From IMG/VR virus record IMGVR_UViG_3300025131_008632, positions 1 to 53,873 of that record: 53,873 nt of DNA. One strand, written 5' to 3'. The stretch's first letter is position 1, and the number at the start of each line of letters is the position of its first letter. Both the position numbers and the translations under genes were made by a program. The notes below the pieces were generated by a model. That model worked only from the letters and a program-made list of their open reading frames with translations. It was not told where the DNA came from and did no database searches. Below, one piece after another: positions 1-53,873 of the stretch. The DNA comes from a virus (lineage: Duplodnaviria; Caudoviricetes).

Positions 1-1
1 T

Positions 2-286
2 CGGCATGGAGTGCCTTTCTTTTTGTTGCTTTTTAATTTGTCCATTGGTTGGGCGCCATCCATTAACCCATTTTTCACGATTTGGCTGGACCCACCTTCT
101 CGTACAATCTAAACAACAATTATTTTCTTTGTAAGAAATATCATCATCACTGTCAGACAAAATAAAATCACACAGAGGACATGCAACAGGTATCGTTGGC
201 TGGTGATTTTTTGGCTTTACAACACAAAATTTATCGTGGTACACATAAAGCATATTATTTTTTTCTTCTATAAGTTTCTTTGTCAC
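2..286 (-). CDS. Cys-rich putative zinc-binding hypothetical protein (runs off the left edge; not in the ORF track)
   Basis: GTG at 286-284 overlaps the TAG of the Mre11-Rad50 gene. Manual translation is open to the edge: MTKKLIEEKNNMLYVYHDKFCVVKPKNHQPTIPVACPLCDFILSDSDDDISYKENNCCLDCTRRWVQPNREKWVNGWRPT..., with CPxC and CCxxC motifs. Confidence 0.75.
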   Translation of the reverse strand, partial: MTKKLIEEKNNMLYVYHDKFCVVKPKNHQPTIPVACPLCDFILSDSDDDISYKENNCCLDCTRRWVQPNREKWVNGWRPTNGQIKKQQKERHSMP

Positions 287-3200
287 TAGTCGTACCTCAC
301 CAGTGAATTATTTCCTACTGAAGAAATATCAACTACATTGTCGACTGAGTCTTTGACAGCGTCTATATGAGAAATAATAATAATGTTTCTAAACCACTTT
401 TTCAAAGATTCTAAGAGAGTATTGCAAGCCTCTATATTTGTTTCATCTAAAGCGCCAAATCCTTCGTCAATTATAAGCATGTCTGTTTTAGGTAGTGAAG
501 AAATATTAATAAGTGCAACACGAATCGCTAGAGACGCCATCATTTTTTCCATCCCAGATGCTAATTCTATTATTCTTTTAGAATCACCATAGTTTATATA
601 GATATCCATTGCATTTGAATCTGAGTCTGCTTCTAACTCAACAGTAAAGCCTGTAATTCCTTGCAAGATTTTAGAAATTTCAATGTTTATTAGTGGTAAT
701 TGAGAAGAAATAATTTGTCGAGGTATTCCTTTCTTAGAAACACCCTGTAAAAACATGTCGTATAGTTTTAATTCATTTTTTATTGTTGCATACTTTAGTT
801 TTTCTTTTTTAAGATTCGTGAGTTTAACTTCATTGTGTCCGATCTGCTCTGCAAGGCCAAGTCTATCAGCATCCAGATTGCTAATTTCACCTGATAATTC
901 TCTTATTTTATTTTTTAATTTAATACCTGCACTATTTGAATTATCATCTTCGACATTTATTTCCATTTTTGAAAATTTTAATTTTTCATCAACTAGCTTA
1001 GTTTTAAAAGTACTTTCTTTTGTAGCTAAATCATGTAATGTAATTTTTTTCTTAGAAACTTCAATTTTTATTTCGTTAAGACGTTTAAGTAATGCTTCGT
1101 ATTTTCTTTTTTGTTCATTCAAATCTTGCTTTTCAAGCATCTTCAAGGCACGTTTTGTCACTTTGACTTGTTCGTGAATTGTGCTGACTAAGTCTTTTTG
1201 CCCAGCAATTTTTTCTTTATTTTTATAAGAATTTTTTATAAACTTACAAGTAGGAAAATTATCACCACAAGGAACATCATTTAATATCGCTACTGACTTT
1301 TCCTGCAATGCTAATTCAATTTTTTGTAATTTATGTTTGTGTTCTAAATCAACAAGGCCCTTTTGAATATCAGAACATTCATCGATTCTCTCATTAATTT
1401 CTTCTATCGGAAACTTTTTCATGACCTGCTCGGTCATTTGAATTTTTAAATTTAGTTTGCCAACATCAAAAAGAACAGTATTTTTTTGACTAGTATTTTT
1501 TGTAATATCATTGCTTAATTTTTCAACAACTGTCTTTTGATCAGACAGGTCTTCTTGAGAGACAACATCAGGATTGGAAGAAGTAGCAAGCTTTATCTTA
1601 AAGTCTTGCAGTATGTGTCGATTATCTTTTATATCTTTTTCAACACTAACAATCTTGTTTTTTCTTCTTCTTAAGCTTTCTCTTACACGTTTAATTTCAA
1701 CATCATAATCAGTCTCAGGTGCCGAGCGTGCTATTGTTTTTAAAGGCATGGCTTCTTCTTTTGCAAGATCATACATTTTATCAAAGATATCTAAGTCTAA
1801 GAACTTACTTAGAATCATTTTTCTAGAAGTTGCTCTTTCTTTTATAAAAGTGTTCATGTCCCCCTGAGGTGCTAAAGATGTCAATAGAAAATCATTTGCG
1901 CCACCAATCAAAGTCCGTAGTATTTTTTCAGTCTCCCTTCTCTGCTCTTCTGATAAATCTTCGATATCAACACCATTGCTGTCAGTCTTAAAAAGATTTA
2001 ATCCCGTTGTTGATGATGTAACACCCTTTCGATTTTGTTTTTTTATCGTAAACCTTTCTACACGATAACATGTTCCATCAACACTAAACCATGCGTTTAC
2101 TTTGCAGTGTGCTTTTCTAGAGTTTATAATGTGTTCATTCTTAATTGAACCCCTGTCTGTAGTATTAAAAAACACATACATCAAAGTACCGATAATAGAT
2201 GATTTACCTGATCTGTTTTTACCAAAAATTCCAGTAATCCCATTAAGTTTTTCAAAATCAATGACATTGCCCTTTCCGTAACCAAATGTATTATCAAACT
2301 CTATCTTTTTTATTACCCATCTTGAGTTTCTTATTGAACTATCTTGTCTACACGACTCATTTGTAAATCTAGATACAAGATCATCAAACTTATTCCACTC
2401 TGATTTTGTCAAGCCTGCGTTTTGATGATATGTTCTCATTAACTCTCTTTGTAAGCTACTGTCTCTTAAACTTTTCTTTTCTATTAGTCCTTTGTTGGCT
2501 TCTATAAAACCAGTTTCAACATTTTTATCAACTTTATAAACAATTTCTGCTGCATTTTTTTGAGATTTTAATCTTGCACCTAAAAGCTTCATATCTGCTT
2601 GATGCAATAAACAATCAGCTCTTACTCTAAATCTTGCTCCGGATGGGTAGTTATCTGCTTCATTTAGCGTCTTTTCTACATTTTCTTTCCAATCGATTGT
2701 AATAAAAGGCTTGTCATGTAAAATTTCAACAAAATTAACATCAAATTCATCTTTTGATTTTATGTCCCAGACAAGAAAACCTTTGCCAGGGTCTTCTCCA
2801 TAATTTTGTTGTATGCTAGACCCGCAATATGCAATTCGTTTATCTTCTGTGAGGAACTGACACTTATGTATGTCACCTAATAGTGCAAAGTCATACTCTT
2901 TAAAAAAATCTGCTTTTATTTCACCCTCAATTTCCCAATTAATATCTGTCATAGAACCTATGACGCCACCATGATACAATGCAATATTAACTTCGTTCTC
3001 AATCGGTTTAACTCCAGACCAGCCGTCCTCATCAAAGCATGAAAATACACACCAGTTAAATCCAGAAGAGTCGATGGGATAAACACCAGACTTCTTATAA
3101 AGATGTATTCTAGGGTTATCCAGGGCTGTTAGAATAGGACTTATTGCATCCTGCCTTTGTTCGTTTAAAATAAGTCCATCGTGGTTGCCAAGAATAACAT

Positions 3201-3426
3201 GAACTGGACATATTTTAGCCATTTCTGTAAACCACCATGACAGGCAGTCAATTAGCTCAGGTGATATACCCTGTGTCTTACTATGAACAATATCGCCGGC
3301 GACGTATATGACGTCTGGTTTTAGATTTTTTGTCTTTTCAAAAAAATCAGTAAACGAACGACGATATTCATCGTGACGAGACAAGCCTCGCCAGTGAACA
3401 TCTGCTATGTGAACTATTCTCATCAA
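286..3426 (-). CDS. Fused Mre11/SbcD metallophosphoesterase nuclease + Rad50/SbcC ABC-ATPase (T4 gp47/gp46-like); start may be the ATG at 3423
   Basis: N-terminal motifs HIADVH, AGDIVH, GNHD and LGDIH, then Walker A GKNRSGKSS, a long coiled coil with central CGDNFPTC, a signature-like ASGMEK, Walker B/D-loop IIDEGFGALD and H-loop IISH. Confidence 0.95.
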   Translation of the reverse strand: MMRIVHIADVHWRGLSRHDEYRRSFTDFFEKTKNLKPDVIYVAGDIVHSKTQGISPELIDCLSWWFTEMAKICPVHVILGNHDGLILNEQRQDAISPILTALDNPRIHLYKKSGVYPIDSSGFNWCVFSCFDEDGWSGVKPIENEVNIALYHGGVIGSMTDINWEIEGEIKADFFKEYDFALLGDIHKCQFLTEDKRIAYCGSSIQQNYGEDPGKGFLVWDIKSKDEFDVNFVEILHDKPFITIDWKENVEKTLNEADNYPSGARFRVRADCLLHQADMKLLGARLKSQKNAAEIVYKVDKNVETGFIEANKGLIEKKSLRDSSLQRELMRTYHQNAGLTKSEWNKFDDLVSRFTNESCRQDSSIRNSRWVIKKIEFDNTFGYGKGNVIDFEKLNGITGIFGKNRSGKSSIIGTLMYVFFNTTDRGSIKNEHIINSRKAHCKVNAWFSVDGTCYRVERFTIKKQNRKGVTSSTTGLNLFKTDSNGVDIEDLSEEQRRETEKILRTLIGGANDFLLTSLAPQGDMNTFIKERATSRKMILSKFLDLDIFDKMYDLAKEEAMPLKTIARSAPETDYDVEIKRVRESLRRRKNKIVSVEKDIKDNRHILQDFKIKLATSSNPDVVSQEDLSDQKTVVEKLSNDITKNTSQKNTVLFDVGKLNLKIQMTEQVMKKFPIEEINERIDECSDIQKGLVDLEHKHKLQKIELALQEKSVAILNDVPCGDNFPTCKFIKNSYKNKEKIAGQKDLVSTIHEQVKVTKRALKMLEKQDLNEQKRKYEALLKRLNEIKIEVSKKKITLHDLATKESTFKTKLVDEKLKFSKMEINVEDDNSNSAGIKLKNKIRELSGEISNLDADRLGLAEQIGHNEVKLTNLKKEKLKYATIKNELKLYDMFLQGVSKKGIPRQIISSQLPLINIEISKILQGITGFTVELEADSDSNAMDIYINYGDSKRIIELASGMEKMMASLAIRVALINISSLPKTDMLIIDEGFGALDETNIEACNTLLESLKKWFRNIIIISHIDAVKDSVDNVVDISSVGNNSLVRYD

Positions 3427-3493
3427 TCCTCAACGGAATTTTCTCATAATCTTTTTAAATTATTCATCACGTGTATGAAGATGTACAAGAATT

Positions 3494-3850
3494 CTAGTGT
3501 GATTTTAACTTATACTCAATATACTCATAAGCAGAATTTATTTTATCTGCTGCGCGAGACACTTTGCTCTGCACCCACTCTGGAAGATCATCATCATCGT
3601 GAAGCATGTCATGCAAGCTTTGAGACTTTGTAAAAATATAATACAACTGCTTTTTAGTAGACCGACCTTCGCGGTCACTTGACTTTGTATGCCCATAACT
3701 TAAGTTTCTACCGTGATCTTGATGATCAGGCTCATCAAAGTCATCTAAAATACCGGGAGCATCATGATGTTTAAGTACAACATCATCTTGCATTAAATGT
3801 TTTATTTCTTCATCGATTAGCGATCTCAGCGCTGCTCTTGATAATTTCAT
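3494..3850 (-). CDS. Small phage protein with N-terminal MKLxxxxLRxLIxEE motif; candidate internal head protein
   Basis: 118-aa ORF with AGGAG Shine-Dalgarno and an upstream ATAGTTA motif; C-terminal DDLPEWVQSKV...AADKI...YEY segment. Function is inferred. Confidence 0.6.
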   Translation of the reverse strand: MKLSRAALRSLIDEEIKHLMQDDVVLKHHDAPGILDDFDEPDHQDHGRNLSYGHTKSSDREGRSTKKQLYYIFTKSQSLHDMLHDDDDLPEWVQSKVSRAADKINSAYEYIEYKLKSH

Positions 3851-3867
3851 TAGAACACTCCTAAAGA

Positions 3868-3874
3868 TAACTAT
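3868..3874 (-). promoter_or_regulatory. Putative late promoter ATAGTTA (ATANTTA family)
   Basis: 17 nt upstream of the ATG at 3850, followed by AGGAG; same motif and similar spacing at four other intergenic sites. Confidence 0.6.
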
Positions 3875-3880
3875 CTAAAA

Positions 3881-4861
3881 TCAGAGAATAGATCCGCTTC
3901 CAATTTCTGAAATTTTATATTTTAACCTTGTATCTCTTTCCCATGACAGTGCACTCATACTTGCTTTTTTAAATTCGTTTTTTGTCATTTCACCTACGTC
4001 GCTTTTTGCACCTAAATCAACTATCTTTACATGACACCCATAAGAGTTAAGCAGAGAAGCAATTTTTTGAGTCTTGCGTTGCATATCAGAATCTAATGCA
4101 AGAACTACAGGTGTTCTGTGTTTTATGATCTTTTGAAATAAATACATCTCTTCTGTAAGGTTAGAACCTAAGAGACAAGTTGTATTTTCATTTGTTTTCA
4201 TTAGATCAAACGGTCCCTCAACTAAAGTTAACTCATCTTGCCAGTCAATACTGTATTCATTAAAAATAATTGTCTTTTTGTCTGTAGGTGCATTTATATA
4301 TTTAAAATTACAGTCTGGGTCAATTGATCTAGCAACAAAAAAATTAAGTTCACCGTTAACGTTAAAAGATGGTACAATTACTCTGCGACGATATCTTCCT
4401 GTTGTAATAGCGCCTAGTTTAAAGTACCAAATATCTTTTTCTGTGAGTCCTCTTTTAAACAAATAGCGAACACAAGCTTTTAAGTCAGGGTCTTTGATGT
4501 TCTTTGCTTTCCCTAGGAATGTAAAACCATGCGGTAGAATTAATTTTTCTTCTTCTTCTTTTTCATCTAAGTAGACAGTTTCACTTCTAGGAATAAACTG
4601 TGCTCTAAATGTAGATGCTTTTTCGTGACTAAAGTATTTTTTTAAAATAGGTAAAAGCGTCTTTCCCTTAAGGCCACATACCCAACAGTGTGACTGCCAA
4701 GTTGATAAATTTATAGAAAGTTTCTTTTTACTTGAACCATTGCAAGAAGGACAAGAAACAGCAACATTCTCACCGGCTCTGTCTAAATCACAAGATCCAA
4801 ACACACTTTTTATAAATCTTACTTTACTACTAACTGTATTCACAAGAGAATCATACAACAA
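3881..4861 (-). CDS. DnaG-like DNA primase (zinc-binding domain + TOPRIM)
   Basis: CPSC...HCWVC zinc finger, YLFKRGL, RRVIVP, FFVARS and KYIN motifs, TOPRIM motifs LVEGPFD and LALDSD. Confidence 0.88.
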   Translation of the reverse strand: MLYDSLVNTVSSKVRFIKSVFGSCDLDRAGENVAVSCPSCNGSSKKKLSINLSTWQSHCWVCGLKGKTLLPILKKYFSHEKASTFRAQFIPRSETVYLDEKEEEEKLILPHGFTFLGKAKNIKDPDLKACVRYLFKRGLTEKDIWYFKLGAITTGRYRRRVIVPSFNVNGELNFFVARSIDPDCNFKYINAPTDKKTIIFNEYSIDWQDELTLVEGPFDLMKTNENTTCLLGSNLTEEMYLFQKIIKHRTPVVLALDSDMQRKTQKIASLLNSYGCHVKIVDLGAKSDVGEMTKNEFKKASMSALSWERDTRLKYKISEIGSGSIL

Positions 4862-4868
4862 GCAAGTG

Positions 4869-5411
4869 CTATTTTATCATATTAAAACCTGCTGAAGCTA
4901 TTACATAAGCATCAGCCATGTCATAACAGCCGGGTGACAGTATAGACAAACCTTTTCTTGGGCCAGATTTTAATATTTTCATAGGCCAGGAAACGTCAAT
5001 TCTTTTATCAACCCATTCAAAAACTTGTTCTTTTGTATTTAGTTTAGATTTTCTATCTAACTTCAACCCTAATCTTTTTCTAGCAATGTTTACGTTAATA
5101 AATTGCGGTTCAATATTAAGGTCTCTATTACAAATGTAACTTATTATGCCATTGAATCTTGCAAGTGTCATTAATGTTTTTGCTGATGAAAAACCAGGTC
5201 TAAAAGCTTGCAAATTTTCTTCGATAAAAATATCTTTAATGTCAAACTCATTGTGTAGTGCAATCAATGCTTGTTTAACATCGTCAGCTTTTAAAAGAAA
5301 ATTCTTTTGTTTCGAGAGGTCAACATAACCCATTTTTACTAATTTTGAGTCTACTGAATCAATCAATGACCACCCAGTGCAACTTGTAGATATGTCTAAC
5401 CCTAAAATCAA
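4869..5411 (-). CDS. RuvC-like Holliday junction resolvase
   Basis: ILGLDISTSCTGW (catalytic Asp), IFIEE, KEQV and DMADAYVIA, matching the RNase H-fold RuvC pattern. Confidence 0.85.
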   Translation of the reverse strand: MILGLDISTSCTGWSLIDSVDSKLVKMGYVDLSKQKNFLLKADDVKQALIALHNEFDIKDIFIEENLQAFRPGFSSAKTLMTLARFNGIISYICNRDLNIEPQFINVNIARKRLGLKLDRKSKLNTKEQVFEWVDKRIDVSWPMKILKSGPRKGLSILSPGCYDMADAYVIASAGFNMIK

Positions 5412-8400
5412 TTAAAAGTCCAACTTAATCTTAAAGAGGAACTCATCAACCCACCGTTTTACAACAGGCTGTGCAAGGTTTGCTCTCATTATGACATTTA
5501 GATTTTCATCATGCAAATTAATGCTCGTAATGTAGTTAAATTCAGGGGCTGCGTCATTTGCATTCATTGTTGCAGATAGTGGGAGGTATGAGGGATTAGA
5601 AGAACTATTAGCTTGACTGCTTGGTGCAAATGCATTTACTGTCATAATATGCACCCTTTGCTTACCTGCAAAGTCACAATCAAAGTAATCTTTTCCGAAA
5701 TGCGCTATATGCGGTGATTTAACTATACCGACGCCTTCATCATAAAATATATTGCCAACATTTGACCATTGTGCTTGTTTTGTTAAGCAGTCTGCCCTGT
5801 ATAGTCCGCCATTTCCGTCGTCCCTTAATGTAATAGAGATCTTCCCGCTTGAGCCCGTGTAGTATGGGTCTCGAAGCCTAAACGTCCCTGCTTCTATTCT
5901 TTGACCATAAAATAAGTTTGATATGTCAATCAATCTAATCTCATTAGAAGAAGGATCAGCAGTTGTCTGGTATATCCAGAAATCATATGATGGGTCAATT
6001 ACACCGCCGTCAAAACGAAATCCAGGTCCACAGCCGCCATTCAGACCCCAGTTGATTCCCCATCCGTCAGGATTGTCAGGTGACACGTGATCTTGAAAGC
6101 CCCAGACGCGATTTACCAGCCCGTCGAACGTCGTTCGCCACGGATCAGATGTTGGTTTTTTTGTGTCTAACACTGCAGCTGGTGAACCTGTTAGGTGTGA
6201 TGTCTGTGCAGCATACTCCCAACCGCCATCAGCTTGTGACGTGTTATTATTAGCAAGTTTGTTCGATAATCCAGGTTGCCAGTCAAATAGATTTTGAAGC
6301 CCTATAAGTGTAAGATCTAATTCGCCATCGTCATCAACAAAAATAGACATGGGCTCCATGGCACCGCCACGGGGCTTAAATAGATCAGAATATTGTGGTG
6401 GGCGAAGCGGGTCTTTCATTGCTTGCGCAAAAGATGCTATTGTTTCTTTTTCACCTGGAGTAGAGCCCACACCGTCAGTTACAACAGAACCAGATAATAA
6501 CCACCCATAATTAGGCGCAAATAGACCGTTATCATTTGGAAGTAGCGCTAAGTTCCTCCTAACGAGTGAGCCAGTAGAATAAAAGTGGTCAAGTGCACCT
6601 GAAACAGGTGTAAGGAACTTTCCATCAACTTTAGCTGTATACTCATTAAATCGTTTCTTCTCCATAGCATCGGCAGGATATGTGCCCTCAGTGGTGCGAG
6701 CCCCGGACTCGCCCAACTGTTGTTCTGCATAGATTGAATTGACTCGACCCACATTCATCCAGTATCTATTGAATGCTCCGCGATGCTTTTGTGCGACAGA
6801 AGACGCAGTCAAATACATGAGACGTGGATAGTTTCCTGGCCTGAATCCAAATACGTCGCTCATTGCGTCAGGTACATTGACTGGTCCGCCAATAAACTCT
6901 CTACAGAAATTTTCCACATTTATAAGTGTTGCGTCTGTGGAAAAAGAAAGACCTGCATTAAAAGGACGACTTAACATCGATGCTGAGTTGTATTCTAACA
7001 CAGTGCTTTTATTCGGATACAATGCTTCAGACACCTTAGGCTCGTCGGGAGTACCAACATCTGGCGGATAATCAGAATTCTTGTTACCTACATGCAACAC
7101 CTGTTCAGAAAAACCGCCCCAGGTGTCTTCTCCAAAGTATCGGCTTCCAGGGCCGACTTCCAGTCCGTTAAGATAACCATTTAAAGCATACTCAAAACCT
7201 CTGGCAGCGTCGATGTCTTTTTTGAAACTCTGAACACAATTTAATAAAAAAGACCTATTGGGTGACTCCTTGACAAAAAATGGTGGGAGGTAAAACAATA
7301 GTGAAGTATCAGATGATTCAGCTCTAAAGGTGTGTTGCTCCTTGAGGATTGTTTCTTTACCCACGTCATCGGGTGTACCGTCGCCCGGATAGAGCGGGTT
7401 TTGTGTCAAACCGTCTTCTAAATATCTTGGACTAGGATAGCCCGTCGAATTATCAATAGTGTCTGCATGCGAAGTGAGTGACATGGACCTTGAGTATGCA
7501 AGCTTTGTTCCGGGCCCCTCAATTGATCCTGTGACAATATCTTCTAAGGACCTATACCTATCATAGATCTTAATCTCGTGAATCTCAGCGTTAAGCTGTG
7601 AATAAAATCCAAAATCTGTGGGATCTGTACCTGCAAGTTGACCGTGCATGAGGCCGCCAAGGCTTGCTCTTCTTGCATACATACTGCCACTGGAAGAGGT
7701 ACCTCCTGGCCCAAGACCAAAGGCATCATTAGCAGCGCTGTGCCTGACAGGTACAATACCCTCATTTATTGATGCAGTAAGATTAAAAAAGTTATACAGC
7801 CTACTTTCTTGTGGGCATAATGATCCAGTTCCTGCACCTTCATAAAAATTACCAATTACCAGTATGTCAGGATCGGGGACACCTTTTTGATCTTCTGCTG
7901 TTTGTTTCTGGGTGCCTAGCGCAATAGATGTTGCAGTTCTCTCAACAACACCTTGAGCATCAGCTGGACTGTCATAAGTCGGGGTAGCGTTTATGGCTTG
8001 GCGCATATTAGCTACAGGTAGTTGAGGTGCTATTGACATGGAAGGGACATAAATTGTACCTCTTTCCTCGCCGTCAATGATAAATGTACCTGTTCCGTGG
8101 TTTACTCTTTCTGTCCCCCACCGAATACCAACGTAGTGCCAGTGATTGCGCTTGAGTGAGTTGTCGTCAGATACAAACATTAAATCGTCTGTGTGTTGTG
8201 CCTCATTACTTGTTGTTAGAACATTTGAATTCGCACTAAGTCTGACGCTTCTTGGACGAATCTCAGCTGAGTGAGAAAGTTGCAACATGATTCTGTAACC
8301 GTCAGTAAGACCGCTCGCGTCAACTGAAGAACCCGGTACAAGTGAAATTGCGAACACTGTCGGCATGTGCATGATTGTGCCCACATTAAAGGGCTTTGTC

Positions 8401-9464
8401 ACATACATTCCGTCTGATACATCTCCTGTGCGCTCGTTGGTGTATCTTGGATTAATCCAGAACTCAAATGTAAACGAGCCAGTGGGTGTGTATGGACCAC
8501 GGCCCGCGCGAAGCCCAGGTAGCGTGTCAGGAGCTCTTTCTCTGTAATCTAACTCTTTGTAATTCCAATGCGTAGGTACTTTATCCCAACCTGCTTGGCG
8601 ATGTGGGTGATCTAACCCAAAAGGTGCTGACATGGGTGGTATTGCACCTGTTGAATTATTATAAATCAAACACGCGCCATCAGGCATGCCTGACCCAGTA
8701 AAGAAGTTAAGCGTGTGATAATTCTTATATGCAAACTGAGAGTCAGTATAGCGACCCGCATTCATGGGCATTAGGGTATTTCGTATAAAATCTTTCAACC
8801 CTCGTGCTGAACCACTTGGGCTTGTTACATATGTTCCTGCCTCAGCAGGATAATGATCATCATTATTTTTTGCTCTAGTACCTAACTGTTCATACCTGTA
8901 GGGTGGCCTAAAGATCTTTATCTCTTTCTTTTTTCTGTTTCTAGCAGGCTGGCGACGCTGGTTTATGATACCGGGTTGCCCGTCGGATTCGTAACCAGGA
9001 CCAAGTTCGATTGGTGTGTAACCGCCACTTGAAGACATTGGTCCTACATTAAGCTCGCCCTCAGCCATTCCTACAAATGTATACATTGCACCGGACATGT
9101 TTGTGCCTAGTGGAATTTCACCTAAATCATTACCATATAATTTAGTAAAATAATCACCAAATTCGTAAGGGCTTAGACCTACATATTCTTCTGTCTCTAA
9201 AAAAGGTTCAGTCTTGATTGTTGTCCCAAGCGTTCCATCAGCTTCAAACTTAACAAACATTCCTTGGGGAAAGTCTTTAAATACAGGACTAGGTCTAGGT
9301 ACAACACTAATGGAACCTGTGATTCCATCATTAAAACCATGTTTAGCTGTAAGGACATTCTCACCGGGTGGCAGATCCATTGCACCAGAAGAGTAGGACC
9401 TACTTGGATGGGTCTGCAGAGATGTGAGTTCAATCAACTCTTTATGAACTTTAAAGATTCCCAT
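5412..9464 (-). CDS. Large virion/baseplate-associated protein with LamG (concanavalin A-like) domain and conserved C-terminal domain
   Basis: FTFEFWINP, NHWHYVGIRW, FIIDG and EIHEIKIYDRYRS are LamG-like. The C-terminus NSSSNPSY...YITSINLHDENLNVIMRANLAQPVVK...KLDF is paralogous to the 415-aa neighbour. Confidence 0.7.
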   Translation of the reverse strand: MGIFKVHKELIELTSLQTHPSRSYSSGAMDLPPGENVLTAKHGFNDGITGSISVVPRPSPVFKDFPQGMFVKFEADGTLGTTIKTEPFLETEEYVGLSPYEFGDYFTKLYGNDLGEIPLGTNMSGAMYTFVGMAEGELNVGPMSSSGGYTPIELGPGYESDGQPGIINQRRQPARNRKKKEIKIFRPPYRYEQLGTRAKNNDDHYPAEAGTYVTSPSGSARGLKDFIRNTLMPMNAGRYTDSQFAYKNYHTLNFFTGSGMPDGACLIYNNSTGAIPPMSAPFGLDHPHRQAGWDKVPTHWNYKELDYRERAPDTLPGLRAGRGPYTPTGSFTFEFWINPRYTNERTGDVSDGMYVTKPFNVGTIMHMPTVFAISLVPGSSVDASGLTDGYRIMLQLSHSAEIRPRSVRLSANSNVLTTSNEAQHTDDLMFVSDDNSLKRNHWHYVGIRWGTERVNHGTGTFIIDGEERGTIYVPSMSIAPQLPVANMRQAINATPTYDSPADAQGVVERTATSIALGTQKQTAEDQKGVPDPDILVIGNFYEGAGTGSLCPQESRLYNFFNLTASINEGIVPVRHSAANDAFGLGPGGTSSSGSMYARRASLGGLMHGQLAGTDPTDFGFYSQLNAEIHEIKIYDRYRSLEDIVTGSIEGPGTKLAYSRSMSLTSHADTIDNSTGYPSPRYLEDGLTQNPLYPGDGTPDDVGKETILKEQHTFRAESSDTSLLFYLPPFFVKESPNRSFLLNCVQSFKKDIDAARGFEYALNGYLNGLEVGPGSRYFGEDTWGGFSEQVLHVGNKNSDYPPDVGTPDEPKVSEALYPNKSTVLEYNSASMLSRPFNAGLSFSTDATLINVENFCREFIGGPVNVPDAMSDVFGFRPGNYPRLMYLTASSVAQKHRGAFNRYWMNVGRVNSIYAEQQLGESGARTTEGTYPADAMEKKRFNEYTAKVDGKFLTPVSGALDHFYSTGSLVRRNLALLPNDNGLFAPNYGWLLSGSVVTDGVGSTPGEKETIASFAQAMKDPLRPPQYSDLFKPRGGAMEPMSIFVDDDGELDLTLIGLQNLFDWQPGLSNKLANNNTSQADGGWEYAAQTSHLTGSPAAVLDTKKPTSDPWRTTFDGLVNRVWGFQDHVSPDNPDGWGINWGLNGGCGPGFRFDGGVIDPSYDFWIYQTTADPSSNEIRLIDISNLFYGQRIEAGTFRLRDPYYTGSSGKISITLRDDGNGGLYRADCLTKQAQWSNVGNIFYDEGVGIVKSPHIAHFGKDYFDCDFAGKQRVHIMTVNAFAPSSQANSSSNPSYLPLSATMNANDAAPEFNYITSINLHDENLNVIMRANLAQPVVKRWVDEFLFKIKLDF

Positions 9465-9504
9465 CTAACACTCTCCTACGACAATCATAACCCCCATCTT
9501 CAGA

Positions 9505-10752
9505 CTAGAAGTCTAGTCGTATCCTCATTGTGATGTCTTTCTCATCATTCTTTTCAACAGGCCTGCTTAACTTAGCAACTGCTAGTAAGTTATTTCTAGC
9601 ATCATATAAGCCTATTGTAGTAATAAATGAGAATGCACGTTGTGTCACCTCTTCACCTTCATCAATAACTCTAATACGACCTGTACTGTCTGTGAATGTT
9701 GGATTAGAAGAGTAGTTAAACTCATCAGCAGTTGCCCTGCAGAATATTAGTGTTGAGTTAATATTTGTGACATTTTGGAATGTCATAGCTGTAAGTGAGC
9801 CTGAGCTGAATCTAGTCGCACAAATATGATCAAGAATATTATCCATGCTTGCTGACACAATGAAGTCAGGAATAAATTTAGCAAATACGTTCCCACCTAC
9901 ACCGCCTATTGTTGATTGTCCAACAGCGGCATCATTATATGCAGTAGCGTTCATCGAATCAATAGTTCCTGAGACTTTTTGACTTGCTGACATAACTTTA
10001 GTCATATCTAGCACTACAATTCCTTGATCATAAAAGATCGTCCCAACTTTATTAGCTGTGTCAGCAGAGTTGACAAGGTTACCAACCTCACCACCAACAG
10101 CCATTTCTCTTGCAGTAGCAGATCCGACATCTGTGTAGATTGCTGAGCCTGAAACTGATGTTAAATTAAGGTTTGGCCCATCGCCATTAAAACTCAGTTG
10201 TGGTTTACCAGCATACGGTGCCCTCGATGCAGATTGAAAGAATTTCATTGCAAAAGTTTCACGCTTAATCTCATCTCTTGCAAAAAGACGTTTAAAGCAA
10301 ATAAATACAGCAGAATCTATTCCACCTGTTGATGGAGGCTGTGTTGTTCCAAAGGGGGTTGTAAACTGATATGTTGCATCCCCTAATAACATTTGTGCAA
10401 ACTGTCTGTATATGTTGATTTTTTCACGCATCATCAATGTCTGTGAAGGAAACAATAGCTTTCCTGCACTGTCAATTCCGCTAGATGCTGTCGCAACAAC
10501 ACCACTACCTGAATAAATGCCCATTGTAACATCAAATACTGGATTTGCTGTCTGCAAACTAAAGTCTTGATCGTAGACTGTTTGAAACAATGATGATGTC
10601 ACGCCGGGACCTATCCCTCCGGTAACAAAAACTTGATATTTTTTTCTTGTTGACGATCCAGAAATATCTTCTTGGATAACGTCGATCAACTGATTTAAAA
10701 CAGATCTACTTGTTTTTATATCAGCTGAAGATAACTCCTTGTAGGTTGCCAT
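9505..10752 (-). CDS. Virion structural protein, C-terminal paralog of 5412-9464
   Basis: VGTIFYDQGIVV (versus VGNIFYDEGVGI) and EFNYSSNPTF...FITTIGLYDARNNLLAVAKLSRPVEK...RLDF; lies in the structural module. Confidence 0.7.
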   Translation of the reverse strand: MATYKELSSADIKTSRSVLNQLIDVIQEDISGSSTRKKYQVFVTGGIGPGVTSSLFQTVYDQDFSLQTANPVFDVTMGIYSGSGVVATASSGIDSAGKLLFPSQTLMMREKINIYRQFAQMLLGDATYQFTTPFGTTQPPSTGGIDSAVFICFKRLFARDEIKRETFAMKFFQSASRAPYAGKPQLSFNGDGPNLNLTSVSGSAIYTDVGSATAREMAVGGEVGNLVNSADTANKVGTIFYDQGIVVLDMTKVMSASQKVSGTIDSMNATAYNDAAVGQSTIGGVGGNVFAKFIPDFIVSASMDNILDHICATRFSSGSLTAMTFQNVTNINSTLIFCRATADEFNYSSNPTFTDSTGRIRVIDEGEEVTQRAFSFITTIGLYDARNNLLAVAKLSRPVEKNDEKDITMRIRLDF

Positions 10753-10786
10753 TCTCTACTTCCTTACTAAATCCTGTTAAGATGCG

Positions 10787-11497
10787 CTAAGCTGTTTTGC
10801 TAATCTCTGCTAAAAGATTTTTTTGCGCACCTGATTGTTGACCTGTCACCTGGATATACGACCTTATTTTTGTCTTATCTCCCGCAACACCGTATGTATC
10901 AAAAAGTGTTGTTGTCAATGAAGACTTGACATTTAATGTAAATGTAAGTTTCGTTCCTCCTGTGGACTCATCCACAGAGGCATCTCTAGGTAAAATATAT
11001 GTTGCAATATTGTTTGTGTCTATGGAGACTGGACGTGCAGTTGAGCCTAATTGCATAAAAAGATTGTTGACTTCAACTCTAAAGTTTTGATCCTTAAGTT
11101 CTGACGGGACAAGTTCATCGCCGCCGATCGTCTGTTTGAGCGTGACAGTCTGAGATCTACTACTAATGATATTAAGCGAAAATGTATCAGATGTTAAGCT
11201 TTCTAGTGTAAAGCTAGGCAACCTGATCAATGTAGGCGTTGACAGTGATAAGTTCTTGTGCATTTGTGAAATATCACCGTTTGTGAGTGCCTCTAGAACA
11301 GGTGTATTTTTTATAATTTTTTCTTTTCCAACGGTCCGTCCATACTTTTGAATAATTGTATAATCAACTTCATCATCAGAAAAAGCAAACTTAACTATAT
11401 TAAAAGACCCGTCATTTCTTGCAAGAAGCTCTCTGCCCACGTCTGTTAAAACTGCATCTAGTATAACGTTGTTCGTAGATTGATCTAAAAGACCCAT
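10787..11497 (-). CDS. Virion structural protein (probable start ATG 11497, MGLLDQSTNN)
   Basis: AGGAG Shine-Dalgarno and ATATTTA motif precede ATG 11497. N-terminal ILDAVLTDVGRELLA...KFAFSDDEVDY is paralogous to the N-terminus of 23737-24978. Confidence 0.7.
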   Translation of the reverse strand: MGLLDQSTNNVILDAVLTDVGRELLARNDGSFNIVKFAFSDDEVDYTIIQKYGRTVGKEKIIKNTPVLEALTNGDISQMHKNLSLSTPTLIRLPSFTLESLTSDTFSLNIISSRSQTVTLKQTIGGDELVPSELKDQNFRVEVNNLFMQLGSTARPVSIDTNNIATYILPRDASVDESTGGTKLTFTLNVKSSLTTTLFDTYGVAGDKTKIRSYIQVTGQQSGAQKNLLAEISKTA

Positions 11498-11513
11498 AAT
11501 ATTCTCCTGGTTG

Positions 11514-11520
11514 TAAATAT
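11514..11520 (-). promoter_or_regulatory. Putative late promoter ATATTTA (context GGTATATTTA)
   Basis: 16 nt upstream of ATG 11497; the 10-mer GGTATATTTA is identical to the one upstream of the gp25-like gene. Confidence 0.62.
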
Positions 11521-11555
11521 ACCTTTCAACGTGCAAATAAGTAAAATAATTTTAT

Positions 11556-14093
11556 CTATAAGACTGGAAATGGAAGTTCGCCGCCCCTTCCCTCTACGAT
11601 CGTATCACCATCCATTCGATCGACAGCTGAAGTTTCAGGCAATGCGCCGGTTCTACTATCTTTAACATAGATATCAATTGTTGTTGACTTTTGAACGTCT
11701 GTATTTATTATATTAAGTTTATATACTGGTGTCGCACCGGATGCTTGATTATCTGATCCTTCTTTTGTCCCACCAAATTTAACAACATCACGTGTCTCAA
11801 GATCAGATGTGCCTGTATAAAAATCTCCTGTGCCTACTTGTGAAGGATCAATACCTGCAACTTGATAAAAGGGTGGGCCGAAAGCTATAGTTAGTCGATC
11901 CATTCCTGATACTTTTACTAAGCTGCTAAATTGTGAAGCATCAGTGTTATCATTGAATTGTGATTGATCATACTGTACTGTAAGGTTAAGGTTTGGATAG
12001 CATAATGGCGATCCTGAAGGCGAGATATATCTTACTACAATTGCGTTCTTCCTTATATCGAAAGATACTTCAAATTGCTGGGATAGATTAGAAGAATACC
12101 CTCTTGCATCAACAGATGTAACAGCATAAATTGATGTTGCATTTTTGTCAAAAGATGCATCAACATATCTAGTTACAGGTGCGCCCGGTGTTGATTCATA
12201 CAAATGTGGTGCCCATTGTCTTGTGTCAAACGCAGATGGTGTATACAAGAAGCTAGTGTAGTCACCAGGGTTGAAAGCATCACTAAAGTCGTACTCTTTT
12301 AACAATTCAAATGGTTTATCATAAGCATTTCCGGTGTCGACAATCTCAACACGTTGATCCATTGAACCGAGTTCAAGATCTGAGTATTCACCCATACCGG
12401 GTGGCAGGATATTCTTATTTGTATTTCTCATGACTTCTCCTGCAAATTCATCCATTGTGTGAGACCGCCTCCAGACGCGAAACTTTTTAATATCTCGCTG
12501 AGGATTTGTTGGAAAGTCCCAACTTAAAATTAGATTTTCATTTACATAATCATACAGAAAAGTTAAGTTTTGAGGTGCTGGAGGGGGGATTTTTTCTATT
12601 GCTAATGCCTCAACAAAATTTGTTCCACGACTAGCAACTAAAATTCCCACACGTGCGATTTTATCCTCTTCATGTTGAACATTTACTGCATCCATCTCAA
12701 TATAATAAACAGCCCTCACACGATAAATTACCCGAGCACCATACGGTACGTTACCATCTCTTATTTCAGTTGCAATTGTTGACCCGCTTGAACCGAACGC
12801 GCCGTCAACTTCACCAGAAGTATTTAAAACCTCAACAATCATAGCATTGTTTTTGATATTTACAGCTATACCACCCATTGAATCAGTATTGTATGACATT
12901 TTTTTGTCTATTAAAAATCCAGCGAGGCCGATTCCAGAAGCGCCGCCGCCGAAGCCTTGTCTATCATAATCAGGACCGGCGCTTGGCGGGTCTGTATAGT
13001 CTGTAAAAGTAAAACCATCATCGACGTCTGTATAGTGAACTAAGTTCTCAGCCTTTACTTGCATACCAAACTGTTTTGTGTCAGCAGAAAGATTGGTCGG
13101 ATCTGCCCGGGCAACTTCTTGAATTCCATTAAAAAAACCTAGAACTGTCGTGCCATCGCCAGAACGCACTAAATCATCTGCATAAGGTGTCTCCACGCTC
13201 AATGATGCATTATTGACTAAATCTGCTGCATGTGTATTTTTTAGCAACACATGCTGAGCAACGTGTCTAGTTTCATCAAATATATCTGAGTGATTCTGAA
13301 TCTGATCGTCTGAAATATAAGTTATGCCTTGTGTTTGAAAATTTTTCATTAAACTGGTGAGTTCTAGTTTAGCTGCAGCAATATTAGATCCTGCAGATAC
13401 GCTTCCACCAGATGTCAACCATGTACTGATCAAACCTGTAAGCTCATCAGCTGAATGGTACGACGATAAGTTGTCAATCAATCTGTTAGCTGTTTGAAGA
13501 GTGGGATCATCGTCATCTCTTGCAGAAGAGATAGCGTTTTCTAATGAAACACTTAACGATGAATTAATTACTGGCATAGACGACTTCATTTCTCTATAGA
13601 AATTTTCATCAACTTGCAAATCCTGCATTGTCAGGCCGGAATACATTTGATTTCCCATAACTTCTGCATAAATAACTCGATCTATGTGATCAGAAATATT
13701 AACTGGAACGTCTGTAATTAACTCGACTCCCAGCTTTTCAGCAACTTCTGAGATATTTGGTGCTGCCCAGTTCAATGTCATCTGTCGAGGTAGCGTAAAT
13801 CTAGCCTGAGCTAGACGTAATTCACGCTGAGCATTTATCCAGCTAGAGGTTGATCCCTCTTGAGGAATTACTATATAAGTTGCGCTTACATTGTTTTGAA
13901 CTACTGATGTGGTGGCCGGAGAGGTCGCAGTACCCGCGGTATACACAGAGCTAGTTTGTCCTGATGATGTTGCACCATTGAAAATATTTTCATCTCTGGT
14001 GTAAAAGTTATATGTAAATTCAACTGACGGTGATTGTGGTTCAGGTAAATTTACAACAAGCGCTGATTTACTTATTTCTGATACGTATCCCAT
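11556..14093 (-). CDS. Acidic virion-associated protein with fibronectin type III-like domain(s)
   Basis: PPPAPQNL...LILSWDFP...IKKFRVWRR...YVD...IYAVTSVDARGYSSNLS follows the FN3 pattern; lies in the structural module. Confidence 0.6.
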   Translation of the reverse strand: MGYVSEISKSALVVNLPEPQSPSVEFTYNFYTRDENIFNGATSSGQTSSVYTAGTATSPATTSVVQNNVSATYIVIPQEGSTSSWINAQRELRLAQARFTLPRQMTLNWAAPNISEVAEKLGVELITDVPVNISDHIDRVIYAEVMGNQMYSGLTMQDLQVDENFYREMKSSMPVINSSLSVSLENAISSARDDDDPTLQTANRLIDNLSSYHSADELTGLISTWLTSGGSVSAGSNIAAAKLELTSLMKNFQTQGITYISDDQIQNHSDIFDETRHVAQHVLLKNTHAADLVNNASLSVETPYADDLVRSGDGTTVLGFFNGIQEVARADPTNLSADTKQFGMQVKAENLVHYTDVDDGFTFTDYTDPPSAGPDYDRQGFGGGASGIGLAGFLIDKKMSYNTDSMGGIAVNIKNNAMIVEVLNTSGEVDGAFGSSGSTIATEIRDGNVPYGARVIYRVRAVYYIEMDAVNVQHEEDKIARVGILVASRGTNFVEALAIEKIPPPAPQNLTFLYDYVNENLILSWDFPTNPQRDIKKFRVWRRSHTMDEFAGEVMRNTNKNILPPGMGEYSDLELGSMDQRVEIVDTGNAYDKPFELLKEYDFSDAFNPGDYTSFLYTPSAFDTRQWAPHLYESTPGAPVTRYVDASFDKNATSIYAVTSVDARGYSSNLSQQFEVSFDIRKNAIVVRYISPSGSPLCYPNLNLTVQYDQSQFNDNTDASQFSSLVKVSGMDRLTIAFGPPFYQVAGIDPSQVGTGDFYTGTSDLETRDVVKFGGTKEGSDNQASGATPVYKLNIINTDVQKSTTIDIYVKDSRTGALPETSAVDRMDGDTIVEGRGGELPFPVL

Positions 14094-14111
14094 TTTAATC
14101 TCTCACTTTAC

Positions 14112-14118
14112 TAATTAT
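14112..14118 (-). promoter_or_regulatory. Putative late promoter ATAATTA
   Basis: 18 nt upstream of ATG 14093 in an intergenic gap. Confidence 0.58.
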
Positions 14119-14156
14119 TGGGTAAAATATTTTTACTTTAACGCTGATCGATTTCA

Positions 14157-17100
14157 TCAGGTTATATTCTCACCTTCAGCACCTGCTCTTTCCTGAGCAC
14201 TGGAAGAGTTCATAGGCACAATTGCAACGTCAACTAAGAAAGAAAACATCAAGCCCTTTGCACTAGTATATGTAGTTTCCATGATAAGCTCACCGCCGCC
14301 CTCAATCATGGTGTTTAGTATGTCATCTTCTGCTGTGGTATTATATGGTTGGAAGTCTTCTTCAGGATCAATCAAAATACAAAAAGTTCTATCAAATTTC
14401 TTAGGTAATAGTGCTTGATTTCTAAATTTGTCAGAGCTAATTGGCAATGTTCTATACATCATTGTTTGCATTGACTGCAGTTCTAAAGATGATATATCGG
14501 AAATTGCGTTACCTAGATAATCTTTCGCCCTACTCATCAAGACAAGTTTTGCTGTGTCAATTACTGACATGTAACCTGAAGTAACGCCACCTGAAATACC
14601 TAAGCTTGTAGTATAATAATCCGTTCCACCAAAACAGGAAGGGGGTCTGCGATTTTTGAGTAGTACATTCTGGTATTCTGTGAATATGGGTGGTGAGTAT
14701 GAAAGAACGCCGCCGTAATTATTTTGATTTAAAAAACATCTTTCAGTTACATTAAAACCTGACATCATCTTTATGTACTGTTTTAATATGCCGCTGTACA
14801 CCTCATTCATAACAGCTTGAGCAGCAAATCTCTCGCCAGTGCCGCTGGAAGTCGATGTGGCCTCCTTATAATACTCTCCAGAAAGTTGGTCATACACCCA
14901 CGGATCAGACTCGATGCCGTACAAAGATTCACCAATTGTCATCGAGGCGCTGTCACCGCCGCCAAAAAAATCAAGTGTAGGGTCTTGTTCGGCTGTGACT
15001 GATGTGTGTGTGCCTTGGATGGCGTGACTATAGTTATTCCAAACGTTGTTTGCCCAATCATTGACAAGTTTGTTGTCAACGTCAAAATCAAGGTTAAGGC
15101 CGGCTATTCTCTCAGATTCAACGTCTTGTGCTGCACCTAGTTCAAACTTCCTAAGCCTGATTCCAGACGAATGAAAATTATCAAGATTGGACGTTATGCC
15201 TGATTCTACTGCTATGTGATATAATCCTTTGTCGCCAGCGCCCTCCAAGTGGTCACTTACTCTTCGTTCTACTGGAGTCCTGAGAAATTTATATAGATAA
15301 CTGTCATAAGGACCATTACTCATTCCTCGTAAGTAGTCTCTAACAGCAGGTAGGTCTCCTCCTGAGATCTCAGGATCGTCTGGACTATATGCATACACTC
15401 CAACCATACCCTTTGCAAGTGAGTAATTATCTTCGCCTATCGAAGCAAGGCGTTTGTGGTAGGTGGCGGATGCATATGTCGTGTCAGCAGCGGTCGTATT
15501 AGTCTGAAGGGTGAACGGATTAATAGGCTGACCCCCTTCCCCATAAAACAACCTAGCATCATAATAAAATGTCCGAGGAGTATAGGCTATGCCGGGATTA
15601 TCATTTGACTTCTTGATCACTCTAATCCTGATCAAGCTTGAGTATGTAAAGTTAGAAGTTGTAAAAGCATCTTGTCGATATACCTGTTCATCGATTTCTG
15701 CTTTTTCTCTAAGCTCTTGAAGCATACCTGTAGGTAATCCCACCACCAATATTTTTTTATTTATATCACCTAAAAGCGGATCGACATCACCCTGCACCTT
15801 ATTTTTTGCACCATTCTGGAACCATCTAATTGCAGCATAGTTTGCTTCACTTACTGTTTCAGACGCAGGCATTAAATGTGCGTATGAAGCAGTGCCATCG
15901 ACATCATTAAATGATGCATCATTAATATTCATCATTGGTGTAGGCAATGCACTTAGGTTATTAATGTAAGCTGTACTTAGTGTAAAATTATCACAAAGAA
16001 TAGAGTAAGCAGTAGCAACAGCGTCCGGTGTCATTGAATTAAATATTGACTTAACTATTTTTCGACTTTGTTCGTCTTCATCTAAGTCGATGGTACCTGC
16101 GGTCGGGCCGGGTTCGCCGGTATCAAGGGTGCCAAAAGCATATCTTCTAAGATACTCTACAAACTCTTTGTGAGATTTGTATGTGCTTGATGTTGTGTCG
16201 CTGCCGCCAGGTTCTTGTCCTAGACTCATTCTATTATTAAGAATATCATTTACATGATTAAAAGCATTTAATATTCTAAGTATCATTAAATCTTCATTAA
16301 CTAAGCATGTTGCCATGGCGGGTATTGCTTCAAATGGTTGGTCCCAGGAAGATTCCGAATACCATTCAGAAAGTGTTGCTCCGGTCGTATTAAGTTCATA
16401 AATACCGCGAGCATCATCGAGTAAAGATGATATATCACTTTTACCATCCCAGTAGTTACCCATGTCTGCTATGTAACTTGAATAGACGCCGGCTGAACCG
16501 TAAGCCGCCCCTGAATTATTATCGTTCCAGATAGTATCACTAATTTGACTTGCAAATTCAGCACCAAACGCATTAATGCAAGATACCAAAAAGCACTGTG
16601 ATTCAACTGCATCATATCTCATTCGATAGAAGAAGCTAAACGGTGTGTTTGAAGACACATTTAGGCCTTCATTATCTGAATATCGCCAGGAATCGCTGTC
16701 TTCGTGCCCACTATTAGCAATGTATGCGCCATCATCGCCGACGACTTCCCAGTCGTCACTATCGAGAAGGGAGTTCCACACTCCGCCTGCGTCAGCAGTT
16801 GCCTTGACTTGAAATGAGTCTATGTTTGTCCCAGAATCAAAATGAATAGATGAAAGTGATCGACGAGCGACATAATGATATATCATCTGCGACATTGTCC
16901 ACCAAGTTAGCATCCTCATGGTTTCTAGACTAATATTCCTATTCCAAGTATTCACATTTGCAGTATAGTCGGAGGCACTGCCCTGCGCAAACCGTGAGGC
17001 GTCTGAAAATTGGTTTCCTTCAGATCCCGCATTAGCCTCAAGATCAACTGCCATCTGACGAACAGCATCTACATAATCATCCCATGTTTCAATTATATAA

Positions 17101-20100
17101 TCCCATATAGGTTTCATTTTACCGGCAGTGCCCTCTACACCTCTTTGCTCAATTAGGGCTGCGCCTACAGGGGTTTGCATCAAACCATATCTTGTTTTTG
17201 ACTGCCCATTTGTGTCATATTGCATATAAACAGTTGCACACCTTAATGTACTTGAACTACCAACTGTACCATGTTCAAGCTTGTAATCATTTCTATTTTT
17301 TACATAGAAGTAAGCAAGATCTGACGCAGCTTGTGTAAATCTAGGGTAAGCGAATGCAAAAGCAGCATAATAGTCTTCCCACCAAAAAGTTTCGTCATCA
17401 ATGTTCAAATATGTAACATCACCAAAGTCTGTTTCGGCGCCTTCTTCGATATCGTCTATAAGTCCTTGGACACCCTCGTATGCTGCGGAGGAGGTGGCCA
17501 TTCTGCCATATGTGCCAGTGCTCTGGAGACCGCCACCGAATTCGTAACCTGACCCAATACCGGCAGAGCCACCGTCGGATGGTCCATCCTCAAAGTCTCC
17601 GAAGTCTGGCCATTTTGGATACGAATCTCCTGCAGAATCATAGGTTTCTAATGCTTGACGGCGATATCTTAGGTAGGCTTCTAATCTTGTGTAGCCATTG
17701 GGATCATGCATGCAAGACTTGATAATGTCTAATTGAATTGTTTGCTCATATCGTTTGGGTACGAAACCCACCCTACCTGGATACTCTGAGTCGGCGGCGG
17801 AGATGCTACCAGGGTTTTCAAGTATTCTGTCAACAATATTAGCGTTGTTAATGAACTTACAAATATTTAGGCACACCGTCCTCATAAGTAGATGATTTGA
17901 TACAACTGCAGTTTGGTCTGTGACCAGAGCGATGGGCCTGCCGATGTGCCCAATCATCAAGAGGTTTCTAACAAAACTTGATAGATCTTCTTGCTTTCTC
18001 CCAAATCCTTCAGCCCATGTCTGCAATGAGTAAGCCTTTAAGACGTCAGAGTCTGAATGTGTATCTCTTTTTATAAAACTATCTGCCAAATCATTAATGT
18101 ACGCGCTATAACCGGAAATGTAATTGTTACCGTCTGTGATTTCAAATGGTAATATACGATCTTGATCCCCGGGTTCTTCAAGTGCTGAATGATAACCGCC
18201 TGGGCTACCAAAGTCAGTTGTAGATGTAAGATCTGGGTTTAAAGCAGCGCCAAAAGAATCCGGATCTCTCGTGTTGTGTCTAATATCACCCGTGTTATCT
18301 CCAATTATCTGATCAATGGCTTCCTGTATTGGTGTTGACCAAGTAATTGTCTCGTTAAATCTTCTAGCATCTTCGATTGCGCCATTTGAGTTCCAGCCTC
18401 CGTCCGTACCGCCGGACAACTTCCAGCGTGTAGACATGATAAACTCTCTATTTAAAAAGTGAAACATATAAACAAGCTGTTCGAGATGATCACTAGGCAA
18501 GGCTTCTTCATATCCCTGGGGTATAACATCCAGAAGACCATCATCGTCAGCATTAGATAATAGGCCACTTCCATAAAGCCTGTAATTTAAATCGTCTACA
18601 GTGATTCGCCCGATGTCGCCATCTTCACCCCTTGGTATAATACCCCCAATCGTTACCCAAGCCGCTCCTCCTCCGCCAGTTCCTGTCGCATTTTCTCGGG
18701 CTTGTTGAATGGAAGTTGCGCCATAGTCGCTGCCGTCTTCTGAACCCCAGCGCCCGCTGAAAGCATCGGTTTGTATTAACTCGTCAACCTGAATAACTTT
18801 AGCAGCAAAAGCTGTTGAAACAGTTGTAGCAAGATCATCAACAATAGTAAATTTATTAAATAATGAATAATCAATTGATCTGTAACCTGCGCCGGAGTGA
18901 TCAGCAGTCTGAGACATCTGATGTGACCCATCTAAAATCAATTTTCTAAGTTCTTGTAGTAACTGTATAAAGATACCTGTTTCACACAAAGTTCTATATC
19001 TGTTACTAAGATGCAACATACTAAAAAGTGATTCTAGCGTATTTCCTGCCCGGCCTGCTGCTAAACTGCCAACCCTGGAAAAGTCAGCGCCCCCTTCGGC
19101 GTCCGACATGTATGATTCATAAGAATGTTGAGACACCCTGTACTTACCCAAGACTTGGTTCCCTGTGGCTTCTTCACCCCGGACTGACGCAAGTGAACCA
19201 CGACCGACAGTTCCTCCAAAGCTAGTCGTGTAGGTGGTTGGGTCAGCACGTAATTGATTATAATTCATGCCATCTGCAAATGCTGTATCAGCAGGAAGAT
19301 TAAGCGCCCTCGACTGCATAGATTTACCCATTTGTAAACCTAGTTTGACATACATATTTCTGCTTGTCTGTGCAGCGTACCCTGCAAATATCCGTCCACC
19401 AGATTTTCTTACAGCATCCCAGTGTGATATAAGCGTATATAAAGATGGAGGTACAGCTAGCCAGTCTATATTAGAGTACGGACTTGTTGCAGGTGCCCTT
19501 TCTAGTCTAAAAACAGAGAATAAGCTATTAATGTTTGCACGTAAAAAAATTCCTGACATGATCTGCATTCTAAGTAGTTTACTAGGGCCATTACTGAAGA
19601 ATACATCACCTGCATTTATGTAGCGATTTTCTGTGGATGTCGGATCTTCTGTGTAAGTTCCAGATATATCTAATTCTGTAGGTAGGTGATCGATTACTGC
19701 AATAATTTCAGGCACCCCTTTCATCATTCCGTACTCTGTTAAAGGATCAATAGATGGTAAATTTCCATTTCTTATTGAAGAGTCAGCTGTCCTCAGTTGA
19801 ATAGCTGTGTAATCTCCCGATGGATAATCAGACGCATCGTCCCAAGGTGTAGACTCACTAAGAGAATCTGAGTATGGTGAATCAACCCAGTACACAGTCG
19901 GACCATACATATACTCAACATCTATTGTAGAGGGTTCGGTGGCGTATCCACCGGGGCCACCGCCGCCGCCGCCGCCCGGTGGATGACCATGCCCGTCGGG
20001 CATGATGATGTCTTTACCATCATAGTCATCATCACCATGACCGTGGCCTACATTATGACATAAAATATTATTTGCTGTATATGTATGTGAGTGTTCTACA

Positions 20101-20597
20101 GTGAAGTTATAAACTATTTGCTTATCATTTAGGTAGTTTATCTCAACAACTTGATCTTGCACAATAGACTCAGATGAAGACCCATAAAGGAGTACGTTAT
20201 CCCCTGTATCAATTTTAGATGCTTGTACAAATATGCCATAATCTGGGCACCACACTGGATGTGACAGACTACAAACTAGCGTTGCGCCCGTAGCTGTAGT
20301 AATTGATATAATATCGACAGGTGTAGCAGAAGACATTGTTGCAATAACTGTATGGTATTTTGCAACTTCTATACTATCTTTAGAATAATTCCAGCCGCAT
20401 ACTGAGTCACCTATTTTTATCTTTTCTATGGGTGTGTAACCCGTATCTGTGAGTATTAAAGTTCCTGCAATGCAACATGCGTCGTCGCCTGTGTCTTCGA
20501 GGCTTCCTGAATGTCTATCAGAAGGCGAAGGATCTTCGCCTTCTACACTTGGAATAAAACCGAGCCCGAGCCCGAGCCCGCTGAGGTCTGGATACAT
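14157..20597 (-). CDS. 2146-aa acidic protein with an N-terminal Hint (intein-like/BIL) autoprocessing domain; remainder of unknown function, probably virion-associated
   Basis: Long uninterrupted ORF with a GAGGTG Shine-Dalgarno; residues 41-182 carry Hint motifs, followed by a His/Gly/Pro linker. Confidence 0.8.
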   Translation of the reverse strand: MYPDLSGLGLGLGFIPSVEGEDPSPSDRHSGSLEDTGDDACCIAGTLILTDTGYTPIEKIKIGDSVCGWNYSKDSIEVAKYHTVIATMSSATPVDIISITTATGATLVCSLSHPVWCPDYGIFVQASKIDTGDNVLLYGSSSESIVQDQVVEINYLNDKQIVYNFTVEHSHTYTANNILCHNVGHGHGDDDYDGKDIIMPDGHGHPPGGGGGGGPGGYATEPSTIDVEYMYGPTVYWVDSPYSDSLSESTPWDDASDYPSGDYTAIQLRTADSSIRNGNLPSIDPLTEYGMMKGVPEIIAVIDHLPTELDISGTYTEDPTSTENRYINAGDVFFSNGPSKLLRMQIMSGIFLRANINSLFSVFRLERAPATSPYSNIDWLAVPPSLYTLISHWDAVRKSGGRIFAGYAAQTSRNMYVKLGLQMGKSMQSRALNLPADTAFADGMNYNQLRADPTTYTTSFGGTVGRGSLASVRGEEATGNQVLGKYRVSQHSYESYMSDAEGGADFSRVGSLAAGRAGNTLESLFSMLHLSNRYRTLCETGIFIQLLQELRKLILDGSHQMSQTADHSGAGYRSIDYSLFNKFTIVDDLATTVSTAFAAKVIQVDELIQTDAFSGRWGSEDGSDYGATSIQQARENATGTGGGGAAWVTIGGIIPRGEDGDIGRITVDDLNYRLYGSGLLSNADDDGLLDVIPQGYEEALPSDHLEQLVYMFHFLNREFIMSTRWKLSGGTDGGWNSNGAIEDARRFNETITWSTPIQEAIDQIIGDNTGDIRHNTRDPDSFGAALNPDLTSTTDFGSPGGYHSALEEPGDQDRILPFEITDGNNYISGYSAYINDLADSFIKRDTHSDSDVLKAYSLQTWAEGFGRKQEDLSSFVRNLLMIGHIGRPIALVTDQTAVVSNHLLMRTVCLNICKFINNANIVDRILENPGSISAADSEYPGRVGFVPKRYEQTIQLDIIKSCMHDPNGYTRLEAYLRYRRQALETYDSAGDSYPKWPDFGDFEDGPSDGGSAGIGSGYEFGGGLQSTGTYGRMATSSAAYEGVQGLIDDIEEGAETDFGDVTYLNIDDETFWWEDYYAAFAFAYPRFTQAASDLAYFYVKNRNDYKLEHGTVGSSSTLRCATVYMQYDTNGQSKTRYGLMQTPVGAALIEQRGVEGTAGKMKPIWDYIIETWDDYVDAVRQMAVDLEANAGSEGNQFSDASRFAQGSASDYTANVNTWNRNISLETMRMLTWWTMSQMIYHYVARRSLSSIHFDSGTNIDSFQVKATADAGGVWNSLLDSDDWEVVGDDGAYIANSGHEDSDSWRYSDNEGLNVSSNTPFSFFYRMRYDAVESQCFLVSCINAFGAEFASQISDTIWNDNNSGAAYGSAGVYSSYIADMGNYWDGKSDISSLLDDARGIYELNTTGATLSEWYSESSWDQPFEAIPAMATCLVNEDLMILRILNAFNHVNDILNNRMSLGQEPGGSDTTSSTYKSHKEFVEYLRRYAFGTLDTGEPGPTAGTIDLDEDEQSRKIVKSIFNSMTPDAVATAYSILCDNFTLSTAYINNLSALPTPMMNINDASFNDVDGTASYAHLMPASETVSEANYAAIRWFQNGAKNKVQGDVDPLLGDINKKILVVGLPTGMLQELREKAEIDEQVYRQDAFTTSNFTYSSLIRIRVIKKSNDNPGIAYTPRTFYYDARLFYGEGGQPINPFTLQTNTTAADTTYASATYHKRLASIGEDNYSLAKGMVGVYAYSPDDPEISGGDLPAVRDYLRGMSNGPYDSYLYKFLRTPVERRVSDHLEGAGDKGLYHIAVESGITSNLDNFHSSGIRLRKFELGAAQDVESERIAGLNLDFDVDNKLVNDWANNVWNNYSHAIQGTHTSVTAEQDPTLDFFGGGDSASMTIGESLYGIESDPWVYDQLSGEYYKEATSTSSGTGERFAAQAVMNEVYSGILKQYIKMMSGFNVTERCFLNQNNYGGVLSYSPPIFTEYQNVLLKNRRPPSCFGGTDYYTTSLGISGGVTSGYMSVIDTAKLVLMSRAKDYLGNAISDISSLELQSMQTMMYRTLPISSDKFRNQALLPKKFDRTFCILIDPEEDFQPYNTTAEDDILNTMIEGGGELIMETTYTSAKGLMFSFLVDVAIVPMNSSSAQERAGAEGENIT
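20052..20477 (-). other. Hint domain (142 aa, no homing endonuclease); the residue after the terminal Asn is Val
   Basis: Block A CCIAGTLILTDTGYTPIEKIKIGDSV, block B CSLSHPVW, WVxA-like FVQASKIDTGDNV, block F/G VYNFTVEHSHTYTANNILCHN, then V. Confidence 0.9.
20520..20544. repeat. Perfect 11-bp inverted repeat with 3-nt loop inside the 5' end of the Hint-protein gene
   Basis: AGAAGGCGAAG-GAT-CTTCGCCTTCT. Confidence 0.85.
20560..20580. repeat. Hexanucleotide tandem repeat (CCGAGC, about 3.5 copies) encoding GLGLGLG
   Basis: ccgagcccgagcccgagcccg read directly from the sequence. Confidence 0.8.
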
Positions 20598-20654
20598 TAC
20601 AACACCTCAACTTTTTGAAAATTTGTTTGATAATAAAGTTTTTTCATAACAATT

Positions 20655-22625
20655 CTAGTCTCCAACAACAGCTACTTGACCTGCTTTGACAGTCTCACCC
20701 TGTGTAAAGTCTAACATGACAGGTGTAATCGTGTAGGTAATAACACCTGGGACTGTCTTTTGTGTTCTATCTACAAAAATAAAATTCTTTGAATCGGTCT
20801 TTGTATGATGACACACACCACAAGGATATACATACCCTGATCTAGAAGCCCTAATGATAAAGTGATCAACTGAGGCTTTTCCTTGTGTTCTCCAACTTAA
20901 GGTGACATCACCAAACTCGTTAGATGAAACTCCAGTTGAGACTATTTTTATTTTATTTGCCTGTGGAATCGCAACAGGAATTATTTTAATATTTCCTGTC
21001 TTACCAAAACCCAAAGAACCGTTCGCATGATTTCTAATTATCGCCGGGCCTGTTGATATAGTACTGTGAACCAATGCTTGCGAAGAAAAGAACTTACTTT
21101 GATTGTTAGCTTTAAATTTAGATTTTTCTGCAGTTTGTGCTTTTCCTATATTGGGAGAGTTTTGATAAGATTTTTTCTGTCGTATTGCTCGTGTATTTTT
21201 TAACTCTTCTATAATTTGTTCTGGATCTTTGCAAATAAGCTCAATGTGGTACTCATATGCAAAGGCTCGATGGGGCATATCAATCTTCTTTTTCTTTCCG
21301 CCTGTGTCAGAAAATGTTCCCATAGGATAAAAACCAAAATCATCTTCTTGACCTGTTGTTGTATTTTTTCTAATAACGTGAAAGTAATAAAGTTTTTTAC
21401 GCATAGACTTGGCATCTTTAATGTCATCTTTATAATCGCTTGCTAAGCCTGATTTTCGAAGTGCTTGAAAAATAATACTCTCAGGTGATTTTTGTGTTGA
21501 CGACACTCCCATGTTAAATCTTACACCAAACTGGCCCCTTTTATTCGGCGGCGTTGTTACAAATCTACCGGTCACAATATCAGGTGTAGGAAATGTCTGC
21601 ACTTTTTTTGTCCTTGAACTATGTTTACTAAACACTTTATTTCCATCAGGTGTCAAAAATAAAAGTTTGTACTCATATGAATCGTTTAACTGGACAGCTT
21701 CATCTTGATAATCAATCTGAACAGTACTATTGTTGACGTGTTTGAAATCAGTCAATATTTTAAATTTTCTCTCACCTGCTGAAATATTTTTTCTTGTCAA
21801 ACAAGCAAAACTTGCTATTCCTACAATGTTTGTTGCCTTGACAAAAATACCCGTTTCATTGTTATAACTTTGTAATACACCGTGAATTAAATCTTCTGAC
21901 GTAGTTTGCTTTCTTGATGTAAATGGTCTGACAATGACGTCTGTAAAGAGGCCTGATGATCTATTTTGACAAAAGGGTACAGCGCGTACAATTGAAGTAC
22001 CCTCTATGGGTATGCCAAGTTCTTCAATTTTAACACCGTCTTGTTTTCTAATATTTATTTCTTGTATCTCTCTATACGAAGTCCCGCCCGTAATAGAGAT
22101 GATTCTATAGTATAATTTAACCAATGTTGCAACTGGGTCTTGTTGCGTCACACTTACATACACTGTACCGTCTTCTCCCAATGATGTTGATATTAGTGGA
22201 GGTACGGTTACAGTCAGATACCTTTTAAGGTGAAGATTGTGGTTTATTTCTTTAAATTTTCTATCTAGGGGGATGCTTCTAGAATCTTTTGCTGTGATAT
22301 CTAAAGTAAAGCTTGTGCCAACCAGCCGGGTCGTAGATATATCGACTTGACTGCTTACTCTAAAAGTTTCAGTAGTGTTTGGAACCATTACAGGAACGTA
22401 AGGAATGTTTCCAAGTTCAGTTACTGTTAATGTTGCATTACTTGTTATGCTTACATCTCGCATAACTTGTGCTGCTGCCATAATATCTGGATTTGCAATA
22501 GCAGGATATTGAATTGAAACTTCTTCAGGTGTAGTTACCTGGCTACCGTTACTAGAAGCTACAGTTGTTGATTCTGAAGAAGCACCTACATGATGAGAAT
22601 TTCCTAAATGGGGTTGCGCTGGCAT
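20655..22625 (-). CDS. Beta-rich putative virion protein with FN3/Ig-like modules and a basic C-terminal half
   Basis: DYQDEAVQLNDSYEYKL and VTLSW...FIFVD...ITYTITPV segments; lies in the structural operon. Confidence 0.5.
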   Translation of the reverse strand: MPAQPHLGNSHHVGASSESTTVASSNGSQVTTPEEVSIQYPAIANPDIMAAAQVMRDVSITSNATLTVTELGNIPYVPVMVPNTTETFRVSSQVDISTTRLVGTSFTLDITAKDSRSIPLDRKFKEINHNLHLKRYLTVTVPPLISTSLGEDGTVYVSVTQQDPVATLVKLYYRIISITGGTSYREIQEINIRKQDGVKIEELGIPIEGTSIVRAVPFCQNRSSGLFTDVIVRPFTSRKQTTSEDLIHGVLQSYNNETGIFVKATNIVGIASFACLTRKNISAGERKFKILTDFKHVNNSTVQIDYQDEAVQLNDSYEYKLLFLTPDGNKVFSKHSSRTKKVQTFPTPDIVTGRFVTTPPNKRGQFGVRFNMGVSSTQKSPESIIFQALRKSGLASDYKDDIKDAKSMRKKLYYFHVIRKNTTTGQEDDFGFYPMGTFSDTGGKKKKIDMPHRAFAYEYHIELICKDPEQIIEELKNTRAIRQKKSYQNSPNIGKAQTAEKSKFKANNQSKFFSSQALVHSTISTGPAIIRNHANGSLGFGKTGNIKIIPVAIPQANKIKIVSTGVSSNEFGDVTLSWRTQGKASVDHFIIRASRSGYVYPCGVCHHTKTDSKNFIFVDRTQKTVPGVITYTITPVMLDFTQGETVKAGQVAVVGD

Positions 22626-22626
22626 T

Positions 22627-23733
22627 TTATGATCCGTTGTATTTTAAATTAGAAGTACCTTGAAAGTTTTGCATAACAGACACAACTGTGTTATCAACAT
22701 TGACAGGTATGGCAGCACTAGGTGCTATCCCATAATCATAAATTAGTCTAAACGCTGCTGTTTTAAAATCAGATAGGAAAACATTAGTACCCTTAAACGC
22801 ACTAAACCTTGTATTAAAGTTAGAAATTCCTTTCCCTACTGCATGCATCTTATTGTTAACCCCTTGATTGTTATTTGTAGCCTTAGGTGAGTTTCCTGAG
22901 CCTCGACTATACGACCTACCACCTGGTTGAAGACCCGGCGAAAGACCCGCTGTGTCATTAATGACTGATGTTAAACTTGGGCCTCCCGATTGCTGAGAAT
23001 TTGTAGTTGCTCTAGGCTTTACGAGTTTTATAACAGGATCGCCCGTATAAAATGAGACATTCAAACCGGAGCTTCCTAGTAGTGGTGTAAATAGTGAAAG
23101 TTTTCCTGATGCTTTTATTGTTGTTGAAAGCTCATCCATTTTATTTTTAAAATTATTAGAAATTCTTGTATCAATAAAGCCGGTGACAGGGAAGTTTTCA
23201 CTTGCAATATTGAAAATAAGCTTACCTACATCTTTATTAATGAGAAAACTACGATATATTTTTTCAAAATTTAAAACTGCTGATAGCGTTGTTGAATTCT
23301 GGTCTGGAAAATTAGATATCGATGCACCTTGCATGCTAAAGTCTCCGCCAAAACCAGGTAAACTATTGTTATTTGATAAGGATGCTTGCTCTTCTACTGT
23401 AAATCCCCCGCCAGGACTAGACGGCGGCTGATAACCTGTATCAATCATATCAGCATGACCAGTAGGTCCACCTGCTGTATTTTGTATATAATTCATATGG
23501 TTCAAAGACTCAGCCGATAGATTGCTGGGCATGTCTTTTTTTGGTCCGCTAGGTTGGACTTGTGCATATAGAGTTGTAATATCATACGATAAAGCAAGCG
23601 ATGTATCAACTGTAATAGAAAACTCATATGTGAATATAGTGTCTCCATCAATTGTGGTTTCCATCGACACAATTTTTGCGTGCCTAGATTTAAAACTTAC
23701 AGCGTTTATTTTGGGTGTTGAAGTTTGTAACAT
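22627..23733 (-). CDS. Hypothetical protein (Ser/Asn/Gly-rich) in the structural module
   Basis: 368-aa ORF tightly packed between neighbours; no recognisable motif. Confidence 0.6.
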   Translation of the reverse strand: MLQTSTPKINAVSFKSRHAKIVSMETTIDGDTIFTYEFSITVDTSLALSYDITTLYAQVQPSGPKKDMPSNLSAESLNHMNYIQNTAGGPTGHADMIDTGYQPPSSPGGGFTVEEQASLSNNNSLPGFGGDFSMQGASISNFPDQNSTTLSAVLNFEKIYRSFLINKDVGKLIFNIASENFPVTGFIDTRISNNFKNKMDELSTTIKASGKLSLFTPLLGSSGLNVSFYTGDPVIKLVKPRATTNSQQSGGPSLTSVINDTAGLSPGLQPGGRSYSRGSGNSPKATNNNQGVNNKMHAVGKGISNFNTRFSAFKGTNVFLSDFKTAAFRLIYDYGIAPSAAIPVNVDNTVVSVMQNFQGTSNLKYNGS

Positions 23734-23736
23734 TAT

Positions 23737-24978
23737 TTAATCATCCCTCAGCCCAGATCTATCTGGAGTCTCAAGACCAGGCAAAGCATTGAAGTGTTTT
23801 ACGGCGATATTGTCGGCGTCAAAAGAATGGCCGATGCTACGAAGCTTCATTTCTAATTCATCTCGCCCTCCGTCCTGAACCCAATCGAATTCGGAGATAC
23901 CCTTGCTATTCCAAAAAACAAGTGTGTATATCTTGACAAATGAAGGTATGCCTACACTATCAATAAAATTCTTTCCTACATAAACAATTCTGGCTGTGAA
24001 TGGTGTAGAAGCCACACCAGCATCCGTGGGTGAATATGTCCAGTAGCCTGTATCCATCATGTCAAGCTTTGTCATTTTTGTATCATTTTTAGCTATCTCA
24101 AACATTTGACAAGCTATGTTCATATCAGGTGTTCCTGACCCTAGAAGTGAAACAGTCTTCATCGGGTTAGCTGTACTGACCATTTCACCTGGAGCTCCGA
24201 GTCCACCACAGCACGCATCAAGTTCTTCTTCAATCGGTGCAAGCCTGTTACCTTCTAACTGTGGGGACCCTCTATATATGTGCTTTATGGCGTCTTGGAG
24301 CGATTTCATCTGAGTACCACTTGTTAAGTCAGGCCACATCTGGAACGGGGGAGCAAACACTCTCTTTTTTCCCGCTGTATCTTTGTAAATAGGCGGTATG
24401 TAATCTGCATGTCTTGTAAATTGCAAAAGTTCGTTGAAAGGCATGGGCTGTAGATCATCAATACTAGGTGTGTAAGTTGGATCTTCTGCAGGCTCAAGGT
24501 CATTAGTTGTAAAAGATACATAATCAACGTTTATACCAAAAGATGAAGATACGTCTGTTTCAGGCCATGTTCCCACGAGAAATTGTTTGCTAAAGTTATT
24601 TATAGTTTGTTCAAGTAAACTTGCTGTTATAGAAGCAAAGACATCTGGGCTGACAACTTTTGTTATCCTTCCGCTAGATGACGCCTTAAAAACACTTCCT
24701 TCGGCATCTAACTCTAAATCTCCACCACCGAAGTTTAAGATATTTCCAGAGTTATCAGTTTCATAACATATCTGATCTTGTGGTAACGAAGTTGCTTCAA
24801 GAAACAATCTATCACTAGCGTTTGCTGATCCGCTTGCAACATCACCCTCATAGTATGTGTGTCTATCTGTAAAAGAAGCAAACTCTATCTTCATCTTACC
24901 AGAAGACATTTGTCGTCGCCCTTCTTCAGTGACGACAACATCCATGATTCTCATCTTATTATCTAGGATCCCAGCCAT
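23737..24978 (-). CDS. Virion structural protein; N-terminus paralogous to 10787-11497
   Basis: MAGILDNKMRIMDVVVTEEGRRQMSSGKMKIEFASFTD...LFLEA aligns by eye with MGLLDQSTNNVILDAVLTDVGRELLARNDGSFNIVKFAFSD...PVLEA. Confidence 0.65.
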   Translation of the reverse strand: MAGILDNKMRIMDVVVTEEGRRQMSSGKMKIEFASFTDRHTYYEGDVASGSANASDRLFLEATSLPQDQICYETDNSGNILNFGGGDLELDAEGSVFKASSSGRITKVVSPDVFASITASLLEQTINNFSKQFLVGTWPETDVSSSFGINVDYVSFTTNDLEPAEDPTYTPSIDDLQPMPFNELLQFTRHADYIPPIYKDTAGKKRVFAPPFQMWPDLTSGTQMKSLQDAIKHIYRGSPQLEGNRLAPIEEELDACCGGLGAPGEMVSTANPMKTVSLLGSGTPDMNIACQMFEIAKNDTKMTKLDMMDTGYWTYSPTDAGVASTPFTARIVYVGKNFIDSVGIPSFVKIYTLVFWNSKGISEFDWVQDGGRDELEMKLRSIGHSFDADNIAVKHFNALPGLETPDRSGLRDD

Positions 24979-24998
24979 AATTTTCTATCTCTCTTCAT

Positions 24999-25005
24999 TA
25001 ATTAT
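24999..25005 (-). promoter_or_regulatory. Putative late promoter ATAATTA
   Basis: 20 nt upstream of ATG 24978 in an intergenic gap. Confidence 0.55.
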
Positions 25006-25035
25006 GGTACAAAAGTTTTTTTAGGATGTGAAATT

Positions 25036-25851
25036 TTAAGTACCAGGTCTAAGTGTTGACGCACCTTGATATGAAAGTAAAGGACTTACTCTGTAATATA
25101 GGCGTACAGAAAATTCTGAGTTTGCATTTTTTGCAGAATGTCGACCAATACCTACAGAAAGTGCTGCGTCTACTGTCGGCCTTGAACTCATTGACCCACC
25201 CCAACCTGCTGTACCTTCAGAAACTCTATATCTTTCAATTTCTCCACTAGAGTTATATCCATCTGTAAAATATCTAAACACAGGATAATCTGTTCCACTA
25301 TCTGTTGTTGACATACCGCCTCTAAGATAAACCATTGCAGAATCTTGTGTAGCTAGTGTAAAACCACCACCTCTTGTGACTGTTCCAATCTTTGGCCCAG
25401 AAGAATGATTCCATATTACTATTGAACCTGCAAGACCCTGCTCTCCATCGACAGCAAAATTAACATTCCCGTCAGTAAGACATATTGCAAAAAAACATGT
25501 ATTATTATCTGTTGTACCAGGTGTGTCTGTCCACTCTATAAAAAAATCAAGATTGAATTGTTCGTTAAGCTTATAAGTTGTTCCGTCTTGCTTTAGTAGG
25601 GGGAAAGTGTAAGCTGCAGCATTATTTGACGTTGTAGTTGTTCCGCCGCCGAGTCGTGCTGAGCCTGAATTAATATTAACTGTATTTACATCTCCTGACA
25701 CGGACAATGTCTCTATTACAGTTGTACCGTCTGATTGCCTTGTTGTTCTACTACCTGTTGCTTCTGTTAAGATAAGCGGTCTCCATTCACCGATATCTCT
25801 AAGTTTTAATACACCTGCTTCATTGAATAATGCTCTATTATTTGATGACAT
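25036..25851 (-). CDS. Hypothetical beta-rich protein, candidate fibre-associated receptor-binding/lectin-like protein
   Basis: TAATG overlap with the fibre gene; Thr/Gly/Ser-rich with short beta-strand-like segments. Confidence 0.5.
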   Translation of the reverse strand: MSSNNRALFNEAGVLKLRDIGEWRPLILTEATGSRTTRQSDGTTVIETLSVSGDVNTVNINSGSARLGGGTTTTSNNAAAYTFPLLKQDGTTYKLNEQFNLDFFIEWTDTPGTTDNNTCFFAICLTDGNVNFAVDGEQGLAGSIVIWNHSSGPKIGTVTRGGGFTLATQDSAMVYLRGGMSTTDSGTDYPVFRYFTDGYNSSGEIERYRVSEGTAGWGGSMSSRPTVDAALSVGIGRHSAKNANSEFSVRLYYRVSPLLSYQGASTLRPGT

Positions 25852-27689
25852 TATGCTACCCCATTAACATACCAGTTAGAACCGTCTGAAAACAAACTAA
25901 CTGTGCCTGAACTTACTAGTATTTGCAAAGAATCAGCACCATCGATTTTTTCACTACCGTTTGTCACAATATTAATTGCTTTGGCAGAAGCTGATGCATA
26001 GCCGCCTATATCTTTTATTATTAATAATCTGCCCGCTCCCGCAGTAGCTGCTCCAGGTAATGTTGTTGTAACAGCGCCAGCTGACGTATTAACACCTACT
26101 ATATAATCAGTGGTTGCAACGCTATAACCATTTTGAGAATCATCTGTTGATACATACTTGACATTTAAGGCGCCTGTAAGATGAAGTGCGCTTCCATTAA
26201 ATCTAAGATTTGACTGCACAGTAGCTTCATCTGCGTCTTTAAATGTTGCTATTCCGTCAACAGTAGAACCATCCCAAGAAATTCCGCCAGAGCCGCCTGA
26301 TGACGCAATTGTCACCTGTCCATTAGAAGCAGACGTAATTGTGATATTTGATCCTGCAGCTAAGTATGATGTACCGTCGGTCAGCCTTGTAAGCGACCCA
26401 CTATAACCCAGTGAAGCACTTACAACGCCTCTTACTCCTAGAGTTGCACCCGGTGTATTTGTACCAATACCTACTCTATCTGAACTACCTTGAACAAATA
26501 GTGTATTGTCATCTCCGTTTGTCCTGACCTGGAAATCAACATCGCCACCGTCGCCGATCTTTACGATATCCTGTCCAGCCTCAGATATGGTAATAAGTTG
26601 TTCGCCACCAGCCGTAATTCCGATAGCATCATCAGCAAACTGGATAAAAGTATCAGTGTCACCTGTGTGAATTATTTTTTCTGAAATGCTTACATCACCC
26701 GTGACAGTGAGGTTATCATTTACTGTAGTTTCAGATGTTGAGTGCCCAATACTTACTGCGACGCCGCTATTAGCAGTACCTAAACTTAAAGTTCCACCGG
26801 AGTTTATGGTTGTAACTCCAACTGTATCAATTTGCAAAACACCTGCATCAATATCTACAATCTCAGCTGCATCAATGTCTATCCCGCCAGATGAGTCTAT
26901 ATTGATTGCATCAGCTGATGTTTCAGTAGCACTAAGATTTATTGAGCCACCTGTATTTTTAATGGTAATATCTTCACCGGCTGTCCCAACGGCGTCAATT
27001 TGTATACCACCTGCTGATGCTAACATTTGGATTGCATTACCATCGCCTGAATTTAATGAAGATGTTAAATGAATCTTTCCTGTAGAAGTATTTTGATATC
27101 CGCCCGTTCCAGAATCAATATCTATTCCTCCTGCTGCATTATCTGTAATAAGTGAAATTGCATTAGCCGCAGCACCAGAGCCTGTTATAGCTAGCCTAGT
27201 ATCAGAATCAAAAACTAAATACCCGTCGTCAGGCGAGTGAACAAATAAACCAGAATCTCTAAATTGGAGTTTCGTTGTTGTACCTACTAAAAGATCAGTG
27301 TCATCCCATGTAAATGCTGATATTCCTCCAAAGGCTCCGCCGTTATTATATTGAAGCTGTGTGTCACTACCCCCAGGGGATCCGGAGCCGCCAGCAGCTG
27401 TGATAGTAATCTGACCGTTTGACTCAGATGTTATCGTAACATTGGTTCCTGCAGAAAGATATGATCTACCATCAACCAATCTAGTCAATGATCCAGAGAT
27501 ACCAAGTGATGACTCAATTGTGCCACTAACATTAAAAGTCCCTGATGAAAAAGGTTCTGCAGCCAAACCTATTTGCATACCGTTTGGGAAAACAACTCTT
27601 TTAATATCTCCTGTTTCTTCATCAAAAATTATATAAGAACTTAGCTTTTTAAGTTCTTTTTCAGAAGCGTATACCTTGGAAAGAGACAC
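25851..27689 (-). CDS. Tail fibre-like protein
   Basis: PGGSDTQLQYNNGGAFGG, short beta repeats (GGIDID, GGIQID), RVGIGTNTP, and a C-terminal TTDYIVGVNT...TTTLP...LIIKD...IDG...LFSDGSNWYV domain typical of phage fibres; duplicated 43-aa module. Confidence 0.75.
   Translation of the reverse strand: MSLSKVYASEKELKKLSSYIIFDEETGDIKRVVFPNGMQIGLAAEPFSSGTFNVSGTIESSLGISGSLTRLVDGRSYLSAGTNVTITSESNGQITITAAGGSGSPGGSDTQLQYNNGGAFGGISAFTWDDTDLLVGTTTKLQFRDSGLFVHSPDDGYLVFDSDTRLAITGSGAAANAISLITDNAAGGIDIDSGTGGYQNTSTGKIHLTSSLNSGDGNAIQMLASAGGIQIDAVGTAGEDITIKNTGGSINLSATETSADAINIDSSGGIDIDAAEIVDIDAGVLQIDTVGVTTINSGGTLSLGTANSGVAVSIGHSTSETTVNDNLTVTGDVSISEKIIHTGDTDTFIQFADDAIGITAGGEQLITISEAGQDIVKIGDGGDVDFQVRTNGDDNTLFVQGSSDRVGIGTNTPGATLGVRGVVSASLGYSGSLTRLTDGTSYLAAGSNITITSASNGQVTIASSGGSGGISWDGSTVDGIATFKDADEATVQSNLRFNGSALHLTGALNVKYVSTDDSQNGYSVATTDYIVGVNTSAGAVTTTLPGAATAGAGRLLIIKDIGGYASASAKAINIVTNGSEKIDGADSLQILVSSGTVSLFSDGSNWYVNGVA
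26287..27509 (-). repeat. Internal duplication of an about 43-codon module in the fibre gene (copies at about 27383-27509 and 26287-26414)
   Basis: SLGISGSLTRLVDGRSYLSAGTNVTITSESNGQITITAAGGSG versus SLGYSGSLTRLTDGTSYLAAGSNITITSASNGQVTIASSGGSG. Confidence 0.9.
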
Positions 27690-27691
27690 GA

Positions 27692-30600
27692 CTATACCCC
27701 AAGTGCTATACTGGTCACCGATTTCTTGAATGGATCATCAGGTCTATCAACTGCCTTACCATCAAAATACGGAAGTGATGATGTGAATTCATGACTTAAG
27801 TTTTGACAAGAAGTGTTAATAGGCGACGCAGGTGTCTCAGTACCAGGAATGACAAATTTTATTATAATGGGTGATTCTCTAACTTCTTTGTCTGTAAAAA
27901 ATTTTCCTTCAAGGCGCTGTTCGAGTAAGTCTCTAAATTGACCGTATCTATCTGATCTATAAACTAGAGATGTGTGAATACTGTTAATATCCATAACACC
28001 GTACCTATACCCCCTAGATGAACCTGATCTTGCATAGGTAGAAACAAGGTCAGAGCTAAAGTCGGATTCAATTTTCCATCCCACAGAAAATAGTGATGTA
28101 AGAGTTACAGAGGACGGTAGGGCAAAAAACACATTATCTATCCCTAAAGACCCAGAATAGTTTTCGTACATCACGCTAAGCTCTTGTTGAAAATCCAGAC
28201 GCTTTTGTCCAAAAATGTATGGGAATGGCATTCTATTATTGTTTGCCTCAAAGTAAAAACGTGGATCTGCCCCTCCGTCTGTGCCTTCGTCTGAGACGCC
28301 AAACCAGGCAGCAACAACCTTACTTGTATTTTTCTGAGATGATCTTGTCCATACTTCGCCAGGGTTAGCAATGACAGCGCCTGCGCGCTTAGCATAATCT
28401 ATCGCGCTAGGTAATAGCGTATCATAATATCTTTCACCGACGTCAGAGAGCCTGACAAATCTTTGGAGTGATCCAACTCTTTTAGTGTCGTATACTACCT
28501 TTGAGTTTGTCGTCCTTATTGGTCTGTCAGCAGTTCCTGATACAAAGCTTCCCACAACCTGCCTAACGTTAAACGGATCAGCTCCTGACGACCCTCCATC
28601 AACACCCATAACACCAGTAACATAGCTGTCTAAGTAACTTCCATAATATTCTGCTTTATTTGCAACCTGAAACTGATCCACTATTAATTCTTTAATATCT
28701 TCTCTAACAGCGTCTGATGTTAAAAGTTGATTAACATTGTCATGAAGTTCTACTGTGTCTCTTATTAATGATCCGTAAATTGTCAGCTTGCCAGGTGCTA
28801 CAGGTAAGTGCATATTAATATCAGGATTATTATTCCAAGATGCTGATAAGTTTTGATTAATCCAGACTAAGTTAAGATTATCTTCAGGTAACAATAGATA
28901 CGGAGAAATATCCTTATACGTACCTGATGCTAAGTTCTGGGTCCATGACGTTCCTTGTAATGATATATCATCAGATTGCAATAATTGTGTTCCTACGACA
29001 CCGCCTGCTGGTGATCTTCCATCGCCCATAAACAAACCAAAAGAGGAGGCGCCTGATCTACCGCCTCCCGCGTTATGTTGAATTGTCGCATTATAGATGC
29101 TTGCTTGTCCTCTGGCCATCATGTCTGAAGTGCTAAAAGCACCGTTCGAGAGAACATCAATATCTACATAACCTAAGTTAAACATCATTTCATCTGCAGT
29201 TGTAGGCAAACCAGCATGAAACTCAAGCCTATATGAACCTGTCAAACGCTCATTAAGATCACTAGGTGTATCTGCTACACCCGGTATTAGTGTAATATCC
29301 CTCTCTAACTCTTTAAAAGCACCTTCGTTATTAAAGTCTGAATCGTAGAAAAATGATGCAGTAGAATGATTTGAAGTTGTCCATACAATATCCCCTAAAC
29401 CGATGATATCTCTTTTTCTAGTTGCAATAAAGTTAGGTTTAAAATCTGTCCTATTAACATTTGACCCTGCACTACCTACGCCCTTGATGACAGGAGCTTC
29501 AAATGTTTCGTAAATTTCTTGCTTCGATTGCCTCATCAATGCAAAAGTTGAAAAGAAAGGATAACCAGCCCTGTACCTTTGAGCAGCAGTTTTTACCACA
29601 CTCGGTTCTGTGACAGACGCTCCCCATGATGCTGAAAACTCATATACTATTTTCTCAACTAGAAATGGGTGTTGAATATAGCGTGACATTTTTAGAAGCT
29701 GTGAACCCGTTGCATTAAACTTTTGATCACTGGGAAAACCGGCGTGGCCCGTAATTCTTCCTGCTCTTTGAACGTCTGCTTTTACCCCTATCGTTCCAAA
29801 ATTAGCTGTTCCAAAATCCTGCATAAGTGCTACAGCTGCCAAGCTACCTGTTACTGTTTCAATATTGGGTGCTGCCATATTAGAGTGACTACCAGTAATA
29901 CTACCAAAACCATCTAAAGCCTGTCTGTGATGGTGCATTTCCCATTTTCTAGATTCAAAATTGTAATAAGCTAAGCCTGATCCGATAGTTGAACCTACAC
30001 GCGCTGTTTGGTGAACCCATGCTTGACTTGAAGTTGAAATATAAACGTCACAATTTTCAGAGTTATAGAGATCTAGAACAATTTGAGTTTTACTTCTAAG
30101 CGGAGTATGAAAACCAGGCAAGACATCTCTAGCAGTACCAGTCATGTAAAAACTAGTTGTAAACATGTTGATTCTACTATCATCAAATGGAAGTATATTC
30201 GCACCTGATATTGGCATTTTATATTGAGCGTCTGACACACCTTTTCTGACTGTTGCAGTCGCTGTTATACTACTTGTATAGTCTGACAGAAACTTTGAAC
30301 CTACAGGTAACACGTTAGGATAGCTCACAGTCATATCTGTTTTGTACTCTATTGCATTATGGTCTCTAAAAGGTGAGTTATAGTTACCTAATGTCGATTG
30401 TCTCCCTGTGGTTCTTAGAGTAGTCGGATATGAACCTGTAGCAGTGTCTGATTCTATGATTTGAACTCTAGGGGGTGTAAAAGATATAATACCTGAATCT
30501 AACGTTCCAGATATTGAACCATAAGTCCCAGATCTCAATAAACCACCGTATACTAAAGCATCAGTGCCCTCTCTATTATTATAGTATGTGTAGCCAGCGC

Positions 30601-31414
30601 CTGCTGATTTTCTTAAATAACCGTCAACTAAACCTCTGTCAGACATTGAAGCAGAGAAATTCTGTGTGAGCTTGTATGGAATTATCCTACTATCATCAAA
30701 AGGTATGTCAAGTCTTACAATTTCTGAAATAATACCAGGTACTACCATTCTCCTTATTCCGCTGCCTGTGACTGTAGGTAATCTTGTCTCGATACTATCG
30801 ATATATGGATCAACTTGTGCAGATGCAGTTAAAGGTATGAATTGTTCAATTCTATCAGATCCAAAACCAGGATCCGGATCTATGTTTCCACCCATAAACT
30901 CAGCATGCATACGATGGGCAGCGAAGGGCGACTCTATTCCATTAAAAAGTGCGTCTCTAATTGTGAGCGGTTCTATCACACCGTCGAGACCTGCAGGTGA
31001 CTTTGCTGAAGGATCGAAATAAACTTGAGGATAAGCATCAATATTATTATTGTCTATGAAGTCTTTTGCAACAACAGGTATTTTATCTTTAAAGGGTTTT
31101 TCAGGATCAAAAATGTCTAGATTTCCATAATCTTCAATGCGCAAAGAATGATAATCTTCAAAATTTGAGTCTTTGCTAGCACCATCAAAAGTTCCTGCAT
31201 AAATAACAGGTCTAGCAAGGGTTCTAACAAATTGATTTGCATTCCTAATGCTGACACCTTGTCGAAAATGGAAAGATTGAGGCATTAAACTTGCTGTTGT
31301 TGATCCTGTCAATCTTGATACAACCTCACCGATTGTAGGAACAGATACACTAGTCCCAGGTGAGGAACTAGACAGCACTTTACCAAATCTATCTTTGAAC
31401 GGAGTGAATCCCAT
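27692..31414 (-). CDS. Large putative virion/baseplate protein of unknown family
   Basis: 1240-aa ORF with GAGG Shine-Dalgarno between the gp7-like gene and the fibre gene; rich in [ST][GA]S tripeptides. Confidence 0.6.
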   Translation of the reverse strand: MGFTPFKDRFGKVLSSSSPGTSVSVPTIGEVVSRLTGSTTASLMPQSFHFRQGVSIRNANQFVRTLARPVIYAGTFDGASKDSNFEDYHSLRIEDYGNLDIFDPEKPFKDKIPVVAKDFIDNNNIDAYPQVYFDPSAKSPAGLDGVIEPLTIRDALFNGIESPFAAHRMHAEFMGGNIDPDPGFGSDRIEQFIPLTASAQVDPYIDSIETRLPTVTGSGIRRMVVPGIISEIVRLDIPFDDSRIIPYKLTQNFSASMSDRGLVDGYLRKSAGAGYTYYNNREGTDALVYGGLLRSGTYGSISGTLDSGIISFTPPRVQIIESDTATGSYPTTLRTTGRQSTLGNYNSPFRDHNAIEYKTDMTVSYPNVLPVGSKFLSDYTSSITATATVRKGVSDAQYKMPISGANILPFDDSRINMFTTSFYMTGTARDVLPGFHTPLRSKTQIVLDLYNSENCDVYISTSSQAWVHQTARVGSTIGSGLAYYNFESRKWEMHHHRQALDGFGSITGSHSNMAAPNIETVTGSLAAVALMQDFGTANFGTIGVKADVQRAGRITGHAGFPSDQKFNATGSQLLKMSRYIQHPFLVEKIVYEFSASWGASVTEPSVVKTAAQRYRAGYPFFSTFALMRQSKQEIYETFEAPVIKGVGSAGSNVNRTDFKPNFIATRKRDIIGLGDIVWTTSNHSTASFFYDSDFNNEGAFKELERDITLIPGVADTPSDLNERLTGSYRLEFHAGLPTTADEMMFNLGYVDIDVLSNGAFSTSDMMARGQASIYNATIQHNAGGGRSGASSFGLFMGDGRSPAGGVVGTQLLQSDDISLQGTSWTQNLASGTYKDISPYLLLPEDNLNLVWINQNLSASWNNNPDINMHLPVAPGKLTIYGSLIRDTVELHDNVNQLLTSDAVREDIKELIVDQFQVANKAEYYGSYLDSYVTGVMGVDGGSSGADPFNVRQVVGSFVSGTADRPIRTTNSKVVYDTKRVGSLQRFVRLSDVGERYYDTLLPSAIDYAKRAGAVIANPGEVWTRSSQKNTSKVVAAWFGVSDEGTDGGADPRFYFEANNNRMPFPYIFGQKRLDFQQELSVMYENYSGSLGIDNVFFALPSSVTLTSLFSVGWKIESDFSSDLVSTYARSGSSRGYRYGVMDINSIHTSLVYRSDRYGQFRDLLEQRLEGKFFTDKEVRESPIIIKFVIPGTETPASPINTSCQNLSHEFTSSLPYFDGKAVDRPDDPFKKSVTSIALGV

Positions 31415-31429
31415 TATTTTACCTCTTTC

Positions 31430-34400
31430 CTAATAACCGCCGATCTCACCCACGAGATCGTCAACTGAGTCGCCTTCTCTTGAATCAATAAAATCACCTT
31501 CTTGTATTGCAACAATATCTCTCTCACTTTCATTGAGGTAGATGTCTTGACCTTGAAATCTAAACCTGTGTCGCTCTAGAACATGTGACTCAATCACATA
31601 GTTTACCCCTAAAAACTCAGCCTTTCTAGGAATAATCTGTTCGATAATAGACGTAAATGTTGTATCAAACCATTTGAAAAAATCAAAAAACGTCTTAAGA
31701 TCAAGTCGTTGTGTAAGCCTGTTAAAGTAGATCTTCTGCATTTGGTCCAATTCAGGATAGAAATCATCATACATGAGCCGTGGATCGCCTAAAGCAGATT
31801 CAAACAAGTCGTAACTATTAAATAAACACATAATATCTTCATCGAGTGCTTGCGTACAAGAGAAATCAATGGAAAATCTTGTGTCGTCGTCAGGCTCTTC
31901 GCCTGGAAAAATTTCATAAACTGGTGCTGCACTAGCGTAGTGCTTTTCCTTGATCCTATCTTCATTTAAATAACCCCTTATTCTAACTTTTTCATTTGAT
32001 GTTCTTGTGTCAAACTTAGGTGATAGCATAGAAAAGAAGAACTTTTCAGGTTTAATAATTCTTACACTGGGCTCAAATCCTGATCCTGTTATTACAAAAT
32101 TGGAACCTACGATCGGATCAGTCTTGTTCTGGCTAAAATCTGTCAAAAGTATTTGACCATTAGAATCTGATTTTGTCACAGGTTGATCTGTTGAGCAATT
32201 AAGGCGCAATCTCTCAAATGAACCGCTCTCCCATGTATTAAAGTTAAAGTTTTTAAGTGGTTTGTCAGTACCCAAAGACTTGTAGTTTCTAACATGCTCT
32301 TTCCACTGATCTTCATTAAAACCTTTTGTCCACCAACGGATGTGGCCTACTTCACCCTCAAATGATGTCTCTCTCGTTGCTACAAGCTCTGTGTCTGTAG
32401 TAAATGCTGCATGATGTAAAAATCTCTGATAGGCATATCCGATACTTTGCGATCCTATGAGTATAAATGCGCCGTGAAGATTTTCATTGTCTTTGTTCTC
32501 GAGACAACTGAAGTCTCCTGTGGCCTGTGCTGGGTGTGCAACATAGAGTGTAGAAGAAGCGTAAAATTCTCTAAGTTTGCCGTTTGGTTCAGGTCTCGCA
32601 CATCTTAAAAACCAAGAGCCTGACTTCATATTACCTATTAAGTCATTTCTAAATCGACCAAAGCTAACATTCCACTTTTTCCCATCGAATAAGTTTACAC
32701 CTGTTAACGGTAGGTTTAATAAAGGCGCTGTCTCAAGGCTTGTAGAACTTTTAGGTCGTGCAAAAAGTGTTACCTTGCTGGAACCAGAGTAAGCTACTAA
32801 GTTACAAATCATAGATTGTGATGGTGCTTGAGACGTTCCTGTAATAGCTAGTCTCATTAAACTTTGAGTAAGATTATAAGAACCTGTTGTTCTAACTGGA
32901 AACTTATAAATTGCTTCGTAAGTCCAAGAACCAGATGTAAGCAATCCATCTTCAGGGTTGTCGGAAATACCTGGGCCATGATATCCATCGCTGTGACGCC
33001 ATCCAGTATCAACATTTCTTCTTACATAGCTCCCTACTTTGAGGAGGCCACGCCCGCCAGAAAAGCTAGTGACTGTTAATTGTGATGCCCCGGAGGTGGA
33101 TATCGTTGTATTCCCACCGTGACCTATAATGGAATTTTGAGTTATATTGATTGTGTCATTAGTAGCAGATGTTGTTGACAAAGTTACAATAATTTTTCCA
33201 TCATGACCATTTGCTGATTCTATACACGCCTTGATAGAAGCAGCAACATCACCAACTGCACCGGTTGATCGAGCAAATTGCGGAGGATCTGTTGTTAGAT
33301 CTTGCGCTGCTTTTGCAATATAAGCTTTTGACGTACCATCTGTAGAGATAATTGTTACTGTTCCATCAAGGCTAACATGGCCAGTGACAATGATTTTTCC
33401 TGTTGCTTTAGCAAATGACCCCAGACGATCGACGCCGAAAATTACATCTGGATCTACAAAGGTACCCTGTATTTCAGGTGTCCCTGTCTCGACTCTCGAA
33501 GCTGATAAAAAGCAAGATTGTAATCTTGGCATATAACCATATTCAGGCTTAAGGAACCCTTGTGCATCTTTAGCAGCTGTTACATCTCTAGCTGTAGAAA
33601 AGTCTCCGAGACTTCCTGAAAAATCTAGTAATGTGCTTGCTTCTGACCTTTCCTCTCTTACTTCTGTCAGCTTTCGTGTTGAGGGCCCACCAAATTCTCT
33701 GATACGAAAGTTGTTTCTTGGTTCAATACCCATCGTACGAATAAGTGACTCAATGCCGTGGATTGTACCTTTAGATTTGACTATTTCATTTAAGTTAGTC
33801 AACATTCTTCGCCAAATTTGATTTTGGACGTGATGCAGAGGAGAAGCAGACTTTGAAAAGTCAATTTCTAGATCTTCGCCGTCAATATACTGTGCAATTG
33901 ACGGGTCTTCAAATATCCTTGGAAGTTTTATACCATAGTATCTTGACGCAAATATTAAGAATTTATCAGAGACAGCAGACTGTGAGTCATAGTCTGGATA
34001 TAATATGTTTGAAAAATCATCGATGAATATCTTTAATTCATCAAAGAATTTAGCCCACGTCAACAACAACCCTGTAATTATTTGAGATGAAGTTATTTTA
34101 CCTGAGCCTGGGATAGATGCACCACTGTATGTATTCTCTTCAAGTAAACCCGTGTTTTGATCAGGCAAGCCCTGAATCTGTTGACCCTCTTCAAGATAGT
34201 GACCCGGTATTAGTTTTGTAATTAAGTTGGGATTAGCGTTGTCGTATGAAGAGCCTGTTGAAAGCAATCTTTCATTAAGATTAGCTACTTCAAAATAATT
34301 TGGAAACAAAACAGGTGACGTATTTCTATCTTCAGCTTTAATAGGTGAAATTATATCTTCACCATAAAAACTTCTAGAAAGCCTCAAGATCTGTGAATAA

Positions 34401-35569
34401 TTTTCAATATAACTATGTAAAGAATTTCCAGAACTATCCAAGACAACGCTTTCCATACCGTGAGAGCCTGTGGGTTCATTAAATTTAAAATATAACTTAA
34501 GCTCATTAATTGCATCAGTGTACACATTTTTAAATTTATCAGCTTGCTGTTGAGGGACAGTTCTAGGGGAATGGAAAAATCTAAACTCTTCAAGCGATCC
34601 CGAAAATGTTTGGTGAGGTGTAAAGTATCTTACGTTATCATCTGAATCTGCAATAGATCCTGTCTGCATAGACGATCCCGACCCTATTGTAAAGACAGCA
34701 CCGTTAAAATAGAACTCAGACATATCCGCAGAAAATGAAGTGCCTTCAAGTGTCTCATTAATGTATAGTTTTAGATTGTTCTCGTCTACATGTCTATCAT
34801 AAGTTGCAACAACCCTTTGCCAAGTGCCCTTTTTAAACGGGGCTTTTGCAGTAAGCACTGATGATCCTGACACAGCACTGAATATAATAGATGTACTTGT
34901 TGTACTGTCATTAGAGTCACTAAGTGCTAATAAGAAACCTCTATCTTTTACTCCGGGCACTGCCATTTGGCAAATGACTTGGTTCTTCATTCCGCCTGTT
35001 GTTGATGCTAAAATATGTGTATCAATTGTAAATGTTGAACCTTTTGGTGCTAGTGCGCTGTCACCCGAACCGTTTGATGAAAAATCTGGAAAATTAAGGC
35101 CAGAAGCATCTCTTACATTTATGTAAGACCCTTCGCTGGAATCGCCTTCGACGAATTCTTTGTTGAGATCGTAGTAGCCCGAACCTGAGAAATTTAAATA
35201 ACCCGCGTGTTTAGGAAATTGTTGGTATACCCAATTTTCAAAACCTGTTAGCGAATCAACGAACTCTTCAATTTCTTTTCTTGCACCATCAAAGGGAAAG
35301 TGGTTTATTAGTCTATCAAAGGCCACATTAACTTTAGACACAGCAGAGTCAAAAAAAGTATGATTTGTAAAGTCCGAATAATCTATATTAATTTGTTGTG
35401 TAGATATTAACCCTTCTGATGGACTAGCAAATCTAAACGATCCGGTATTTCCAAAGTTTCTATCAACAAGCTCACCTAAAGAAACATTTCGTGATTGCGC
35501 ACGACGAGAACGATTCGGTTGATCAAAAAGTCTTGGCTTAAATAAATCTATTACTGGATCTTTTGACAT
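31430..35569 (-). CDS. Baseplate wedge protein (P2 gpI / T4 gp7-like core) with two LamG-like domains and an inserted beta module
   Basis: QIWRRMLTNLNEIVKSKGTIHGIESLIRTMGI carries the KGT..GI wedge motif. LamG-like segments are WQRVVATYD...LKLYIN...FSGSLEEFRFF and WTYEAIYKF...FEGEVGHIRWW. It lies downstream of the gp6- and gp25-like genes. Confidence 0.7.
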   Translation of the reverse strand: MSKDPVIDLFKPRLFDQPNRSRRAQSRNVSLGELVDRNFGNTGSFRFASPSEGLISTQQINIDYSDFTNHTFFDSAVSKVNVAFDRLINHFPFDGARKEIEEFVDSLTGFENWVYQQFPKHAGYLNFSGSGYYDLNKEFVEGDSSEGSYINVRDASGLNFPDFSSNGSGDSALAPKGSTFTIDTHILASTTGGMKNQVICQMAVPGVKDRGFLLALSDSNDSTTSTSIIFSAVSGSSVLTAKAPFKKGTWQRVVATYDRHVDENNLKLYINETLEGTSFSADMSEFYFNGAVFTIGSGSSMQTGSIADSDDNVRYFTPHQTFSGSLEEFRFFHSPRTVPQQQADKFKNVYTDAINELKLYFKFNEPTGSHGMESVVLDSSGNSLHSYIENYSQILRLSRSFYGEDIISPIKAEDRNTSPVLFPNYFEVANLNERLLSTGSSYDNANPNLITKLIPGHYLEEGQQIQGLPDQNTGLLEENTYSGASIPGSGKITSSQIITGLLLTWAKFFDELKIFIDDFSNILYPDYDSQSAVSDKFLIFASRYYGIKLPRIFEDPSIAQYIDGEDLEIDFSKSASPLHHVQNQIWRRMLTNLNEIVKSKGTIHGIESLIRTMGIEPRNNFRIREFGGPSTRKLTEVREERSEASTLLDFSGSLGDFSTARDVTAAKDAQGFLKPEYGYMPRLQSCFLSASRVETGTPEIQGTFVDPDVIFGVDRLGSFAKATGKIIVTGHVSLDGTVTIISTDGTSKAYIAKAAQDLTTDPPQFARSTGAVGDVAASIKACIESANGHDGKIIVTLSTTSATNDTINITQNSIIGHGGNTTISTSGASQLTVTSFSGGRGLLKVGSYVRRNVDTGWRHSDGYHGPGISDNPEDGLLTSGSWTYEAIYKFPVRTTGSYNLTQSLMRLAITGTSQAPSQSMICNLVAYSGSSKVTLFARPKSSTSLETAPLLNLPLTGVNLFDGKKWNVSFGRFRNDLIGNMKSGSWFLRCARPEPNGKLREFYASSTLYVAHPAQATGDFSCLENKDNENLHGAFILIGSQSIGYAYQRFLHHAAFTTDTELVATRETSFEGEVGHIRWWTKGFNEDQWKEHVRNYKSLGTDKPLKNFNFNTWESGSFERLRLNCSTDQPVTKSDSNGQILLTDFSQNKTDPIVGSNFVITGSGFEPSVRIIKPEKFFFSMLSPKFDTRTSNEKVRIRGYLNEDRIKEKHYASAAPVYEIFPGEEPDDDTRFSIDFSCTQALDEDIMCLFNSYDLFESALGDPRLMYDDFYPELDQMQKIYFNRLTQRLDLKTFFDFFKWFDTTFTSIIEQIIPRKAEFLGVNYVIESHVLERHRFRFQGQDIYLNESERDIVAIQEGDFIDSREGDSVDDLVGEIGGY

Positions 35570-37101
35570 TATTCATCCACACTAAATCTGGCAGGAACAT
35601 CTGTAAAAATTTGATCAATACCACCATCTTTTATTATAAAATCAAATGCATATGCTCTACCCGGAGCAAGCGCATCCATATAAAAATCAAAATACATACC
35701 GTCAGAGTCTGTAGACAACTTTGTGCCGTTTGATTCTGATTCAAATGGTATTATAATATCACCTGAATCATAGTCTCTAACACGATAAAACATTCTTGTA
35801 TACACTTCACTTTTTGTTTCAAGCGGTAGTTTTTCTGCTTTAATGTCCCTGCCTAGATCTTCTACAAACACTCTAAATCTTGACTTTTCAAATGTTCTAT
35901 ATGTAGAGTTTAGGTTTGTAATATTAACAAAAAGTCTACTAGGTACATTGCTAAATGCAGATCTATCTACTGTCTTCACAACAAAACTAGAAGTATAATA
36001 TCCTAGACCGTATCCTTTGTGTGAACCCCAGTACTCTCTAAATGTTGCTGATCCTGCATTTAAAATTTCATCTTTCAGTGATTGTGTAACTGTAAATTCA
36101 TTTAAAGCAAATGTTGCAGAATATACACCTGTAATAAAATTATCGCCTACCTTGTGTTGCGAAGCAGTTATAGTTTTAGTAAAAAATGTACTTTGTGTAA
36201 CACTTCCAGACTCTATTCTTAACACTAATGAATCAGAACCAGATACTCCGTGCAATAATCCACCTGATCCAGATAGAATATTTGACAATGAGTTTCTGTG
36301 ATAGTTATTTAAGAATAGAGTGCCTGACAAGTTAAAGAAAAAGCTTTTATGATGATCTACAATTGCATCATCATATGCAACAATTAGTTTAGGCCTATTA
36401 TTAAAGTTTGTCCCATGTCGAGATGCAAATCGCTTTACAAACCTTGTTGACGTGTCTGTCTCTTCTGTACCTGAGAATGATAAACGGAAACCTTGATCAG
36501 GAATAATATCTTTCAACGTTGCTGATATAATACTAGTCACATCTATCTCAAGATTCTCCGTCCCTTTCTCAAATGACTGTGTTTTAAATAAATTTACGAC
36601 GCCCGAGCCTAAAGAACCTGATGATATTATATCAGCATTAGTTGAATCTATTAAGCCCTGGTGATTTGCGCCCGTAGCAGACCATGAAGATCCTGAGCTA
36701 GCTGTAATAAAATTTGAAGCACCAATATCTGCAAAACTTACAACATCTCTTCCTTTTCCCTCATTGAAAGATTTTGAAAGTGGAAAAAGTATAACCTTAA
36801 AGTCAGAAGGTGTTGTTTGACCGCCGTATACATCTGTTAATTTTAATGTGCACTTAAATGAAGTATGAGTAATATCTAATGTACTGCTTGTGAGCTCTCT
36901 AAGCGGTGCAAGATTAAACTTAATTAATATGCGTGACAACTCAATTGGTGTTGTGTCAGAGCCTGTTGATGACTCTGCGTATAGTTTAAATAAATCTAGT
37001 GTACCTGCTTGGCCAACATTAGCGTCAGTTGCTCTAAAACTATTGTTAATAATTTTATTGGTAATGTAAGTGTCTTTACTAGCAGTTAATATTCTATACA
37101 T
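35569..37101 (-). CDS. Virion protein with a DNRLRE/carbohydrate-binding-like N-terminal beta-sandwich and an Ig-like C-terminus
   Basis: ASKDTYI...SRILIKFNL...CTLKL...RPKLIVAYDD pattern; lies between baseplate genes. Confidence 0.55.
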   Translation of the reverse strand: MYRILTASKDTYITNKIINNSFRATDANVGQAGTLDLFKLYAESSTGSDTTPIELSRILIKFNLAPLRELTSSTLDITHTSFKCTLKLTDVYGGQTTPSDFKVILFPLSKSFNEGKGRDVVSFADIGASNFITASSGSSWSATGANHQGLIDSTNADIISSGSLGSGVVNLFKTQSFEKGTENLEIDVTSIISATLKDIIPDQGFRLSFSGTEETDTSTRFVKRFASRHGTNFNNRPKLIVAYDDAIVDHHKSFFFNLSGTLFLNNYHRNSLSNILSGSGGLLHGVSGSDSLVLRIESGSVTQSTFFTKTITASQHKVGDNFITGVYSATFALNEFTVTQSLKDEILNAGSATFREYWGSHKGYGLGYYTSSFVVKTVDRSAFSNVPSRLFVNITNLNSTYRTFEKSRFRVFVEDLGRDIKAEKLPLETKSEVYTRMFYRVRDYDSGDIIIPFESESNGTKLSTDSDGMYFDFYMDALAPGRAYAFDFIIKDGGIDQIFTDVPARFSVDE

Positions 37102-37111
37102 TTAAAAAATC

Positions 37112-39007
37112 CTATGTCCCAGTCCCAGTTATATCATCATCTGGATAACGACACTCAAATATTGAGCCTGCAGGACCATACAAAATACCTCTATCGTAGT
37201 TTGCACTACTAGTTGAAACATCAAACATTATGTTGCTGTATTTTCTACCCTGAATATCTGTTGATATGTTCGTTGTTTCAAATGTTGATAGTGCTGTGAC
37301 GCCTGGCTCATTTAAAATAATTGTCATTAAATCAGTCACAATCAAAGGTTGATCAACTTGGAAATTCTTAATATCAAGATATGACTTTAGTCTACTATTG
37401 ATGTTTTGCAACACTATTCTTTTATTATATGTTGTAGAAACTGCAACACTATATGTAACTCCTATATTGACAACCTGTACGTCTAATATATCAACTGCAT
37501 CTGTGATCAGTCTGTGTTGATTTATATATGTGACTAAATTTTCTTTTAAAGAATCAGGTGATACTGCAAGCTGACCTGATTTATTTCTACTGATAATATA
37601 CAGCTGTGTAGATAACGGATTTTGAATATTAGATCTGATTCCTACTCTAAATACTCTACCGAAGTTAGAGGGCATAGTGTAGATTCTTGCGATTAGATCC
37701 TCTTTTGACACTATTCTTGACTGTGAGAATCTTGCAGACAATACTTGTGATCTAAGTTCATTTAATGTGGGCGGGTTTTCACCGCCTGACGCCGCAATTT
37801 CATTATTTACTTCAAGTGAAGCTCTAACAGAAACAATGTTCCCTGTTTCTGCACCCGTAGGAAATCTCATTGACAAACCTGTGATACTCCTTATTGTATT
37901 AGCTGCAACATTATGACCAAGGCCGCCACCAGCACGATATCTAATAGAAATAGTTGTATTTTGAGGTGCCATACCCAATGTTGATGTTCTAAGTAAATTA
38001 TTAGGGTCTATAGAAAATCTACTAAATGTTGATTTTCCGTATAGTGGTAGCGACAGTTCGCTAGGATCAGGCACAATGTCATCGTCCAAAGAATCAGCTT
38101 GACCCGATCCAAATCGTATAGTAGTTAGTCCAGACTGCCTACTAGTAGATACTGTAAATCTATATGGTGCAGGTAGGAGTTCTAAATTTTCAGGTACTTC
38201 ATAAGCGTCTGCACTTGTATTTAACAACCTATTATATACAACATTCTGAGAAAGTGCTTCCACTTCATAATACCGATTTTTTTCTGTATCTGTCACTGTT
38301 AAGATTTCAGATACATTATCAGTACCTAATGTAATCGTTCTAAATGGCATAAATGTATTAGGGACATTGAACTTTTCTTCAATTATTTTTCCAGACATGC
38401 ATGTACCTGTCTGTTTTTGTCCCGCGCCTCGGCCTGCATTTTTTAATATAAAAGTAGACGTTACCAGACCACTTCCAGTACCAGGGTCTTCAATTTTCTT
38501 ATTAATTGTTTTTAAATGAAGGTAGTCTCCATTAGAATCTTTCTCTGCAAAGTCAATGTCTTCTAAAAGTTCAAATAAGACACCGCCATTAGATGAAACA
38601 ACAGTACCTGCTCGTATCACAGGCAAAGCAGAAGCAAGTGGAAACTCTCTTTTAGCTGGATCTGCAGGTACTTCTATATACACTTGAATATCAACAACTG
38701 CAGGAGAAGCGCCTGTAATTTTAACTCCGGCGCTTTTAATAATTTTTTCTAAATTTTTAGTCTCAACTGCTGTTTCGACATTTAACTCATTAAGTTGATG
38801 ATCTAGATAATAACTCATAACATCACCAACATATGCTGCCATATCCAAAAATAGGCCGCCAACAGAAGCTTCTGAAAAATCTTGTATTTGTTCTCCAAAA
38901 TATGTCTGAGCATATAAGAGTAGATCATTTTTAAAACCGTCAAAGTCTTTGTTAAGATAAGACCTTGTTGCTTTTCTTTTAAGTTTATCTCTTAAATCGT
39001 CTGCCAT
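37112..39007 (-). CDS. Baseplate wedge subunit (T4 gp6 / P2 gpJ-like)
   Basis: YLNKDFDGFKNDL, DFSEASVGGLFLDMAAYVGDVMSYYLDHQLNE, IRFGSG, YRAGGGLGHNV, ASGG...ELR and QSRIVSKED motifs. Confidence 0.9.
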   Translation of the reverse strand: MADDLRDKLKRKATRSYLNKDFDGFKNDLLLYAQTYFGEQIQDFSEASVGGLFLDMAAYVGDVMSYYLDHQLNELNVETAVETKNLEKIIKSAGVKITGASPAVVDIQVYIEVPADPAKREFPLASALPVIRAGTVVSSNGGVLFELLEDIDFAEKDSNGDYLHLKTINKKIEDPGTGSGLVTSTFILKNAGRGAGQKQTGTCMSGKIIEEKFNVPNTFMPFRTITLGTDNVSEILTVTDTEKNRYYEVEALSQNVVYNRLLNTSADAYEVPENLELLPAPYRFTVSTSRQSGLTTIRFGSGQADSLDDDIVPDPSELSLPLYGKSTFSRFSIDPNNLLRTSTLGMAPQNTTISIRYRAGGGLGHNVAANTIRSITGLSMRFPTGAETGNIVSVRASLEVNNEIAASGGENPPTLNELRSQVLSARFSQSRIVSKEDLIARIYTMPSNFGRVFRVGIRSNIQNPLSTQLYIISRNKSGQLAVSPDSLKENLVTYINQHRLITDAVDILDVQVVNIGVTYSVAVSTTYNKRIVLQNINSRLKSYLDIKNFQVDQPLIVTDLMTIILNEPGVTALSTFETTNISTDIQGRKYSNIMFDVSTSSANYDRGILYGPAGSIFECRYPDDDITGTGT

Positions 39008-39011
39008 TCTT

Positions 39012-39488
39012 TTAACCCATTGCGATAACTGTGACCTGTATCTGGTCTTTTATAATAGATAATTTTACAACACTATACGTTATAGTCATAACTATATGCG
39101 CCAAGCCGTCTGCCGTAGTTGATGGATCAACAAAATTTGATTCAAATGTTTCTAACTCAACAAACGGCATCCACCTAATAGCTGCATTTTTAATTCTAAG
39201 CATAGCTTCAGTGTCAAAATCTTCTTTACTTGATAACTCACCAACAAGTTCCATAAGATTAGCGCCGAATGTGTATATTCCCACACGTTCACCAAAGTTT
39301 GTCTGAATAAGATTCCTTAAGTTGTCTTTAATCTGACTATTATTTGTAAAGTTCATTTCCAGCAAACCAGAGCGCTGAGTCCCGAATTCAAGCGGCGTCT
39401 TTATACCGATTGGTTTCGGGTCTAAAACCTCCGTGTATTTTCTGTCATCAACTTTTGTACCAACACTATTAAAGTCATAAACTGCCAT
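39012..39488 (-). CDS. Baseplate wedge/sheath-initiator protein (T4 gp25 / GPW-like)
   Basis: QIKDNLRNLIQTNFGERV...FGANL...IKNAAIRWMPFV is the gp25 signature. Confidence 0.9.
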   Translation of the reverse strand: MAVYDFNSVGTKVDDRKYTEVLDPKPIGIKTPLEFGTQRSGLLEMNFTNNSQIKDNLRNLIQTNFGERVGIYTFGANLMELVGELSSKEDFDTEAMLRIKNAAIRWMPFVELETFESNFVDPSTTADGLAHIVMTITYSVVKLSIIKDQIQVTVIAMG

Positions 39489-39504
39489 ACGTCACACCTG
39501 TAAC

Positions 39505-39511
39505 TAAATAT
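39505..39511 (-). promoter_or_regulatory. Putative late promoter ATATTTA (context GGTATATTTA) heading the baseplate operon
   Basis: 16 nt upstream of ATG 39488, followed by an AGGTG Shine-Dalgarno. Confidence 0.62.
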
Positions 39512-39575
39512 ACCAGAGAAGAAAATGACTGCACATATAAAATCATTTAAAAATTAAATCCATTATTTTACAACG

Positions 39576-39893
39576 TTACGCACGTAAAACGAGCCAGTCG
39601 GACCATGGGCCTGGAACTTGTTTATCAAACAATGACGCGGTCGTCTTTGTGACAATATCATCAGGATCAGCATTGCATATTTCAGATGCTGCACGAACAG
39701 CTTCACCTGAGGAAGGTTTAAAATCAAATATTTTTGATGCAAGCTCATATTCCATAAATCCATTTGCAAGCTTAAGCATTCCTGAGCTTCCTTCATTTTG
39801 CGCGTGTTTTAAAATATTTAAAACCACAATGATATGCTCATCAATATTTTTAATCTTTCTCTCAAGCTCTGAAACTTTTGAAGATGCTGCCAT
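39576..39893 (-). CDS. Hypothetical protein (probable start ATG 39893)
   Basis: GAGGG Shine-Dalgarno before MAASSKVSELERK; has its own sigma70-like promoter candidate. Confidence 0.6.
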   Translation of the reverse strand: MAASSKVSELERKIKNIDEHIIVVLNILKHAQNEGSSGMLKLANGFMEYELASKIFDFKPSSGEAVRAASEICNADPDDIVTKTTASLFDKQVPGPWSDWLVLRA

Positions 39894-39933
39894 ATTATAT
39901 GCCCTCACTTTTTAAAAGACAATAGCCTACACA

Positions 39934-39983
39934 ATCCTAACACGACAAAAATAGTCGTTAAAGGTTGACATAAAATCTGTCAA
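39934..39983 (-). promoter_or_regulatory. Sigma70-like promoter (TTTAAC-N17-TAGGAT, with TGn) overlapped and flanked by two inverted repeats with 7-nt spacers
   Basis: -35 at 39962-39957 and -10 at 39939-39934; ACGAC-N7-GTCGT at 39942-39958 and TTGACA-N7-TGTCAA at 39965-39983. Confidence 0.45.
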
Positions 39984-40001
39984 ATTGTCAATCGGCCAGT
40001 G

Positions 40002-40250
40002 TTACCACTTACCCTCAGGACATTTTTTTGACTTTGCATACACTATAGCTGGAAATACGCATGCACATTTTTTGCACATTCCCCAGAATAGTCTATTTTT
40101 GCTCCTTGCAATAACCTTTAAGTGTGGGCATGCAGTGCAGATATCAGCTCTTTTCTCAACCTCAATTTTTAGATCTTGATCAAAGTGTCGTCTGTCAATT
40201 GAACGCTTTATGTAATTAAGCCAGCCTTCATTTATATCTTTTATGGTCAT
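40002..40250 (-). CDS. Small Cys-rich metal-binding protein
   Basis: RADICTACPHL...CKKCAC...KCPEGKW; ATGA overlap with the upstream gene. Confidence 0.75.
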   Translation of the reverse strand: MTIKDINEGWLNYIKRSIDRRHFDQDLKIEVEKRADICTACPHLKVIARSKNRLFWGMCKKCACVFPAIVYAKSKKCPEGKW

Positions 40251-40828
40251 CCGGCTTCCGCTTCTTCTTCATCTTCGTCGCTTGGACAAACTGAGGTATC
40301 ACCACCGAGTGCAGCTGTAATTGCATCCATAGGGATCATTATAATGTCAGCGACACAACCCAGATCTATGTTAGGATCAAATCCGACGTCAATCAGTAAC
40401 TCAATGATTATTTCAACGGTTGGGACTGTAATTGATGGAAAATCCAGGACCATGTCTAAAACAATATTAATAGGTATAAGCAACATATTAATCACAATCT
40501 GTATCGCTGCATTTATGGAAAGCCCTAAGTCTATTGCAATTCCGCCTAGATCCAGATTTAACAGTATGTTGGGTAACTCAATGCCGCCCAGCTCAAATAA
40601 TATAAGCGGGTCAATCACAATATCTACAAAAAACTCTGGGAGTGTCAAAGCCAAGTCGATGGCTGCGGTGAGGTCGGGTGGGTTAAGTGACATGCATATG
40701 GGTTCAATAAGCTTCATTACAGACACCATCATCGCTTCAACGACTGGGTCCCAGAATGCAACAAATGTATCGTCACCCGCACTAAGACAGGTTGCTATAG
40801 GTGATGTTAGTCCTTCTCCTTCTGCCAT
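40247..40828 (-). CDS. Very hydrophobic and acidic, Pro-rich hypothetical protein downstream of the baseplate spike gene
   Basis: 193 aa with one Lys and no Arg or His; AGGGG Shine-Dalgarno. Confidence 0.65.
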   Translation of the reverse strand: MAEGEGLTSPIATCLSAGDDTFVAFWDPVVEAMMVSVMKLIEPICMSLNPPDLTAAIDLALTLPEFFVDIVIDPLILFELGGIELPNILLNLDLGGIAIDLGLSINAAIQIVINMLLIPINIVLDMVLDFPSITVPTVEIIIELLIDVGFDPNIDLGCVADIIMIPMDAITAALGGDTSVCPSDEDEEEAEAG

Positions 40829-40867
40829 TTCACGTCCCCTTGTAAATCAATTTCATGATCAAGTCTT

Positions 40868-42373
40868 TCACTTTAAAAACACACTGTTGCTTAGCGAGGC
40901 TTCGATATTGGAGTGGAGAACTATGAAGGCACCCATTAACTCATCCATACCAGGAATAGGTCCACCCATGTTTCCTCTTACAAGAGAGATTGCAGTTGAA
41001 GCGCTTCCAAGAAAAACTGTAAAGGCATGGAGCAAGTGATCACCCCTTACAGCCCTATTGCCTTCAGCACCTGTTCCATGGCCAGATGTGTATATACCGC
41101 CGGCGCCGTTCCCTTCGTCTGGACTAGACATGAGGCCGGGAGCAAGACTAGTGTATAGACCAGACGTATCCGTTGCCAATGTGGTTACCTCTGAAACAGT
41201 ATCGCCTGTGTCGTACCCTAGATAGATTTTTTCTGCGTCAATCGCGATCCTGTTGTCTGACAGAAGATTCACCTCACAAAAGCTGGCATCATCAGTACTC
41301 TTCTTGACTAACCTTATGCTTCCCGAATCTCTAGCAACAACCCTAACCTCATCAGACTTAACAGTAGTTGAGGCGACCCCTACTTTAGGGGGTACAATGT
41401 CGTCGCCAAATGCGTATGTTAATCCAAACAGATCGTCGACATTGGATTTCATAGAAACATATACTCTACTTAAGTCTGTCAAGAAATCAAGATCACCTTC
41501 AGCTGATGTTGCAATATCTACTTTCTTGTCTGTCTCTTCGTACTCTCTTGTGTTAGCAATCGGTGTTACTACATTACCTGACCCGACGCCTCGACCTGCA
41601 ACGATATCAATAGAACCCGCACCTAAAATAGTAGACCCTCCTTCAGACTTAGCTGCAATGTCTTCTGTTAGTGCAATAAGTGTATTATTTGATCCCTGTA
41701 GTACAAGATCTGAACAAACTTTTGAATATCTAGGGACTGGCTCACCTGTAAACTCTGTGGCAGTTAAAGGGCTAGCTTGATCAACTTTCGACTCCCATAC
41801 ATCATCACCGTCGTCAATGTTTCTAAATGCAAAAGCTGAAGTAACTATTTCCTCGAACCCATTTGGATTTTTTAAGACTCTACCTTCAACAGAAGTCCCG
41901 TTAGGGAACCCGGGAACATCTTCTACAGCAGTACCATCGATAATTTGCCTAATTTGGTCCTTTGCTGTAATTGGCGGTGTTCGCTCTTGACATGTATAGT
42001 TTAGATCATCAATGTTTATATTTGCTGAGACTCTTGTAATCCAGTAACCTAAGATATCTGCACCCACAGGTTCATTAGGAGCATTAGCATTCTCGTATAT
42101 GATGAATACACGCTCACCTGGTTTTATTGGCATTGCTAAATGCCCGGAAAAAAACGGGTAGAAAATTACTGGCTTATTATCTAAAGATGCTGTGCCGTCA
42201 GCATCAAGCCTAATAGCAGAAATAGCATTTCTCGGCATTTTATCACAAAATGTGTGATTACCCACTTTATTCTTAATGATATTTTTTTGTTTATCACTTA
42301 ATAGGGCTGGATTTGAGAACACATCAACTACAACAGCTTGATGCAAGACTCTTGTTAAATTAGAAATTGCCAC
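40868..42373 (-). CDS. Baseplate hub/central spike protein (gp5/gpV-like, no lysozyme domain seen)
   Basis: OB-fold-like FYPFF...PIKPGERVFII, DLVLQGSNNTLIAL, beta-rich middle, C-terminal AVRGDHL...LSNSVFLK; lies upstream of gp25. Confidence 0.65.
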   Translation of the reverse strand: MAISNLTRVLHQAVVVDVFSNPALLSDKQKNIIKNKVGNHTFCDKMPRNAISAIRLDADGTASLDNKPVIFYPFFSGHLAMPIKPGERVFIIYENANAPNEPVGADILGYWITRVSANINIDDLNYTCQERTPPITAKDQIRQIIDGTAVEDVPGFPNGTSVEGRVLKNPNGFEEIVTSAFAFRNIDDGDDVWESKVDQASPLTATEFTGEPVPRYSKVCSDLVLQGSNNTLIALTEDIAAKSEGGSTILGAGSIDIVAGRGVGSGNVVTPIANTREYEETDKKVDIATSAEGDLDFLTDLSRVYVSMKSNVDDLFGLTYAFGDDIVPPKVGVASTTVKSDEVRVVARDSGSIRLVKKSTDDASFCEVNLLSDNRIAIDAEKIYLGYDTGDTVSEVTTLATDTSGLYTSLAPGLMSSPDEGNGAGGIYTSGHGTGAEGNRAVRGDHLLHAFTVFLGSASTAISLVRGNMGGPIPGMDELMGAFIVLHSNIEASLSNSVFLK

Positions 42374-42388
42374 AAATTCACCCTTTAG

Positions 42389-42754
42389 TTATTCTATGAT
42401 CTTATCAAAAATTTCGTCTGGGTTAATTGTTGCTTGTTGATCTTCTGCTTTAGCAATTAACTCGGCGAGTCTTAAAATTTGATCATTTGATTTTGACATT
42501 CTTTCAAGGTATTTTGACATTGTTGCTCCAAACATTGCATGGTTTGCAGCATTTCCATGTGACTGTTGCAATAAATCTGTAAATAGCGTGTATGCGTTTT
42601 CTCTATCTGTTAACGCATTTTCATAAATTTCCTTCCACAGTAATTTTTTCTTATCAGCTGTGCTATCAAGACCATCTAATATCTCAGAAAAAGAGTTAAT
42701 TTTTTTATCTTTGGTCTGGATCGCATCAAGTGCATCATCAATTGCTTTTGTCAT
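42389..42754 (-). CDS. Helical hypothetical protein
   Basis: 121-aa ORF packed between the sigma-like and spike genes, with a GGGA Shine-Dalgarno. Confidence 0.65.
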   Translation of the reverse strand: MTKAIDDALDAIQTKDKKINSFSEILDGLDSTADKKKLLWKEIYENALTDRENAYTLFTDLLQQSHGNAANHAMFGATMSKYLERMSKSNDQILRLAELIAKAEDQQATINPDEIFDKIIE

Positions 42755-42762
42755 TAAATCCC

Positions 42763-43500
42763 CTAAAAGAATATATCAAAGTCATCGTTTTTTGCTAAAA
42801 TTCTATAATGTTTTCTAATAGATGACATTGCAATAGACAGCTGCTTAGGATTTAGATTTGATAAGTCTCGCATATACACAAAGACAGCCCGTTTATTTAA
42901 AAGATCAAGCTCATCAACTTTTTCAAATAGTGTTATTATAGCATCCATGCAAGCAATTTCGTTGTCGCTATTTAGTTTTTTTCTAATCTCTACCATCATT
43001 TTAGAAAGATTTTCTTTAGACTCTTGTATGATAATTCTATAGTCTTGTGCAGGACTTACGCTGTGATTTTCAATTTTAGTCTGGTCAGCTAAACTTAAAC
43101 ATGTGAGATCATCAATACAGACATGTCGCCTATTGCTTTTCATTTTTTGTTTGCTTCTAATAATCAACCAGTTTTTAGCAACTACATTAAAGTAAGAGAA
43201 TGCTTTTGTTCCCCTGGAAGGATCAAACTTATGAAGTGTTTCATACAAGAAAGAAACGCAATCGTTTCTTAGATCTTCATAAGAGCCATTAATTTTAGCA
43301 AAACCATGTATGAATATTAAATTTTCAACTAACTTATTAAAAGCAGGAAGAATATCAGCGACATAGATCTCAGATTTTTTATCTACACTTTCTTCATTTT
43401 GATATCTTACTATTGCTGCGTGTGTGTCTGCATTGAAATATAGATTCTTTTTTCCGCCCTTACGACGCACTCTTCTTGTTCTTTTTCTGACAATTGCCAC
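42763..43500 (-). CDS. Phage sigma factor, T4 gp55-like (late transcription)
   Basis: Sigma region-2-like YEDLRNDCVSFLYETLHKFDPSRGTKAFSYFNVVAKNWLI; small size; no clear region-4 helix-turn-helix. Confidence 0.75.
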   Translation of the reverse strand: MAIVRKRTRRVRRKGGKKNLYFNADTHAAIVRYQNEESVDKKSEIYVADILPAFNKLVENLIFIHGFAKINGSYEDLRNDCVSFLYETLHKFDPSRGTKAFSYFNVVAKNWLIIRSKQKMKSNRRHVCIDDLTCLSLADQTKIENHSVSPAQDYRIIIQESKENLSKMMVEIRKKLNSDNEIACMDAIITLFEKVDELDLLNKRAVFVYMRDLSNLNPKQLSIAMSSIRKHYRILAKNDDFDIFF

Positions 43501-43811
43501 TAACGTCTCTCCTCTTCAAAATTACTATCAGCGACTTCAACTTGCCCTAAGATATTTGCAACATAAAGAACTGCGTCTCTAGATCTGTTAATTTCATTTA
43601 TAACTTGTCTAACTTCAACACTATCAAAAAATACTGGTCGCTCTAAAATTTTAGTTACAGAAATAAAAGATTGATCTAAGGTATCAAGAGATTCTTCAAT
43701 ACTGTCTTGTACCTTAAGTAGCGATCTTACAAATCTTATATTAAAAAAAATAGATGATAATAGCAAACACGTCAAAACAGAAGCATACACTAAAAGCCAA
43801 CTAAATGTCAT
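43500..43811 (-). CDS. Small protein with an N-terminal transmembrane helix and a coiled-coil tail
   Basis: FSWLLVYASVLTCLLLSSIFFNI hydrophobic stretch; its stop overlaps the GTG of the sigma gene. Confidence 0.7.
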   Translation of the reverse strand: MTFSWLLVYASVLTCLLLSSIFFNIRFVRSLLKVQDSIEESLDTLDQSFISVTKILERPVFFDSVEVRQVINEINRSRDAVLYVANILGQVEVADSNFEEERR

Positions 43812-43813
43812 CT

Positions 43814-45007
43814 TCAGCTCTCGCTCTTAGAAGATGATATTTTAGCTGGCGATCTTGTATCTATTGCAGTATTATATGCTTCACATATTTTTTGTTGTGA
43901 AAAGTTTTGTCTAACTGATACCATTAAGCTTTTTGCCCATTCCCCCGGTATCTCATAATTATTTCTAAATTTTTTGATTTTCTTCTTAAAGTCATTTTCA
44001 ATGGGCTCAGCCCACTTAGCGCCTTCGACAAATATTCTATTATCAACTTTTGACTTGGGTATTTCAACAAGCTTATAGTGGACGGGTATGAATTTTTTCT
44101 TTTGTAAAAAATCTAAATGGCCAGACCAATTAGTGACTATAACGGGTAAACAGCTTGCTGCTGCTTCAAGAAGCGGTAAACCAAAACCCTCACCCCTTGT
44201 TAAACTAATAAATGCCCTAACAGAAGTGTCTTTATATAGAGATGAAATCTCTTCTCCTGTCAAATGGCCGTGAAGCAAATGTATTTTTGGATATGGGCCT
44301 TTTCTAACTTGCGATACAGTATCTTTAATCAATTTTTTTGTTAGCTGCTTATCTATCTTTGTATTTTTACCATGATTAGTTTTGATAATCAAGCCTACTT
44401 CTGGGTCATCTTTAAAAACATCACACATCCACTTTAATGTATTAAAAATATTTTTTCTATCAGTGTCTGCATGATCAGCTGTAAATTGACCTACAAGTAA
44501 AAAATTAAAACTTGTATCAAGTTTTAAATCAAGTTGTTCTTTGCTGTCTTTCTCAATTTGCTCATGAAAGCTTTCGTGTACAACAATTACTTCTGTTGAA
44601 ATATCACCAGTCCTCTCAAAAGTTTGTTTAACATGAGTTGACGGCACTATTACAAGATCCATCTTGTTGATACACTCAATCCATGCGGGATTACACAAAT
44701 CTGTCTCAACGCCAGCTGTAACACCCACATTGAAACGTGCTACTGAAGTATCCCATTCATCAGGAAGCTGCACCTGAAATGATATGTCAAACGCCTTGCC
44801 TTCTGGATTTGATCTTTTCATAACTTCACCGATCAGACCATCTTCAAATGTTGGATTAATCATCCAACTTGTTGTTCCCCAGTTAACAACATGTGTTGTA
44901 ACATCAAAGTCTTCTCTAGACAAAAGCCACTTAAAAATTTGTCGAGAATGCACTCCATATCCACTTACTGTCAAAAGTGGAGCTCTAATCAAAACTTTCT
45001 TTTTCAT
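43814..45007 (-). CDS. GT-B fold glycosyltransferase (GT4-like); probable start ATG 45007
   Basis: SGYGVHSR, RKN, and GEGFGLPLLEAAA...PVIVTNWSGHLDF (the ExxxxxxxE motif). Confidence 0.92.
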   Translation of the reverse strand: MKKKVLIRAPLLTVSGYGVHSRQIFKWLLSREDFDVTTHVVNWGTTSWMINPTFEDGLIGEVMKRSNPEGKAFDISFQVQLPDEWDTSVARFNVGVTAGVETDLCNPAWIECINKMDLVIVPSTHVKQTFERTGDISTEVIVVHESFHEQIEKDSKEQLDLKLDTSFNFLLVGQFTADHADTDRKNIFNTLKWMCDVFKDDPEVGLIIKTNHGKNTKIDKQLTKKLIKDTVSQVRKGPYPKIHLLHGHLTGEEISSLYKDTSVRAFISLTRGEGFGLPLLEAAASCLPVIVTNWSGHLDFLQKKKFIPVHYKLVEIPKSKVDNRIFVEGAKWAEPIENDFKKKIKKFRNNYEIPGEWAKSLMVSVRQNFSQQKICEAYNTAIDTRSPAKISSSKSES

Positions 45008-45028
45008 AAAATAACTTCCCAAGGGTTT

Positions 45029-46282
45029 TTAAAATGTCGTACAGTCATATGTCTGATATCTTTCTTTCCAGTTGTCAATACAATCACTTAGTGTTTCATG
45101 CCATAAATCAATTGTATCTTTAATATTGAACTCACTATTCACATATTCCCTGACTTTGATGCTCAATTCTTTCATATCTTTCTCAGGCAGGTCATACATT
45201 TTCATATATGCTGATGCTAGGTTGTCTGGTGTAGTGTAATCTTCATAGATATACGGCACCTGCTGACTCCCAACAAGTGTTTTAACATCAATATCAACAG
45301 CCACGCCATTTTCTGTTCCGTCTCTGTGGTTTACAACTTGTCTTGTCAATCCTCCGGTTTTAGCTGCAACAATTGGCGTGCCCGTTTGCATAGCTTCCAA
45401 TGTCGACAGACCGAAACCTTCTGCATAACTACAGTTTATACAAATATCTGCCACGTTATACAGGACATTCATCTTATCAAACTCGAGGCGATCTCTAGAA
45501 AATACTAGCTGATTTGAAATACCAAGTTGTTCAGCTACCATAAATAAGTTAGGCCCTTCAGGATCGAGTGGTTCTGTGTGCATTATTAATGTGGCGTTTC
45601 TATGACCATGTTTTTCTTCTAAGTTATCTAAGAATATTTTCCAAGAAGCAAGCAAGTCACCTGGTCGCTTTCTTTTTGCATTTCTATTTACCCAAATTGC
45701 AATAAAGTCGTCTTTCTTTTCTTCACCTAGTAAGCTAATTTTATTTTCCCTGATTATATCTTCATTAAGAGGATGAAAGAGATTATCGGGGACTGCGTGT
45801 GGTACAAAATTAGTCTTTTCAGGAAAATTTTCACTGCACATCTCATAAGTCAAATAAGAATGACAATTCAACAAATCAGTAGAATCATACAGTGAATCAT
45901 TAAATCTTGGCGTGGGTCTATTGTCCCAAACATGCCACCAGACAATTGGGCACATCTGGTGGATCTCGTCCTCCATTTCAAACAGCCAGATAAAAAATCT
46001 TGGATCTGTAAAAATAAGAATTGCATCAGGCTTTTCTGTTGCAAGTGCAACTCTAATTAAATCTGGTGAACCGAAACCATCAATAGGTTTGATGATCAAA
46101 TCATCGCTTACAACAATGGTATCATAATTAGTGTGCTTAAGCGCTGCTCCGAATTGTCTAAAAGTCCAGTCACCCTTTTCAATTAGTCCGTTTAAAAGAT
46201 GACGAGTTTGACAACCGACACCAGAAGTAGACAGTGCATGATCTGATAATACCAATACTTTCTTTTTTCTTTTTCCTTCCAA
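45029..46282 (-). CDS. GT-B fold glycosyltransferase (GT4-like)
   Basis: LSDH...SGVG, NRNAKRK, and EGFGLSTLEAMQTGTPIV. Confidence 0.92.
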   Translation of the reverse strand: MEGKRKKKVLVLSDHALSTSGVGCQTRHLLNGLIEKGDWTFRQFGAALKHTNYDTIVVSDDLIIKPIDGFGSPDLIRVALATEKPDAILIFTDPRFFIWLFEMEDEIHQMCPIVWWHVWDNRPTPRFNDSLYDSTDLLNCHSYLTYEMCSENFPEKTNFVPHAVPDNLFHPLNEDIIRENKISLLGEEKKDDFIAIWVNRNAKRKRPGDLLASWKIFLDNLEEKHGHRNATLIMHTEPLDPEGPNLFMVAEQLGISNQLVFSRDRLEFDKMNVLYNVADICINCSYAEGFGLSTLEAMQTGTPIVAAKTGGLTRQVVNHRDGTENGVAVDIDVKTLVGSQQVPYIYEDYTTPDNLASAYMKMYDLPEKDMKELSIKVREYVNSEFNIKDTIDLWHETLSDCIDNWKERYQTYDCTTF

Positions 46283-46322
46283 AATTATAACCCTTAAACT
46301 TCAATACTTGTCGCTAATTGTG

Positions 46323-46352
46323 ATAGTATCATATAATGACACTGCAGTTAAA
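46323..46352 (-). promoter_or_regulatory. Possible sigma70-like promoter (TTTAAC-N18, TGn-TACTAT) for the glycosyltransferase-sigma-spike block
   Basis: Intergenic; extended -10; the -35 matches the one at 39957-39962. Confidence 0.35.
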
Positions 46353-46354
46353 TT

Positions 46355-47191
46355 TTAAACACAATGCTCTGTATTCTTATATGAACAATAAGTGCAAGAA
46401 TTTCTATTTTTGAGAAATATTTTTTTTCTAACTGAAGAAATCATGTTGTTTAAAATCTTATTTGCTTTTTCTAGTGCCTTAGGCCCTACAGACACTGTTA
46501 CCAGTTCACAGATATTCCCTGGTTTACCCCCTCGTTTTAAAAGGATAAAACCACACCTTATGTCTTTAAGTGGAACAGAGTGCTTTCTAGACCAAAAATG
46601 TTTATATAATATTAGCTGAGCTGTCATTAGTATATCTTGCTTCTTCTGCCTTCGCCAACCATAAGACCCGGCAGTTTTCCAGTCAACAATCCAGTAATTG
46701 TAACCTTCGCCCTTTTTCTTCGGGACTTTTATAACGCCGTCAATATAACCCTTGAAGTTCAACTCTTTATTTTCAACTGTCTCATAAAGCATTTCCTCTG
46801 CTTCAAAGCATTCCCAGCTAGGAAAAGTCTCATCAAGAAATGATGGTACATCGTTCCACATATTTTCTGCCCACTGGCACCATGTGTCTATACCTACGTT
46901 TGATGATTTTAAGTACCAGCCTGGTTGCTTCGCTATCCATTCTGGATTATCAAAACCATATTTGTCCCAAGCTACTCTAATCTCTTTTAATATCTTTTCT
47001 TTGTCTATTGTCTTTGACTTTAGATATGTTTCGCACCCTTCGTGTACTGCAGTCCCAAAATCTAAAAAAGGTGAGGGTTCAAACATGTCTATTTTATCAA
47101 TATAGATTAGCTTATGTCTATAAGCGCACTCTTTCCAAGCTTTAACTTCTGAGAATGAAACGTGGGGTTTACCAGTAGGAAAATTTATCAT
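46355..47191 (-). CDS. Cas4/AddB-like PD-(D/E)xK exonuclease with four-Cys Fe-S ligands
   Basis: SFS...ECAY (first Cys), FGTAVH, FKGYIDG, IVDWKT, QLILY, and C-terminal CTYC...C. Confidence 0.88.
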   Translation of the reverse strand: MINFPTGKPHVSFSEVKAWKECAYRHKLIYIDKIDMFEPSPFLDFGTAVHEGCETYLKSKTIDKEKILKEIRVAWDKYGFDNPEWIAKQPGWYLKSSNVGIDTWCQWAENMWNDVPSFLDETFPSWECFEAEEMLYETVENKELNFKGYIDGVIKVPKKKGEGYNYWIVDWKTAGSYGWRRQKKQDILMTAQLILYKHFWSRKHSVPLKDIRCGFILLKRGGKPGNICELVTVSVGPKALEKANKILNNMISSVRKKIFLKNRNSCTYCSYKNTEHCV

Positions 47192-47197
47192 ATCTCT

Positions 47198-47226
47198 ATT
47201 ATATTACATTTATTTTAAATTGACAA
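47198..47226 (-). promoter_or_regulatory. Near-consensus sigma70 promoter TTGTCA-N17-TATAAT predicting a leaderless transcript
   Basis: -35 at 47226-47221 and -10 at 47203-47198; only 6 nt (AGAGAT) lie between the -10 and ATG 47191. Confidence 0.7.
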
Positions 47227-47263
47227 CCTTGTTTTGCATTGTCGTTGATAGAATTCAAAAGGA

Positions 47264-48109
47264 TTAGTTTTCGCTTACAGCGCCTTTAATCTCTGACCAG
47301 TCGTAGTTTGTTCTTACTTCTAGATTTTTCTGCCAAGCAGACTCAAGAACGAGTGTTTTTACACCTAGTTCTTCTGCCATGTGCATCATTGCATTTAAGT
47401 CTTTTGGAAAGCATTTTCCACCAAAACCACAGTCTCCATCATGTCCTGGAACATCGATGTGTGAATTTCCAATTCTACCATCTGTAATAAATCCGTGCAA
47501 AGCATCATTCCAGTTTGCGCCTACAGCATCGCTGATCTGTCTCATCTCATTCATATAAGACACTTTAACTGCGAAAAAACAGTTTGCCATATACTTAATC
47601 AGCTGTGATGTTGCAAAGTCTGTTTTTATCACAGGGGTGAATGGAAATCTTTGTTTATACAAGTCTTCGACTTTATTGCAATTCTCTTTAGAGCCACCGA
47701 GAACTACTCGCGCTGTATTGATAAAATCTAATCTTGCTTTTCGCTCAGTTAAAAACTCTGGATTAAAGACAAAATTTAAGTTTTTATATTTTTCTGCATA
47801 TTTTTCTACTGTCCCTGGTACAACGGTCGATTTAATTACAATTACATTGTCTCTTTCATTAACTCTTGAAATATTTTCAATTACAGAGTCCATAATAGAA
47901 AGATCAATATCGCCGCCCTCGACTTGTCGCATAGGGGTGGGAACAGAAACAAAAACAATATCTGATGAGTTTAATGTTTCACTAAAAGTATGGGTTGATT
48001 TTTCAGGTAATACATCGTAAATAAAAATATCATTCACATGCAAAAGAAAGCCTGCTGATATTGCAGACCCTACAAACCCGTTTCCAATAATTCCTATGTT
48101 GTAGTTCAT
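47264..48109 (-). CDS. ugd: UDP-glucose/GDP-mannose 6-dehydrogenase family protein, short form lacking the C-terminal domain
   Basis: GIIGNGFVG Rossmann motif, VPTP, IKSTVVPGT, NPEFL, K...N, and GFGGKCFPKD with the catalytic Cys. Confidence 0.9.
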   Translation of the reverse strand: MNYNIGIIGNGFVGSAISAGFLLHVNDIFIYDVLPEKSTHTFSETLNSSDIVFVSVPTPMRQVEGGDIDLSIMDSVIENISRVNERDNVIVIKSTVVPGTVEKYAEKYKNLNFVFNPEFLTERKARLDFINTARVVLGGSKENCNKVEDLYKQRFPFTPVIKTDFATSQLIKYMANCFFAVKVSYMNEMRQISDAVGANWNDALHGFITDGRIGNSHIDVPGHDGDCGFGGKCFPKDLNAMMHMAEELGVKTLVLESAWQKNLEVRTNYDWSEIKGAVSEN

Positions 48110-48131
48110 TTAAGTACCTCTATTCACAATA

Positions 48132-48160
48132 ATCATAAACAGCAAGACACGTGTTTTAAA
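48132..48160 (-). promoter_or_regulatory. Possible sigma70-like promoter TTTAAA-N17-TATGAT upstream of ugd
   Basis: Intergenic, 17-nt spacer, followed by a GAGGT Shine-Dalgarno. Confidence 0.4.
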
Positions 48161-48171
48161 CCTTTAAAAGT

Positions 48172-48708
48172 TTACTGCTCATTGTTTTCTATCCATTCAG
48201 ACTTTAGTAATGAAAGGACATGACCGTCAAGGTACTTTCCATTCTTAAAAACATTTTGTCTTAAAGTACCCTCGTCAATAAACCCTATTTTTCTATAGAT
48301 ATCCAGCGCTTTATTGTTAGAATACACTTCACACCAAATCTTATTCAAGTTAAGTTCTTCAAACCCATATCTTACTAAAGTTCTTAGAGCATCGCTTCCG
48401 ATTCCTTTTCCTCTCATGCTCATGTCGCCCACGTATATCGCAAATTCAGCTTTTCTAGCTTGCCAGTCGATATAGTAAAGTCCAGTATGTCCAATAAGCT
48501 TTTGAGTTTCGGAATCATGTATTTCAAAGTCATATTGATTAGGGTTGTTATGCACTCTTTTTTGATACCACTCTTCTTGCATTATGCTAGTGATCTCTCT
48601 ATGGGTTCTAAAATACTTTCTAAGTTCTGGATTATTTCTCCATTTTCTTAACTGTTCTATTGATTCTGGTTGAACACCAGTTAAATAACATTTTTTACCT
48701 ATAATCAT
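48172..48708 (-). CDS. GNAT N-acetyltransferase, PseH-like (amino-sugar N-acyltransferase)
   Basis: WRNNPELRKYF...EEWY, RGKGIG, FEELNLNKIWCEV, YRKIGF.EG; lies in a NeuB cluster. Confidence 0.8.
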   Translation of the reverse strand: MIIGKKCYLTGVQPESIEQLRKWRNNPELRKYFRTHREITSIMQEEWYQKRVHNNPNQYDFEIHDSETQKLIGHTGLYYIDWQARKAEFAIYVGDMSMRGKGIGSDALRTLVRYGFEELNLNKIWCEVYSNNKALDIYRKIGFIDEGTLRQNVFKNGKYLDGHVLSLLKSEWIENNEQ

Positions 48709-49364
48709 TATAAAACCTCCCTTAAAAGCATGAACCTTTCAGCGCGCTCGACTCCAGACTCAGAACCTGCAACAAGTGCAAGCCTGTCACAATTATCATA
48801 AGATCTGGGATGTGGATGTTGCCTCATCTCACTGTTATAAACACTTAGAGCTTCAAATTTTTTTTCATTATAGTTTGAGATATTAAAGTATGTGTTGGGC
48901 ATAAACTGTTTGATTGGATTCCACTCTGAAGATGAAGGGACTTCATATGCTAAAATTTTAATTCCAGAAAATCTTTCCAGCCCTCTAAAAGCAGTCAGTG
49001 TTGCTTGACATACTATTCTATGATCTACGTTTAAACAATAAGGTGAGTGTGTAAAAACAATATCTGGTACAAAATTATTTTCATCTACAAACTTTTCTAT
49101 TTTTTTTGTTACTTCAAGGATGGGCACTTGATCCATTTTATTGTCTGGGAAATCGTGACTTACCCATTCTTTAATTCCTAATATTCCACATACCTGCCCT
49201 AAGGTATCTCGTCTATCATCTTTGTTATCGTCAAACCTTGCACTGCCACCGTCAGTAAACGTGATCAGCTTTATTTCATTTCCTTCTGCAGATAATCTAG
49301 CTATTGTCCCGCCGCAGCCCAGTGTTTCATCATCAGGATGGGCAGCTAAAACTAAAATTTTCAT
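48708..49364 (-). CDS. PIG-L/LmbE family N-acetyl-sugar deacetylase
   Basis: AHPDDE...GGTI zinc motif, NVDH, YEVPSSSEW and AERF. Confidence 0.92.
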   Translation of the reverse strand: MKILVLAAHPDDETLGCGGTIARLSAEGNEIKLITFTDGGSARFDDNKDDRRDTLGQVCGILGIKEWVSHDFPDNKMDQVPILEVTKKIEKFVDENNFVPDIVFTHSPYCLNVDHRIVCQATLTAFRGLERFSGIKILAYEVPSSSEWNPIKQFMPNTYFNISNYNEKKFEALSVYNSEMRQHPHPRSYDNCDRLALVAGSESGVERAERFMLLREVL

Positions 49365-50035
49365 GTTACTTTCTCAATCAGTGCATCGCATCTTATTTTT
49401 TTATTTTCAATGGAAGCTCTAGAAAACTTTATTAAAAAATTACCTAGTTTTACAGACGCATTTGGATAACCTTCAGCATCTAACATTCTAATGTGATCAT
49501 AAAACTCTATGACCTCATTAATACTATTTACTGGGATTGAAGATGTTTTTCTTCTTTTGTTATATTGTGCATCACTTGCTTCTTGTGCGATTGGTTTTAT
49601 ATTTTTTTCCGTACAGTTCCTAATGAGATTTTTTGCTTGATCTCCTATACTCAACCAAATGTCTGTTAAACTACCTTGAAGAGTGACAGACCTACTACAG
49701 TAAACAGGGCCTGCATCGACGTCGCCTGTCATTTTTATCGCATTCACTTTTGAGTTTTTTACACCCTTAAGTATCTGATTTTGTATTGGGCTGCCGCCTT
49801 TGTCATATGGTAAATTTGAAGTATGAAAAGTCACACATCTAAAATTTTTCCACACACTTTCACTAACGATGTGTGACCAATGAAAGAAAAAAATCCAATC
49901 AGGGTTGACATCGAGCGCAGGATTTAAGTCTTTCTTACTTGAAACCCGTAGCCAATTAACATTTTTTTGTCTTTTTAAATCTTTAAAGACTAAGTTAGAC
50001 CACATGTTATCTTTTGATACAAAAATACAATTCAT
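49361..50035 (-). CDS. Sugar N-formyltransferase (methionyl-tRNA formyltransferase-like); probable start ATG 50035
   Basis: FFFHWSHIV, FHTSNLPYDKGGSPIQNQI, DAGPVY and IRMLDAEGYP; ATGA overlap with the neuB stop. Confidence 0.88.
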   Translation of the reverse strand: MNCIFVSKDNMWSNLVFKDLKRQKNVNWLRVSSKKDLNPALDVNPDWIFFFHWSHIVSESVWKNFRCVTFHTSNLPYDKGGSPIQNQILKGVKNSKVNAIKMTGDVDAGPVYCSRSVTLQGSLTDIWLSIGDQAKNLIRNCTEKNIKPIAQEASDAQYNKRRKTSSIPVNSINEVIEFYDHIRMLDAEGYPNASVKLGNFLIKFSRASIENKKIRCDALIEKVT

Positions 50036-51048
50036 CTTCTTGTTCTCACAATATTGTCCCAAGTAATCAGATCATCTTCTTCGATTGTATTTCTAGCTAC
50101 ATAGCATGACTGAATATTATAAAACTCCTTGGCAGGTACACAGTTTTCTAGGAATGGGCGCTTTGTAGTTACATTATCAAATGTAATAAGTTCACCCTTC
50201 TTTATTTCACGCTTAGACACCACAGATCTTGTTGCTTTTATAAAACTATCTTCACTTGTTGTTGTCTTTGCTTTTTTAATACCCAGGCAATTTTCAGTAG
50301 TTCTAATGTTTTCAACCATTGCAGCAAGTTCGTCAGGTTCGATAGCAAAAGGATGGTCTGGGCCTGGCATAGTACGATCAAGAGTGTAGTGTTTTTCAAT
50401 GGTTGTCGCACCCAATCCAACTGCAATCGGAGGTGCTAAAATACCAAGCGTGTGATCTGATAGTCCTACACTTATCGGTAAACGTAGCTTTTTTATTTCT
50501 TGTATTTGACCCAAGTTTATATCTTCAAATGGCGTTGGGTATGCATTGTTACCATGTAGAAATGTAATGTCCGGATCAGAGTTTTCTTCTTTTACCCAGT
50601 TATAAATTTCTTCTATCATTCTAAGATCAACACCAATACCTGCAGTAATAATCAGTGGTAGTTTTGTTGATGCAGCGTATCTAACTATTCTAGGATCAGT
50701 AGCTTCAAAACCTGCAATTTTAAATCTTTTTACTCCAATCTCATAGAGTTCATCAATTGCTTCCTTGTCAAAAGGTGTTGACATAAACTCAATACCTAAG
50801 TCATCACAATATAATTTTAAATCTTTTTGCCACTCTCTTGGCAACTCTATATCTTTTATCAATTTATTGATATTTGTGTATCCAGCAAAGTCAGGTGTCG
50901 ACTTAGAGTAAAGTTTCTCAGAAGAGTAAGTTTGAAACTTAACAATATCACACTTTGCACGAACAGCAGCTTTAATAAGATTGACTGCAATATTCCAGTC
51001 TCTATTATGATTTGCACCTGCTTCTGCTATAACTGTAACATTTTTCAT
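50032..51048 (-). CDS. neuB: N-acetylneuraminate/legionaminate/pseudaminate synthase (NeuB/LegI/PseI family) with C-terminal SAF/AFP domain
   Basis: IAEAGANHN, VKFQ, STPFD, YPTP, GLSDHTLG, IEKHYTLDR...GPDH and KRP motifs. Confidence 0.95.
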   Translation of the reverse strand: MKNVTVIAEAGANHNRDWNIAVNLIKAAVRAKCDIVKFQTYSSEKLYSKSTPDFAGYTNINKLIKDIELPREWQKDLKLYCDDLGIEFMSTPFDKEAIDELYEIGVKRFKIAGFEATDPRIVRYAASTKLPLIITAGIGVDLRMIEEIYNWVKEENSDPDITFLHGNNAYPTPFEDINLGQIQEIKKLRLPISVGLSDHTLGILAPPIAVGLGATTIEKHYTLDRTMPGPDHPFAIEPDELAAMVENIRTTENCLGIKKAKTTTSEDSFIKATRSVVSKREIKKGELITFDNVTTKRPFLENCVPAKEFYNIQSCYVARNTIEEDDLITWDNIVRTRR

Positions 51049-51869
51049 TATTCTACAACTAGACTGTCAATATATTTTTTATAAAAAGTATCTAGATCAA
51101 TTAAGTTCATCAGATCTTCTATGTTATCTAAAAAGAAATCAAAATTATATTCTAGTTCTTTATCAAATAGTTTTTGTGAACCCTTTCTAATAATACCCAA
51201 AGAATCTTCTGACCCCCATGGCGGGACTAGTATTGACATATCTAAATCTTTTCTTGTTGCACGAAGATCTGCAAATGCACGCCAACAACATCCCGTTCTA
51301 TGGGGATCTTTTTCTAAGTCTCTTGTAAGAGGCACCATATCGTGTAGGATAATAGTGCCATTATCAGTCAAGTGATTTAGTGCACCATTAATATCTCTTA
51401 AAACTTGCCCGTGCTCATGCCAACCATCAATAAAAACAATGTCATAAAGTTTTTCTGTATCTTCAATACTTTCAAAAAAGTCGTCTGACGTTAGTTTATA
51501 GTGTGTTGAGCCGTTAGGTAGTTCAACATCTTCTGGTATGTTTGGGTCAGGGTCAACAGAGTCTTTCTTTTCACAGTTTACTTTATAATATGTTGATCTT
51601 TCTCCTGCAAATGGTTGTCCTCCAATTTCAAGGTAACTTTTGCATTTATGAAGATCTATAAACTTGTTTATTACCGCCTCTTTGTCTTCAAGCCACACTC
51701 TATTTTGATGGTATTCTTGCCACACTGCCATTGCATTATTTCTCTGTAATGCAAAAACGGGCTTCCAATCATCAACTCCTGTGTGAACATTTCTTGCACT
51801 TCTTAACAACTGCCCGAAACACGTTTTGTCATCTTTTTTGTTATCAATAACTTGGCTCGTATAGCTCAT
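51048..51869 (-). CDS. Class I SAM-dependent methyltransferase (Methyltransf_24-like), probably glycan-modifying
   Basis: SYLEIG, TSDDFF, and YDIVFIDGWHE...RDI..AL..L...GTIILHD. Confidence 0.85.
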   Translation of the reverse strand: MSYTSQVIDNKKDDKTCFGQLLRSARNVHTGVDDWKPVFALQRNNAMAVWQEYHQNRVWLEDKEAVINKFIDLHKCKSYLEIGGQPFAGERSTYYKVNCEKKDSVDPDPNIPEDVELPNGSTHYKLTSDDFFESIEDTEKLYDIVFIDGWHEHGQVLRDINGALNHLTDNGTIILHDMVPLTRDLEKDPHRTGCCWRAFADLRATRKDLDMSILVPPWGSEDSLGIIRKGSQKLFDKELEYNFDFFLDNIEDLMNLIDLDTFYKKYIDSLVVE

Positions 51870-51878
51870 AATAATTTC

Positions 51879-53129
51879 CTAAGTATTTTTTCTAAAAACA
51901 GACACTGATCTTTTTCCTTTTAGAACACTGTCAATTTTATTCATATTATCTTTCACTGTACTGAATGCTTCATCAGCTGCCTCTAATGTTCTGAGAATAT
52001 CGTATTCTGTGTGAGCAAAGTTTATATACAGTACGTTTGAAAATAAAATTCCTTGTCTTACCATTTCTTGATAAAATAAGTCTCTCATCCCAGCAGAATC
52101 TTTATAATCATTTGAGAATGTTAAGTTATGCCTTGGCCCAGAACCTGCAAATACTATGTCTAAATCATGCTTGCTTGCAAGTTCACTCATTCCTGCTTCA
52201 AATAAACTACCAAGGTGCCAAATGTGATTGTAATCTTTGTTTTGCAATTCTTTGATAGTTGCAATTGATGCTGCGAGAGAGAGGCACTCACCTCCAAATG
52301 TCATAGAGAAAAAAGCATGATCCAACTCTTTCATGTACTCAGCCTTACCTGCTATTGCTGATATAGGCATTCCATTGGCCATCGCCTTGCCGAAACACGC
52401 TAAATCTGGTGTTACGTTATAATACTTTTGAGCTCCGCCTAAATCCCACCTGAAACCTGTAACAACTTCATCAAAAATAAGCAAGGCTCCATAAGTACGA
52501 CACAAACGCTTGACGCCCTCTAAGAAGCCAGCAGCCGGTGGTGTTAATGCTTGCACCTCCATTATAACTGCTGCGCATTCATTTGCCTTCAAAACATTGT
52601 GTAAACTATCAAGATTATTGTATTCAAAGTCATGTACATAATCTTTTAGCACGCTAGGTACACCATAGGGTCGTAATGAAGCAGCATGCCAATCACCCCA
52701 GCCGTGATAACCACACTTAGCAATATGCTCACGACCAGTATAAGATCTAGCAATTCTAACTGCAGCAAGGTCAGCATCTGTACCATTTTTTCCAAATCTA
52801 ACTTGCTCAGCACAAGGGACAACGTCAACAATTAATTGTGCTAATTCTTGTTCTAGATAAGTGGGTAGAGAAAAAATTACACCTTTGTCTAACTGATCTT
52901 TAATTGCTTTGTTTGTTGACTCGTGATTGTAACCCAATATAACTGGACCAAGTCCGCACATAAAGTCAAGATAATCTTTGCCATCTTCGCATGTAATGTA
53001 TGCACCTGATGCTTTTAAGGCGAACTTGGGATACACACCATCGACAAACTGGTCTGGGCACTTACTCATTGTTTGCGTGCCTCTGGGCATAAGCCTAATA
53101 GCATTTTCCCAACTAAGATTCTCTGTCAT
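51879..53129 (-). CDS. Class III PLP aminotransferase (glutamate-1-semialdehyde aminomutase-like), probably sugar-related
   Basis: ILGYNH, KNGTDA, YHGWGDW, LIFDEVVTGFR, PDLACFGKAMANG (PLP Lys) and TFGGE. Confidence 0.9.
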   Translation of the reverse strand: MTENLSWENAIRLMPRGTQTMSKCPDQFVDGVYPKFALKASGAYITCEDGKDYLDFMCGLGPVILGYNHESTNKAIKDQLDKGVIFSLPTYLEQELAQLIVDVVPCAEQVRFGKNGTDADLAAVRIARSYTGREHIAKCGYHGWGDWHAASLRPYGVPSVLKDYVHDFEYNNLDSLHNVLKANECAAVIMEVQALTPPAAGFLEGVKRLCRTYGALLIFDEVVTGFRWDLGGAQKYYNVTPDLACFGKAMANGMPISAIAGKAEYMKELDHAFFSMTFGGECLSLAASIATIKELQNKDYNHIWHLGSLFEAGMSELASKHDLDIVFAGSGPRHNLTFSNDYKDSAGMRDLFYQEMVRQGILFSNVLYINFAHTEYDILRTLEAADEAFSTVKDNMNKIDSVLKGKRSVSVFRKNT

Positions 53130-53151
53130 ACTTTATCCATTTTAATTGATT

Positions 53152-53181
53152 ATTTTAACAAAAAAACGTAGTATTTATCAA
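53152..53181 (-). promoter_or_regulatory. Possible sigma70-like promoter TTGATA-N18, TGn-TAAAAT
   Basis: Intergenic, upstream of ATG 53129; extended -10. The AT-rich context lowers confidence. Confidence 0.45.
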
Positions 53182-53190
53182 AATTTATTT

Positions 53191-53871
53191 TTAGATAAGA
53201 ATCTTCAAAAGATTAGCAGCACTATCATAACTATTTGTAGGCCCGTTCTCAATAATGTGTTTCCATTGAGTAATATAAGAGTTTTCAATATCATTGGCTG
53301 TAATAACTTGTCTATGGATATGGCCACTACTATCTACGCATTCAAAATGCCTGATATAGTCTCTGCTACTATATGATAGACAAAAGTTTACTAATTTATT
53401 CTCATATTCCCACGTTATAAATGCAGAGTCACTTGCATCATTTGTAATATTGTCAAACAGCTTCTTTTCAAAATTTTTGTGACTTATAGGTAGCCCTAGT
53501 ATGGACATTACATAATCAGGCTCGTGGATAAAGTCTAGTATAACACCGCCGCCTTGATTTTTATTTGCACTGTATGAGTCTAAGTGATCTGTGTTTGGTC
53601 GCCACTTTGGCAAATACGACATTGAAACAATATTGATTATTCTGCTATTTTTTGACAGTTTTTTAATATTCTTGCAAGCTTCTGTAAATCTAATATTGCA
53701 TCCCACATGAACTTTTTTAAAATCAATCTTATCTCTGTAATTTTCAATTCTTTCAATTGATGTGTCAAGTGGCTTCTCAATGAATATTAAATCTTTGATG
53801 TTTTTAAATTTAGATGCAACTTCTAAGTGCGAAGCGCTAGGTGTGCAGACTACAAGTATATTAAAATGATC
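53191..53871 (-). CDS. Gfo/Idh/MocA family NAD-dependent oxidoreductase (5' part beyond the right edge)
   Basis: The frame is open to the window end: ...ILVVCTPSASHLE...IFIEKPL...VGCNIRF...GGGVILDFIHE. Confidence 0.88.
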   Translation of the reverse strand, partial: DHFNILVVCTPSASHLEVASKFKNIKDLIFIEKPLDTSIERIENYRDKIDFKKVHVGCNIRFTEACKNIKKLSKNSRIINIVSMSYLPKWRPNTDHLDSYSANKNQGGGVILDFIHEPDYVMSILGLPISHKNFEKKLFDNITNDASDSAFITWEYENKLVNFCLSYSSRDYIRHFECVDSSGHIHRQVITANDIENSYITQWKHIIENGPTNSYDSAANLLKILI

Positions 53872-53873
53872 TT

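What the first reader, a model, noticed from the sequence alone, without database searches (positions are those of the whole stretch)
5412..53871. Candidate virion glycosylation system: an [S/T]-[G/A]-S sequon in selected structural proteins plus phage glycosyltransferases and a nonulosonic acid pathway
Seen: manual counts of SGS/TGS/SAS/TAS are about 14 in the 1350-aa, 8 in the 415-aa, 7 in the 612-aa, 15 in the 1240-aa, 16 in the 1379-aa and 9 in the 510-aa protein (about 12 per 1000 aa). The motifs are dispersed and sit in unrelated contexts, so they are not a repeat unit. The neighbouring 2146-, 845-, 656- and 368-aa proteins are also Ser/Thr/Gly-rich but have about 4, 2, 0 and 0 (about 1.5 per 1000 aa), which gives an internal control. 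The same segment encodes two GT4-like transferases, Ugd and a NeuB pathway. Established: some phages and giant viruses glycosylate virion proteins with their own enzymes, and Ser-Gly is an O-glycosylation acceptor context in proteoglycans. Inference: the tripeptide is an O-glycosylation sequon on exposed virion proteins, producing a glycan shield capped with a sialic-acid-like sugar, while depleted proteins are internal or unmodified. I know of no described sequon of this kind in phages, but could not search for one.
Basis: partly seen in the sequence, partly recalled or inferred. Interest (0 to 1): 0.9.

Follow-up and report, generated by a model that had tools for sequence, protein, structure and literature searches.

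The report
Candidate glycosylation motif on phage tails
A three-residue motif (Ser/Thr, Gly/Ala, Ser) is packed several-fold above chance into the conserved tail proteins of a widespread group of aquatic phages that all carry the same pair of sugar-transferase genes, which makes it a strong but still unproven candidate for the first protein glycosylation signal described in phages.

Summary
In five window proteins (1350, 415, 1240, 1379, 510 aa), [ST][GA]S occurs 63 times against 12.8 expected. TGS and SGS are the two most over-represented of all tripeptides. Codons are diverse, so the signal lies in the protein. The 612-aa protein is not significant.

- **Spread:** the enrichment recurs in 22 of 22 and then 63 of 70 and 49 of 56 metagenomic homologues. 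It also appears in three cultured distant phages: Mel-JY01, immuto and RM378.
- **Targets:** in a 91%-complete relative it marks tail sheath, neck, baseplate periphery and fibre-like proteins, not capsid, portal or terminase.
- **Link to the transferases:** every enriched lineage has both adjacent GT4 genes. LR756508, nested among them, lacks the second one and the enrichment. T4, P-SSM2 and S-PM2 show no systematic pattern.
- **Not supported:** the NeuB pathway does not co-occur with the motif, and the depleted proteins are not shown to be internal.

Best reading, at about 0.5: an O-glycosylation acceptor on exposed tail surfaces. No glycan has been shown.

The parts
35569..37101 (-). 510-aa protein just downstream of the gp6-like baseplate gene. 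Motif-enriched: 9 vs 1.76.
   Evidence: Homologues enriched in 22 of 22 and 63 of 70 relatives. Motif columns are partly conserved, with TAS, SAS, TGS and SGS interchanging.
31430..35569 (-). 1379-aa baseplate-periphery protein with a Laminin_G_3 domain. Motif-enriched: 17 vs 3.42.
   Evidence: In the AlphaFold model of residues 150-430, three sites lie at strand-turn-strand positions.
27692..31414 (-). 1240-aa protein, motif-enriched: 15 vs 3.47. In relatives it is split into a protein of about 325 aa plus a longer one.
9505..10752 (-). 415-aa fibre-like protein, motif-enriched: 8 vs 1.35. 62% identical to proteins in G002 and G003.
   Evidence: Its C-terminal module of about 90 aa is shared with many fibre-like ORFs.
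5412..9464 (-). 1350-aa protein, motif-enriched: 14 vs 2.71. Weak Laminin_G_3 hit below the cut-off.
25851..27689 (-). Not significantly enriched: 7 vs 4.14, p 0.11.
10787..25851 (-). Block of non-enriched structural ORFs (249, 845, 2146, 656, 368, 413, 271 aa). Poorly conserved among relatives.
   Evidence: for counts, for conservation, for the HINT domain at the N-terminus of the 2146-aa protein.
37112..39007 (-). gp6-like Baseplate_J wedge protein. Internal control with 1 motif vs 1.26.
   Evidence: In 79 relatives, 29 motifs vs 83.1 expected.
39012..39488 (-). gp25-like baseplate wedge protein.
   Evidence: GPW_gp25 at 21.6 bits, below the cut-off of 27.2. Conserved in 22 of 22 relatives.
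45029..46282 (-). GT-A, a 417-aa GT4 glycosyltransferase with an intact E-x7-E motif.
   Evidence: Homologues in Mel-JY01, immuto, RM378 and LR756508.
43814..45022 (-). GT-B, a 402-aa GT4 glycosyltransferase with an intact E-x7-E motif. Its presence tracks the motif enrichment.
   Evidence: Absent from LR756508, P-SSM2 and S-PM2 by six-frame search.
46355..47191 (-). PD-(D/E)XK nuclease. Lies next to the GT pair here and in Mel-JY01 and immuto.
47264..53871 (-). Sugar pathway genes: nucleotide-sugar dehydrogenase fragment, PseH-like GNAT, PIG-L deacetylase, formyltransferase, NeuB-family synthase, methyltransferase, class-III aminotransferase, and a GFO/IDH/MocA oxidoreductase cut by the window end.
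   Evidence: Not correlated with the motif across lineages.

Best explanation
The extended motif is hydrophobic, then Ser/Thr, Gly/Ala, Ser, then hydrophobic. I read it as an acceptor site for O-glycosylation of assembled or folding tail proteins in the cytoplasm, carried out by the phage's two adjacent GT4 transferases.

GT-B (43814-45022) is the component that tracks the motif. GT-A (45029-46282) probably adds or extends a sugar. The variable sugar-pathway genes of each phage would supply different donors.

**Shown**
- The enrichment, its specificity and its conservation.
- Its restriction to tail sheath outer regions, neck, baseplate periphery and conserved fibre-like proteins.
- Its co-occurrence with the GT pair.

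**Inferred**
- That the site is modified at all.
- That the modification is a sugar.
- That the GT pair makes it.
- That it forms a surface coat.
For: 1. **Specific protein-level signal.** 63 sites vs 12.8 expected. TGS and SGS are the top two of all tripeptides. Scrambled orders are near expectation and codons are diverse.

2. **Selection on the sites.** Ser at motif position 3 is conserved at 0.62-0.65, against 0.42-0.43 for other Ser residues. Conserved columns interchange TAS, SAS, TGS and SGS.

3. **The same two tripeptides rank at or near the top without pre-selection.** This holds in position-defined tail clusters of three distant cultured phages:
- Mel-JY01: SGS 29 vs 4.0 and TGS 20 vs 2.7, ranks 1 and 2.
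- immuto: SGS rank 1, TGS rank 3.
- RM378: TGS rank 1, TAS rank 2, SGS rank 5.
The rest of each genome shows no such ranking.

4. **Sites differ between deep lineages while density is kept.** Of 12 conserved columns in the window clade's 1379-aa family, 2 are motifs in Mel-JY01 and none in LR756508. The sheath sites of Mel-JY01 and immuto do not coincide.

5. **Target set is tail-exterior.**
- In G003 (309 kb, 91% complete), 19 of 232 ORFs are flagged: a sheath paralogue, a neck protein, the baseplate cluster and fibre-like proteins.
- Major capsid protein, portal, terminase and protease are not flagged. The remaining ORFs give 103 vs 88.1.
- All 27 sheath sites, in four sheath proteins from three phages, lie outside the C-terminal stretch of about 210 residues that aligns to T4 gp18 448-651.

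6. **Co-occurrence with the GT pair.**
- It lies upstream in 8 of the first 22 loci, all those where it was detected, and in 24 of 25 loci with at least 9 kb upstream.
- It is present in Mel-JY01, immuto and RM378.
- LR756508 has only GT-A and no strong enrichment: 4 of 252 ORFs flagged, maximum z 3.1, sheaths with 0 and 1 sites.
- Of 232 G003 ORFs, only GT-B and a PhoH-like gene are present in both Mel-JY01 and immuto and absent from LR756508.
- A four-protein tree nests LR756508 beside Mel-JY01 plus immuto with support 83, which suggests secondary loss.

7. **Controls lack a systematic pattern.** T4 has 0 of 23 structural proteins flagged. P-SSM2 has 2 of 130 ORFs flagged and S-PM2 2 of 81, and neither has TGS or SGS ranked at the top.

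8. **Both transferases look active.** Both keep E-x7-E.

9. **DNA is an unlikely acceptor in immuto.** Published LC-UV-MS/MS of its DNA found only dA, dC, dT and formyl-dPreQ1 (bioRxiv 10.1101/2023.04.13.536721, section 17 read).
Against: - No chemical evidence of any modification exists.
- The association rests on four positive lineages and four negative genomes. There is only one related negative (LR756508), and the tree nodes have support of 83 and 48.
- LR756508 keeps a weak excess in its homologous cluster: summing the four tripeptides gives 8 vs 3.5.
- The RM378 sheath is not enriched (1 vs 1.15), and its GT-B lacks the second Glu.
- Single enriched ORFs occur in phages without GT-B: P-SSM2 597 aa with 20 vs 5.0, and S-PM2 567 aa with 8 vs 1.6.
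- In the window clade most of the excess sits in conserved columns. Columns found in 3 or fewer of 18 sequences add up to about the chance number per sequence. That also fits a structural role.
- Hydrophobic flanks and hairpin-turn positions also fit a turn motif. One site overlaps what I recall as the F-x-G-x-[IL]-D-E-x-R signature of Laminin_G_3 domains.
- In Mel-JY01, immuto and RM378 the GT pair lies among DNA-metabolism genes, not tail genes.
- The large Ser/Thr/Gly-rich fibre-like proteins of the window, which are probably exposed, are not enriched.
Confidence: 0.5

Rival explanations
1. The motif is structural: a favoured tight turn between two beta strands in beta-rich tail proteins. 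It was inherited and re-used in these lineages, and no modification occurs.
For: - Positions -1 and +1 are hydrophobic in all four lineages: 0.47-0.74 against a background of 0.32-0.40.
- In the AlphaFold model of the Laminin_G_3 region (pLDDT 70-93 in that part), one SGS closes a two-residue hairpin. Two others sit at strand-loop boundaries.
- Most of the excess in the window clade lies in conserved columns.
- One site overlaps a conserved Gly of the domain signature (the signature itself is recalled).
Against: - T4, P-SSM2, S-PM2 and LR756508 have homologous or analogous beta-rich tail proteins without the pattern.
- The LR756508 sheath, 47% identical to that of Mel-JY01, has 1 site against 7, and none at the Mel-JY01 positions.
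- x-G-S is restricted to Ser or Thr at the first position (AGS 2, GGS 1, NGS 1, DGS 0). This is not what general turn preferences would give (turn preferences are recalled).
- Ala replaces Gly at 3.3 times expectation. That fits poorly with a turn that needs Gly.
- Sites are made anew at different positions in different lineages.
Confidence: 0.2
2. The motif is a recognition or acceptor site for something other than the GT pair. Candidates are another modification such as phosphorylation or acylation, a tail-assembly chaperone, or a decoration protein. The GT pair would then serve host-envelope or other glycan synthesis.
For: - The link to the GT pair is only correlative.
- In three lineages the pair is not next to tail genes.
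- The phages carry large and variable sugar clusters whose products are unknown.
Against: - Among 232 G003 ORFs, the only genes with the matching presence and absence profile are GT-B and a PhoH-like ATPase.
- No kinase or acyltransferase with that profile was seen. The test covered only ORFs of 150 aa or more, at BLAST sensitivity.
- Targets include sheath, neck, baseplate and fibre-like proteins that share no known common chaperone.
Confidence: 0.15
3. The GT pair glycosylates phage DNA, and the tripeptide enrichment is unrelated to it.
For: - A PD-(D/E)XK nuclease sits beside the pair in the window, Mel-JY01 and immuto. Replication genes sit beside it in RM378.
- Both transferases match Pfam GT4-conflict above its cut-off.
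Against: - The immuto DNA digest showed only dA, dC, dT and formyl-dPreQ1, with no glycosylated nucleoside reported.
- This reading leaves the enrichment, and its tracking of GT-B, unexplained.
Confidence: 0.08
4. The enrichment is a by-product of composition, low complexity or shared ancestry, with no function.
For: - Single Ser/Gly-rich proteins in unrelated phages can reach high z: P-SSM2 597 aa, and the immuto 1053-aa spike with 53 sites.
- The many relatives are not independent samples.
Against: - Block shuffles that keep local composition leave z at 5 to 7.
- Scrambled orders are near expectation.
- The enriched proteins are unrelated in sequence.
- Motif residues are more conserved than the same residues elsewhere.
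- Four deep lineages show it at mostly different positions.
Confidence: 0.04

Closest known systems
Mycobacteriophage virion glycosylation (Freeman et al. 2023, Cell Host Microbe). The paper is not held. I saw it only as cited and summarised in a passage of PMC12619734; the rest is recalled.
   Same: Phage-encoded glycosyltransferases are thought to put O-linked glycans on virion proteins made in the cytoplasm, giving a surface coat.
   Different: - In that system the glycans sit at the C-termini of capsid and tail-tube subunits. Here capsid and tube are not enriched, and the sites are dispersed through sheath, neck, baseplate and fibre-like proteins.
- The hosts and phage types differ.
- I found no short dispersed acceptor tripeptide described in the papers searched.
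GtfA/GtfB O-GlcNAc transferase pair of serine-rich repeat adhesins in Gram-positive bacteria (recalled, not checked in a call).
   Same: Two adjacent GT4-type genes, a cytoplasmic protein O-glycosylation step, and Ser in Ser-Ala-Ser-like contexts as acceptor.
   Different: - Both phage proteins keep E-x7-E, whereas GtfB is recalled as non-catalytic.
- The acceptors here are isolated tripeptides in folded beta-rich proteins, not long Ser-rich repeats.
- No accessory Sec genes were seen in the window.
Chlorovirus PBCV-1 capsid glycosylation by virus-encoded enzymes. The PBCV-1 transferase B736L (PDB 3oy2) is among the sequence hits of GT-A; the rest is recalled.
   Same: A virus brings its own cytoplasmic glycosylation enzymes and uses acceptor sites unlike the cellular ones.
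   Different: That system is N-linked on the major capsid protein of a eukaryotic virus. The match to B736L is a generic GT4 match (E 3.3e-08 over residues 187-313).
Cytoplasmic glycosyltransferases that recognise a strand-loop-strand element: autotransporter heptosyltransferases Aah/TibC, and EarP acting on EF-P (recalled).
   Same: The acceptor sits on a short loop between two beta strands of a folded protein. This matches the hydrophobic flanks and the modelled hairpin.
   Different: Those enzymes belong to other families and use other acceptor residues and sugars. No sequence relationship was tested or seen.
Bacteroidota general O-glycosylation sequon D-(S/T)-(A/I/L/V/M/T) (recalled).
   Same: A three-residue O-glycosylation sequon. 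Two of the hosts (Flavobacterium, Rhodothermus) belong to groups related to that system.
   Different: That system acts in the periplasm, whereas virions assemble in the cytoplasm. Here position -1 is hydrophobic and charged residues are depleted to 0.03-0.08, so the Asp rule is not met.

Membership tests
GT4 (Glycos_transf_1) glycosyltransferases | Pfam PF00534 match above the gathering score | tested here: met
   GT-A 51.7 bits and GT-B 38.2 bits, against a cut-off of 26.4.
GT4 (Glycos_transf_1) glycosyltransferases | E-x7-E motif in the C-terminal domain (feature recalled) | tested here: met
   Present in both proteins and in the aligned homologues. The exception is RM378 GT-B, where the second Glu is His.
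GT4 (Glycos_transf_1) glycosyltransferases | Known donor and acceptor | not testable with these tools
   Only generic matches: MshA, BshA, B736L and MSMEG_0565-type, all far below the equivalog cut-offs. GT-B has no PDB sequence match.
Phage virion O-glycosylation of the mycobacteriophage type | Glycans shown on virion proteins | not testable with these tools
   Needs mass spectrometry or glycan staining of virions.
Phage virion O-glycosylation of the mycobacteriophage type | Acceptors at the C-termini of capsid and tail-tube subunits (from the passage) | tested here: not met
   Capsid and tube proteins are not flagged in G003, Mel-JY01 or immuto. The sites are dispersed in other proteins.
GtfA/GtfB serine-rich-repeat glycosylation | Two adjacent GT4-like genes | tested here: met
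   43814-45022 and 45029-46282. Adjacent in all lineages that have both.
GtfA/GtfB serine-rich-repeat glycosylation | One partner non-catalytic; the acceptor is a long Ser-rich repeat (features recalled) | tested here: not met
   Both keep E-x7-E. The sites are isolated and lie in unrelated contexts.
Nonulosonic acid (NeuB/PseI/LegI) pathway | Nonulosonic acid synthase | tested here: met
   Pfam NeuB 234.6 bits (cut-off 22.1) plus a SAF domain. The sugar type is undecided: NeuB_NnaB 279 against 399.65, and PseI 242.7 against 340.25.
Nonulosonic acid (NeuB/PseI/LegI) pathway | CMP-sugar synthetase for activation (feature recalled) | tested here: inconclusive
   No cytidylyltransferase domain in any of the 36 window ORFs scanned. 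However, the window ends inside the cluster.
Nonulosonic acid (NeuB/PseI/LegI) pathway | Belongs to the same system as the motif (co-occurrence) | tested here: not met
   The NeuB homologue is found only in LR756508, not in Mel-JY01, immuto or RM378.
Bacteroidota O-glycosylation sequon | Asp before the Ser/Thr (feature recalled) | tested here: not met
   Position -1 is hydrophobic in 0.47-0.74 of sites and charged in 0.03-0.08.

The most novel reading that the evidence does not exclude
A globally common lineage of aquatic, mostly jumbo, T4-related phages uses a two-enzyme GT4 system to O-glycosylate a defined short sequon. The sequon is hydrophobic, Ser/Thr, Gly/Ala, Ser, hydrophobic, and it sits at beta-hairpin tips. 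It covers the outer surface of the tail (sheath outer domains, neck, baseplate periphery, conserved fibres) but not the head. Each phage's own variable sugar island would supply the glycan. LR756508 would be a natural knock-out that lost the second transferase and then the sites. This would be the first protein glycosylation sequon in phages. It would also give a purpose to the large glycan gene islands of aquatic phages.
Probability: 0.4. Interest if true: 0.88.

Novelty: new variant of a known kind. Interest (0 to 1): 0.8.

Why it matters
Virion glycosylation by phage enzymes is known from very few cases, and I found no acceptor rule for it in the papers searched.

A short sequon would let glycosylated phage proteins be predicted from sequence. 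It would also give a concrete role to transferases and sugar pathways that are usually annotated as cell-wall or DNA-modifying genes.

The phage group is large:
- At least 591 gp6-like relatives in IMG/VR.
- 2930 GT-B relatives at E up to 1e-5, some of them labelled with a 'tara' source.

Three cultured members (immuto, RM378, Mel-JY01) make the idea directly testable. A glycan coat on the tail could affect adsorption, stability, grazing or recognition by host defences.

Tried and rejected
- **DNA-level motif:** rejected because the codons are diverse.
- **Low-complexity or local-composition artefact:** rejected by block shuffles and scrambled orders.
- **Paralogous repeats:** rejected, since there is no similarity among the enriched proteins beyond one C-terminal module.
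- **T4-type late promoter upstream of the transferases:** TATAAATA occurs 2 times vs 5.27 expected, and neither copy is near them. Eye inspection of 14 upstream regions gave no consensus. The timing of expression stays open.
- **Structure mapping:**
  - The 510-aa model was poor (mean pLDDT 59.8), and the sites fell in mixed or low-confidence places.
  - The Laminin_G_3 segment gave usable confidence only for about residues 28-195 of the segment.
  - The tools return no coordinates, so solvent exposure could not be computed.
- **PHROGs:** no family for any enriched protein.
- **The 1379-aa protein** has no match in the GenBank phage collection.
- **More relatives of LR756508:** only 3 near-identical contigs, so no further independent negatives.
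- **Literature:** nothing found on Mel-JY01, nor on glycosylated sheath or tail proteins with a sequon. Freeman 2023 is not held.
- **Supplementary files** were not consulted. Those of the 7-deazaguanine preprint might list minor nucleosides.
- **Complex prediction** was not used. An enzyme with its substrate is a poor case for it.


Full report
**What the window is**

All 36 ORFs analysed lie on the minus strand. In gene order:
- A sugar-pathway block (47264-53871).
- A PD-(D/E)XK nuclease.
- Two GT4 transferases: GT-A at 45029-46282 and GT-B at 43814-45022.
- A weak match to a late sigma factor.
- gp25-like and gp6-like baseplate genes.
- About 32 kb of large structural ORFs (5412-37101).
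- A primase and a fused Mre11/Rad50-like protein.

The record held for this genome is the window alone. Related contigs reach 309 kb at 91% estimated completeness, so the phage is probably a jumbo myovirus.

Against 2000 shuffles, [ST][GA]S is enriched in five proteins:
- 1350 aa: 14 vs 2.71.
- 415 aa: 8 vs 1.35.
- 1240 aa: 15 vs 3.47.
- 1379 aa: 17 vs 3.42.
- 510 aa: 9 vs 1.76.

The z values run from 5.7 to 7.7. The 612-aa protein is not enriched (7 vs 4.14, p 0.11).

- TGS (22 vs 3.19) and SGS (23 vs 4.23) are the two most over-represented of all tripeptides in the five proteins.
- SAS and TAS are about three-fold up.
- AGS, GGS, NGS and DGS are at or below expectation.
- Scrambled orders give ratios of 1.1-1.7, against 4.9 for the motif. 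Block shuffles that keep local composition leave z at 5.1-6.9.
- Codons are diverse.
- The proteins are unrelated, apart from a C-terminal stretch of about 76 residues shared by the 415- and 1350-aa proteins.
- Flanking positions -1 and +1 are hydrophobic (0.55 and 0.48 against 0.32), and charged residues are depleted there.

**Conservation**

The 1379-aa protein has 22 relatives in IMG/VR at 38-76% identity. In all 22, the 510-like (z 4.0-9.2) and 1379-like (z 4.6-10.6) proteins are enriched. The gp6-like protein has 0-2 sites.

In 79 further loci:
- 63 of 70 510-like ORFs reach z of 3 or more (568 vs 105.5).
- 49 of 56 1379-like ORFs reach z of 3 or more (612 vs 142.1).
- 0 of 79 gp6-like ORFs do (29 vs 83.1).

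Motif residues are more conserved than the same residue types elsewhere: Ser at position 3 scores 0.62-0.65 against 0.42-0.43. Conserved columns interchange TAS, SAS, TGS and SGS.

The 1379-aa family has 55 motif columns in 18 sequences. About 12 of them are conserved in 11 or more sequences, and 31 are seen in one or two. The rare columns add up to roughly the chance number per sequence. Within this clade, therefore, the excess is mostly old, conserved sites.

**Deep lineages**

The gp6-like protein finds only Microcystis phage Mel-JY01, Flavobacterium phage immuto and the 484-kb uncultured LR756508, at about 30% identity. Rhodothermus phage RM378 came in through the transferases.

Whole-genome scans:

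| Genome | ORFs flagged | Where, or note |
|---|---|---|
| Mel-JY01 | 17 of 158 | Tail sheath and the cluster after the baseplate wedge, among others |
| immuto | 10 of 116 | Tail sheath and the cluster after the baseplate wedge, among others |
| RM378 | 7 of 87 | Sheath not flagged |
| LR756508 | 4 of 252 | All weak |

I then ranked all tripeptides in position-defined clusters, without using the motif to choose proteins:
- Mel-JY01: SGS and TGS rank first and second.
- immuto: SGS first, TGS third.
- RM378: TGS first, TAS second, SGS fifth.
- Neither tripeptide ranks near the top in the homologous LR756508 cluster or in the rest of each genome.

The hydrophobic flanks recur in all four lineages.

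Between deep lineages the sites mostly differ:
- Of 12 conserved columns in the window clade's 1379-aa family, 2 are motifs in Mel-JY01 and none in LR756508. That alignment is at 18-19% identity and is uncertain.
- The sheath sites of Mel-JY01 and immuto do not coincide.

**Which proteins carry the motif**

In G003 (309 kb), 19 of 232 ORFs are flagged:
- One of two sheath paralogues.
- A neck or head-completion-like protein.
- A cluster of small ORFs at 147-159 kb.
- The homologues of the window's 1350- and 415-aa proteins.
- The baseplate cluster.

Capsid, portal, terminase, protease and tube are not flagged. The remaining ORFs give 103 vs 88.1.

In four sheath proteins from three phages, all 27 sites lie in the variable middle region. 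None falls in the C-terminal stretch of about 210 residues that aligns with T4 gp18 448-651. From memory, the middle of gp18 forms the outward-facing domains.

The window's non-enriched large proteins are the poorly conserved ones. The 2146-, 368- and 271-aa proteins have no homologue, and the 845- and 656-aa proteins match at only 20-27% identity, in the two related genomes that cover that region. The split looks more like conserved tail core against a variable fibre set.

**Link to the transferases**

- The pair lies upstream of the baseplate genes in 8 of the first 22 loci, all those where it was detected, and in 24 of 25 loci with at least 9 kb upstream.
- Both genes are adjacent in Mel-JY01, immuto and RM378.
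- LR756508 has GT-A only. GT-B is absent by six-frame search.
- Of 232 G003 ORFs, only GT-B and a PhoH-like gene are present in both Mel-JY01 and immuto and absent from LR756508.
- A tree was built from terminase, capsid, sheath and tube (1442 columns). It places LR756508 beside Mel-JY01 plus immuto (support 83), inside a group whose other members all have the pair. This suggests loss, but the next node has support of only 48.
- In the conserved neck family, G003, Mel-JY01 and RM378 have 3-4 sites, immuto has 1 and LR756508 has none.
- T4 has 0 of 23 structural proteins flagged.
- P-SSM2 and S-PM2 lack GT-B and have 2 of 130 and 2 of 81 ORFs flagged, with no top ranking of TGS or SGS.
- Both transferases keep E-x7-E, except RM378 GT-B.

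**Against DNA as the acceptor**

LC-UV-MS/MS of immuto DNA found dA, dC and dT, with dG fully replaced by formyl-dPreQ1. No sugar-bearing nucleoside is reported (bioRxiv 10.1101/2023.04.13.536721; passages and section 17 read).

**Against the sialic-acid cap**

The NeuB-family gene is real, but its sugar type is undecided. A NeuB homologue occurs in LR756508 and not in Mel-JY01, immuto or RM378. The nucleotide-sugar dehydrogenase ORF matches only positions 67-297 of a 413-position profile, so it is a fragment.

**Structure**

- The 510-aa model was poor.
- In the Laminin_G_3 segment model, one SGS closes a two-residue hairpin between strands 76-85 and 88-97.
- The IGSGS site follows a strand.
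- The FSGS site spans a loop and the first residue of the next strand.
- Two other sites lie in low-confidence loops.

This fits exposed turns, but it equally fits a structural turn motif.

**Verdict**

The enrichment is real, specific, selected and widespread, and it is tied to tail-exterior proteins and to GT-B. The most likely explanation is an O-glycosylation acceptor (about 0.5). A structural turn motif (0.2) and another kind of recognition site (0.15) remain open.

I found no description of such a sequon in the papers searched.

Noticed in passing
window 14157-20597 (-), residues 41-182: The non-enriched 2146-aa structural protein starts with a HINT/intein-like domain (PT-HINT at 42.3 bits, cut-off 27.7). 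This suggests self-processing of a giant fibre-like protein.
   Followed up: no
window 47264-48109 (-): The 'Ugd' ORF is a fragment. It matches positions 67-297 of a 413-position nucleotide-sugar dehydrogenase profile and lacks the N-terminal nucleotide-binding start and the C-terminal domain.
   Followed up: partly
window 37112-39007 (-) and 79 relatives (L104-L182): The gp6-like baseplate protein is depleted of the motif across relatives: 29 sites vs 83.1 expected in 79 ORFs. GT-A is depleted too (1 vs 7.2). This could be avoidance in non-substrates, or simply shared ancestry.
   Followed up: partly
window 9505-10752 and 5412-9464; Mel-JY01 172.5-181.4 kb: A C-terminal module of about 80-90 aa is shared by the 415- and 1350-aa proteins and by several fibre-like ORFs elsewhere: five in Mel-JY01, two in immuto, two in LR756508 and one in RM378.
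   Followed up: partly
window 286-3426 (-): A single 1046-aa ORF joins a calcineurin-like phosphoesterase (Mre11-like) to SMC/SbcC-type ATPase domains (Rad50-like). This is a fused form of the T4 gp47/gp46 pair.
   Followed up: no
G003 137055-143240; LR756508 202.4-208.4 kb: Two tandem tail sheath paralogues occur in the 309-kb relative and in LR756508. In G003 only one of them passes the enrichment flag (7 sites), and the other has 5.
   Followed up: partly
immuto (MW353176) 97614-100775 and 135031-136152: An annotated tail spike of 1053 aa carries 53 motif copies (12.5 expected). A 373-aa hypothetical protein near the head-completion gene carries 13 (1.8 expected).
   Followed up: no
P-SSM2 18953-20746; S-PM2 179513-181216: Single ORFs in cyanophages without GT-B are also enriched (20 vs 5.0 and 8 vs 1.6). 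Isolated enrichment therefore occurs without this transferase.
   Followed up: no
Mel-JY01 (PP395634) 83444-84911: The GT-A homologue matches in two pieces, annotated as two glycosyltransferase genes, so it may be split in this phage.
   Followed up: no
G001 57.8-69.1 kb; G002 50.2-74.0 kb: Long runs of 210-350-aa ORFs sit upstream of the GT pair and differ between relatives. They look like large, variable sugar or transferase islands, and some have close matches in LR756508 near 320 kb.
   Followed up: partly
IMG/VR and the 5.8-billion-protein set: The clade is very common.
   Followed up: no
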